Assembly: GCA_976551045.1 (NCBI GenBank) | Contig: CDPCPM010000280.1 | Coordinates: 3,286,001-3,350,000 of the forward strand | DNA from: Glaucostegus cemiculus | Lineage: Eukaryota | DNA length: 64,000 bases | Direction of reading: 5' to 3' | In this document: positions 1 to 64,000 of the stretch, piece by piece | Layout: every line of letters begins with the position of its first letter | Position numbering within the stretch: position 1 is the stretch's first letter | The notes under the pieces: generated by a model | The model's database searches: none | Told to the model about the DNA's origin: nothing | The model's input: only the letters and a program-made list of their open reading frames with translations | Program-made: the position numbers and the translations under genes

Positions 1-139
1 ATCCTTTCCTTTTAAAAATGCTTAATCATTATTGAGGGGCAGCTTTCTCAATGGGTATGAGCTGCCCTAGTATTTTGTGCAAATTACGATTCTTTGTGAT
101 TAAGTCTAGGTCAGAAGCATTGGTAATTTATAAAGGGTA

Positions 140-370
140 ACTGAAATTACTTTATTGGCAAACATCACTGTTAATTTATACACAGTAAGGTCCCACATAC
201 CGCCATTAAATTAACAAAATTATTAATGAATCTGTTTTGGTGGATTATTATTGGTCACAGCATCAAGAGAACTGCCTTTAATGGGTCAATTATTCAAAGG
301 CAGTGTCCTGGGATGTTTTATGTCCATTTGGGCAAGCAACTGGAACCTCCATTTGCTTGACCAGCTCAAG
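140..370 (-). mobile_element. Degenerate Deu-domain SINE (SacSINE1/AmnSINE-like) fragment
   Basis: Reverse complement resembles the Deu-SINE body seen in better copies in this window (cagtaaggtcccaca..., aatctgttttgg, gggatgttttatgtcca). Confidence 0.45.
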
Positions 371-1549
371 AGTTAAAATGCTACCAAATAAGCCAAGCCA
401 ACTTTCAAACATGTTTCAAATAGCAGCAAAAACTCTGTGGAAATTAAACACCAAAGGGTTTTCAATGGAAATCACCTGCTATCAGAAGCAGGAAAAGCTG
501 ACTGAGTTACCTGGTTCAGGGGTATAGAAGGTGATTACAGTCCTCCCACCCTCACCTCCATCAAAACCAGGATTTGGTCATTCAGCACAGATTGGGAATT
601 AATTTGATGCCTCAGTCGGCATCACTTTGTTATCCATTGTTTAGTCAGCAATTTATCCAAAGTGCAATAGAAGTGTTCTCCAGGTTATAGCTGACGGAAG
701 AAACAATTGCGATGAAGTAAGATGCACACAACTCTCAGGCAATACAGGTTGTCCTCAAACAGTTTGGTGTAGGAAAGGTGTGGAACGTGGGGGAAGGGAA
801 GGGAGAACTCAAAAAAAATTGATAAGACTAAAGGACATTCCCCCCTCATCCTTGCTACCCTCAGAGGGTCAATTACCGAAAGGAAATTAGTGTCTAATGA
901 CAGGAATATTGTGCTAGGATTTAAGGAAATATGATGGCTTTGTCAGCTCCTCAGGACCTGTAAGGAAATCCCAGTTTGAAAGCCTACAGATTATGCATCA
1001 TTACTTAAAACATCCTGTGTAGCTGTACTGCACATTGTAGCATGCCGCATTCATCTACTGATGTACTGCAGGCTTCCTAAATCACTTTGAATTTACTTTG
1101 TAATGATTCATAAAACCATAATTATGCTCTGACGCACATGTAGTGTAAGCTGCTCGTAACAAGCTGGAGGTATTTCTTTATGGGGCTAATAACGTGCTGC
1201 TGTTCAGACCTGCTCCAGGAACAATCTGACCTCACCCACTAACTTAAAACAACCCTAATGAGAATATGTTGCGGGTATTCTGGGCGTGTAATTCATGAAG
1301 TGATGGGTATGCTGGAATGCTGGGCACCATCTGGCATATGATCCATTCAGTGCTTGTTCCAAGTAGTTGCTATTCAGTAGGATTGGATTTTGGGGGAATC
1401 CAGTTTCTGAATAGACTCCTACTATTCCACTCATTGACTGGCCACACTATAGTACATTATTAATTTCAGCCATAAGGCTTCAAGTCTCTGTACCTTAGGA
1501 GTTTTTTATTCTTAAGAACTGACCTCTGTCAACCTTATTGGAACATATT

Positions 1550-1858
1550 GGCATGGTGGCACAACTACAGCTTCAGTGACCTGGGTTTAATTCTAACCTC
1601 CAATGCTGTATGTAGTTTGCACATTTTCTCTGTGAATCTTTGGGTTTCTCCCCAATGCTATGGCCTCCTCTCACATCTCAAAGATAGGAAGGTAAATTAA
1701 TTGCCCACCATGAATTGCCCTTAGTGTGTAGTTAAATGGTAGAATCTGGGAGGAGTTGATGGGAATGTGAAGATGATAGACTACAGCGAATGCAATTACT
1801 CAGTGAGCTGGCATTGATCTGATGGGTTGAAATGTCCTCCATCTATGTCATAAGGGAA
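1550..1858 (+). mobile_element. Old V-SINE (HE1-like) copy
   Basis: tRNA-like head ggcatggtggcaca...gacctgggtttaattc, V-domain-like gtagtttgcacattttctctgtgaatctttgggtttctcc, CR1-type tail. Aligns by eye to the young copy at 9898-10138 with CpGs decayed. Confidence 0.75.
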
Positions 1859-1864
1859 TATGCA

Positions 1865-2482
1865 AACTAGGCAGAAGAAGGGAGGCAAGCAAGTAGTCAG
1901 AGAATCCTCAGAGTGCATCTCATTTCTGAACCATTTTTCCATGTTAGAAAAAGGTGGGGCTGGATGTTCCTCTGGAGAATGCAGCCAGAGCTACGTTCGT
2001 GGCACCGTGGGTGACTCAGCTGCACAAGGAGAGAGGAGCAAGAGTCCAATGGTAAGAGCCTTGTAGCTAAATAGAGCCAATTACATAGATATGATATGTG
2101 AGTTAGTTGAGATAGATATTGAATTAGGTTAAAAGATTTGCCATTGGAAAAAATAACAGCAAATATTTAAAGAATTATTTCATAATTCTCAATGAGTGAA
2201 CATTGTATTGAAAAGTAGAAGCTCATTGGGACCCCTGCAGAAATGATTTATTACATATTAGGCCCAAGGCATTATGCATGATAGAGTTGACCTTTCGTGC
2301 TTGAGTGCAGATAGATCTTTCTGCTCGACTCACTGAAGGAACTCCAACAGGTCGCAAGATGAAGGTCCTGAAGCATGGATTTGAGAGAAATTGGTGGAAT
2401 CAGAACCTCGAGGGTCAGATTATTGCATAAGGTTGGGGTAGCAATCAAGGCATGGGGGGACTGCAATTCTGCAGTTGTGCTT

Positions 2483-2532
<50 letters not shown>

Positions 2533-3560
2533 TTGGGAGTGCTGGTACACTAAATGCAGTGTGGGGTCCAGAAAGAGACCTGCTGCAAAGGAGCAGGGTG
2601 TCAATGTAGCATGTTATGGGAGGAGTAAATTAAAATCTCACAGTTGATTTATTTGCAATAGGATCCAGACATTGAAATCCATGGCAATGGAGCATGTGAT
2701 CTAGCTTGCCTTTGAGTAGTGCGGAAACTCTGCAAAATTGAGCATGCTATTTGCTGGCCGTACATGCATACATAAATTTGAAGTAAGTTTTGTTCAAATA
2801 TACGTTGAATGGCATTTGGCAGCATTGCTCTTATCAGGTACCTCACTACCTATAGCTGGAGAACTCAGACTGAAAATGGCAACCTGGGTGGCTCTTGCAA
2901 CCTTGATGGCAAGCATGGTTAATTTTTGTTTTAAATTAGAATTAGTAATGCACCAATTGATGTACTATGTCCAGGAATTTCCACTTATGTATTTTATATA
3001 TTTAAAAACTAGAAAGATCTGGTGTTCAATGGGATCTGGGAGTGCTGGTGCACTAAATGCAGTGAGTTAATATGGAGATACAACAGCAATTACAAGGACA
3101 ATCAATATATTGGCCTTCACTCCAAGAGAGATAAAGGCTATACGGAGCTTCACTGAAATCACATTTCAGATACAATGTGCAGTTTGGATTCATATGTATG
3201 GAAGAATGTACTTGGCTTGAAGGGGTGTAGCAAGGATTTAGTTGACCCATGATGAGTTTTCTTGAAATGGGTCTATACTTACCAGTGTTCAGAAGAAAGA
3301 CAAATGATGTTATTGAAGCATATATGATTCTAAGAGGGCGAAAGGATAGAAAGTCTGCAACTAGGGAACACAATCGCAAGTTAAGCTTTTTTCCCATTTT
3401 GGACCGAGATGCATAGAATATTCTTACTCAGAAGCATTATAAGTCCTTTGAATTCTCTAGCTCAGAGAATGATCAGTTGTTAAGTATATTCAAGGCAAGA
3501 TCGATATAGAAGGGATTTATTAGTTGTGGAGTCTGGGTTTTATATGGGCTTGAATGAAGA
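1865..3560 (+). mobile_element. Heavily deleted CR1 LINE remnant (ORF1 piece, weak endonuclease traces, ORF2 C-terminus, 3' end)
   Basis: ORF 1860..2066 (KQVVRESSECISFLNHFSML...GECSQSYVRGTVGDSAAQG) resembles the shark CR1 ORF1 segment before the esterase domain. gggatctgggagtgctggtg (DLGVLV) lies at about 3031, followed by decayed CR1 C-terminal sequence. The middle part is weakly supported. Confidence 0.55.
2486..2530. repeat. (TG)22 microsatellite
   Basis: Perfect TG run read directly. Confidence 0.98.
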
Positions 3561-3574
3561 GGACATGATCTTAT

Positions 3575-4310
3575 TTACAGAATTACAGCATTAGCCATTC
3601 AACCTATCGAGTCTGTGCTGGCTCTGTGTCAGTACAATCTAGTCAGTCCCACTACCTGTAAGTTCTTTCCTTTCAAACACATATCCAGCTCCCTTTGGAA
3701 CATAACAATTGACTATGCCTCCACTACTAGCAATGATAGTGCATTCCAGATCCTAATCAGTTTCTGCACAATAAGGTTCCTTTTCGTGTCATTTATGGTT
3801 CTCCTGCCAGTCACCTTCTGTTCATGTCCCCTGGCTTCCAACAATGGGAAGTTTTTTTTTCCTCCTTCTACTTTGTATATACCCCACTTAATTCTGAATT
3901 CCATACTTGCATTCTTCTCTGTTCCAAGGATCATCACTTGTGCAGCCCATCTACAAAACCAATCCTGGAGCAAAAAAAAAACAAACTGCTGGAGGAACTC
4001 AGCAGGTCAGGCAATGTCTGTGGAGAAAAATGGGTAATTGATGTTTTGGGTCCAGATGAAGGGTCTCGACATGAAACATCATTTCCTCCACAGTTGCTGC
4101 CTGACCTGCTGAGTACCTAAAGCAGTTTGTTTCTTGGTCCAGACTCCAGTATTTGCAGTCTCTTGTGCTTCCCCTAACCCTGGAATCATTTTAGTAAATC
4201 TCTTCTGCACCTCATTAATGCCTGCATATCATTCCTAAAGTGTGGTGTTCACAACTGGACACAATACTGCAGTTATTGCCAAATCAGTTGTGGCAGAACC
4301 AATGGTTCAT
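3575..4310 (-). mobile_element. CR1 LINE 3' region, interrupted by a PLE-derived palindrome
   Basis: Starts with the CR1 tail in reverse (tacagcattagccattcaacctatcgagtctgtgctggctct). Minus-strand ORF 3713..3973 has FPLLEARGH and RIWNAL. Resumes after 4170 with ccctggaatcattttagtaaatctcttctgcacc. Confidence 0.75.
3967..4170. mobile_element. Penelope-derived inverted-repeat element with decayed hammerhead core
   Basis: Arms are reverse complements (perfect 17 bp: 3997-4013 vs 4098-4114, within longer imperfect arms). Centre 4050-4080 reads gtc-CAGATGA-A-GGGTC-tc-GACAT-GAAAC-ATC. The arms match the 3' tail of the PLEs at 19750 and 37517. Confidence 0.8.
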
Positions 4311-5044
4311 GAAGAGGATGCTTTTGGGTCTGTTTAGCCTACTTCTGCTTCTTTTTATTACGTTACATAAGGCTAGATTGTAACTTAGATATGGGAAGGA
4401 GGTGAGCACTATTTTGAGGTATGGATTTTCAGAAGAAAAGCTGGTCTTGCCTCAAAGAAGGTTTCTGCCCTGGATAAGACACTTGGTTCTTCTGACAATC
4501 ACCTGTGGAGGGTGCCCAATTGGGGGTGGTGGGAGGGTGCAGGTTTTGTAAAGAAGGTAAACTAAGTTTAGCAGTTAAGTGAAAAAGCAGTTCTTATTTT
4601 AATTAAATGACCACATTTCTTGGAGCCTGTAAACCAGGGCTAGTCAAGGTTAAGTTGATAATATTGGTTGAAAATATGCAGTTTCATTATTTAATTGCAA
4701 ATACAATATTGGGCTTAGGTGTGTTACAATTAGGATTCATAATTTTAATATGTGGACTTTCCACCTAATCCTTCAATCTCCAGGTGATGCAAAATTGAAA
4801 TAATTCACATTACAAATTTGCATGAGCTATCATGTCTTCACATGTTTTACCAAAGGTTAGGATAAACAGGGTGTAAGCTATCAAGCACTGGTAATAAAAT
4901 GAGTGGTTTGCACATTAAAATAGAGGAAGTGTTAAGTTTGTCACTGGGCCAAACAGTAAAGACAGGTCCTTGGTTCAATCTTTCATTCGTGCTGTTACAG
5001 CCAATCTCAAATGATGCAATAATTGGCCTTGGTGCCTCTGAGCA

Positions 5045-5210
5045 AAGATCTGCCAAGGTACCTGCTTTGGATCACCAAGCAATATTCTTGCCAGAATGTG
5101 CATGGATCTGAATACCAGATGAGAATAGAATCAGATTTGACTGTAGTGTTTCCATGGTTAAATAGCTTAATGGCACTCACTGTCCTGTCTCACAGATGAT
5201 GGCTATGCAA
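5045..5210 (+). mobile_element. Ancient SINE-like repeat fragment (related copies near 11150-11340, 13490-13600, 28090-28260, 29880-30085, 50900-51120, 59605-59820)
   Basis: Recurrent degenerate motifs: agg(g)ttcctg.t.ctgat, ag.tt(t)gactgtg, ttgaatag.ctgat.cactcac. Family name not determined. Confidence 0.4.
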
Positions 5211-6124
5211 TGATTCTTACTGATGCTACATTATTAAAAATTAGGTGTATGTGTGTGGATTGTAGATCCCCTCCTACGATCTAACCGTCTGGTCGTATTT
5301 ACCCTCCAGGTCCACACATTACTCGTCACAAGATTGAGGTATTGGAGGGCATTCCTGGTGTAGTAATCATAAGTTAGTTAGGTAGATGGTGGGGTTGGTG
5401 GAGTTGAGATCGATCACTGTCTTCCTACCAGTTGAGGAACAAATGAAGTGATGGAAAGAAGAGAGAAGGAGATGGGAATAGTCATTAACAGAATTAAAAG
5501 CTGGATGTCTGGACTATTCCTGGAAAAAATAGCTGTGGACCCTAAGCCAAGTGTACATTTTTGTGCCTTCTGATTTACATTCCATCTACCCCACTCCCTT
5601 TAACATAACTGAATCCGCAAATGTTTATGTTCTTGATTGTACCATTTCCTCTTTGCTCTCCTGATGCATTTTCACTTCTTTTTTAAGTAATGTATCCTGT
5701 AAAACTAAGACACATCCCAAATACTAAGCAACAGAGAGTAACAGTGGAATTATTGTTGCAGGCTTGGTCTGGTTTTCATTAGAGAATGTAATAGGTCCAA
5801 TTTCTGAACTACGCCGCTTAGTCAGGTCTCCTTCATCGTGTTATACATTGGCAGTTAAGTAATGTGGCAGAGGGTTTCTTCCGTTATAAAATAACAAACA
5901 GTGCATTGTTAATTATTTTGGTGTCAATTAACTCACAATTTATAATACTGGAGCCAACCTACAAAACTGAAGTCTATCACCCACCCCCACCTTTAAAAAT
6001 GGGAATCTGTTGAGAGTCTATAAGCTGGAATTTTTGCATGTTACAATTATAAAATAGAAGGTGAAATTACTGCCAATATAGGTCTTTGTAAATGGGACAG
6101 GGATAGGAAGCAAAAGCTCACTAA

Positions 6125-6786
6125 ATCAGGTCCTGTACCTGAAGTGGTAACACAAGTAGGTAGGGTGCTAAAGAAGGTCTATGGCAAAACTTGCCTTCAT
6201 TGGTCAGGCTGTTGAGTATAAAAGTCAGGAGGTCATGGTGCAGATGTATAAGACTTTGATCAGTCCACAATTGGCGTGTTATGTGCATTTCTAGTTTCCC
6301 CATTTACGGGAAAGTTGTGGAGGATTTGGAGAGGGTGCAGACGAGGATCACCAGGTCATTGCCTGGATTAGAGAGTATTAGCCATAAGCAGAGGTTGGAC
6401 AAACTTTGATTGTTTTCTTTGGAGTGTCAGAGGCTGAGGGGTGACCTGAAAGAAGTATATAAAATTCTGAGAGGCATAAATAGGGTAGAGTCTTTTCCAA
6501 GTATGAAAATGTCAAATATTAGAGGGCATAGGTTTAAGGTGAGAGGGTGAAAGTTTAAAAGGAATTTAGCAGGCATTTTTTTTTACAGAGACTGGTAGGT
6601 GCCTGGAATGTGCTGCCGGGGTAATAGCGGAAGCAGATATGATAGCAGGATTTGAGAGGCATTTAGACAGGCACATGAATATGCAGGGAAATAAGGGATA
6701 TAGACCATGTGCAGGCAGACATGCATCATGGTCAGCACAGTCATAGTGGGCCGAAGGGCCTGTTCCTGTGCTGTACTGTTTTATGA
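6125..6786 (+). mobile_element. CR1 (HER1-like) LINE, 5'-truncated 3' part
   Basis: Decayed ORF2 C-terminus (LAFIGQAVEYKSQEVMVQMYKTLISPQL...LERVQTRITR) and tail tgggccgaagggcctgttcctgtgctgtactgtt. Confidence 0.92.
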
Positions 6787-6919
6787 GATCAGACCAGATC
6801 ACTGAAACCTGGTGAAGGCTGAACTTTGCGTTCAATATTTGAATTGTGCTGCTTCACTTCATTGAAACAGTGAAAAATAGAAGTGGATGGACTATCCAAC
6901 ACTGAACATGAACATGGGG

Positions 6920-8556
6920 AAGTCACCACCATTCCATTCAACCTTGCAAAATCCTTACAAACATCAGAGGACTGATGTCAAAATTGGAGCAACTACCTCA
7001 CAGGTTATTTATGCAACAGTCTAACATAGTCATGCTGGTAGAATCATTCCTCATAGCCAACATGCCAGCCTACTCTATGACCACTGGGACAGACCTACCA
7101 GAAGTGGTGGTACAATGATATACAGGCAGAAGGGAGTCTGGAAGATGCAATATGACTAATTACTGCAAATTACTCTCTGTTGTATGTAAAAGTGATGGAA
7201 GGTGATCTTGACAGTGCTATCAAGTGGCATTTACTCTCCAATAACCTGCTCACCAATGTCCAATTTGGCTTCAGCTCCTGACCTCAGCAAAGCCTTGGTC
7301 CAAAAATGGAGCAAGGAGCTGCATTCCAGAAGTGAAATGAGAGTGACCAACTATTTAATTAGTTTAATTAGGCATCATTAGCTTAATTAGTTTGGCACAA
7401 CATCATGGGCCGAAAGGCCTGTTCCTGTGCTGTACTGTTCCATGTTCATCCTTGGCAGCAGTTGACTGAGTGTGACATCAAGAAGCCCTGGTAAAACTGA
7501 AGTTAATGGACATCAAATGGATAGCACTCCAATGAACAGTGTCATAACTTGCTCAAAGGAAAATGATTGTGGTTGTTGGAAGTTAGTAATTCCAGCCTCG
7601 TGATATCATTACAGGAGTTCCTCAGGGCAGTAGCCTAGGCCCAACCACATTCATTTCCTTCATCAATGATCTTTCTTCCATCATAAAGTAAAAGAGGGAT
7701 ATTTGCTGATGATTACATGATTCACAACTCCTCAGCAGATGATGCAGTCCACGTTTGCACACAAAGAAGACAATATTGAGACATATGCTGATAAGCGACA
7801 AGTAACATTTGCACCAAAAAAGTGCCAAATAATTATCATCTCCAACAAAAAAAGAGCCAATCACCTCCTCTTGTATTTCACTGGTATTACATTGGTGAGT
7901 CCCCCATCATCAATAGCCTGATGTGGGTCACCATTGAGCAGAAACTTAATTGGACCAGGCATATGAATACTCTGGCTACAAGAGAAAGTCAGAAGCTGGG
8001 TATCACTGATTCACCTCCTGACACCCCAAAGCTTTTTCACCACAAGCCACGAGTGAAGAGAAGGATGAAATATTCTCCACTTGCATGGATGAATACAGCT
8101 CCAATACCACTCAAGAAGCTTGACACCATCCAGAATAAATCAACCTGCTTGACTGGTGCCCCATTATTCATTCTAAACATTCATTACCTCCACCACTGGC
8201 ACACAGTAGCTTTAGTGGCCACCAGCTAGAAAATGTATTATCCATGAGTCCAACAGCTTTTCTCAAACCTGTAACCGCTCTCATCAAGAAGGACAAGAGC
8301 AGAGGTGTATGGAAATACCACCATCTGCAGGTTCTCCTCCAATCCTTGAAATGTGGGCAACTTGGAGGACTTGACCTTGAAATATTTTGCTACTCTTTCA
8401 TTATCACTGTGTCTTAATCATCTTCAATATCATTCTGATATCCTCACCAGAAAGACTGCAATGATCTAAGAAGGCAACTCTATATTACCTCCTCAAGAGC
8501 AATTAAGAATCGGAAATAAATGCTGGTTTTGCTTTTGGTGGCCAGATCCCAACATC
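6920..8556 (+). mobile_element. CR1-clade LINE (second family), internally deleted: endonuclease N-terminus, RT core, C-terminus, 3' UTR
   Basis: NIRGLMSKLEQLPHRL and DRPTRSGGT at about 6960-7115. KVMEG...SNNLLTNVQFGF at about 7190-7270. GVPQGSSLGPTTFISFINDL and FADD at 7614-7713. ADKRQVTFAPKKCQ and EQKLNWTRHMN follow. Tail gcaattaagaatcggaaataaatgctgg. Confidence 0.88.
7352..7447 (+). mobile_element. Very short CR1 3' tail nested in the older LINE
   Basis: catcatgggccgaaaggcctgttcctgtgctgtactgttccatgttc is nearly identical to the tail at 6747-6786 and interrupts the host RT region. Confidence 0.85.
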
Positions 8557-8700
8557 TAAACAAACAACCAAACAGATAAATAAGTAGATAAATAAATGAA
8601 TAAATGAATGGATGGATGAATGAATGAATAAATAAATAGATAGATAGATAGATGGACTGGTAGCTAGATACATAGGTAGGCAGGCAGGCAGATAGATAGG
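8557..8700. repeat. Compound tetranucleotide microsatellite at LINE tail
   Basis: Units CAAA, TAAA, TGAA, TGGA, TAGA, TAGG and CAGG in a continuous 4-nt phase. Confidence 0.9.
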
Positions 8701-8944
8701 AACTTCTGTGTGTGTGAGGGAGACAAGTCACAATGAGGAGTTTGCTTCCAGTTATCCCTTAGCTGATCATTAACATTTTCCAAGCATAGGTATTTTTCTG
8801 ATATTCTGACATGGATAGGAGGCTCCCTGCAAGCAACATTTTAATAATACTTCCAGGACAATCCTGAAATGCATACTTCTCACTACCAATTGGAAAATTA
8901 ATTACAAACTAGTAGGTTTTGCGCATTCATGAAATTTTGCGCAT

Positions 8945-9040
8945 TCTGATGAACGATCAGTCTGAAATCTAAGCTGTTTCTCGTTCCACAGATGTTTCTA
9001 TTTCAGATATCCAGCATCAGCAGTATTTCATTTTAGATTA
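8945..9040 (+). mobile_element. Short PLE 3'-tail fragment with decayed hammerhead core
   Basis: ttCTGATGAacgatcagtctGAAAtct followed by ctgtttctcgttccacagatg...tatttcagatatccagcatcagcagtattt (tail type B). Confidence 0.6.
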
Positions 9041-9828
9041 TTGTTTATTGGAATAAAGGTTCTAACTGTATGTGTATGATGTAATGTACTTCTTTTAGTT
9101 TTATTTGAGGAACAGGTAGTTGAACTTCCCTTTCTATCCTGTGGGGCTGTTAGGAATTAGACCTGTGCTTTTGTTACCAGAATTCTGGTTGATTTGTATT
9201 TGTATTTCTATTTCACTCTGTATGTTTATTAGCAAGCAAACCTGTCCCAGGACTTAATTTACTTTGCTGTTTTGATAGATAGCATTGTTAGTGCTGCATT
9301 TGTGCACAGCCTCTTTCCCAGGAACCTATTTTAAAAATAGAAGCTCCTTGAACATAGCTTAAACTTGCATATTATTTGCTGCATTAATTGCAATGTACAG
9401 TCAGTAACTGAAATTTGTTCACTGAGGTCCCTCTGCCCCATGACTTCCCTGTACCCTTTCATACTTTTGGCACTTAATGCCTCTTTTTTCCAATAATATG
9501 GTATTCTGAAGAACTCTTGTATCTATTAAAAGATAAACTACCGTTTGTCTTGAAACAATGTGATCTGATTCAGTTGGCTTAAGTCATCTTGACAAAAAGC
9601 TGTGCTTCAGAACTTAAGTCATCTTCACAAAAATCGGTGCTTCTGTGAATATTTTCCCCTGCCTGTTTTAGCCCTATAACCTTTGTAAACTGAAATAACA
9701 GACATCCCTCTACCCATCTGCTAGACAGACAGCTAGCAAAACAGCAGACCACATACTTCCTCCCATCCTCCAGAACTTTTTAATTCCCTCTTATATACAA
9801 GTGAACACTTTCACATGCATCTTCTTCC

Positions 9829-9897
9829 TCAGAATCAGAATCAGTTTTATTGTCACTACCATATATGTATTCAGCATGCATAGGAGCGAAATGCATA
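9829..9897 (-). mobile_element. 3' tail of a non-LTR retroelement (AATAAA plus (TGATTC)n tail; Rex/Babar- or L2-type)
   Basis: Minus strand ends tgacaataaaactgattctgattctga. Same architecture as 46991-47212. Confidence 0.55.
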
Positions 9898-10138
9898 GGG
9901 CGGCACGATAGCATAGCGGTTAGCGCGACACTGTTACAGCGCCAGCGATTGGGGTTCGATTCCCGTCGCTGACTGTAAGGAGTTTGTGCGTTCTCCCGTG
10001 TCTGCGTGGGTTTCCTCCGGGTGCTCCGGTTTCCTCCCACATTCTAAAAAGACGTACGGGTAGGTTAATGCGGGGGTTTAAAATTGGCGGCGCGGACTCG
10101 TTGGGCCGAAAGGGCCTGTTACCATGCTGTAAATAAAA
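9898..10138 (+). mobile_element. Young, apparently intact V-SINE (HE1-like)
   Basis: Pol III A box TAGCATAGCGG (9909-9919), B box GGTTCGATTCC (9953-9963), V-domain ggagtttgtgcgttctcccgtgtctgcgtgggtttcctccgggtgctccggtttcctcccac, CR1-like tail tgggccgaaagggcctgttaccatgctgta. About 23 CpGs retained. Confidence 0.93.
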
Positions 10139-11384
10139 TTTCATTTTATTAGAAATACTGTACTCCACAGATCAAGGTGGATTCCTATACTTCCTTCCCT
10201 ACTAACTACTCTTCTTTTGCCCACCAAGTGAGTGTTCACAAGTTAACTCCCATGGAGATCAATGACACTATATTGCATTTTGTCTCTTTACTATGTCAAT
10301 GCTTGGACATCAGAAGTTAAGAGCCTTGGCTGACTTTTTTTCCTGCCTAAGCCAGAGGGTAGACAGATTTCAGCAGAAGCCATCTTCTGGGTTGGTAATG
10401 CTTAACTTGATACAGGCAACAACAAAAGTTTGGGGATCTTCATTTTCTCTTTGGCTCATTGCTGCATTTGGCAGTGCAATAATGGTCACTGGAGAAGGAT
10501 GAATGTACCTTCTACGTTCACTGCAGCATAGTCTCTATGGTCAGCAATTAAGGTGGATGGATATCTTCTTAAAAGTGGTTTGAATACCAACAGAATATTT
10601 TTACCCAGCCACACCTTTTTGGTCTTTCCTCACTAGAAACATGTGGGTTCAGAGCTGACAAAGAACCTGCTTCGTTCTGAAGTGAGAGACCACCATTGCT
10701 TTTCCCGTAAATGGGCACTCTGCTTTACAATCTATTTGGACAAGTGGCATGACTGGCATAAAAACTAATTCCATGTTCAGAAGTAAAAACACCAGATGAA
10801 TTCTCACGGATGCACCAAAGAGCTTATAGTTATTGCAGTGTTTCAGTAGTTAGAGGTGAAACTGAGTTTTAAATAGGGACAATAAGGTTTTCTCTAGAGG
10901 TCTTTTGCTTTTGTATTTAACCACATTTTTAATCTGTTGAAATTATTTAATCTAACAACAAAACAGATAACATGTATTACAGTAATAGGGAGCAAGTTAT
11001 TTAAGGATCATCATATGATTGAGTGATTCAGCTTCAGTGTGGAGCCTATATTGAAATAGAGTGGGAAAAGGGGGTGAGGGAAAGAAATCCACATTGCCTG
11101 CTGAATCAGGAATTTGGTCATTCCTGAGGTGTCATCGTCACATTGCCATTATAACCAATACCTTGGGCTAACAGCCAGGAAGATCAGTCAGGGTGCTTTA
11201 TCCTTGTTAGTTTTCAAAGAGAAAGTTCATGTGAAAGAGACCATTGGAGTGCAATAGTCCTCATCTGTGGATGAGGGCAATTGGACATGACTTTGTCCAT
11301 CCATGATTGAAAAGGCTGCTAATGTAGTAAGGTATGTAACTGTAGCATAGGATGCATCAGCATTTAGAAGGAGAAAGCCAGCAA

Positions 11385-11595
11385 AGTTCTTTACTCAGTG
11401 ATTGCTGAGAATGTTAACTCACTACTGCATGGAACGATTGATGTCATTGGCATTTAAAGGGAAACTTGATAACTACATTAGGGAGATAAGAAAAAAATGT
11501 TGATGGGGTGATTTGACACAATGAGTGAATGGCCCTGGTGGATCATAAACATCAGTAGAGCTAGGTGAACCAAATAGGCTGTTCTTAGGCTATAA
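11385..11595 (+). mobile_element. Degenerate CR1 3' fragment
   Basis: ttctttactcagtga...gcatttaaagggaaacttgataactacatt...ccaaataggctgttctt. Confidence 0.6.
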
Positions 11596-11779
11596 TTTCA
11601 AAATAATTCTTGCATTCATTATCAATGTTAGATTCCTTATGAAATGTCTTTATCTGACTTTTTAATTAATCTGCTTACTCACTTACTTGAGATGTTGATA
11701 TAACTGTGGTTAATGTTACTAAATGTGATTTGTGAAATTGTTAAGCTGAACACGGCCCTCTTCCGTACCCCCCTCACCT

Positions 11780-11810
11780 CCCCCCCCCCCCACACACACA
11801 CACACACACA
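11780..11810. repeat. C12 run fused to (CA)10
   Basis: Read directly. Confidence 0.95.
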
Positions 11811-12175
11811 AAGTCAGGGATCATATTTGCAAGAATAAAGCTCCAGGCAATTATTAAGAGAAGGTCATATATAAAATAATTATTAATGAGTTGAAAGAAC
11901 CAGTCTGATAATCAAATAACTGCTGCTAGGTTTCAGCATCTCATCCAGTTTATAGTGAAATAGCTTAGAAGTAATTATTAGCAAAGAAAATATCGGTTTA
12001 GATTTTTAAGGGGAGATCATTGATACAATCAAGTCTGAGTAACTCTGTGCTCTGTTGCCTTTGACAAAAAAATTGAAACAATCTGTTCCTTTCTAAGGAT
12101 AAACAAGTTATAACAATGTTATCTGTATGATGAACATTCTTATAACTTGATGTAAAATAAGTAAAAAGAGAAGGA

Positions 12176-12570
12176 AAGACATGCATATAGATAGGTTATT
12201 TTATGCGCTAAGGATGTTCTATAATGCATCACAAGCCAATTTAGAACTTCTATGATTTTTTTTATCTTGAATTAGGAAATAAAGCTGCCAGTATGTGCAT
12301 AGCAAGGCTGCAGAAAAATATCAAGAATGATAATGCTGGACAATCTGTTTTAATGATAATGCTTACTTTATAAATAATAGCAAGATTATCACCTTTCTTG
12401 CCCTTCTTCAATAACTGCCATGAGACCTTTTACATCTGAGAGGACAAGCAGAGATTCAGTTTAACATCTTATCTAACACCTTTGAAAGTACTCAGTACTC
12501 ACTGGAATGCTAGCCTGGAAATTTTGCTTAGGTCCACAATCTTCTGACACAAAAGTGACAGTGTTACCAA
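12176..12570 (-). mobile_element. Deu-domain SINE, near full length, degenerate
   Basis: Reverse-complement order of tail (aaagacatgcatatagatagg), Deu core (tgccatgagaccttttacatc...gtttaacatcttatct) and head (ccacaatcttctgacac). Confidence 0.7.
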
Positions 12571-15500
12571 AGTAATTCCTCTATAATTTAAATGGCTTAT
12601 GTTTGTTACTACCAAAAGCATCCTACCGAAAGCCTTCTGGGTAGGATCACTTATTAAATGTAGAAAATGGAAGCAGCCTAGATTCAATTCCTGTCTGTGA
12701 TCTGTTCACAGAAGTATGTCAATAACTTCAAAAAATAGAGGTTGAGGAAGAACGGTCTGAAGAAAACCATGTACAGTTTACTATCATGAATAAGTTAAAC
12801 AATTAACTATGAAATTTGTGAATAACTGTTTATTGTTATCGGGTTATTTTCTTTGGTTTTTGTCACTACTTGTTCTTGCAAGGAGTGCCAATGACATGAG
12901 TAGAAGGAACTCAAAAGCTCAGTAATGTTGTGGTTCTGAACTTATTGTAAGGGAAACTCATAAAAGTGCCTCAGTTCATGTGTACACATTTCTGACTTCC
13001 CATATACAGCTAAATTTAGTAACTCTTTCAGGTTTGTAATGTATTGTTTGGAAATTCATTTGCAGATCTCTGTTACTTTCATTAGAACTACTCAAAAATT
13101 TGCTTGGACACTTGCTGACATCAATCAATCCTTGGACTTGCAATTTCATCATCAAGAATGGATGGAATACAAAAGTCCTTTTTGGAACATATGCAGAGGA
13201 ACAGGTCACAATATTCAGCTGGTGCCATTGACCATTCACTCAACCCTGAAATCCCATCTAGAACCTAATTCCCTCACCATTCTGACTTTCCCCCAACCTT
13301 ACCAAACAAATATTTAGTTCATTCCAAAACTACGTAATTCTTCACCTGTTTCACCTGATGCCTTTGGCAGATATCCAACAAGTTTCTAGGAGCCTTCAAT
13401 GAGTTTGTTCTTTGAAAATTTGAGCCATATAGATCAGGAAGGACTTCTCAAAGGATCTAACATGATTCAGCTGGTGTCCTTGAAACTCGTCCCAGGTGAG
13501 AGAGATAAGTTGAGTCAGAGTTCCTGTTGATGGTCATGGCCTGCTTCAAAATGTGGAAGTATCGATATCAAATCAAGATATGATCACGTAATAAAATTCT
13601 TTGCCAATACCTACTTGCTAATTTTTAAAAACTGAAATATTTGGAGAAAGGAAATATAAAGTGAATGAGGCCATTCAATTTTCCTTGTCCTGATTGTGAC
13701 ACAACTTCCAAAAGAGATTCTAGAAACAGAATTGATGAGAAATTCCACCTGAAACATGAGTAAAAAATCATATATTTACAGGGTTATTATGTCTTTCAGA
13801 AACATCTTAATTTAACAAATTATCTTGGAGGGTAGAATTTTGATATGTAGCAAACAGGGCAAGTACTTTGCTGGTATTGGGTGAGGATGGATTACAGGAT
13901 ACCAGGAATAGCTTCAGGTAATTTTCATCATTTGGCAGATGAGAGGAATGATTCAACATCTAAGACAATGAATGGCAATTCTGGGATCACTGTACTTCCT
14001 CAGTAATATGACGCATTTTGTGTTTTTGCCCTGAGGTGGAGCTGAGTCTACACTCTCTGAGAGTCAACCGTGAATGTACTACCAATGAAGGCAAGCTGAC
14101 AGTCAGCCCATCCTTTCATTTTAAGATTACTGACAGATCTGCTGTACATTTTCAATGTCTTTTTCGTACCATTTTCGATTTTGATTCACTTTGCACTGTT
14201 CTTTCTAATGCCTGTTCTGCTTGTTCTCCTGCTGAGTAGCTCACTGTGTGTCAATTGCAGTGACTGTAGAAGAGCCACAGCCACGAGGAGTGAATCAGTC
14301 CTGAGCTGTGAGATGATGTGTGATACCTATCCACTTATACCAACATCTCGTCCAATCATCTCTGCAGGATCCACTCACAAATACCTCAGGACATTATGGC
14401 TCCACAGGGGTAGTCGTTTCAAAAGCCACATTATAAGTAAAGTGTTCAACCTATAGTTGCACATTAAATATCCATGTTGAAATCTTACATAAACCACACA
14501 AAACTGTAATAAGGTATAGAGAAATGTGGGTATATAGAAAAGATATAAGAGAAAGTAGTGGGATCTAGGGACATGGCAAGTAATGCTGAGGGAATGGGAA
14601 TGACAGAATCTAAAGGATGATAAGTAGAATTATGGCTTACATTCCTAAGAGTGATAGCTCGGTTACAGAAAATAGAGGTGAATATGGGAAGAGGAGTAGG
14701 CCTTTAGCTACTCAAACTTTTCCCACCATTCATGAGACCTAACATTATTTGTAGTTCCTGAGGAGAAGGTTGTTCTGTGTTGCCCAGGCTTTCTAAGCAA
14801 GAACAAAGTGCCTTTCAAATATTCCTGAGTCACTGATTTCCACTCACTTTTACACTTCAGATCAATTTGGATTTTGGTTGCTAGTTGTATGGACAGTAGT
14901 AAGTGGTATGCAATAAAGCACTGAAAAACAGTGAAGCTGATCAAACTCGGAGAGAGATGGGGCCATGCCTTACCAGCATTCGTCATCCCTCCCATTACCC
15001 CTGCAATTTTTTTTTAGTTAACTGAGTCAAGGGAGAAATAAGAACAGTCTTTCGCCCTCTTTACTCTTTAATAAACTTATGCCATGTCATTGCATTTTTT
15101 TGGACAGGATTATGAGTACTTAAATACCTCTTGTATCAGAGGCAGGGCACATCACAACCCAGGAGAAGAATATCATTTATTTGATAGAGACCTCCAAATC
15201 CTAAATAGAGACCTCCAAATAAGAAGGGGAGACAAAGTGCTGGATGCACATGCCACCAAACAAACCAAGAATGCAATTTGTGCTGCTGGGAGTTGTGTGG
15301 GGCAGGCAGACAGGGGTGTGGGGTTGGGTGATGGTTAGGGATAGCAGTGGAGGGAACACACTGGGTGGCAATTCCATCACTTCTCGCATTGCAGGCCAAG
15401 GGTGCAAAAAGTACAATGGACTCAATGCAAGACTAGAAAGACAACAGATTAGATGCCTATCCTACAGATAGGCACATTTTTTACCCTCTTAAAGCAACCT

Positions 15501-16149
15501 TTGCATGAGTGAACTTTGCACTACACTGTCATTGAAGATGGTTGATTCCAAGTTAGCATCAATAACTGCAATGCACAATAATAAAACAGCTTCCTCTGCA
15601 GAGTAGTTTCATTTTCACTTTGCCTTTCTGAAATTTCTTGTCCTGTATGCTTCAAATATCATCCTCTTTTACTTCACTTTTTTTTAGGGCAAATTAGTAT
15701 ACCATGTCCAACAGAGGAGCCAATGCCATTTTGTTTAAAGAACTTGCCCCTTTTGAGTGCACACTGTTATCAAGGAACAACAAAGTCAACTAATTCTTGC
15801 CAGATTCGGGCTAGTGGCTAAAACTGTTATAATAGGCTGATCATATCAGGTGCAGTCAGAATCAAATGCAGATCTGTATATAGGTAAAAAAAATACTAAA
15901 TATATATGTTTTAATAACAGATGGCTAAGCCTTGTAATTCATTCTGTAAAGTGTTTAGACTCCTCAAGCTCATACATCCCTTAATTTCACTCCAATAGTT
16001 GATCCAGGCAACTGCTGCATCTCATTTAACTCAAACTTACCCAGAAAGGGTGGGGTGAGGTGGGGCAGTGACAGAGATGGCATTCGGTTAGTGTTTTAGA
16101 AATGCATATGATGTACCTTCATAAATGTTTAAGATTATGGCAGATTTGG

Positions 16150-16437
16150 GTAGTGTAAATAGTGAACAGCTGTTCCATTTGTGATAATCCAATGACCAAG
16201 TAATACAGATTTAAAATTTTGGGTAAAAGGAGGATGCAGAGAACATGATCTGGAACTCACTAACTAATGGGTGATGGAAGTAGAATCCATCAAGGGTTTC
16301 TAAAGAGAATTGGATGGGCACAAGGGAATTTTCAGGGCTACAGGGAAAGAGGAATCTGATGGGATTGCTCCCCTAGGAGTCATCATAGTTACAATGCCCT
16401 GAATGGCCTCCTTCTTTGCTGTAACAATTCCATGATA
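16150..16437 (+). mobile_element. CR1 3' fragment
   Basis: gatctggaactcact...aaagagaattggatgggcac...ctgaatggcctccttctttgctgtaacaattccatgat. Confidence 0.75.
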
Positions 16438-19400
16438 TGAGGCAGTGGATATAGCATCAACATAAATTTCTTCAACATACCTGCTTGATAAATAGTCCAA
16501 AAACTATGAAAATTCTCCACATTGAATCCCATCTCTCAACCCATTAATGGAAACCTTCTCATGTTAAAAACATCATTGTTTGCAGCAAAATAACAAAAAG
16601 CAACATAAAAAAATAAATTCTCTGTTTTGTGCTTATGATACATGATTGTGGGATATTGGTCTCAAAAGCACCTCTGGGCCTTAGATACATGGTTCAATCA
16701 TTGTCTGAATCTGAAGTCTGTTAATTGGTAAGTAACTATTTGGAAAGTTGGTTCATTTCATGGCTGTATTATGTTTCCTAGAATGATGGTTTTCATGCTG
16801 TTCAAAAGACATGGTGGTTGAGGGGAGAAGGGGGAGGTGGCGAAGGCGAGTTAGTTAGGAATAGGGAGTAGCAGGGAATATAACTATCACCATGTCTAAT
16901 GTCGTAATTTAATCTATCATATACAATGACATTACTTCATCCTTTCAGTTCATGGCAGGAACAATACTAGTTTGAACAACATCTAATCACTTTGAATGGA
17001 ATGGAATAAAACCTCACAAAGAAACTCATCATTCAAACGTGTTACACAGTGGTTACTTTGGCAGGGTTCTGAAAGTATTAGGAGGCAAAATGGTTTGGTG
17101 TGTAAAACAAGACGTTCCTTCCTTCAGTCATTCCTTGGCCAAGTTGGCTGAAACTTAGAAAAACACCAGCCAAAAAGTAATGTTGTTAGCATTTTCCTTA
17201 ACTTGCTGGTGGCAATGCCAACAACTGAACAGAACATAGAGGAGGGTTAGGTTAATATGGAGAGTACTCCCAAAAATGCTCACTGGTGCCAAACCAAATG
17301 AATCTTTGAGTTCCTAGGAAATGAAATAAGGGACTCATACAACAGCAAGAATGGTGCAAATCACAGGCAAAGCAACAAATTACCCAAAATTAAATGATTT
17401 GGAGGTATTAGCCCAAAGAAACTTGAATTGTCTATTCTTAACAGTTTGAAGTGTTTGGAAGGATACAATCAGTTGGTAGCTTTTTAAAATCCTGCTGTTT
17501 TAAATAAAGTTTATTGAAATTCCTGCAAGTAGCCAAAGAGAAACAGGAGAATTTCCTGTGCTGGCCATTTAGAAGATTGACTAACTTTACATTTTTGAAA
17601 CATTCCAGTCATAAAACATATCTTTGTTTGGGGGAAAATATAACATTTATGGTAGTTCATGAATTGTAAAATCAAATATAATACAATGTTAATTTTTCAA
17701 TCCCAGGAACATATTTTGGGAATGATTTAAAAAGCTATTTTTTCTCTTTTACTTTTTTATTCTTAGATAATACATATTTTGCTGTCTGTCTCCTGTAGCC
17801 ACATTTTCCTGTTCTAGCTGGGAGGGCTTTTTTCTCTGCCAAGTTTCCTTGATATCCCTCTCCTCCCTTCCCCACACTGCATCTGTCAGCAAGACTGAGA
17901 ACTGGCAAGACTCACCCTGTGAAGTGAAAGATGTCTCAGCTCCAGTGCTTTTTATTCCTAAATATTTCTAGGCTTCCATTATTTTTCTCTGAAGAGTACC
18001 ATAGAAGTCATGATACTGTAGTAGATTAGCAATTTAGAAGTTGTGGGTTCAAATCCCATCATTCCATTGGATTCAATGATGTGGCCCACATCAGAAAAGT
18101 GGCCATTCAACCTGCCAAATAGTTGCATAAACTCAACTGCTTCACTGGTAGCTAAAGGCATTTGCTATGCTGACCCTACTTACATCTGATTTCCATCCCA
18201 TGTTGTGGTTATTTTTTCCACTCCCTATTCTAGGGACACTAAAACCAATGGCAACCTTCCCAGTTTTGCCCCGTTAATGAAGAGCATTGCTTGAACCTAT
18301 GGCCTCCCTAATCTATGTGGCTCAGCTCTTCACTGAATAATCCTGCTGAAGCTGTGGAATGAGATATTTCCTCGTTCTTCAAGGTTAGAAGCCAAATTTC
18401 CTATCTTGCTGGGAAATAAGTAAAACCAAATCAGTTTACTCCATCTGATCCTTTCAGTATCATAATGGTTTTTGTTTTTGGGACGTGGGACAAGTGGCGA
18501 GTTGAGGGTCTGAACTGCTTGCAGCACATGCAGGGTTAATGCAGAGAAATTTATCAGATTGTCTTGTTGCTGTGAAATTCTGAAGAATGACTATTTCTCT
18601 CCACTCTTTGTGGGCAGTGCAGCAGATTGTGATTACAGTAATGTGGGACAGATGCCCCTCTCTCCTTGTCCAAACACATCAAACCCTTCTTTAATTGCCC
18701 AATACTTTAGCAGCACACTAGAACTTTGGCACCAGGAACAAGCTGCCCATCATGAAAAAGAGACAGGGAGATACACTAAGAGAAGGAATCAGAAATAACT
18801 AGTTATCATCTTACTTACTGATTGACAAAAGCCAAGAAAGAGCAGAAAAAATAAACGTTAACAGAGGCTGCAGTGTATGAACCAGTCAGCTGGGAATTCT
18901 AGTATGTGGCCTTGGTAATCTCACCTCACAGTGGTTTATCTCTCTGTCCTGGATCATTTATCACCACTTAGGCAAAAAAACTTGGCAACAAAAATAAAAC
19001 GAACAAGTCAATTTGAAATCATCTGCAACTGAATGTCAGGTTTGCTGGTCTCATTTCTGGTTTTGATTGTACCCTGATTCTGAGCTAGTACTATTACTTC
19101 TTGAAATATAAATAATTGTGTTCTTGCAGCTTTTCTCGGGAATAAAAATATAGAAATCAGAATTTTCTTTACTTAGCAATAAAAAAAGCTGATTTTGGAC
19201 CTACATTCTTCCCTGGGTCCTGTTTGCTCTGCAGAGTTAAAGAGCAGCTTTAGTGATCATCAGAGGCACCTCATGGTAATTAGAGTGGAAGGGTTATAAA
19301 TGCATGAACCCAAAAAGATGAGAACTACTGCATGGGGAACCAGTGCCAGGTTAACCAGGTGCTGTTGGTGTATGATTTTTAGACTAGCAACTTTGCCTCC

Positions 19401-19749
19401 AAATTCAACCCTGATTGTAGTGCTAAGTGCTTTATACAGCAGCTGCTGCTACACATTCAACACTGGTTCTTAAATTCAATGACTTTACTTCCTGGACTTG
19501 GAAACTCAGTGAAAGAGGTGCACATCTGCAAGCCAGAGGTCCTTGGAAGTTACCAAGGGCAAAGACGGTGCAAACATTGGCCAGAGTGATGCCTTGAGTG
19601 GCCTAGAAATTCATTTGCTCTGGCACAGGGATGTTAGGACCTCAGACTCCCTTGACCCAGCAGTGAAAGTTGCCAAAGAACTACAACTGGATTCTATAGC
19701 AATTTTCATTCATTGCAATTCTAGTCCAACAATGCTATTATCTTCTATG

Positions 19750-20870
19750 GACAAAAGAGACAGTAGATGCTGGAATCTGGAGCCACAAACAGCCTGCTGG
19801 AGGAACTCAGTAGGTCGAGGAGCAAAGGAATTGTTGATGTTTTAGGTCAAAACCTTGCATCAGGACTGCAAGTGGAGAAGGGGGACAGCCAGTATAAAGA
19901 ACAGAGGGGTGCAGTTACACAGGATCCTAGGCTGATTAGTGGACTGAAGAGGGGTGAAGAATGATGGGCAAGTCCAGCTAGGGAGGGGAGGGGAGGGGTA
20001 GAGTTGGGAGACATAGCCAGGTGGAGGCAGAGAGAAAAAGGGGAGGCAGATGGAGATGGGTGGGGGGAGGGGAGAGTAAAGGTGGAGACAGCTGTTGGAG
20101 GGTGATAAGTGGGGACACAAGGGCTACCAGTGCTGGAATCTGATAAGTGAAGGAGTGATAATGGGAGTCAATAGGGGGAAGGAGTATGGCAGATAGAACC
20201 AGAACCAGATGGGGGAGGGGTGAGTCTGTGGGTGAACTGTGTGTAGGAGGGGGATGAAGATTGGTCATGGGGGTCTTGGCAGGAAGGGGACAGAAATGAG
20301 AGGACTGAAGGAGGATCAGAGGGAGCTGGGGGAATACACGGGAGGGGAGGGTTACCTAAATTTGGAAAAAGCAATATTCATGCCTTTGGGTTGTGGACAA
20401 CTCAGGTGGAATATGAGTGTTGTTTTTCTAGTTTGCACTGGATCTCTCCCGGACAGTGGAAAAGGCACAGGTTGGTGTGGGAATGGGAAGGGGAGTTGAC
20501 ATGCCATGTAGTTGGGAACTCAGGATGGCCAGGTGCTCTGTAAACCTGGTCTTCAGTTGGTCTTGGTGATGTAGAGGAGACCAAACAGGAGCACCAAATA
20601 CAGTAGATGAGGTCGGAGGAAGTACATGTGAATATTTGCCTGCACTGGAAGGGCTGTTTTAGCTTCCTGGATGGTGGTGAGGAAGGAGATATAAGGACCT
20701 GTGTTGTATCTCCTAAAGTTACTGGGGAAAGTGCCAGGGATCAGGGAAGGATGACTGGGGAGGGCTGAGTGGACCAGAGAGTCATGGAGGGAGTAGTCCC
20801 TGCAGAAGGTGGAAATAGATGGGGAGGAGGAGACGTGGCTAGTAGTGGGATCTTGCTGCAGCTCATGGAA
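19750..20870 (-). mobile_element. Penelope-like element, 5'-truncated: linker, GIY-YIG endonuclease pseudogene and 3' tail with hammerhead
   Basis: Minus-strand translation across frameshifts: FHELQQDPTTSHVSSSP...RDYSLHDSLVHS...GTFP...FTCTSSDLIYCIWCS...GLLYITKT...FTEHL...QHSYS/LIFHLSCPQPKGMN. A pyrimidine-rich 3' UTR and the tail follow. Stops and frameshifts are present. Confidence 0.88.
19833..19868 (-). ncRNA. Decayed minimal type I hammerhead ribozyme (variant core)
   Basis: cagtc-CTGATGC-A-AGGTT-tt-GACCT-AAAAC-ATC-aac. The differences from GAAACGTC/gac are CpG-type transitions. Confidence 0.65.
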
Positions 20871-21589
20871 TACTTGCCCACACCAACAGTGACATCCAGA
20901 TAATATCAGGGGTCCATCTCACTAATTTACCCCTTTGCCTTAAAGGTCAAGTTGGTACAGAATGATTGCCTGCCCTTCCAGACATCAAGGGGGCCCTTTC
21001 AAGTTCCAAGTTTGGCCAGGCCATCCAGTGCACTGTCTGGCTCATCAAACTGAATACATAAGATGACCAGCAGCGTAGTGGAGTCCATTTCATACATCTC
21101 ATAGGATGCCATGCAAAGCCAGGTTATTCTCACTTTTACTCTGAAGATAATATGAATTTATATGCAGGCTACCTTTGACATTTAGCAACACATTGCTGTT
21201 GGATCAATGAGGTGTATTTGGTTTTGTGTGCTATATTGTGGATCTCAAAGGATAAGAGCATCAAGAAAACATGTCTGTCTGTTGTGGTAGCCAACTCTCA
21301 AATGAACTGAAGCTTGGTACAAACAAAGTTCTCATAGTTAACCACATGTCTGAAAGTGATAGTAAACCTTGCACCCTTAAGGTAACGGTTGGACTTAACA
21401 GCTTATTTACGTGAGCCACAAACCATTATTATGTATCTGCTACTTCCCCTGAATAAGAAATGGAGGGTGTGTAAATAGGTGAACATGTTTACTTGAAGAA
21501 CCTATAGACACGAGTAGCTTAATTAATTCTCAACTTGTCAGTCGTTAGATTCAAGAACCTATAATTTTGTACTTAAATATAAGAACTTA

Positions 21590-21706
21590 TCTACTTAGAC
21601 AGAGATTTAAAAAGGCAAGGCATGGAAGAATATGGTCCTAATGCAGACAAATGGGATTAGTGTAGATGGCAAAAAGGCCTGTTTGTGTGCTGTACAACTC
21701 TTTGAC
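21590..21706 (+). mobile_element. Short CR1 3' fragment
   Basis: ggcatggaagaatatggtcctaatgcagacaaatgggattag...ggcctgtttgtgtgctgtacaactct. Confidence 0.75.
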
Positions 21707-22344
21707 ATACAGTACATACACACAATAACTATATCATAGATTTCTTAATCCTCTGAGACTTTCTCAATGGTGCAGATGTATCTGGCACCTCCCACACATC
21801 TGGTCTGGATGCTGGTGATGTTGAAGGATCACCTTCTCATGACATTTCTTTGATTGTGTGTCTCAACCTCACTCTGGCTGCCTTCTGTTCTACAGAGACC
21901 AGTCCCTCAGGATCTTCCAGCAATTTAGTTTTCTGATCACTGTCAGTTTTATATTCATTAACATCCAGGCAAACATATTTATTCCTTTGGATTCCTTTCT
22001 AGAAATCTGCATATTTCATGGATTCAATCCTCCCCTTCTGGATTCTTATCCTCTTGGTCCTCTGCTCATTCTTTTCACTGCTTACTGCCTCTGTTTGCTC
22101 TGTAGAGACCTGTCCTTTGGCTTCTATCTTCACCAGAATGGTTCAAAGGTAATTCTGTTACTCTGAGTGGTAGCGTACTGAGGAGACACCAAGTGATATT
22201 TCATCTACTATCTCGTAAAACTGATTTAGCTCCCTTACTGGACCTCAGTCCGAATTTCAATAATCCTGACCATTCTTCTTGCTGATTCCACTTCTAACTG
22301 ATTGACCCCTTTAAGGTGTACCATTATTACTAATAACCTGTTGG

Positions 22345-23045
22345 AAGACAGACTTCTTTTTTTACTTCAGCAGAGAATGAAGATGACTTGCTTCTACTCT
22401 AATTCTGTGGGTTCTGGTGTATCTGATGAGTGTGATCTGGGATCCACAGATTTTGCCATAAGTGGAGCAGGAAGTGTTTGACATAGTTTGATAAATGGTG
22501 AACTCCTTCTGTGTGCTCCCTACACATGGACCTGTGGTTCTTAGTGCCATCTTGAATCCTCTTTCTCCACTCTGAGTGATTATGGGCCAGGGATCTCCTG
22601 CAGTTGGTGGGGATGTTGTACTTTTTCAAGGAAAAAAAATTCATGGAACTTTTCCTCTGTCTGGCAATCACTTCCTGGAAAGAATGTCTGTTTTGGGAGT
22701 CTGGTGCTGGGCATACACAGAGATCGGCTGTTCAATGGAATCAACTGGGCATAATCAGAATCTCAATGAATATTAGCCTGGGAGAGGATGATGGCATCCC
22801 ACTGGTGTGTTAAGGTGCTTGCTGCAGGTATTCCAGTCTCAGAGGTTTACAGGAGGGCGGGAAACATTGGTAGACCACGAGTTTTGTGCCAGGTTGGAAG
22901 TCTTGATCTGCAAACACCCTTTTCTTCATACAATAAAAGGATATGCTGCTGGATCAAAGGCGATGATGAATTTCAAAATTATTGACTGCCTTTGCTAAAG
23001 GGTGGCATCTGCGATATCGAAAGTGGTCCACGTTTTGGGTGTGGA
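22345..23045 (-). mobile_element. RTE-clade LINE 3' fragment
   Basis: Minus strand MPSTRLPKQT, SLKKYNIPTNCRRSLAHNHSEWRKRIQDG and a decayed C-terminal CSTYGKICGSQITLIRYTRTH motif (ORFs 22399..22671 and 22362..22550), typical of the RTE ORF C-terminus. Confidence 0.82.
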
Positions 23046-23269
23046 AGATACATATCTGGACTGTGACCTCAATGTATTGAGACTGATTCTTATTCAAACT
23101 CTGATGTTTAATGTGGCTTTGTTTTAAACCTTAGCTAACTCTGCTTTGGATCCTATTTCCCATATCATAATCATGGCACTCCTCTGAGTTTTCTCTATTT
23201 TTATTTAAGTGTAAAACATACAGACATTAGCTCTCCATACTCGCTATATTCTGCCAGCTTTTGCAAACT

Positions 23270-23560
23270 TGTGCAAGTATCCTACTTTACTCCAATTACT
23301 TGAGCTGTTTTTATGGAAGAACGGAGGTTTTGGGATTTCCCTGACACTGCTAGAAGATCCTCCAACCTTTTGCAACCATGTGACCTGCAGGTTTCTCACC
23401 TTTTGGATCCATCTGGCTTCCTGGTTCTCCTGCCAAAAATACCCTTGGGATTCTGTGGCCTGGTCTTTGTGAAGAAGACACGGTTTGCTCCCCTGTAAAT
23501 TACTGTTCCTGTAACCCTGCAGCACCATGCTCTCCTACTCGCACTTTGGGCTGATCCAAG
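23270..23560 (-). mobile_element. Possible CR1 ORF1 (esterase-like) remnant
   Basis: Weak resemblance (VIYRGANRVFF..., ggttggaggatcttcta) to the CR1 ORF1 SGNH region. Highly decayed. Confidence 0.3.
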
Positions 23561-25449
23561 CTTGGAACATAAGTATATGCTCAATAGCTAACCTGGATAC
23601 TAATCTCCTTCTCTATGTTTGGTCCAGAAATGTTCCATACTCTTGACAAGTATCCAGTTCACAAAGTAATCTCCAGTTGTTGCCCCTGCATCTGATGACT
23701 AGGCTGAATTTGTCACTTGCAAATATTTTAGATACTGCTGGTTTAAAGTGTAATGTCCTTAATGAAAAGAGTTATTAGCCTATTTGTTGAATTGTATACA
23801 GACAGTTCAGTGCACACAGGTAATACCAAGAAGATGATGATCCAGGATGCGTAATGTAATGCATTCAAAGGCTTGATGACAAGTATGTTGAGGCAACAAT
23901 TGCAGAATAAAGTGTGAGAACAGATGTGTATGAGGACTCCCTGAGGAAGTGATCCACTGGAATTATAAGTGGCAGGTGGAAACTTTAGAAATGTCAAATG
24001 CAGTTTGGAGTAAAGAGTTCAATGAACAAAACGACCAACAGACTGAGCAAATCAGTAACCAGTTGAATGTACAACTGCACATTAATGCAAAGTTAACCAA
24101 TTCTTTTAGTTTATGTGTGTTAGTAATTTACTTTGTGGGTTTACATTTTTAAGGGGGAGCAGTGTGGTGTACATGTTTGTGTAGGATATCTTTAAGAAAT
24201 GATTTGTATCATGTGGTATGACACTTGATACAGCGTTGTTTACAGAGACCGCTGTTTTGTTATGAGTTTCTGTCTTCAATAAAATATGATGTTTACAGCT
24301 CTTGCTCTATTCAAAAACAATACAAAATAACCATAGATACTACAATGATAACAGTTATGTTTTCCAGTTTTGAATGTGTCTTAAATGCCAGTGTCTTCAC
24401 ACTGCCTATTGCTGGGAATGCAGGATGTTAACTACTATACTGTATACACAGTATATATCTGATTCTTGGTTGGTGAACAATGAGGCTTCCATCAGGAATG
24501 ATCACGTTTTGCTTACACAATAACTTACTGTTGTCAAGTTAAAGCAGATTCAGGCTTCATTACCTGGAAGGAAGAGGCAATTGGAGTGTTCATTGCTTTA
24601 CTCTTGGGTAACTTAATTTATAAAGATCAAACCAGAATCAATGACTTTTGAGTCATCACAATGGCTTCCCTCCCAACATTGTTTCATCCTTAAGGCCTTC
24701 ACCTTAGAGAGTGGTCAACTGCTCTGATCTCAATTATGTCTATGACTCCATTCTAGTGGACCTATTGAGAGCTCACCTTGAAGAGTACAAAGTTCTGCTC
24801 TTTTTTTCCTTTGCCTGATTTGAAACATAATACTCCTGTGGTTTGCTTTCAGGTACAAACATGCAAATCACAATTCTGAAAGGGAAGCTTATGACCTAGA
24901 CTTTGAAAATAACTGATCCCATGCATCTTAAAGGAAATACTCTCATACCAAACAAATCAGTATTTGCCTATTAGATTCAGCACACTATAAAACCTAACAG
25001 AGAATTGACAGTTTTGTTATAACACATTTAATTGATTACTACTGTACTTGTGAAACTTAATTTGGCCAAGCACCTATTGAGCAATTGACTCCAAGCCTCT
25101 TTAAGTATCATAGCTGACTGAAGTATGCTTCTAGGAAGAATCTGTTTGCCACAAGAGGACAGGCCTATCTGGAGAGTGTTGCCAAAATCTGCCCTGTCTT
25201 TAGTTTCAGCATCCATGATCAGAAAATGCCTGACTGAATTTTGAGGGGCATGCAAAACAATCCAGAAATGGTTGTTATCATGTTGCACATACTTTGAAAA
25301 GTCAAATTTTATTGATTAGCACTGAAATAAATAGACACAATCAAACATCTAAGCCAACTACTTCCCATGTCTACTCATGGAGGTTATCATCTGCTTTTCA
25401 TCCTAAAAACTGCCATTCAGCATGGTAAGGGATACTCTTCCTGAACTGC

Positions 25450-26350
25450 TCCAATGCCTATAATGATAAAATTCAACTTCCTGTCACAGGGACAGCTGCA
25501 GCATAATGTATCAACAGATAGATAGGAAAGGAAAATGTATTTCCAAATGGGAATGTTGTGTGATTTTGAATCCAGTCTGTACATATTAAAATTCACAAGT
25601 GACAGCTCCCTTTATCTTTTTAGATATTACAGGCTGAGGCATGAAAAGCAAAAAAAAACACTAGATGCTGGAAGTTTGCGGAAAGAGAAATAGAGTTAAC
25701 GTTTCAGGTTGAAGAACCTTTGTCAGGTTGAGGCATCTTTTTTGTGCCAGTGAGATGGCTTCCAAAGATGTTGTCCTCCAGTGAGAAAAATGCATTCCTT
25801 GCAGGCACAAGATATAAATTGGACTGCTGCACATAGCCTGAGTAGTTTATTGGGCACATGCTGTGCAGTGGGTTGCTTCTGCTTAATGAGATTGATCATT
25901 ATCTTTGGGCTGCACTCCAGGAGGCAGGTAAAGAGAACTATTTGGTGTCTTTGAACTGAACAGGCAGAGACAGATAGAGGGCATTGTTCAGCATCACTGA
26001 GGCTACATTTTTGAGATTAGTGTCTTTGAAACTGTAGGTAACTGTTACCAAAACCAACAAGCCTTTGAGATGGTGAAATTTCTTTGCAAAGTAAGGAACT
26101 TACTTTAACTCAAAAATATGCAACCTTCAACATATTTTCATAGCCACAGTAATTAAAGAATATGGTAAGGTAATTTTCTGCTCAATGGTGATCCCAGGAT
26201 ATCCCTGCTGGGAGAATGGGAAATGGTCAGGCTGCTGAATGTCAAAAGTAAAATGGTATGGCTCCCTCTTCATGTACTGCCAGGCAATAGTGCTGTTGAA
26301 GGTAACTTGCCATTTATTATTTCCAGTCCAAGTGGTGGAAAGATTTACTG
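25450..26350 (-). mobile_element. Old CR1-clade LINE fragment (same family as 6920-8556)
   Basis: ctcaatggtgatcccaggatat and ggtaacttgccattt are reverse complements of the gtcaccattgag and caagtaacatt segments at 7.8-7.95 kb. Confidence 0.55.
25643..25727 (-). mobile_element. About 85-bp PLE mini-element (hammerhead plus tail) with target-site duplication
   Basis: Minus strand cCTGACAA-AGGTT-cttc-AACCT-GAAACGTT-aactc has a perfect 5-bp stem II. Flanked by caggctgaggcat (25630-25642) and caggttgaggcat (25724-25736). Confidence 0.75.
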
Positions 26351-28388
26351 GATTTGGGTATACACTACCTCAGTGTTTAAGGTACAAGGTGGTGGAATGC
26401 TTCAAGTGAATTGTAGAGTGGTAAGGTTTGTCTGATAGTATGCCTTTTCTTTAAAGTCTCTCACCTTCCTTCTCTTCCTGTCCTCCTCCTCCTCTTTTTC
26501 TGCTTTCTACAGTCACTTTTCTCCTACTCTCATTGTGGTGAAATTATGTGGTAAACAGCAGTCAATGCCAAAGTGTGAAACCTTTCCTGGAGTTCTGCAG
26601 AGTGCTCCCTGAGTGAATCAGACAGTAGAATCTCCACCTGCGCACCCTGTTGTACTGTCCATTTAGCTTCAGGTTGACCTGAGCCTGTGATTGTAACTGA
26701 ATTCTCCAGGACAAACAGCAAACCAGACCGCCATAAGGAGCCAAGGATAGAAGTGACATCTGTTGTGTTCCCCAAGAATCATCTGACTGTCCAGCATGAT
26801 GTCTGGAATATAATGATACTAGCACACTACCTAATAATGATCGCACTCTGTGAAGTCCCCATGCATGGCATTAACCAAGAGGATTTTGTTGGAGCCTAAA
26901 AAATGTGCTCTATGTTTACATATGGAGTCTTTTTTTTATCTCCTTTATCTCTTGTTTGCCTAGAAACTGGACTTTAGCATTTGAGGTGCACTAAATGGGT
27001 GCTGATTATTACACTAACCCCAAATCAGAAGTCCTAAAGAAACTTCAGCAAATTCAAACAGTCTTCCTCTAAGAAATCATCATTGTGGCTTGCTCCCATT
27101 TAGAGCAATACAATTCGACTGGTGCATTTGACAGGTGGTGACTGCTTGCTTGATGGGCAGTTGCTGCTTCATTTGTGTGTTTATTCACAGGAGCTTTTAA
27201 AGAGATCTGCCAATTACAGCTATCACGGAAATGAGGAAGAATGGGGAGGGAACGTGGAAAATGGAACTTATGACACTTGGTTCCAGCGGTTGACCCACCG
27301 CACACACCCTTCTTTCCCCCTGCATCAATGAAGCAGGCCCAATGACATCCCATGATCACGGATAAGCCCAGGTCCTGTAGTTAATCAGCAGCATCAGGTC
27401 ACAGACGGAGGAGTCTGTGAATTACTCTTACTGGTTCACAAAGCTTCGATCTTTACAGAGGCCTGCTGACACCTTTTTTTTGAAAAAAATCTTTCAAAGG
27501 ACTTTTTGAACATAAAGCCATAACCTAAGGGATGCTTTAAAATCATGCATGGTTCACTACTGTCAGTGTGATGTACTTTCCATTTTATGATGAGTTAATC
27601 ACAAAGGTTGTAGATTGTGACCTATTGTTAAATAACTACGAGTATGTTGTTCACATTGATGACTTCATCATAAACATGGAATATGTTGGGTGAATAAAAC
27701 TTGAGTTAGGGTGAATCTCACTTGGAAGTGGCTGACTGTAATTCCTGATGGGCAGGACTTCTGCTGGGAATGGGTAAAAAATCTTTGAAACTTTATATGT
27801 AATTTATCAATACAAACAGATGCTAAATTAATTGATTCTTTATCCATGGGCACTGAGATGGTGGATCCTCATTCTCACAATGCATTATGTGGTTTAATAC
27901 TGATATGTGTTAAATAGCTTAATTTTGAGATTCTCTTCCCTTTTGAATTCCCATATTGGAGGAAAAAATGATACCCTGTTGATTTTCTGAATTTCTTTTT
28001 TTCATAAATATTGTTCTCATTTATTACCATAGTGTATTGTTAAAAATTGTATTTATAATGTCTGTATCTTCTTGTGATTTGAATCACTAGGCTAGGTTGC
28101 CCTCCAGCACCTCAACTGCATGGCTATTTTTCATGTGTGGGTTTATGTGTCAGCTAGCTATTTGACTGCTTGGGGAATCATATTCTTGACCTTACACAGA
28201 TTTAGTCAAATATTTGGTTACTTCTCAACAGCACCACTGGATGACACACAGTCCTGGGACCACTAAATACTAAAAAAAAATTGCATTTCAATTACATTTC
28301 TGTTGATGAAATTGGAAGTAAATACACAATGATTGTGACCGTCATTAATGGTCCCATTGTGAGACAGGAACAAACAGATAAAAAGTAG

Positions 28389-28578
28389 GTGAGGCAGCAC
28401 CAGCAGAAAAAGTGTAACAGAATTAACATTTCAGGTCAGAGACCACTTATTGTGACAATGAGTCTGCAATCTGAAATGTTAACTCTGTTTCCCTTTTCTC
28501 AGATGCTGCCTGCGTGTTTCCGTCTTTTTTGTTGTTTTTATTTCAGATTTCCTGCACCTTCAGCATGTTTTAACTTTT
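28389..28578. mobile_element. PLE-derived inverted-repeat element with perfect 14-bp target-site duplication
   Basis: Arms 28416-28434 and 28471-28489 are 18/19 complementary. Flanked by cagataaaaagtag at 28375-28388 and 28579-28592. Confidence 0.8.
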
Positions 28579-28769
28579 CAGATAAAAAGTAGTTTTTGAG
28601 AAGCTGACCTATTAGTGTGACAGTAAAATATACAAAGCTGGACTATATTATTTTAAATTATATTCAACACAATACTCCTGCCACTATCATTTGTTCAGTT
28701 CCCTATCTTCCCCTTCATTGACTTTAAAATGCATGTCTTCTTTTGAAAGCATCTTGAAGACCTCAGCCT

Positions 28770-29050
28770 ACAGAACCCTCCATGGCCTAATTTGTGCCCA
28801 ATAGCTACTGACTCCAGCCTTTAGTCTGTCACATCACGTTTTGCTAATAGTGTGTTCAGACATCATGGTTTTTGCATTCAGCCCTTCAAATTCCACTTGT
28901 TACCTCTTTTGTCACTTACAAATGCCTCCTTCTTGACATACCTTCACTCACCTTTTCACAACTCTCATTGAATGTTTCTGTCTATTCAACTTTGGAGATC
29001 CTCACAGCTATGGCCGTGATGAAAAATGCTTTTCGATTACTATTATTGGG
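28770..29050 (+). mobile_element. Possible very old L2 3' fragment
   Basis: Weak resemblance to an L2 3' end (ccctccatggcct...ctttggagat...gtgatgaaaaatgctttt). Confidence 0.3.
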
Positions 29051-29229
29051 AGTGGATGGATCCCTATGCATTGGGACTGCACTGATCCCTGTCCAATTGG
29101 TTGCAGATTAAGAGGTTGGGAAATAGCTGGGAAACTGCACAAACTAGTGCATTAAACATACTTAAACCATGAAACAGAAACTCATCCTTGATCCCCACAT
29201 AAAATGACCATATTTTCACTTTTCCTTAT

Positions 29230-29512
29230 GACATGGAAGGAGGCCTCTCCAGCCCACCAAGTGTATGCCAGCTCACAGAGCGATCACAGATTCTACCAGT
29301 CACTTACACATACTTGGGGCAATTTACAGTGGCCAAGTAATTTACCAACCCCAGTGTTTTTGGGGTGTCGGAGGAACCAGAAGACCTCGGCAAAATCTTT
29401 GCAGTTACACGGAGAACACGCAAACTCCACACAGATGACATTGGAGGTCAGGATTGAACCCAAGTTGCCAGAGTTGAGAAGCAGCAGCTCTACTAGCTGT
29501 GCCACTACCCTC
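29230..29512 (-). mobile_element. V-SINE (HE1-like), intermediate age
   Basis: ggggcaatttacagtggcca...acacggagaacacgcaaactccacacaga...ggattgaacccaag...tagctgtgccact is the reverse complement of tail, V-domain and tRNA head. Confidence 0.85.
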
Positions 29513-29879
29513 TCCTGAAGTTTGTTTTTTATTGAAATCATAGGACCATAGATTTTTATTGAAATTGGTCTGAATACTAATTCAAGACACTCAGAATATG
29601 TTGACAATCATAACAAAAATATGGGAAAACATATTTTAAAATAAAAGTTTTTCTCCTGAGCAGCCCCCTCCATGAAATCAGGCCCTTACACTTGTTTGAC
29701 CTCCAGTGAACAGTTCTTCAAAGATTTTTTAAATGGCAATTCTTTAAGGATAATTGCTTATCCTACAACAGATGAAGCTGTCCGATATTCCAGCTCCCCA
29801 ATCCTTGGAACAAACATGAATTCTTGAATGACCCAAAGCTACTTCAGTATTCAAGGTCAATTCACTCAATACTTCAAGA

Positions 29880-30085
29880 ACAGTGGCCTGATCTTTCAGG
29901 ACAGTACTGTCCATCCTATGAAGGCTAACATAGAAGAAGTTTTGAGCAGCAGCTAGAATTTTGCAATCTGGAGCAGGAACTGTGGCCAATTTAATGCCTT
30001 TCTCTCGTTCCAACTTGCTGAGTCAGACTGAGGCAGCCCAAGAATTATCCATCTGAGATCACTTAAATCAACACAGACCAAAAAT
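29880..30085 (-). mobile_element. Ancient SINE-like repeat with tRNA-like head
   Basis: Minus strand tggtctgtgttgatttaagtgatctcagatgg...ccacagttcctgctccagattgc. Related to 5045-5210 and 59605-59820. Confidence 0.45.
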
Positions 30086-30304
30086 CATGATCATTATTCT
30101 TTAAAAATAGAATGTCTCTCAAATGTTTCATCCATTCATTGTTATAATATGGGGGGAAAAAAGGAAGTTTTCAGTTCAGCAGTGTATGGCAAGAATATGT
30201 TTAGTACATTAAAATAAAAGAGTTTAGTCAATTATTTTGAAGTGGGAGTTCATCAGGTACCTGACCAAGTTAATCCTATGAAATCCCTTGGCTGTAGTGT
30301 CGCT

Positions 30305-30600
30305 TGATGGAATCTTATTTGTTTCAATAGGATCACCTCTCATTCTGCTAATCTCCAATGAGCATGGGCCCAACCTGTTCAACATTTCTGCATGAAGGAA
30401 CACTTCATTCAAGAATCAACCTACTGTACATTCTCTGAACTACCTTAAATACAAATTTGGAGATCAAAACTCCCCTACGATTGCACCAAACCCCTGCAGA
30501 TGTAACAAGGCTTCCCTGCTTTTATACTCCATCCATCCCCTTTATGATAAAGACCAACATTCCATTTGCCTACATAATCATTTGCTGTACCTGCATGCAA
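30305..30600 (-). mobile_element. CR1 ORF2 C-terminal fragment
   Basis: ORF 30224..30412 contains LNRLGPCSLEISRMRGDPIETNKI (CR1 L.RLGL.SLE.RR.RGDLIE.YKI motif). Confidence 0.8.
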
Positions 30601-33166
30601 TAATATATTAATTTAATTACACAGTGCTTTAAAAAATGCCTGGGTGATTCAATGCCTCAACCAAGATGTTTAGTTGAGTTAACAAATGTAATGGCTTGAA
30701 GGAATGCTCATGCCTTTTGCAGTAGCTGGCCACATTTTCAAAACAGATTTTTCTGACCACTGGCCAAGTGGCCACCCAGATATTAAAGGAGAAAATATCA
30801 AGCTGAGCGATAAGCGAGGTATAAATCTGAAACAAAATGCTTGTGGTAATGATTCCAACAGCTGTTAGCTTTTAAAAGAAAAGTCTCCCCACATTAAATA
30901 CAGTTGAATAACAGAGTCAACCCTCTAGAGAGGGATGCACTGAAAGCAGTAACACAATTGTGTTTTAAACACAAGTTGGGAAGTTGAACTATGATTATGG
31001 GGAAACAATAGCAAAAGAGCAGGAAATGCTAGGCTGTCTGCCAACTGGCTGCAAACACAGCTTCTTGCTTAGATGGTAACTTACAGTAAGTGGTGAGATA
31101 AGTTTTCTTGACTTTTTCAGCATCCCTATATCCATTTCACTTTGGACCTCAGCTTCAATCATTGTCCTTAACTCAAGCACCATCTCTGTAGTGGGAATTA
31201 ATTTCTTGTTCATCGAATTTATAATGGAACAGGGGGTGGGTTGGGATATTGTATGAAAGGAAAAATTCCCTGTGTACGTTGCATGGAACAAAAACCTGTA
31301 CATTAACAGCACACAGGGAAAGCTCTTCTCTTTATATTGGTTGTTGGGGACACCTTTTAATTTTGTGTATTTTTTAGAATATTGCTGTGTGGTGTTCACT
31401 AAACTATTTCTAGGGCCAGGATGAGTGTGGTTTGGGAGCAATTAAAACAGGAAGGGATAACATTATAGAAGAGAAAAATAAGCAAGGGACAGGCCAGCAG
31501 AGGTGAAAGAAGAAGACAAAAGTTTGGAGGAGGAAGAGAAAGAAAGTGAAAAAAAGGAGTGAGGGAATTGGAAAGGGAGGAGAAGTGAAGGAAATGGGGA
31601 TAACTGGAAGGCAGATGGGGCAGGAATTAGGCACAGAGAGAAATTTGTGTTGACAAGAGAAATGGGAAACTTGCTGAGTGAAAGTAACACCATTAAAAGT
31701 AAGAAAATAAAGATAAAATCTCTTAAATAAGAGGAATAAACTGCTGCTTCAAATAACTATTGCTCTTTGTTTCCCTTTCCTAGTTCTGATACTCCATGTT
31801 AAACATATTAAATCCCAGCAAACTTCATTCTCTGCAAAATTCTATTCTCAAGTTCAGCTGAAGAAACCTGTTCTCCTGCAGCCAATGTTTCTGTGGGCCA
31901 CACACCTTAAATTCATCAGCCGTGAAAATAATAGAATTATTTGTACTCCCAAAACCGTCAGAGTTCACTGCATCTGATGGGCTCTGTTGTACTTTGCCTC
32001 TGGCAATCTGATCCATCCTATTACTGGTGTGTCCTGAGTTTACAGTTGGATGAAAAGCCAGATATCAATAAAACCTGGAGCACCTGCCTGTAATCGCAAT
32101 GGACCTCTGAGGTTTTCTGAATTCAACATTTACGGTGCCTCAATAGTGACAGGATTCAACAACATGGAGTATCTGAGGGATGTTTATTACATGACAGACA
32201 TTAGGCACACATATTAATTGGTCAAAGGATGGCCATAAATTGGGAAAAGAGGCAGCCAAACAGCAAAGTGATTAAGATCAAACAGGTCACTACTTGAAAC
32301 AGAAAGATTTTTAGGATATATAACCTGGTTGAGGCCTGATATCACCAGTTCTGCTTTCACTATTGATGGCTTTGCAACTACAGAATTCTTCAGTTCTCAT
32401 TCAATCTTTTACTAAATGTTTGTCCTCTTCACCTGTGGCCTTAACACTGTCCATTGCCAAAAAAAAACACAGATTGGACAGGTGTAGAAACCTGATGACG
32501 ATGGCATTGACCATTTTGGGAAATAACACAAATGTTGGGCTTGAAATTCTTGTACATTCAGACAGGTACATTGGGTGGATGTTGATACAGATGTGAATGA
32601 TAATTCAGGCCACCTACTGCAAACCTCAATTTTGCCCATGGTCAATCCCAAGAATGGGTTCACAGAAGGGTCATGAGGACCCAATTATGCCTGTGTTGTG
32701 CTGGGTACAGTTGAGAGCAAGGCATCAAAGTTTGTGCAGTTGCTGTGGTTGTTGGAATAGGGGGAAAGGCATCAGAGCAGCCCTGTCACTGTGGTGTGTC
32801 AGAGGAAACATTATAGCCTGCATAGTCCCTGTTGTGAGGCAGATCGTATGGTCGAGGCCTCAATCAGGTGCTTCAGCAGATAGCAGAGTTGTGACTTCAG
32901 AGGGCTGGGAAATTGGAAGGTCGGCACCTGGGCCTCGGGTGATCGCTGGGTCAAGGAATCGGGAATTGGGACATTTGGGTCCTGATCCTCAGAGGATTCC
33001 ATTGTTGGGGCATTGGGACGGGGATTGGGGAGTGGTGGGTGGTTGTGCAGTGGTTTTTGGGTCAGAAAGGGAGGGGTACAAAGGATAAAAGCTGAGGAAA
33101 GGGCTCAGCTGATAAGAGTTGCACTGGAAAAAACAGGTTGTTCCATGTACGCCCAACAATGATTAC

Positions 33167-33206
33167 TTCCAGGAAAATATTTCTAGGAAAATATTATTTC
33201 CAGGAA
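33167..33206. promoter_or_regulatory. Three tandem GAS/STAT consensus sites (TTCNNNGAA)
   Basis: TTCCAGGAA 33167-33175, TTCTAGGAA 33181-33189, TTCCAGGAA 33198-33206. Motif match only, function untested. Confidence 0.35.
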
Positions 33207-34218
33207 ATAAGTTTCTTGGCAAAGCTCAAGACTGCAAGTTGACTCATGTTTTGAAGTGCAGGTAACACAGAAGAACTTGAAAATGATTGTCATTATGTCT
33301 CACTGCAGAAAAAAAACTGTTTTTCTATTCCACAACCGTAAAAAACAGCATTATGGAATTTAATTTTGAGACAGCAGTGTTTGAGAACTAGTAATTGTTT
33401 ATTGCTGAGCTTTGTTGGAATAATGGCATCCTTTGGCCTTGTACTGCCCCTTTCTCCCAATGTGCAGTGTTCACATCACTGAGGAGAGAAGCTGACAATG
33501 AGATGCAAAGGGGAAGGGAGATGTGTGTGTAACATATTATATGTCAGATTTCCTGTAAATACTTGACTGGTTTGAGCATCTACCAGGCCAGCACTCATAA
33601 ATAAACTTTATAATTGTTAAACTAAATTGCTGAAGTAGATAATTCTGCTTGTAATTCAATCTTTTTCTTTCTTCTCCCATCTGTCTCCTTCTTTGTGGGT
33701 TACTATCCGGTCACATTTTTTGCAATCATTCATCCAGAGAAAATGATTTGACTGATCTTGATTTTCTTTTCAAATGCATTGCTATTAAAATATAGCTCAG
33801 CACATTGAAGATCTCAAATATAACATTCGTCCCTGGAACGTGAGATTTGTATAGCACTAGATCTCCTGACAGATCAACACAGCAAGCTTCTCTGAGAGAC
33901 CTCTCATGTTCAGTCAGCATCTTGGATTAGCCTCAACAAAGATTAAATGAAATATAGTCTTGAATTTATCTAGGAAATCCCACACTGGCTCCAAGCTGGT
34001 TCGCATATAGAGATTTGACATAAACGATCTGAATACATAAATGAGCACTAAATAATATAAATTAACTGTTGTTTTAATCCTTAATTTCACAAGTTATAAC
34101 CTTCATTAGAGAGTACTTCTGGATCAAGTACTTTGTAGAGGTTCTCAGTATGGCAAGATAGGGCACCATGTATTGTGAGGCAGGATTTCAGGGGCTGAAC
34201 TATTAAAGGGCCACTACC

Positions 34219-34321
34219 TAAAATAAAAACAGAAATGCTGTAAGTACTCAGCAAGCTGGGCTGCATCCATGAGAAGAGAAACATCGTTAACATTTAGGCC
34301 AAAAACCCTGCATCAGAACTC
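34219..34321 (-). mobile_element. PLE mini-element (hammerhead plus tail type B)
   Basis: Minus strand gagtt-CTGATGC-A-GGGtttttggCCT-AAATGTT-aac...gatgcagcccagcttgctgagtacttacagcatttctgtttttatttta. Confidence 0.72.
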
Positions 34322-35104
34322 AGGGACACCATCTGCATGATGAAAGTGCTTGCAAAACAGTTTTAAATCACTCCAGTCTTCCCTTTGTCTGGGATTCATA
34401 CCTCTTCTTATAAATAAAATTTATTGCATAATATAGTAGGAGTCATAGGGAAAGCAGAATGACTGTGAAATCAGTGGAGGGTTATTATCCCCAATGAAAC
34501 GCCCACAGCTGAGCTTGCAGTGTTGTTGCATATATATATAACACAAATTATATCATCTGTTGGGCAGTGATTTTATTTGTGCCATTTAAAGTGCTTTTGT
34601 TTGTAAGATAATAAACATCTCCATAGTGTATGTGGATTTCCCATGACACGTGGAGTCAGGTGAATTGTTAGACAGAGAAACTGGATAGCACCAAAAATCA
34701 CATACTGGAACCACAATGAGTGATTAATTAGTGCCCATTTGATAAAATTTGTGCTGTAATTTCATTATGATGATTGTGGCAGTCTTCAGTCCAAATCCTG
34801 ACAATCTCAGATGAATGAAATTACCCTCAATGTAGTTCTTTCAAACCAGTCAATCTCTACAATACCAACATGCCTCCAAGTTATTGAGCATCCCTTTAAA
34901 TATGCAGACAGAGGGGTTCTTCCTGTTGCTCAATGGCAGGTTACCTATGAATAGATAGTACATGGTAGTAGATGGACTGTTGAAGCCAATTTGGTCAGGG
35001 TGGTGTCAAATGGGCATTGCTCAATGACTGATGTCATCAACTACCTAATCTGCATACTTCCGGCATGTGCACCAGGTAGTGCGCGTCAATAAAATCTTAT
35101 TCAT

Positions 35105-35860
35105 GAGCAGTCCCTTGGGATTAAGGAAGACTTACTACATTATAGTTTTGTGGGTTCTGAAGAGGTTACTGAGACAAATGTGTGTAGTTTGTGAGGTGAT
35201 GTGTTCATTCTGACATGTATGTGGGGCTTCTGTATGCTTCTGATGCACGGCCCTGAAGTTCTCAGACAAATGAAGCTGAGTGTTACCTGGGCTTCATTGC
35301 TGGGAATGTTTTCTGAGAGGACACGAACACTGATTCACTTATTCTTTCAGTGAACTTGGAGGATTTTGTGAAAGCAGCATTGGGGATATTTTTCCAGTGC
35401 TTTGAGATGCTTGATGTAGGTGGCCCAGGTCTCAGAAGCATATAAAGGACAGGAATTACTTTTATGTGGTAAAGCATAAGGTTTATGCCAAGTCTGAGCT
35501 CTTGGTCTTCAAATACCTTTTTCCTCAATTGACCAAAGTCTGTCCTGGCACATTGAAGGCGACAGGAAATTTTATCATCAATGTCTGCCTTCACCAAAAG
35601 ATCACTCCAGAAATATAGGAAGTGGTCCTTCCTTTTCAGAGTCACACGGTTAACCTTTGTTATAGGAGGGTAGTGTGATGCATTGGGGTCAGGTTGGTAG
35701 AGGATCTTGATCTTGGAGCTTAGCCTCTGAGGGTGCACAAACATAAGCATCATCTGTAGACTGCAGATTAGCTTCTGAGAACTAGGTGCCCTTGATACTG
35801 GAGTGTGATTGCCATACACTGAACAATTTCCCATTAGTTATGAAGATTAGCTCCACTCCC
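35105..35860 (-). mobile_element. RTE-clade LINE fragment, internally deleted
   Basis: ORF 35283..35834 has KILYQP...DHFLYFWSDLLVKADIDDKISCRLQCARTDFGQLRKKVFEDQELRLG...VIPVLY, matching the RTE post-RT region. Its 3' end resembles 22345-22450. Confidence 0.85.
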
Positions 35861-37516
35861 ATGGGTGCACAATAAAAATAGGCACGAGTGATTCACATTG
35901 ACAATTATAAGCAAATAGAACCTGAAGCACAGAGAAAAATAGCACCCTGCAGCCCAATTTCATGGCCTTTATCTGTTAGCTGCTGTTTGCTTTAAGCAGC
36001 TGAAAAACGTTGGAGTGTCAATTCTGGAGCATGCAAAAATAACAGATGTTGTGTTAAGAGATTCCTTTAGGACTGATGTCAAAGTAGCATTGTGCCCACA
36101 TTGTGCGTATTTGTGGATTACCACTTAAGACAGAAGCTATAGGAACTCCAGAGTGAGAGTCAGCTGGCCCTGCATGACTTTTTACCCATCTATTTACTGA
36201 AAGGTAAATCATCATGACCTCTATGCTCCGATAACCACAATACACACCTATTACGTGAAACACGGATATGTAAAATCTGGCCCATCTGTAATAAAGTTAC
36301 GATAGGCCATCACATTGCAGTAAAAGTTCAATGCTTCAGTACTGATTTTCTTGACACTTGCCTTTGAAATTCATCCTGATGCATGGAAACATACTTTCTT
36401 TGTGAATGTAAGTTATAGTAGATAATGGAATTTAGTGATATGTGATGGGATGGGTGAGAGGGATTTTCTACTATGCTAAAATTATAATTATATGGCTTCT
36501 GAATCCACACTTGTATCTTAAATCCCAGCTTCCTTCATCAGCTTCTGTGAAAGCAATATTTCCCTTGATATCTTCCAGAGGAGATTCTCAGGAATGTGTT
36601 GATATTTGTCAAGGCAGGGAAGGCAGGGTGAAATTTGTGGAGTTTATGGACATTTATAGGCCATTTCTCTGGCAGTATGCTGATATTTTGGGGATGGGAG
36701 GGAGGAGTGGTGCAGCCCAGGTCTGCCTGGTTATTTGTGTGGAGGTGATGCTGGGAATGAGTTGATGTTGTAGGACGTTGTGCAGCATTGTGATGATATT
36801 TGTGGGTGGAGAAAGAGGAGGATGGGGGTGGTCACAAGGAGGATAAAACAACATGGTTTCTAGGATAATCCTTCTTGGTAACACAGCTGAATTAAGCAAT
36901 CTTACTGTTCTGTCTGAAGGAGTCTCCTATTACTATTTTTGACCTGGTCCTGCTCTTCTATCTTTTATCTTTTCCTCCTTTCCAGCATATCTTCCCCCCT
37001 TGCCAAGCTGCTGGCAACATCAGCATTGGTGCCAAGTCATGAAGATCTAGCAAGCCACTATAAGTGTGGAACTCTTCTGAACTATATCTTACGGCATCTC
37101 CAGACTGATTCAAATATTGAGTCAGAACACCTATTGTGAGCTCAATAATCTTTTGTGCTCCTTCATGCCTCTCATTGTAGGATAGTTCAACATGCTGTGA
37201 AAATGATACAGTGATATTAGTAGCCAGAATGTCAGAGGGTAAACCTTGTCACTTAACAGCCTACCACTCACTAGTCTGGACCTGTAAGTCAAAAATTAAA
37301 TGCAGGATGCTTTTGTTAATCCATGAAGTACATAGCATAGAGTTCTGTTTCTACGTACTAATCTTGGAAATTTGGTGAATGGGGAATTCAGCACAGTGAG
37401 GAAAGAGGTGCTGTTTTTAAAACCAAGGAGCAGCCCAAGACACAGAGTGGGAGATAGCAAGAGCTGTGAGCAGGGATAAAGGAGCAAGGTGAAGTAAACA
37501 GACAGAGAGAAAAAAG

Positions 37517-38557
37517 GAGACACAAGTGACTGCAGATGCTGTAGTCTGGAGCAAAAACCAAACTGCTGGAGGAACTCAGTGGATTGAGCAGCATCAGTGG
37601 AACCAAAGGAATAGTAAATGTTTTAGGTCAAGACCCTGCATCAGGACTGAGAGTGTACATGTGAAATAGCCAGTTTAAAGAGGTGAGAAGGAGTGATCAG
37701 ACAGGGGCTGGCAGGCAATAGGTGGAACCAGGTGAGGTGGGGTGAAAGGCAGATGGAACCAATTGGGGGAGAGGATTGGAGACACAGTTAGTATAGTGTA
37801 TGGATGAAAAGCAGAGGGGACCAGGTGGGGAAAGGGAGAACCTGGTGAACTAGAAGGAGGGAGATCGGAGCACAGGCAGTGTGGGTACCTGAATTTGGAA
37901 ACCACAGGGTTGTAGAGTACCAAGGCAGAATATGAAGTGTTGTTTTTCTAGTTTGCGTTTAGTCTCACCCAGGCAGTGAGGAGCCCGAGGACAGACAGGT
38001 CGGTATGGGAATGAGAAGTTGAAATGGCATGCAAACAGGAGCTCAGGACGGCCATTGCAGATGGAGCGCAGGTGTTTCGCAAAACAGATGCCCAGTCTCC
38101 CCAGTCTTGCTGATGTAGAGAAGGCAACACCGAGAGCACCAAATGCAGTAGTCGAGGTTGGAGAAAGTGCTTGTGAACCTATGCCTCACTGGAGGGGTTG
38201 TTCAGGTCCCTGTATGGTGGTGAGGGAGGAGGTGTAGGGACAAGTGTTGCATCTCCTACAGCTACACAGTAAAGTGTCAGGGGACAGGGATGGGTGAGTA
38301 GGTAGGGTATGAGCGAACTAGGGAATCATGGAAAGATGGTGGAAAGCAGGAAGTGGTGAGGAGGGGAAGATATGACTGATGGTGGGATCCTGTTTTAGCT
38401 GGCAGAAATGATGAAGGATGATGTGCTGGATGTGGAAGCTGGTAGGATGTAAGGTGAGGACCAAGAGAACTCTGTTCTATCTGGAGGGAGGGGGAGTGAG
38501 AGCAGAAGTCTGGGAAATGGCAGAAATGTGATTAAGGGCTCCATCAACCACAGCAGA
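37517..38557 (-). mobile_element. Penelope-like element, 5'-truncated: thumb/linker, GIY-YIG pseudogene and 3' tail with hammerhead
   Basis: Minus strand SAVVDGALNHISAISQTSALTPPPSR*NRVLLVLTLHPTSFHIQHIILHHFCQLKQDPTISHIFPS...FTSTFSNLDYCIWCSRCCLLYISKT...FAKHLRS...HSHTDLSVLGL...FIFCLGTLQP. Colinear with 19750-20870. Confidence 0.9.
37613..37649 (-). ncRNA. Decayed minimal type I hammerhead ribozyme (variant core)
   Basis: cagtc-CTGATGC-A-GGGTC-tt-GACCT-AAAAC-ATT-tacta. Stem II is intact. AAAAC/AT derive from GAAAC/GT by CpG-type transitions. Confidence 0.68.
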
Positions 38558-40769
38558 AGACTGCACCCAGAGCATTGTGTACAGAGAAATAAGTGTGGGA
38601 ATGGAATTTAAGGGGCTGCTCTGAGAGCCAGCATAGTCTTTATGGTGAGAAGAGTCTACATTATAATAAGTTATGTGAAATATCATAGGCAACAGACAGA
38701 TACACACATAGTGTAGACACACATCCATACAGGCACACATATCTCCCTGCTGGAGGGGCTGAAATTACCTGCAAGAGTGATACAGTGTCCAGAATTCTGT
38801 CAGTTTGGAATGTAATTATAGCAAATTAGGCAGTAGTCTGAAAAAAAGAGGTCAAAGAATTGGCAGGGTCGAGTTGGGTCATTAACAAGCATGTTGATCT
38901 CAGCAGGCACAGGCTTCATTGTTTACCTAATGCTGGACAATGTCCTCCCCGTAGGACGGAATGTTAGGTGATTTTTTTTTAAATGGAGACCTTTTAGTGA
39001 TACTCATTGTTTTGCACAGTTAAGAGAGGGGAGGGCAATTACTTGTTGATGCACCTAAATGAGTGTGAGTGCCTCCACCATGTAAGATTCTTCTTAACTC
39101 AAATGCTGTCAGATTTCTGTGTAGCTTACCTCTCTTACATGCTTCTGGAAAACTAGGTACCACTTTCTTTTCTTGAGATATTGGTGGTTTGGAAGGTTGG
39201 GAGGTAGTGTCCATGCACCATAATGAGACTCAAATTGCATTCGATGGCATTCAAATTGAATTCCTACATCTGATGCACAATCGGAGGTTCTTGCTGGAAA
39301 ATGTATGTGTTGATGTAGATAAAGATATTATTAACTCTGGCAGCAGTGCTACTATTCCTCGATTTCTCCATTCCATGGCCCAATAAATTGCTGACATTCA
39401 CTTCCCAAACAATATCCACTTAGATGAGATATCAGATCGCTGTCATCACACATGCAGTTGAACCACAGCAATGAAAAGAGAGGGAAGACAAAGAGAGAAA
39501 ACCTTGAACAATATCTTGTCCTGTCAATCAGTTCAATGTAATAGTTTGAAATAGTCTAATCTATTTATTCCTGGTATTAGCCTATGAAACAAGATGCCCT
39601 GAAAGTCTTTAATTGCTGCACAATTTTTCTCTTGCATTTTTCCATTAATGATATTGGAAAAAAGCATACAATTTTTTCAAAAGTTCAAATGTGATGTAAA
39701 GTCTGACTGGAATCCCATTTCACTAAATGTCATTGGGAAAAAGACTCTGCCAGCCAAATTCCACAGACTACACTTAAGAACTATGAAAAATCAAGCAGTA
39801 AATGCTCCAGCCATGGAAAGATCCAGTCCAGCATCCTGAAAAAGTAGTTGTATGACATTTATGTTTATGAATCACCAAGGCCCAAGGCCCATTGAGAAGG
39901 ACATCATCCAGGATGATTTTGTAGGCCAAGAAACTGTGAGAAGGGGACATTCTTTGATTGTGGGAAAAGGGGAAAATAAAGGAGGCTAAGGAGCATTCAT
40001 TGTGCTACCTCCTATCTAATATCATTGTTAAGTAGAATTTGATGACTGTGAAACTCATTCTCTTTAACACTCCTTCATTCCTACAGATATTAAAATGTAA
40101 ATTTGATGACAACTAAGTACTGCTTCTTTATTTATCTGGTCTTCTCTGCCACATTTTATTTATTAATCTTGATGGTTAACAGTGTGCACATTATGGGTTT
40201 CACCCCCTCATTGTGACCTGAACACAATGAGTGGGGAGGAAGTAAAGTGTATCAGAACTTTCAAACATGTTATACATTGCCCCATTGAAAATAATCTGGA
40301 TTTCAGAAATCTTCTGTGCTCAATTTCAGGAAAATTATTTTTTATCAGCTATTTAGTGGTTGGTAGAAGTTGAGTATATTTCTGCCTTCAGTTGGACTTC
40401 AAAAAAGGCTCACCAGAATAAAATTTCTTTTTCAATGTCCTTTTGGCATCCCATTATGTTTTTCACAATCTTTGTAAGTAATTTTTAGAAGATGATAGCC
40501 ACGGTTGCAAAGACAATAGAATTGCTCCATTTATCCCAATTACACAATGTTTTGAGGTTTGAAAGAATCATAATTTTCCTGTGGACTTCGGTACTTTTCT
40601 AATTAATTCAGAAACCTTCTGTGCAATAATGTTTGGAAAAGAGAGATTTTGATTGATCATAAACCAAAAGGAATTGATGAATTTTCAGCATCAATGTGAG
40701 GTATATTTGTATTGTTGAATAAAAATCTTTATAAAATAGAATTCGCTTCCATGGAATATACAGCATGAG

Positions 40770-40897
40770 TCAGGTACAACACAGATTAGATACCCTCTAA
40801 AGAGTTAAGTACCCTCTATACTTTCTTGTTAAATACTCCCAGGTTTGGTGCAGGATGAGTTAGATATAAAGATCCTTGTACATTGTCCAATCAAACT
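40770..40897 (+). repeat. Two degenerate units of an about 70-bp tandem repeat
   Basis: caggtacaacacagattagatac...ccctctatactttc...aaatactcccagg followed by ggtgcaggatgagttagatata...ccttgtacattgtccaatcaaact. Resembles a common shark minisatellite-like unit (recalled, not searched). Confidence 0.45.
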
Positions 40898-41994
40898 ATA
40901 GTTTGGGATTAGGACAAGAAGCTCAATTCTTCTAATATAAATAGAGGATTATGACATTCAGGGTCAGTTAGATACTCCAAATGGAGTTCCGCCAAGTTTT
41001 TAGTATTAATTTTTCCTTTTCTGCACTACTAAAATAAGTTTCTTTGTAATTTTCTGCGAGCTTCTTTGTCTACTTGGCCCCAATACCTGCAGCTCAGGAG
41101 CACTGCCATTTCCCTAGCCAGTAGCAGTTCCCCTTAGTTACCATAAGTCACTGAAGGCCTATTACATTTGAGCTTCCCTTCTAATTATCTCATTCTAAAT
41201 TATTCCCAACCTCTGCATCATTTTTTCGGCCACTCCCAATCACTCACTGAAAGATGCAGGAAAATCTGCACTGTACATCCCCATTGGATTAAAAGACAAG
41301 TGTCACACAGAAGTGCAAATTGGTAAAATACCTTTTGCATTCCCACTTTATTTTATTTATTTTAACTCATTCCTCCTCAGCACAATAAAATTGGAAGGCT
41401 TCATGGCTCTCAGTTCCTTTGTCTGGCAATCTATAGCGTCACCCTATGATTTCTCCAGTTCCTGCTCAATTCAGCTTTGGAAAGGAATCCCAGCCCTCAG
41501 CTGAGTTTCAACTAAGTCAACTAAAGAGTGTGAAGCGGTACCCACCCAAAAGCCAGGTAAGTCAAAGTAATTGCTAAAAGACAATATTTACATAACTCTA
41601 AAATGGCATACTATCAGAATATTTGCCTTACCTTTACTTCATGAGAACAAAGTTCTTAGGCTGTTCTAACAGAGAATGAACTCCAACCTAAAATAATACC
41701 TATGTATATACGTATTATGGATGGTGACACTACACTCCAGAATGTGCTAACTGATTAAACTGTAATTTTTATCACTTCTAATGATGCAGAATTCAAGTAA
41801 AGGACAGAGTCATTCAGTGAGAGCAAAGTCTTGTATTGTTGCTATGCAAGTAATTGTTTGCTCAGACATCAGAACATTTAATCTTCAGATAGCTTAGCTA
41901 CTGAAATCTTGCTGACTGAGCCATCATAATCAGTAAAAAATTATTTTGATGTTCTTAAAAAGCCTAAAAGTTTGATTTAGCCATGGATGTGTAT

Positions 41995-42510
41995 ATTTAA
42001 GGTCCACTTTGAAGTCTTGAGATATAAACTAAGCTGACTATCCAGCACTGAGGTGAAGTAGTGTTACAAATGGGGAGGTGCTATTTTTCAGATGAGACAT
42101 TATTCTAAATTCTGCCTTCTCAGGTATCTGTGAAGAATCCCATAGCATAATTTGAGGAGAGTTTTCTTGGCCAACGTTCTCCCCTCAAACAGTATTATCT
42201 TAAAAATTGTCTCATCAATGACATCCGTGAGGTGTTTCAGCTCCTGACGACTAACTTTGACATAAAAAATTATTTACATCATTTCTACCAATTCTCATTT
42301 GAAGTTACAGCAAGTGACCTGGGAACATCTACAGAAATGTATCTGGGATTGTCTGATAACAAGCGCAAAGCAACTTTTGGTTTTTGCTTTGCACAAATTG
42401 GTTGCCATCTTCCTGATATTACAAAAGTGCTACTCTTCAAAAGTAATCCATCAGCAGTAATGCACCTTGGAGCAGTCTGAAGTCATAAAATATGCTGTAA
42501 ATGTATGTCC
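41995..42510 (+). mobile_element. Deu-domain SINE
   Basis: ggaggtgctatttttcagatgagacatt...gaagaatcccatagca...cttggccaacgttctcccctcaa...gcacaaattggttgccatcttcctgatattacaa...ttcaaaagta. Confidence 0.72.
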
Positions 42511-42909
42511 CCCCTTTCTTAAAATATGAAGTAGCAGATACTTGCTACTGACCATATGGTTTTGACCCACTGGTGTCCTTCTGTACAAATTCTACGTTCA
42601 AAGCCCGTCTTTTGAAAACAGAATTAATGAACATAAAAATAGAAAACTCTAGAAATGTTGCAAGCTTCCTCGGTGACCAACAGGAAAAGAAAGAGTAATG
42701 TTCCAGTTCTCTTTTAGTTGCTGAAAGAACGACTGTGCATTTCAAGCTTTTGCTGCAGATTCCTAGTGGGCTAAAACTGTATATTTAAAGAATTAATTTA
42801 TTTTAGTTTCAAGGGTGCAAACATGCGAAAAGGATAACTTTGAAAAGCAAAGTTATTGGTCAACTTACATGGGAGTGGCTGGGGCAGCATCTCATAAAGG
42901 CAAAATGGT

Positions 42910-43071
42910 NNNNNNNNNNNNNNNNNNNNNNNNNNNNNNNNNNNNNNNNNNNNNNNNNNNNNNNNNNNNNNNNNNNNNNNNNNNNNNNNNNNNNNNNNNN
43001 NNNNNNNNNNNNNNNNNNNNNNNNNNNNNNNNNNNNNNNNNNNNNNNNNNNNNNNNNNNNNNNNNNNNNNN
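42910..43071. other. Assembly gap (162 N)
   Basis: Run of N read directly. Confidence 1.
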
Positions 43072-44699
43072 ATTCCATTATTTTGTCTGCCTTTGCTGAG
43101 GTGAAATCACAGTCTGTAAGCAGGATAAGAGGATTATTTGATTGCTACTTCCCCACACAACATGTACATTCCCATAGGAATGCCAGTCTGATGGAATTTA
43201 CAGCTATGGTCAACTCTAAGATGTGACTGGTAGGAATTTTTAAGTTATTAAAACATCAATGCACAGAATTATGCCATTTTAATAATTTTAAAGTCATATC
43301 ATGCCAAATTTTAACTTTCCTGTAACATTTCATCAACAAAATACTATTTTTTAATTAGTAGAAATCAATCATATTGTAATCTTTTTCTTATTTTTAGGAC
43401 TCACTTTTTTTCACAGCAAACTTTGTTCTCCTCCAGTGTCAACATTATCATATCTTAAGATGCAGCCATTCATTTTGACCACATGTGTTTTTCATTTCCT
43501 TAACCATATATTTTTTCCCTCTTCTGTGTCTGTATTAGCCTGCTTCAATTACTATCTCAGCACAGTTCAGGAAGACTGCCTCTGAGACAGAAATGGATCA
43601 GTAACTGTGAATCTGGTGTGCTAACAGGAGTCCTGTTACATGTTTACAGAATGGTGACTCCTTTGCTTTTCACAGGGTCTTGTAATTACCCTTCTAATAC
43701 AATATATCTTCACTTGTAGATGTTATTTAGAGGTTCAGTGAGGGTGGTACTGGTGGGGGTTGTTGGAAAATGTGCATTTACATTGCTGATGTTTTACTGA
43801 GTGATTTATTTTATTGGATTATCCCCCTTAAATTGATCTACTGCAAGCGAGACATACGGTGGGGGAGCATTTCTGCTATTTATATAGGAATGATAGGCTC
43901 ATTGGGACCAATAAGTCAGCAATTAGCAATCAGTAGGACAACTTTCTAATCTACCATCTTTCATAATAAAGCATGACTTTCTTTTAAAAATATAAATAAT
44001 ATTTGGCACAGTGGTACAGGATAGTGAGTGAAGTGAAAAACAAGTGGCCTTACTAGTAGTATACAATAATGTTGCCATACACTAACTTAGCCATACAACA
44101 TTCAAATAACTGAAACAAAACCCTAAACTTTCCAGGCACAATTTAGCAACTTGATTCAATCATTTTTTCTGTTATTGGGTATAAAAAATACATCCTTAAT
44201 GTAATAATAATCAATGATGTCATTTTGATACATTTTTAAATGTCCTTCACTGAAAATCAGCAATAATTCTCACTTCCTATTTCAGTAGCCAAACCCACTA
44301 TCAACTTCTATTAGTCTAAACTACCAATTGACATTAACCTGGATCATGAATGTTATGCTCATTGATAATATTATTGATGATCCACATTTTATAAAGGAAC
44401 AAATCTGTTGCATTACAGCTAACAACAACAACAAAAAAAGTCCTTAATGGTCCATTACTTCAGTTTGACACATCAGTAGCACTTTTATGTCTCGGACAGT
44501 AAGTTCCAAACTACTTCAGTGCAAGATAGTTACACTAGGTCAATGCTTCACCAGGATACCACAGGAAATTTGTCCCTAACTTAATCATGGTGAATAGGAT
44601 CTTGGCATATCTCTTTCAGAAAAATTACAAATATTACACAAACCATAGAATATTTTGAAGAGTGCTGAGTAAGAAAACAAAAGTGGCATATACATTGCA

Positions 44700-44985
44700 C
44701 ATATAATCCACAAACAACAGTGGGAAGCACAGTATGTAATCTGTATTTGATAGAGATGGTTATGGATAGTCTGGCCAGGGCATCAGAGAACAGCCTTCAC
44801 ATCTTTGAATATATAAGGTGCTTAATATCTACCTGAACCATTGAAGTAACTATGGAATCTGAGGCTAAATGTCTCATTCCTTTACAGTACTGCACTGAAG
44901 TGCCATCCTGGGTTATGCAGTTGACTCTCTGGAATAGAATTTAAACCGACAAATTTCGTACTTAGATGTGCAAATGGTAGCACTG
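44700..44985 (-). mobile_element. Deu-domain SINE fragment
   Basis: ccacaaacaacag...tggccagggcatcagagaac...acagtactgcactgaagtgccatcctgg in reverse orientation. Confidence 0.6.
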
Positions 44986-45587
44986 AGATTGTAACAATGT
45001 GATAAACATCATTGTAATAACATTAGCTGAGCTCCATTGGCATTGCTTAGAAAAGATTTTCAATCTGATTTTAAAGTTGAGTTGCTAACCTGGCCTGTCC
45101 CTTTAAGGAAACTGCTCAAGTTCTCCCTGTGGGAATTCAGGTAATTGTGGCTGTTTCTAAATTCCTATGGTCAATTAGAGGTCAGCAAATTGCTTGCAAA
45201 TTTTAGGCTGCAGGATAAAATACATCGGATTTCTCTTTTCTTAAATTGTATTCCATCTACAACAATGTGTGATGTCTGGGGTGTGACATGGTAGGGCTAC
45301 CAATGTACACTGGTATAAATCTAGTTTTTGTTTTCTTTTTATAAGCAAGAGCTCAATTAGAATTTAATTATTATTTTGGTACGGGGACTTTATAGATGGC
45401 AATGTTCTTACAAATTTCAGTTTGCAGCCAGAAGCAATTGGTATGTCAAAATTATTTTGTGTGTGGTATCTGGAGTGTAACATTACCATGTTTATAATGC
45501 AACCTATGATTTCTATTGTGTATACATTGATAATCTGGCACGCTAGCGACTTTGGAGGTAATGGATTAGCAAATTTTCCAGACTATT

Positions 45588-45800
45588 TGAACATAGAACA
45601 TGGAACAATATAGCACAGTAACAGGCCCTTCAGCCCATTATGTTGTGCTGACCTAATTAATCTGATCCTTTCTGCCTGCACATGGTCCATATCTCTCCAT
45701 TCGCTGCATATTCATGTGTCATCCACATTTTCATCCATGTCATTTATATATATCACAAACAGCAAAGGTCCTAATACGGAGTCCTACAGAACACCACAAT
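45588..45800 (-). mobile_element. CR1 3' tail joined directly to an RT-core piece
   Basis: gaacatagaaca...acaggcccttcagccca (tail), then minus strand GVL*DSVLGPLLFVIYINDM at about 45735-45798. Confidence 0.8.
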
Positions 45801-46990
45801 GTTATTCAATCTTAATACTGCAATAAGTTTTTTAATTCACTTATTTACATGGTATTATAGTAAATTATAGGAAATGGGTGGGTGGTTAATTGAAGGGGAG
45901 CTGGGAACCAGCAAGTGGAATGGGATTGTGGGAACCATGACCTAATGAGTGGAAGGGAGCATGGGAACTGTAAACCCAACTTGTCAAAAGGGAGTGCAGC
46001 AAATGTTATCTGGAGATTCAGATGTTGAACTATTGGGATTTCTGAACAGTTGCATAGCACTTATGGATGGATGATGGTTCAATTCATATCTACACTACCT
46101 TTTTAGATATAATTGACCTCAGTACTTTAGACCAAAGTTTCCATCAGCGAGCAGCTTCCAGACACAATTTCATGAAACTTCAAAAATGTAATATATTTAA
46201 TTGAATGTAGGGCAATGGAAATAATTAAGTTTCTAATTTGCACTTCTTTAACCAGATGTGTTGAAGCACCAGTTTTTCTCTGAAATGAGATAAACTGCAA
46301 CTTTAAATGCAGTCAAAAGAAAATGCAAAAGTTAAGAATACAGACAGTGAAGGGATATTGCTGTGAAGAATGTCAACTAATTTTCATGCTGTTCAATTTT
46401 TAGGAAGCCTGTTTCCTCTTTTTCTGTAGCCATTGGTTTGACACATGTTCCTGTTTGTGGAAGTAAGGAGGATCAGGCTAAATTGTTGTGTCAGTATCAT
46501 CCTCTGATCAAGAAATGAGGAACTCCTGCATTTGCACATAATGACAAGACATAACCATTTGGTGTCTAACTGTAAAATAAAACTCAAGCATTATTTTCTG
46601 GCCAGCTATTATTAATTTTGGAAAATGTTTGAGTGAGATATGGTGACTATGTAAGAAAATTTTGAGCTGTAAACACTGGAAGCTTAAAAGGTTTGCCTCT
46701 TGTGAGTTAAACAAAGATGTAAAAACAAAGTTCATTGCAACTCATGTAGAACATCTGAATTACAGTTATTGTTGAAATGTGAAAGACACAGTCACCAAAT
46801 TGCTCACAGCAAATTCCCATGAACAACACTGAAATAATGACTATAAATCAGGATATTGGTTAAGGGTAAATATTGTCTAGACTATACTGCTCTTCTTTGA
46901 GAAGCACAATGGGACATTTTTATGCCCACTTAAGTGGGCAAAGGAAACCTTCATATATCACTTCAGCCTCTTTCCCTCTGCAGTGATTAT

Positions 46991-47212
46991 GTCAAAGTCA
47001 AAGCTGAGGTCAAAGTCAAAGTCAAAGTTGAGTTTATTGTCATATGCACAAGTACATGTGTGCACAGGTGCAATGAAAAACCTTCTCGCAGCAGCATCAC
47101 AAGCACATAGCATCATATAAGCAGCATCATACAAGAAAAACATAAATAAACATAAATCATACACAATTTTTCCAAGCAAGAACACAACTAGAATAAAAAA
47201 AGTCCATTTTAG
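46991..47212 (-). mobile_element. Non-LTR retroelement 3' end with (TTTGAC)n tail
   Basis: Minus strand ends gcatatgacaataaactcaactttgactttgactttgacc...tttgactttgac. Low apparent decay. Confidence 0.7.
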
Positions 47213-50200
47213 TTCATTTGAAAATTTAGTCCATTTGAACTCCAACCTCTAGTGTAGGACTTGAATCCACAAACATCTGCTTCAAAATATTGGATATTTA
47301 ATGTCATTTTGCTTGGAAGAAACCACCAGAACTGTCGGTGCTGTATCAGCCCAGTATCATGCAGTGGAGACCAGACTCCAGCCATTCTATAACCAGTGCA
47401 TATTTGGAATGGTTTGAGATGAATTCCAGGGTGAAGGCATAACTTAACACCCAGCCTGGTGTGACTATGGCTATGCTTCACCCGCCTCATCACCATTATA
47501 TGACTAGATTCATTAGATCAGTATGCAGCAAAATAGAAAAGGGAAAAATTGCAAAAAGATGAAAAATGATGGAACAATGCAGTCTCTTGGAAGGGAAAAC
47601 ACTTGATAATAATGTGTTAGCTGGTTATTCTTGTTAAAATTTGTTCCAACACCAACAGATCTCTCTGCACTTTTTTTTGATTAATGATATAACTAAGCAT
47701 GAAGTACCAGAGCTAAGAACAGGCCTTCTGAAAACATGTCCCTTACATATCCACACTTCTCCTCTCCCCACCATCATCACCACTTCCTCAAAACCAGGCT
47801 CACAAATGGGATGATCTGGCAAATGGGAAACCAAAGTAAAACATCTTTGATAGAACGTTTGACAACTTCAGGAACTAAATGTCTCTCGGTTTTTGTGGGA
47901 TGGTCACACTCATTTCAGGGTGAAATGCAACAGGTGTTTTAAAGAAATGTGCACACATATGATGCAGTATGACACACATCACCCTTGTAAAAATTCAGCC
48001 CTTTACAAAACCATACTATCATGAATCTCAGCAGCTCTAAATTCAAAGAAAAATCTGGGACCTGTATGTGCCTTACTTCAGGAATGCCTGACTTGCCAAC
48101 CCTGTCATCCACTAACTAATTTCCTTGAAGGCACTGATTACAAAATGAGCTGTCACATTGCTGACTAGGAACATGAATTTCCATGGCAACAGATTTGCAG
48201 AACATGAGCTGCCAGTTTCACTTGGTGCAGTTGTTTAACTAAATTATCTTTTTTTTAAAGAAATTTAATTGCAAGATGTGGCTGATGTGTTGTTCCTGTA
48301 GCACGTGGCTAATCACAGCAGCAATGCTGACAAGACTGCTGACACAGACTGCACCAGGGACAGTTTCATATTTGACAACATGGCAGGATTGATACCTGCA
48401 ACACTCTTCCTTGTTTAGCTTCAGAGTGGGGGTGGACTGGACTCTATTTTTTTTTAATACAAATCTGTAAAAACCTGAAAATGCAGATTCAGTTCCCACA
48501 CTGACATAACTAAAACCAGTTGCCATTCTGGCAAGATATTGGATTGTCATTTGCCATGCCACTGGATAGTGTTGTCTGGCTTAATGGCATTGTAAGGTAG
48601 GATTAGTGAATCATTGCCATCATCACTTTCCAATGTGTTCAGCTGAGAAAGCCATTGACTCTTTGGAGTCAGACTAAATGGGGGCTAGTAGCTCCCCTGC
48701 TCCATTTCCAAATAACCATTCTACATGAAAATCTAAGCAGTAAGTATGAAGAGCATGTTTAATAGTGGAATCAGTACAATGGCAGAGGCCAGTGGAGATC
48801 ATTCAGATATGGAGTGTATTCAATGATGATCCTATTTCATTGATGGAATTTGTTTGAGCAACATCTGCATTATTGCCATGCCTAATGTTGGGGATTACAT
48901 CTTTTCCAAACAGAATCTTAAGTGCAGGAAAACTGACTGAACTTCCTCTTCCTAGCTCGGGAAAATTCCAATCGACCATATTCCAATTTTATTTTAGAAC
49001 TTCTGTTTCATGTTTCTTGTTTATGCATTCAGGCAATGGAAGGAAGGGTAAAGTTGTAAAACATAAGGTATTAAGATATGAATCATATTGCATCATGCTG
49101 TTGTTTATACTTGACTCAATTTCAATGCAAAATGAAATGTGATCAAAAATCAGAGAATGTATTCAAGCTGTACAAAGTTCATATGGACACCTCTATGATT
49201 TTCAATGGCATAAGTATGGTCTGGGCCAAACTATCCATCTCTGCCATGCACTTATTGCCCCATTGGTGGCAGATGTTCTGCAGGTCCCCCATTGGACATC
49301 AGCCATAGCAGAGACCACAGAACTGAAGCAGAATCAAGTCATCCTCAACCCTGAGAGACTGCCTATGAAGAAGGTACCCAAAGGATTTGGGATAGTTGAT
49401 TTTCTGTAGATTACACGTGAAAATGACCTGCTCTGCCTTGGTGTTCAAGGTGCTGTTTCAGTCCTGTGGCACTATTAAATGCCAGTGAGTTCTCCTGCAG
49501 TCTTGCCCAATATTAGTCCCTGGGCCAAACACAAAAATAGATTAACTGGCCATACATTTCATTTCTGTTTGTTGTGTCAGAAAGGCTGCTGCATTTGTCT
49601 TTGATAGATTTAAGACATAGATAGATTTAAGACATAATGTGAAATGATGGAGCTAATTCAATATGATATGATCAGAAGCATTAATATTTTAAATTCCTTT
49701 ATAATAAAATTTTATATTTGCCCAAATTTTCTGTACATCATACTTTAGGGATATTATTTTTATTCTCACTATATAGATGGCCATTTGACCTTAAATTATC
49801 CGTAAGTCAACACCACAGGGGATTTACAAGTATTTGACAAATGAATTATATGAAAAAAGATATGACAATTGGGAATATGTAAGCTTTGAGTATTGTGGCA
49901 GCCTTTATGAAATACAGCAAAACAAGTACAAACAAATGGATCTTTTCTATCAAGCACTTTCTCAATTTGCAGATCAATGTTGTTTTAAAGCTGGAAAAAA
50001 TCCTCTCCACTTTCTTCATATCCTGGCAGCCTCTACTTTATTCCTATGGATGCCATACCCTTTAAGGCCACTGTCTCATCTGTTTTTATGACTTCCAATG
50101 AGAACACTGAACAACAGTCAACAAAGAGGATGTCAAGGCCTTGGTGCCCAAAAGGCAGTGTGTTTAATGATTATAAACACGGTGGCGGCAGATTGACTCC

Positions 50201-50591
50201 ACAATGACTTGTGGCTGTAAACAATCTTCAGCCAGTTATAATAATGACTTATTGATATAAAACAATGTTTATTACAAACAGTCAAAGTGCTGTCTGCCGT
50301 CTTTATGAAAACTAAGCATGTCCTCAAGAAGAGACAAGAATCATGGGTCTTCGGTGTTGTCTTTTGTTGCTCTGGCACTATTACAGACATATAGCAGAGT
50401 GCCTCCAATGGTTCAGATGCACAGTCACCAGCCACTGTTGAAGCCACACAGAGTTGCAAAGTTCTTTTGTGAAATATCCCTGGGACAGAGTCATTAGCAA
50501 GCTCAGCAACTTTTTGGCCATCTCTCTTTGCCCTTGAGCTACCTTTCTGATCTGCTGCAATCTGTGTGAAGAAATTAAATTCCCAGTGCTC

Positions 50592-50760
50592 CAAAATCAA
50601 AATACTGCATATTGCTGTAAATCTGAAATAAAAACAGAAAATGCTGGAAAAATTTAGCAGGTCAGATAGCAATTAAGGAAAGAGAAACAGTTGACGTTTC
50701 AAATCATTGTCCTGAATGTTTCTTTTGCCACAGATATTTCCAGCATTTTCTGTTTTTACT
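50592..50760. mobile_element. PLE-derived inverted-repeat element (tail type B), hammerhead centre largely deleted
   Basis: Perfect 22-bp inverted repeat 50629-50650 / 50737-50758. gttgacgtttc is retained on the left arm. Confidence 0.75.
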
Positions 50761-52164
50761 CCCACAATGCTGTCATATAGGAAGAACCAGGAGTTTTATC
50801 TTGTGTCAAAGAACTCATGGTAATATATGTTCAGGTCAGGACAATGTATCTTGCGTTTGATCCTTGTCACTAATTTCAGAAGATCTAGTAGTTGGTATTC
50901 CAGAGCTGGCATGGGCTAATGTTATTGACTGGAAGCTTTAGGGTTCCCTGTCCAGATTGCTGTCTGGTTGTTATTCCTGATGGAAACTGTACTTATTGGA
51001 ACATCATTTAACCACAAGATTAGTTTCAGCTGTATAATCTCCTTTTGCATAGATGAATAATCATTCAATATTCACAGGCCTGGTACAGCATATGGCCTAG
51101 AAACTGGCTGCTGGAAAGGCATGTTCAATGGGTGGTATGTGCCATGCCCATTGCTGCAAAAGACAAAATACGATTTTCCATGAGGCCCAGGCATTGTTTG
51201 TAGTGTCAGGGCCTTACAAGCTTTTTCTCTGCAATGGTGGAGAGAGTAGAGGTATATGCTTGGTTTGTGTGGTGGAAAGGTCCATGTGGCAGAAATGGGC
51301 CAAGACGATTTTGGGTGTTATTTGTGAAATGATTGGAATGCCATGGGTTGGATACAGTATTGGTGAGGAGAGGCTGATGGGAGCTGGGATGGGGTGGTGG
51401 GTTGGGGGTGGAGGGTGTGAAAGACATGTACTCGGCTGTGAACGATTGAGAGGTGTGTGGTCGGAGGGGACGGGAATGGTAGGTGGCCTGAGGGGAAGAT
51501 CAGAAGATCCCCTTCAACTTATGATGAGGAAGGCCTTACATGTCTTGTAAAGTCCTGTTTTGTCTTAAGTGACCAGTCTAGGCCTCAGTAACACAGTAGT
51601 TAAATGACATGGTGCTTGAATGTGCAGTGCCGTTGGTCATCGCTGGTCTTGTCCAGGCAACTTTTTGCATCAGTACACCAGATGCACAGAGCACATGGAA
51701 GGAAAATCATGGACTTTGTAAGTTGCAATGCCCTGGTCTCAAATCATGAGTTGTGTGGCAGATGTTAAAATTGTGTTATGTGTTATAATTTCTAGGCCAC
51801 AGTGAGACAGTGGATGGAGTTGCCTGCTAGTGTACAGAAATTGACAACAAAACAAAATAAGACAAAAACCAAAGATATAAAAAAACCTTGTATTTTACAT
51901 TCAGACCATGAATGAATATTTTTGTTTAAATTCAAGCTGGAAATCAAATTCAGGAGAAAGTAATTTCAGCACCAGCTAGTGTCTGACACCTGCCATAAAT
52001 TAGTGATGGCTGACATAGCAATTTGAAATGAAATATTCTGACAGGAAAGCCCGACCAGAAGTCTTGACAGTGGGAAGTAAAGTTACAGGAGAGGAAGGGT
52101 ACATCCCATGCATGTTGTTAACTATCACAAAAAGAATGTCAGAACCACAGAATTTTAACTAACA

Positions 52165-52565
52165 GCTGTGGCTCTAACCACTGAATCAGTAGGTTGTGGG
52201 TTCATCTGATTCCAGAGATTTGAAACCTAGGCCAACACTCTGGTGAAGTAATAAGGAAGAGCAACGTTTTCTTTTTGAATGTGATATTGGATCAAAGCCA
52301 TGTCTTCATATTAGTGGGTACTAAAGAAGCCATGATGTTACTTTGAAGAACATAATTATTTACTATGCCCTAGTCATCCAATGTGACAAAGGAATGATTA
52401 TCTATCTATTATTACATTGCTGTTTGTTTGAGTTTGCTGTATACATATTGACTTCCACATTTCCTATATTGCAACAGGGAATATATATGAAATGTACTTA
52501 ATTTGCTATAGAGTGCCCTGGGACATCCTGGGGTCATGAAAGTTGCTGTATAAATGTAACTTCCT
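52165..52565 (+). mobile_element. Deu-domain SINE, near full length
   Basis: ctgaatcagtaggttgtgggttca...ttccagagatttga...cattgctgtttgtttgagtttgctgt...tgggacatcctggggtcatgaaagttgctgtataaatgtaac. Confidence 0.78.
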
Positions 52566-53094
52566 TATAAAAATACATACAAAGGCAATGCTAATACCTC
52601 TGTCTTGCTTCATTGGTGGGACAATCCAAAACAAATCTTTCTGTTATACTCTCCCTATACCCGCATTTCCTTCTTGAGCATTTATATACCTTTTCTTTCT
52701 TTTAATACACAAGGACTTCTTTTGTGTAGAGTCCAGCAGTCAGACTAGTAATAAATGCTCAGACAGTTTTCTGTTAGTCTGCCTGGATGTAATTGAATTT
52801 AAGTACTTAAAAAAACCTAACACAGAATCCCGAATACAAATAAATCTATGAAATGCCTTTTGGTCTACCAACTGAGTAACATGGAGGAGTCTGATAATAA
52901 GATTAATTTGGACACCTTTAAGTATGTGATATTCAAGAGCTTCATGAATACAGGTCTATGTTTTGGGCATTTTGGCATACTGCCCCTTTTTTGCAATATG
53001 CAGGGTTAATAGTCGAATGCTTCTGTGGTCCAATTTCCATATTCACAAAGGAAATAAATGGACCTACAGAAATCATAATCTGGTGATAAATCCA

Positions 53095-53670
53095 GTGGTG
53101 AAAAGTCCAGAAAGCTAGGGCTCATGGGATCCAAGTGGTGTTGGCAAATTGGCTTGGTGATAGGAGGCAAAAGATGGAGTAGTGCATTCATTTCTGGTCT
53201 CTGCATTACAGGAATGATGAGTTAGCATTAGAAAGGGTTCAGAAGATATTCACCAGGATGGTGCCTGGAATGGAGAGTTTTTCTTATAAAGAGAGATTGG
53301 ATAGGCTAGGTTTATTCTCCTCGGAATATAGTGGGCTGAAGGATGACCTGAAAGAGGTTTATAAAATTATGAGGAGCATAGGTAGGGTAGATGGTCAGTC
53401 TTTTTCCTAGGGTGGGGCAGCATAGGTTTAAGGTGAGAAGGAAGAAGTTTAAAGGACATCTGTGAGGTAAGATTTTCACACAGAGGGTGGTGGTTATATG
53501 AACCAACTGCCAAAGGAAGTGTCAGAGGCAGATACAATTGCAATGTTTGAAAGGTACTTGGATAGGAAAGGAGGAGAGGGATATGGGCAAATGGAATTAG
53601 TTGTAGGTAGGCATCATGGTCAGCATGGACTAGGATCATGGGTCATGTCTCTGTACTATATGCCTCTATT
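53095..53670 (+). mobile_element. CR1 LINE 3' part with internal deletion
   Basis: gctcatgggatccaag...ttggcttggtgataggaggca (RT region) is joined to IHFWSLHYRNDELALERVQKIFTRMVPGME...ERLDRLGLFS...DLKEVYKIMR and the 3' tail. Confidence 0.9.
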
Positions 53671-53679
53671 ATGGCTCAA

Positions 53680-53960
53680 TGACACATCTGAATTAGAAAG
53701 TTGTGGGTTCAAGCCTCGTTCCAGGATATGAGCATATTATTTAAATTTTAACACTTCAGTCCAAAGGCTAATAGAGTGCTGCACTGATATAAATGCTGAC
53801 TTTTAGATGAGACTTTGTGTGATGGCCCCATCTGCTTGTTCATGCAGAGCAAAAAAGATCCTGTGGCACTGTCTGCAATGGAACTGAGAATTCTTCTAGT
53901 GCCTTGGCCTCATTCAACATTACCAAAAATAGATTTTTTGGGTCACTGATTCTGTATGCA
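53680..53960 (+). mobile_element. Deu-domain SINE 5' part
   Basis: gaattagaaagttgtgggttcaagcctcgttccagga...gagtgctgcactg...ttttagatgagac...aaaagatcctgtggcact. Confidence 0.72.
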
Positions 53961-55333
53961 AACTGATCACTGTGGTTGCCCATATAATAAACATGGTCTC
54001 CTCTCAAAAGTACAGGTCCTCCCCAGGTTATGACAGGGTTCTGTTCCTGTGAACTGTTCATAACCCAAACAGTCTGCAAGTTGGAAATGTAGCTGTGAAC
54101 CGAGTTCCCACACTACAGAAGATGGCTGCAGCCCTGCATCAGCCATCAATCTATCTCATCAGTCTCTCAAATACTCAATTATATGTACAGCCTGGGCATT
54201 CGTAAGGTGGGAAGAACCTGCAATCCCATATGTGTAACGTCCTGAGACTAATCATGCACAGTGTAAATGTGAGCAATTCTTTCTGAACTTTGCCCTGACT
54301 TTATTGAGGAGTAAGACCATTCTTGCTCATTTCAGATTATAGTAAAGTGGCTGTCTGCACAAATTGTAATGTACAAAAAGATATCTACAGCAAGAAAAAC
54401 TGTGCAGGAGGTTCACTGACATCTGGAATCACCACAAGACTGAGGAGGGCATCACAAAGTCCTGCATGCGTTGATTGATTGTTTTTCTTCTTTGAAAAAT
54501 TAATGGAGTCACAGACTGCAATCCCAGAAACTGGCAAATCCCAACCCTCTCACTCCCTCCCAAATCCAATTCTCATATACTAAAGTTGGGGTTTTGCCTG
54601 TAGAGGCACTATAAATCAATGGTCTTGCTGACAATGTGTTTGGCACAGAAGGCAGTTCTTTTGCTTATTGTGTGGTGTCTCAGCACTGTTAAAAGAAACA
54701 TCCAGGAGAGTTGGAAGAGTTAATGACTGCTGACCATATAGTGTTTGCCAACTTGGAGAAATCACTGCTCCACCCACCCACCCCTTGAGAGCATGAGTCA
54801 GACTACAACTGCCAAACTAGTGTTGTAAGGGAAGCCTCGTCTGCTCATGCTGTAGTAACAAGTCTAACGCTTAAGGCCTGACATGATGCTGTCATTAGAA
54901 AACAGATAGAATCAGGTATAATTGTCAGCTGGAAAATATTACGTCTGTGAAAGAGGTAGCAGCCTGTGTGGGAATATAAAGGAACAATTCACTGACTATG
55001 CAGACACTATTTTTAAATACATGTATATACAAAAAATAAAATTTATAACTGGAGTTATGGGGATTCATTTCCCAAAAAGTGAATTAAAGAAACTGAAATT
55101 TTCCCAAACAGCGTCATTGTGAAACAGCCGTATACATATCACTGCAGTCTATCATGTGTGCAAGCTGCAGACAGAACCCAATAAAATGGCTCAGTTTTCT
55201 TCATTTGATTTTTCATTCCACCTCTCTTGAAGATGTTTGATCTTGCTGATGTTCTCAATCAAGGGCATGAGCATCTTTTACTATCTCAATTAAATCTCTT
55301 TCCCTTTGAAAGGCTATGAATGCCTGTACAATT

Positions 55334-55450
55334 GGAGCTTGTCAGTTTTTTATTGTTAGTTAAGAGTATTCAGGGGTAAAGGCAGGTATAGACCAGCAAA
55401 TATCTAATTGACTGGAGGAGCTAAATGATTTTTTCCTGTTCCTAAGTTCC
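55334..55450 (+). mobile_element. Short CR1 3' fragment between 12-bp direct repeats
   Basis: ttgttagttaagagtattcagggg...ctaattgactggaggagctaaatg...cctgttcctaagttcct. gcctgtacaatt occurs at 55322-55333 and 55470-55481. Confidence 0.55.
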
Positions 55451-55991
55451 TCAGCAACTATTTATATGAGCCTGTACAATTAGGTTTTGCAGACTGTTTT
55501 ACTACAGAAGGCTGACAATGATCCCATTTACCTGGTATTCACATGTGTACTTTCCAGGTGGCATCACCTGATAGAATTGGGTGTGATGACTTTGGCTGAA
55601 TTATTCGGTCCCCAGCTCCTTGACACCCCATTTGTGACTATGGCAGAAATTGGCTTTCAGGATATCAAACCTACTCTTCTACTCTGTTATTAGGCATTAA
55701 GCAGATAGCTGCTTTGTCACAAAGGAGCAGCCAGTAAATTACAATTTAAATTGTCCAAAAGCGTCCACAAGAAATCAACCTATAGATCTTTCTTAATAGT
55801 TACAAGGATTTATTTCCTCTTCCAAAGATAATTTGTTTCCACATTCTTTCCAGTAACAGAATCTGGGAAGTCTCAACATTGACCAGTCCATGATTTGAAT
55901 GGAATGAGACAGACAGCTACAATTATTACTTCCTCTAATATGTGCTTCTTCATCCTGCTCTATCTACTGGAACTTGGCCAAAAATATCTTG

Positions 55992-56121
55992 AAACTAATG
56001 CATGGTTTTAACCTGAATCGTCAACAATTCCTTCCCCAATGGTTGATGCTGCTCCACCTGCTGAGTTCCTCCAGAAGATTGCTTGTTCCAGATTCCAGCA
56101 TCTGCAGTCTCTTGTGTCTAC
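55992..56121 (+). mobile_element. PLE mini-element (hammerhead plus tail type A)
   Basis: CTAATGC-A-TGGTT-tt-AACCT-GAATCGTC-aac...gatgctgctccacctgctgagttcctccag...ccagattccagcatctgcagtctcttgtgtct. aacttggccaa is repeated at 55971-55981 and 56129-56139. Confidence 0.78.
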
Positions 56122-57369
56122 ACTTTGAAACTTGGCCAATTTAGAAACAAATTATTCTTGAGCAATATGCAGTCATTATCAGGACTTAAAGAACGATTGG
56201 TGTGAATCAAGAAGCTGCTGGACTTACAACTCCACAATGGCCAACTTAGCACAATTCTTGGAATCCACATCCACAGCATTTACAATTAAATTTACTTATT
56301 ATAATCTAGCCTTTGTGCTGACCAAAATTGTATGGCAAAATTCTCCACTGGTGAAGATAGGGAGTCCAATCAAGGTAAAATTGATTAGGACCATTCTGCC
56401 ATTCCCATCAAATGATGGATAATTCAGCAACAAACGATCATTGGCTTTGAAATTCCAATGCACCCAAATGGCTGCCAGACAGTTTCAGTCTTGGAACCCT
56501 GCAACAATTTTTCTTGTGCCCAATGATTGTCAACTGAAGGGCATTGCACATTTTTGTTTTTAAAAGTATGTCATCCAGGACTGAAGCTGGGTTTGAAGGA
56601 GATAGTTGCTTTTGGGACAACTTAATCTATGTTCCCCAGAGTTGTTCTAAAAGGGGCACTGCACCGTGAGTGCCATTGTCCTCTAACCCCTAATTGCAGA
56701 AATTGCATAAGGTGTACAGGGTAACTCAAGAAATGCCTGGGTGGATAAAGTATTCCAGAAATGGTTAGCATTGCAATCTACATCTGGGGGAAAAAATGCA
56801 TAAAGCTAAAAGAAATCCCAGACCAAACTGTTTTATGATTTCATTTTTTATTTTCTCTCTCTCTCTCCCTCTCTCTAAACCTAAAGAAGATAATTCCATT
56901 CATATTTATATCTTAAGGCAAAATTCTGTGCAGATTAATTTTTTTTGTGTGTTTAAAAACACAATGATATGACCTGAGAAATTTAAGCCACCATTTCTCC
57001 TTAAAAGAGGATGTAATCAAGACAGTAGTATTCTGCCATGTGAACAATAGAGGGCGCATTGAGCCAGAGATATGTGCCCTTCCTTTTGCTCCAGGGAAGA
57101 ACACCAAGGTGAATTGCTTCTGTTTTTGTCACTGGTTAGACGAGTATCCTTTAACTGATGTCTTGCACTGTCCCATCTTCCCATCAATTCTAAGCCATCA
57201 GAATCAGTTTCTCAAAATGCAAGTTATGATGTGGTATCTCATGTATCCACAGAAAAGCACCAAACCTTCTGGGTACTTAGATAGCAACACTCAGTGTACT
57301 TAAGATTGATCACATGTCATGGCAAGCTTAGTCTGAATAAAAAGATTTTCTGCAGTATTGAATACTTTT

Positions 57370-57670
57370 GCCATGCTTCTGTTGTTTAGGTGAGACTTTC
57401 AGCCAAGGTCACATCTGCCTTTTTAGGTGCTGTTTTAGATTCCACCGTCAGCAGGGAGTTTTCTCAGGGTCTTGGCCAATATTTCTTCCTTAACCAATAA
57501 CACCGAATAGCATGTAATTTTTCTCACTGCTATCTAGAAGACCTTGTGTTGGATTTGGCAGCCATTTTTGCTGACCTAATTGCAGCAACTGTACTTTGTA
57601 AGAAATTCATTGTACATGAAGTGCTTTGGAGCAAATGTGAAGTGTATAATATGGAACTATGTAAATATTC
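57370..57670 (+). mobile_element. Deu-domain SINE fragment
   Basis: ggtgagactttcagccaagg...gcagggagttttctcagggtcttggccaatatttcttcc...gtgctttggagc...ctatgtaaat. Confidence 0.65.
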
Positions 57671-58879
57671 GCTCATGATTAGCAGATTTTTAAATGAGAA
57701 GCCTCATTTATGTTCAGCTGGGAGACGTAGAGGACATATCTATTTTACATAGGTATGATCTCAAGCAAAGCAACACATTGGGGTTATAACAGACCTCAGC
57801 ACGGTGGATTATAGAGGACAAAGACATTTATATAGAGTTCCTGCTTCTTATCCAGTGGCCCCTGAATGTATTGTAACATTAAAGAGGAAGGCTTTCTTGC
57901 ATTGCCTCTTGTGGTTTTTTTTAGCAAACTTCATAAGTTACCGCAGACCTCCCATCTCCTGCAGAACTGAAAGGTACTTGTGTCTTCTGGAGTACAGCTG
58001 TTAGAAAGCGTTATCTTTACAAACCTTAACAGAGAGTCAGTCTTACCTTCCTTCAGTCAGAATTAGAAATACCCTCCTAATTCTTCCCCTTTAAAATCAT
58101 CAGCAAGGTAAGGAAACTTAAACATTGCCATTGCCTGTAAGTGCCATTGTTTCATCATTTGGATAGAAACCAGATGAAAGGGGATGAAGCTAACATCTAC
58201 TGAAACTTTTGGTTTTGGCTTATCACTTAAGCAGGGTGACATGGGATTTATGGCCCATTTTATACTCATCTCAATATTCATTTGCATTGATTTCAGCAGG
58301 CAGCTGGTCTGATGTGGCACATTGTCCTATCGACCAAACTCAAGTTCAGCCTCTGGCCTAATATAAAGCTTCAATATGCATATAACTCACAAGAAACAAC
58401 CTAAGTTTGGCCAGAGGTGGAAAAGCAACACAAGAATGTTGTAATCTGTGGTACATGTCCTGGGACAACCAGCAATTAGTGCATGTCTTGACCTTTTGCA
58501 CAATATTATATACCATGACCGTGCTCTTTACATGTGTTTGTGATGGTGATCCAGGCCCCTATTGCAGCCTATGGCAAACCATAGGCTGTGTCTGCAAATA
58601 CTTTTCTCATTTCCTATGTCACAGAGGGCTGAATTTCTACTGGTGCTTCCAGCCATTTGCCTCCAAAAGCAATAGTCTCCCTCAGACTTTGTTTACTGTG
58701 GAGGTTTAAAAAATTCTCCCCAGCTCTCCTGAAGGCCTCTGCAGGGTTACACTTCCATGCATTAGCTATCCAAAATCTCAAAAAATGACTCACCCTTTAT
58801 CAATAAACTTACAAGTGGTAGAAATGTCCCAAACAGCAACTTCAAAACTTTAGCCCATGTTTCAGCTATGGTGTAGTGA

Positions 58880-59460
58880 TAGTTTCTGAGTCAGAACATT
58901 CACAAAATAGTATTGTGCATATAAAGGTAATTTGGTCCATTTTGTCTGGATTTAAGTCTGCACCACAGAGAATTAGTTACAGCACTGCAGTATTGCTGAT
59001 CTGGTGTAACATAGATGAGAATTTAATTGAGGCCTCATTCACCCCCACAGATGAATGTAAAAGCTACAAAGGCAGACGTGTTGCCCCTGATCTCTTGGCC
59101 AACATTTATTCTACAATCAAATTACCAAGAAACATTTTTCTACAAAAACACAAGAAAACGTTGTGCGGGAGTAGACCACCTGGCCTCTCAAGTCCCCTTT
59201 ACCATACAATATGATTGACTGTGATTGATCTCTCCCAGGCCTCAACAGTGCCCCATAGTCCTCATTTCCATGATCTTTCAAAAATTTATCTACATCCTTT
59301 TTAAATACCTCCAGTGATTGCCTTATCTGCTTGTGTGAGTTTGCTGTGTACACATTTGCTTGTATTAGAACAGTAATTTCACTTAAAAACCAATTAATTG
59401 CCTGTAAAGTGTTTTGGGATGTCACAAAATCATGAAAGGCTTCAATAAATGTAAATACTT
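58880..59460 (+). mobile_element. Deu-domain SINE split by a minus-strand CR1 tail (about 59140-59320)
   Basis: ctgagtcagaa...gatgaga...tcttggccaacatttatt, then the CR1 tail in reverse (caggcctcaacagtgccccatag...aaaatttatctacatcc), then the SINE resumes (gtgagtttgctgtgtacaca...gttttgggatgtc...catgaaaggc). Confidence 0.68.
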
Positions 59461-60282
59461 CTAAGTCTACTCACTTAATTATCTCAAGTTGCTGATACTA
59501 TTCTTAGTGATTTAAATTTATCTCTCCAAAACATCAATGATTCCAGTTACTGGCATAAATAATGTCAGAGAAGATTTTCTTTCAGAATTTCCCACTGCAA
59601 CAATTTGCCTAATTGCACAGACTGAGCTCCAGGTTTGATCATTACTGATTTGGTCAATCCAACCATTGGAGTGCTTGAAGGCAGGTAAGGGCTCTGTGTT
59701 CCTGACTGGATTCGGCTGTCCCCAGAGGACAGGTACACATTTGTGATTGTCAGATTAGGTTCAGCTTTGGCTGTGGTGCCTTCCTTGATTGAATAGGCTG
59801 ATGTCACTCATTTCAGAGGAGCACAAATGGATAGAGGCCAATTAGACTAGGTAACAAAGGCCTATTGTTTGTTGCTTTAGCAAGCCAGTGCCTTAAGGAA
59901 TGGAGTCTATTAGGAATGCCAGGACTTATCAAAGCATTCTATTAAATGTGGCCACGTAACACAGGTTGACAAAAGGATAGGCAGCCGCAATAGATTGTTC
60001 TACATCAGAGAAATTATTCTACACAAATACTCTTCTATGATAATAATCTGACTGTTGATGTTGCAGCCAACTCACAAATTACAATAAAATGAGACATCAA
60101 CTAATCTGCCCTTTTGTATTTATTTTTTCAATTTGATGTAACCATGGGTGAGCCAATTCAAAAATACAAATCAGGTTCTACAAAGATGCTGATGACCCTC
60201 AGAACACCACACTTTCAGATTTGTCACACTTTTGTCTGACACTGAAAACTTAAATAAGCAGAAACTTCTTACAACTATTTAT

Positions 60283-60480
60283 GGGGACAACTGAAACTAT
60301 TATCTTTGGTCCTCACCACAAATTTACCTCCCAGGCCAACATTCCCATCCCAGGAAACTGAGCCTGACTATTCTTAACCTTGATATTGTTTTTGATACGG
60401 AGTTTTATCAATAAATTTGATCCCATCACGAAAGCTGCTTATTTCTGCCTCCACGTCATTGTCCAGACTTAACATCAACT
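60283..60480 (+). mobile_element. L2 LINE ORF2 fragment
   Basis: TETIIFGPHHK...ILNLDIVFDTE...ITKAAYFCLHVIV matches the L2 KTE...NLGV.FD...I.K.AYFHLRNI region. Confidence 0.7.
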
Positions 60481-60529
60481 GCATTGCTGAGGAATAAACC
60501 CTCCCTATAGTGTTAGCCTTGCAGCATTT

Positions 60530-60930
60530 TTTGCAACTAAGTTGAAAATTGTGGACTCAAGTACTAATTCAGAGACTAGACCACAAAAATCTAGACTGAT
60601 ACTTCAGATCAATATAGAGGAATATTGTTCTGTCACCTTTAAGATGAGACACGTCAATCAAAATCCTGTTTCAACTTCTGGCTAAAGGTAAGAGATTCCA
60701 TAACATTATTTTGAAGAATGGCAAGAATTTTCTTCCTTGTATCCCGGCCATTGTTTATCCCTTGATCATTACTATAAAAAGATTATCTGGTCTTTTTCTT
60801 ATTTCATTTTGTTGGGCTTCTCTATGAACAATTTGGGTGCTGCATACATTGCAATGAACTGCATATCAAGAGTATTTAATTGGCAATTAAGGGGATATCC
60901 TGACGTGACGAACACTGATAACAGGGCTGC
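60530..60930 (+). mobile_element. Deu-domain SINE
   Basis: ttgtggactcaagt...cagagactagaccacaaaaatctagactgatacttcag...gatgagacac...tatcccggccattgtttatccct...agattatctggtc. Confidence 0.7.
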
Positions 60931-62411
60931 ATTGTTCTTGATCCAACTCACCACCCATGCTTGGCCCCTACACTAATCCCACAGCACCTGTGGGATCTAT
61001 TGTATTGGAGACCTCCACACTTGGTCCTTCCTTGAGGGAGATGATAAAGACTTCATTGTTTTCAAATTTGAATTCATTTAAATCTATTTGAATGAGTTAA
61101 AAATAGTAAAAATAAATGTGAAAATATATTAGAACTGTAAATTAAATATATAAATGTTAAGCAAAAAAAATTAACCTGTACTTGCATTTTCAGTGACCCC
61201 TCAAATGAATAGGGGCTGCTACTTATTTACCTGTCATGTCCTGTGTAAGGCTCTAGGGTTAAATGCAAAGTCATCTGGCCTTCAGCTCAATACAATCTGA
61301 AACCTCTGCTAAATTCAGTAGCAAGTCTAGTGACCAAATGTGAGTTCACATGTACTAGCAACTGACCTCTAGTGCACCTTAGACATCTGCACTCCACTGC
61401 ATAGATGTGGAAGTCAAAAATGCCCTGAATATTGGAAGGCAGACATGGAGCAGTTCCCTGTGAAACCACTGTCCACATTAGGGAATGGTCCAGCCCATTA
61501 GTTCATCTCATTTCTATTCTTCCAAATGAATGTTTGTCCTGAGATAATCTGACATAGCAGCTGATTGTGGTAGTTGGCCTGTGAATGAACATCCAGCTAT
61601 ACTTTCCACCTAGAATCCATGCACAGCTTAGGATGGGTAAAATTTGTTTTTTAGACCCTAATAAAAATAAAAGCAATAGTTCTTTGTGCCTGAGGACATG
61701 TGTAATGTACATGTGTAAATGGAAGACAAAATTTTAAAGGCTTCTGTAACTATCACCCTGTTGAAACCATTTGGAGGCCAAGGAAGAAGAACAGGCCTAC
61801 AGCAGCTGGAAAGGCAACCACAAGCCCACCAACTAGGCAACCCTGAGTGATCTATTAAATTACGGAAAACAAACAAGCTGTTTGAAGATTGAAATGAACT
61901 GCCATTGACAGTGTACAACACAACTCGAACAATCCTATAGTGTGATTTTGTAACCTTAGGGATCTCTCTGTGGAAACACTGACAGGACTGTCTGTCTCAC
62001 TGCTCAGAGCTGAGCGTCATAACAAGGCTCTTTATCCGAGCTGAGATTACAGACTTTGTAGGAGAGGCTCTGGAGGTTAAAGGAATTGAGAAGCAATTAC
62101 ATCCAACTAGAGACCAAGCAGATGATGTAATTGGAACTCAAAAGTTAAATTAACATCTAGAATTTCTGGTAGAAACTAAAATAACTGCATAACAATGTGT
62201 AACTATTACTTGGGCAGAGGCTTATAAGATAATTGACTATAGGAATTTACAAATCCATCATGGTCACCACACCTTCTACATTTTGTGCATGTTAAAATTA
62301 ATGTACGTTCTATTTTATAAACTCTGTCATCATTTGCATTAAGCAAAGAACTGCTCTCTACAAATTGAAAGTTTTTTTTAAATAAACGTAAGTATTGAGG
62401 TAATGCCAAAC

Positions 62412-63030
62412 AACCACATTTGTATAGAGTGCCTTTAACATAGCAAAACATATCAAAGCAGCATTAGTAAGCAAAATTTGACACTAAGCCACATGAGGAC
62501 AAATTGCACCATGTGACCAAAAACTTGGTTGAACGAGTAGGTTTAAAGAAGGAAAGAGGATGAAAGATGTACTGGTTTAGGAAGGAAATTCTAGAGCTTA
62601 AGACCAGACTGCTGAACTACCATTAATGGAGTAATAAAAAAGAGAGTGTACAAGAGGCCTGAATTAGAGAACTGCAGAGACTCAAGTGTTATGGAACTTG
62701 AGAAGATTGCAGAGATACAGACCAGCAAACCATGGATTTGAACATAAGAAATTTAAAATTAAAGTGTTGTTGGAAGGGTGATAAACTAGGCCATTAAGTA
62801 CAATAGTGGTAGATAAACAGGATTCAAAACAAGTCAAGATTTAAGTAACAAGTCTTAAGGGAGCTTAACTTTATGGAGGGTGGAAGAAGAGAGGAGAGCC
62901 AGGTGAACATTTGCATAGTCAACTCCAAGGGTAATAAAGGCAGCAGTATGTGAGCTGAGGCAGTGTACAATTGAACAATTAGTTGGAGAAATAGATGGTT
63001 TTGATGATGGCACCAAGATATAATCACAGT
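62412..63030 (-). mobile_element. L2 LINE 3' fragment
   Basis: ORF 62855..63061 contains AFITLGVDYANVHLALLSSSTLHKV (L2 AFVTSRLDY.N.LLAGLP motif). The L2-type 3' end lies at about 62412-62550. Confidence 0.8.
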
Positions 63031-63414
63031 TTATTTGAAAGCTGTGTCTAGTTTTGGGCACCTTAGTTTGGAAAGCTGGTCAAGGCCAGAGGAAGGTAAT
63101 GTGATCCCACTCAGAAGCTTTATTTATAAGAAGGCACTAGAAAGTCCTTTACACAAATTTGAGGAAAAAATGGTATTGTGCAGTTGAAAATAAGATTAAT
63201 CTGAAGTAGAACAACATTGCACCCATTTCTGGACCTTAAGTGCCTTGCAGGAAATTCAATCCCTGATTTTCCCATTGGACGTTTGTTAGTATGTGAAACA
63301 TTTTACCAGCATAAAACATTTCCGAATGATGTCAGCAATACCACAATGCCCCAAATTGATCTCCAACATGATATTCAACCCTCTTGGTCTAAGAAAACAA
63401 CAGTTCCTTCTTAC

Positions 63415-64000
63415 TCATAAGAGTATAGGAGACAGGAGCAGGAGTAGGCAATCCGCTGCTTTGAGCCTGCTCAGTTGTTCATTAAGAGCTTTGCCTAACC
63501 TTCATTTCATTTTCCAGCATTATTCCCACATCTCCATATCGCTTGATTTCCTTAATGTCCAGAAATCCATCAACCTGTGAGAACACAATGACTGAACTTC
63601 CACAGCACTCCAGTGCACTACCATACTCTGAGTGATGACATTTCTCCTCAACTCCACCATAAAGAGCTTATCCCTTATTCTGAAACTGTGCCACTTTGTT
63701 ATAGAGTCTTCAGCCAAGGAATGCATTTTCCCTGCATCTAACATTTTTAAGCCATTTAAGATTTTTGTACATAATGTCCCAGTCTAGTCAATGACTCCTA
63801 CCACCCTACCACCCTTGCAACCAACTAAAGAGAATTGTACTCACTCAGTGGCAAGTATATTCTTTTTTAAGTTAGGAGACCAAAACTATCCATGATGCTC
63901 CCAGACATAGTCTCACCAAGGCCCTATAGAATTACAATACAACTTTCTCATTCTTAGCATTCATAATTACAGCTGACATACGATTTGCCCTCTTAATTGA
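63415..64000 (-). mobile_element. CR1 3' part (runs off window end)
   Basis: cataaga...aggagcaggagtaggc tail in reverse. ORF 63520..63744 has HSFRIRDKLFMVELRRNVITQ. ggagaccaaaac...tctcaccaaggccctata is the reverse complement of YRALVR...FWSP. Confidence 0.82.

What the first reader, a model, noticed from the sequence alone, without database searches (positions are those of the whole stretch)
19833..56025. Recurrent non-canonical hammerhead core (CUGAUGCA) in a Penelope-like family
Seen: four separate copies (19833-19868 minus, 34286-34320 minus, 37613-37649 minus, 55995-56025 plus) read CT(G/A)ATGCA before stem II. Copies at 4053 and 8946 have canonical ...ATGAA, and 25726 has CTGACAA. Undoing CpG-type transitions gives gtc-CUGAUGC-A-GGGUY-uu-GACCC-GAAACGUC-gac, i.e. 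helix I, helix II, a palindromic ACGU helix III and a GUC cleavage triplet. Known: PLEs carry minimal type I hammerheads thought to act as dimers, and A9 of CUGANGA is nearly invariant. Inference: A>C is a transversion unlikely to recur four times after insertion, so the source element transposed with either A9C plus an extra A, or a C inserted between G8 and A9. This could be an uncharacterised natural ribozyme variant, or a lineage that stayed mobile with a weakened ribozyme. The variant also occurs with both tail types.
Basis: partly seen in the sequence, partly recalled or inferred. Interest (0 to 1): 0.72.

Follow-up and report, generated by a model that had tools for sequence, protein, structure and literature searches.

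The report
Altered-core hammerheads in Penelope retroelements
An old family of jumping genes in what is likely a ray or shark genome spread widely while carrying a change at a normally fixed letter of its small self-cutting RNA, and a sister family did so with a different change, which suggests these elements can move with a likely weakened cutter, though cutting itself is untested.

Summary
The CUGAUGCA core is real and inherited. It is the consensus of two old subfamilies of a Neptune-type Penelope-like element (C in 91 of 100 and 73 of 100 listed copies; 684 exact matches genome-wide), whose protein stayed under purifying selection (dN/dS 0.16). Background A>C equals A>T (26 vs 25), so there is no hotspot. 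Three window copies belong to this lineage. The fourth (34286) has an ancient tail that is 93% A and is probably sporadic. All four have further core lesions and are predicted dead. The 'canonical' copy at 4053 is not canonical: it reads U4A, the mark of a second large subfamily (about 1,300 matches). Normal elements have two A's after G8, so the variant is A9C with the spare A kept; that A likely stands in for A9. Best reading: a weakened ribozyme whose fold was kept while transposition tolerated poor cleavage. Activity is untested. Neither variant turned up in ten literature searches, but Lünse 2017 could not be read. An earlier scan note on other DNA of this genome mentioned one unspecified shared core change.

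The parts
19750..20863 (-). 5'-truncated remnant of the younger C subfamily (Ca): decayed GIY-YIG end of the ORF, 3' UTR, hammerhead, tail
   Evidence: blastn to the subfamily consensus, 77% over 1,114 nt; decayed EN motifs in translation
19833..19868 (-). Hammerhead relic with C at position 9 (19857); also G10.1>A, C11.1>U, G12>A, G16.2>A, G1.1>A: predicted dead
   Evidence: sequence, read against the consensus
37516..38557 (-). 5'-truncated remnant of the older C subfamily (Cb): linker, CX4CxxC motif, GIY-YIG end, UTR, hammerhead, tail
   Evidence: 79-83% to the Cb consensus; translation; tail hits
37611..37649 (-). Hammerhead relic with C at position 9 (37638); also C11.1>U, G12>A, G16.2>A, C17>U, G1.1>U: predicted dead
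55995..56119 (+). Terminal fragment of Ca, truncated at C3; C at position 9 (56001); G5>A, G10.1>U, A15.1>U; no 5' strand of helix I: predicted dead
34223..34321 (-). Terminal fragment of an ancient A-type family; C at 34310 is probably a post-insertion change; G12 lost
   Evidence: clusters with the ancient family, 1 C in 38 members; that family's listing 93 A, 4 G, 3 C of 100
4050..4169 (+). Terminal fragment with the second variant core CAGAUGAA (U4A at 4054), preceded by an inverted tail copy (3964-4056, minus strand)
8946..9010 (+). Heavily decayed ancient A-type hammerhead/tail relic; end approximate
   Evidence: sequence; weak match to another ancient tail
25644..25731 (-). Decayed ancient A-type relic, G8 lost
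   Evidence: sequence

Best explanation
The C at hammerhead position 9 is an inherited, fixed feature of two subfamilies of a Penelope-like retrotransposon that spread through this genome long ago, and it likely left a weakened ribozyme that transposition tolerated. Shown: C is the subfamily consensus, the subfamilies kept a selected protein, and the rest of the core and helix II stems were unchanged between them. Inferred: normal relatives carry two A's after G8, so the second A likely takes A9's seat against G12, with C looped out at the sharp G8-A9 turn. The RNA would still fold as a minimal type I dimer but likely cut less well. The element could afford this because efficient self-cleavage is likely not required for insertion. 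The four window copies are predicted dead relics.
For: Consensus. No hotspot: 26 C vs 25 T in an A-type family. Autonomous lineage: RT-like motifs upstream; Ca vs Cb ORF end, 230 codons, pS 0.172, pN 0.031, dN/dS 0.16. Fold kept: 0 changes in 31 core and stem positions between Ca and Cb, the one change lying in loop 2; P=0.003 at the synonymous rate, 0.03-0.05 at flanking rates. [quoted passage not shown] Weakening: helix I shrinks from 5 bp (A-type F3) to 3-4 (Cb) to 3 (Ca); C perfects a competing hairpin, predicted at up to 0.27. A sister subfamily fixed U4A (92 of the first 100 of 1,434 matches). Dead-ribozyme mutants still insert in vitro in a Poseidon element (PMC11167929); Naiads proliferate without canonical hammerheads (PMC8557442).
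Against: No activity data. The conservation is not specific to the ribozyme: sequence on both sides is conserved too, so the excess is only marginal against flanks. The ORF tree does not resolve the C families as one clade (10% of bootstrap trees), so 'unchanged since C arose' assumes one origin. The young A-type family F1 also has a 3-bp helix I and a GUU site, so a short helix I does not prove weakening. Folding energies ignore tertiary contacts. The in vitro insertion result comes from another clade.
Confidence: 0.5

Rival explanations
1. The variant is catalytically dead. The sequence stayed conserved for an overlapping non-catalytic role: an internal promoter, a binding site for the element's protein, or a splice signal.
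For: Two different 'invariant' positions were fixed in sister subfamilies, and U4A has no spare base to rescue it. Flanks are nearly as conserved as the motif. Penelope has an internal promoter with Inr and DPE in its repeat (PMC2377424). An Inr-like TCAGTC overlaps helix I and a pyrimidine tract ending in CAG-ATG follows it (seen in the sequence; motifs recalled, untested). Cleavage is dispensable in vitro.
Against: G8, G12, C3, G5, A6, A13, A14 and A15.1 are unchanged in all six family consensuses although synonymous divergence between families reaches 0.57. The ancient family shows a compensatory C-G to U-A change at the base of helix I, which points to selection on RNA structure in the clade.
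Confidence: 0.25
2. The variant is a fully working ribozyme. In this clade the second A is the true A9 and the first is a free bulge, so A>C is neutral.
For: The second A is fixed in every group while the first varies. In the standard core A9 stacks directly on G10.1, where the second A sits. Core and stems are unchanged between Ca and Cb. The lineage reached roughly 10^4 copies (estimate).
Against: No natural insertion between G8 and A9 appears in the text read (PMC3088659 section 8; figures not seen). Published minimal hammerheads place the free base after A9 (PMC4209133). It does not explain U4A. The two youngest families examined have CUGANGA cores.
Confidence: 0.2
3. C arises repeatedly after insertion, by a hotspot, palindrome repair or conversion, and the sources had A.
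For: C perfects a short inverted repeat; 3 of 100 ancient-family copies have C and none has T.
Against: 91% C and 1% A in Ca; A>C equals A>T in family F1, which has the same flanking bases; C tracks tail, UTR and ORF type.
Confidence: 0.03

Closest known systems
Minimal type I hammerheads (min-HHR) in pLTRs of metazoan Penelope-like elements (Cervera and de la Pena 2014, PMC4209133)
   Same: Position in the terminal repeat, short helix I, extra base before G10.1, G10.1-C11.1 pair, palindromic ACGU helix III, GUC site, many dispersed truncated copies.
   Different: A9C (two subfamilies) and U4A (one subfamily) as consensus states. The core variant described in the text read was U3-A8. Motif searches that demand CUGANGA, as in PMC8557442's core search, would miss both.
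Neptune-clade endonuclease-positive Penelope-like elements (as defined in PMC8557442)
   Same: [quoted passage not shown]
   Different: No intact or tandem full-length copy was found; the clade call rests on motifs read by eye, not on an RT tree with reference elements.
Natural hammerhead core variants (Perreault et al. 2011, PMC3088659)
   Same: Rare natural core changes exist, some with low but detectable activity (A6C, an insertion after A6, U15.1-A16.1).
   Different: A9C, a G8/A9 insertion and U4A are not named in the section read; here they mark high-copy mobile families rather than single sequences.
Small PLE hammerhead variants that cleave as dimers (Lünse, Weinberg and Breaker, RNA Biol 14:1499)
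   Same: Same class and proposed dimer mechanism (title seen in a reference list).
   Different: Paper not held; whether it lists A9C or U4A is unknown.

Membership tests
PLE minimal hammerhead (min-HHR) | C3-G8 pair, U4, G5, A6 (C lineage) | tested here: met
   Ca and Cb column counts
PLE minimal hammerhead (min-HHR) | A at position 9 (CUGANGA) | tested here: not met
   C in 91 of 100 and 73 of 100 listed copies; met only if the next A is renumbered as A9
PLE minimal hammerhead (min-HHR) | One extra nucleotide between G8 and G10.1 beyond A9 | tested here: met
   two bases between G8 and G10.1 in all groups
PLE minimal hammerhead (min-HHR) | Helix II opened by G10.1-C11.1, then GAAA | tested here: met
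   predicted pairing 0.72 (Ca) and 0.92 (Cb) in the 38-nt unit, lower with more flank (0.52 and 0.04)
PLE minimal hammerhead (min-HHR) | Palindromic helix III and NUH site, helix I closing the motif | tested here: met
   ACGU, GUC, helix I of 3-4 bp
PLE minimal hammerhead (min-HHR) | Located in the terminal repeat of a PLE | tested here: met
   downstream of the ORF end in 39 ORF-linked copies of all types, of 55 ORF-end hits listed
PLE minimal hammerhead (min-HHR) | Self-cleavage as a dimer | not testable with these tools
   needs a bench assay
Rfam hammerhead families | Covariance-model match | tested here: not met
   no hammerhead hit in the window at E up to 5; intact genomic copies were not scanned
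Neptune-clade EN+ PLE | RT domain | tested here: met
   decayed RT-like motifs in long C-type copies, read by eye with recalled motifs
Neptune-clade EN+ PLE | C-terminal GIY-YIG endonuclease | tested here: inconclusive
   VY...YIG with CCHH-like residues in the consensus translation; Pfam gave no GIY-YIG hit on 4 natural fragments
Neptune-clade EN+ PLE | CX2-5CxxC linker between RT and EN | tested here: met
   CX4CxxC in the Ca, Cb and F3 consensus; definition in PMC8557442
Neptune-clade EN+ PLE | Placement in an RT phylogeny with reference elements | not tested
   no reference PLE proteins were at hand
Neptune-clade EN+ PLE | Tandem full-length unit with two pLTRs | tested here: inconclusive
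   no shared sequence behind C-type tails among fetched loci; the longest copies reach about 1.8 kb upstream of the ORF end

The most novel reading that the evidence does not exclude
This clade is a natural mutagenesis series of the hammerhead core: A9C and U4A ribozymes that still cut in vivo, A9C by a register shift that proves the 'extra' base of PLE hammerheads can be the working A9, perhaps helped by the element's own protein. CUGANGA-based surveys would then have missed whole high-copy ribozyme families.
Probability: 0.3. Interest if true: 0.72.

Novelty: new variant of a known kind. Interest (0 to 1): 0.5.

Why it matters
What the hammerhead does for endonuclease-positive Penelope elements is stated to be unclear (PMC8557442). 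Here sister subfamilies that differ by one core letter each reached high copy number, so a short cleavage assay gives an answer either way. If the variants are dead or slow, retrotransposition in a vertebrate germ line did not need efficient cutting. If they cut, two supposedly fixed core positions are flexible in nature and standard searches undercount these ribozymes. The window copies themselves are inert debris.

Tried and rejected
Rfam scan of the window: no hammerhead. Pfam on 4 natural ORF fragments: no PLE domain. Independent C families with other stems: none; 98 of the first 100 of 387 matches have the same 12-nt stem and loop length and read as decayed copies of one stem. Full-length or tandem C elements: none among fetched loci. 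Tree of 34 single copies: unresolved; consensus trees did not settle whether C arose once, twice, or reverted. RNA ends at GUC: no pile-up in one ordinary RNA-seq run, 18% of it read, both strands covered alike; such a library of mostly dead copies cannot show cleavage, so this is no evidence. No indexed holder was on record as RNA. One search listed no alternative letter at position 9 for organisms E-H, which the tool says does not prove identity. The CAGGCC group first taken for a family shares long flanks on both sides and is a passively duplicated F3 copy. I first labelled the element Poseidon-type; the CX4CxxC linker moved it to Neptune. PMC11014351 (sections 22, 23) had nothing on position 9. 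The CTGATGCA at window 39270 has no tail match and was left out as chance.
Full report
Observation. The four copies read CT(G/A)ATGCA at the stated places, with position 9 at 19857, 34310, 37638 and 56001. Each has further core lesions: G12>A at 19833 and 37613, G12 lost at 34286, G5>A and A15.1>U at 55995. None is expected to cut. Rfam finds no hammerhead in the window. The window lies in a 2.85-Gb genome. A shark or ray is my inference from recalled repeat types; earlier scan notes say the same, but they are not independent evidence.

What carries the motif. Upstream of 19833 and 37613 lie decayed ORF ends. Subfamily consensus translations are open and end in a CX4CxxC linker and a VY...YIG domain. 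Longer copies elsewhere show RT-like motifs. By the definition in PMC8557442 (passages) this is a Neptune-type Penelope-like element. The call rests on motifs read by eye; Pfam gave no PLE hit on 4 fragments.

C is inherited. The exact C pattern has 684 matches, control 0. The A pattern has 3,455 and G or T has 173; the A and G/T patterns left position 7 free, the C pattern did not. With position 9 free, one tail type (Ca) gives 91 C, 6 T, 2 G, 1 A in the first 100 of 163. A second (Cb) gives 73 C, 7 T, 1 G, 19 A in the first 100 of 376; 7 of those A's have the F1 core and 10 have a tail that fits decay of another A-type family. In family F1, C and T are equally rare, 26 and 25 of 51, so there is no hotspot. 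In 60 stretches taken at round coordinates (600 kb, large contigs, four of them flanking the window), 4 of 33 near-complete tails had C. That scales to roughly 19,000 copies, with wide error. 387 copies keep every other core base and the GUC site.

Copy 34286 clusters with an ancient family whose listing is 93 A, 4 G, 3 C of the first 100 of 333; its C is probably a later mutation. Copy 4053 reads CAGAUGAA. A search for non-U at position 4 found 1,434 matches, with 92 A, 5 C, 3 G in the first 100. These form a subfamily with its own tail and an upstream stretch like Cb's. So a second 'invariant' change, U4A, was also fixed and amplified.

History. Median non-CpG tail divergence is 15.4% (ancient, n=43), 14.8% (Cb, 55), 11.3% (U4A, 28), 10.0% (Ca, 92), 8.7% (F3, 63) and 4.0% (F1, 40). 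Many of these copies were picked by exact patterns, which biases ages down. The variant families are old, and the two youngest have CUGANGA cores. Ca and Cb differ at pS 0.172 and pN 0.031 over 230 codons (dN/dS 0.16) and at 80 of 393 aligned UTR bases, so the lineage stayed protein-coding. Trees did not resolve whether C arose once: the C families were one side of a branch in only 10% of bootstrap trees, and a single origin was not excluded. Six coded organisms hold at least half of the sampled words of a Cb copy. In runs of four of them, A made up 24-27% of laid DNA depth and 630 of 2,000 RNA reads at position 9; no other letter was shown there, though 39 table rows were not displayed. This is biased towards the C query, and one organism may be the source of this genome.

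Structure. PLE minimal hammerheads have an extra base between 9 and 10.1 (PMC4209133). Here normal families have two A's after G8, and the second is the consensus in all six groups. The variant is therefore A9C with the spare A kept. In the standard core A9 forms a sheared pair with G12 after a sharp turn from G8 (PMC11300833, passage). With the spare A, the predicted C9:G12 Watson-Crick mispair is 0.001-0.02; without it, 0.61-0.96. The spare A is thus placed to act as A9. This step is inference. Between Ca and Cb none of 31 core and stem positions changed and loop 2 changed once: P=0.003 at the synonymous rate but only 0.03-0.05 at flanking rates, and the test assumes one origin of C.

Signs of weakening. 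Helix I goes from 5 bp in F3 to 3-4 in Cb and 3 in Ca. The double-hammerhead energy goes from -19.9 to -15.7 to -13.9 kcal/mol, and none of the three is the lowest-energy dimer fold. C perfects a competing hairpin, predicted at 0.27 in Ca against 0.08 with A. U4A has no spare base, and single changes in the CUGA turn gave low activity in a pairwise scan of another hammerhead (PMC9901934, passage). That A9 substitutions strongly slow laboratory hammerheads is recalled, not read here. Against weakening: young F1 also has a 3-bp helix I and a GUU site.

Mechanism. The most likely reading (0.5) is a minimal dimer-type ribozyme whose fold stayed under selection but whose cutting was reduced, on an element that did not need efficient cutting. 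In a Poseidon element the ribozyme needs the protein to cut, and dead mutants still insert in vitro (PMC11167929, passages); Naiads thrive without canonical hammerheads. Rivals are a dead motif kept for promoter, binding or splice reasons (0.25; PMC2377424 passages), a fully active neutral bulge (0.2), and recurrent mutation (0.03).

Literature. Ten searches returned no description of A9C, a G8/A9 insertion or U4A in a natural hammerhead. Seen: PMC4209133 parts 1-2 of 4 and 2 of 3 supplement files, no hits; PMC3088659 passages and section 8; PMC6765202 passages and half of section 11; PMC11014351 outline and sections 22-23; passages only of PMC11167929, PMC8557442, PMC9901934 (supplements listed, not read), PMC11300833, PMC6155905, PMC2377424 and bioRxiv 10.64898/2026.07.22.740005. 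Lünse 2017, the survey most likely to list such variants, was not held, and figures and alignments of the other papers were not visible. Novelty is therefore provisional.

Verdict. A real, inherited core variant of a known kind of ribozyme, with a second variant found beside it. Activity is unknown and the window copies are inert. New variant of a known kind; interest 0.5.

Noticed in passing
window 4050-4169 (+); L343-L372: Second core variant U4A (CAGAUGAA) as the consensus of a subfamily, about 1,300 pattern matches, with a 5-bp helix I.
   Followed up: partly
L251 (G000:C19:18194001-18199000, minus strand): Six head-to-tail 37-nt copies of the C-type hammerhead unit: a natural multimer, but with the helix III palindrome decayed in five.
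   Followed up: no
family F1, e.g. L033-L041: The youngest family (4% tail divergence) has a GUU site and only 3 bp of helix I before a mismatch.
   Followed up: partly
all families, just 3' of the cleavage site (e.g. window 37590-37615, minus): The 3' strand of helix I sits about 21 nt before a pyrimidine tract ending in CAG then ATG, like a branch point and splice acceptor; cleavage would fall just before the putative branch A. Motifs recalled, untested.
   Followed up: no
Ca consensus: Both derived changes, A9C and the loop-2 C>U, perfect short inverted repeats, as template-switch mutation in a master copy would; the loop change also gives a UUCG loop.
   Followed up: partly
window 3960-4170, 28390-28560, 50600-50760: Fold-back arrangements of PLE tails (inverted truncated partner), typical of PLE insertions.
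   Followed up: no
window 55966-55995 and 56125-56140: Similar short sequences on both sides of the 55995 copy may be a decayed target-site duplication.
   Followed up: no
L032, L042-L053: An F3-type copy with a changed helix I sits inside a larger unit duplicated many times with its flanks.
   Followed up: partly
L108 (G000:C12:20000001-20010000): Long open frames resembling retroviral pol and env; only seen, not examined.
   Followed up: no
run X24 on L294: One variant with two linked changes makes up about a third of the reads in one direction, suggesting a single highly transcribed copy.
   Followed up: no
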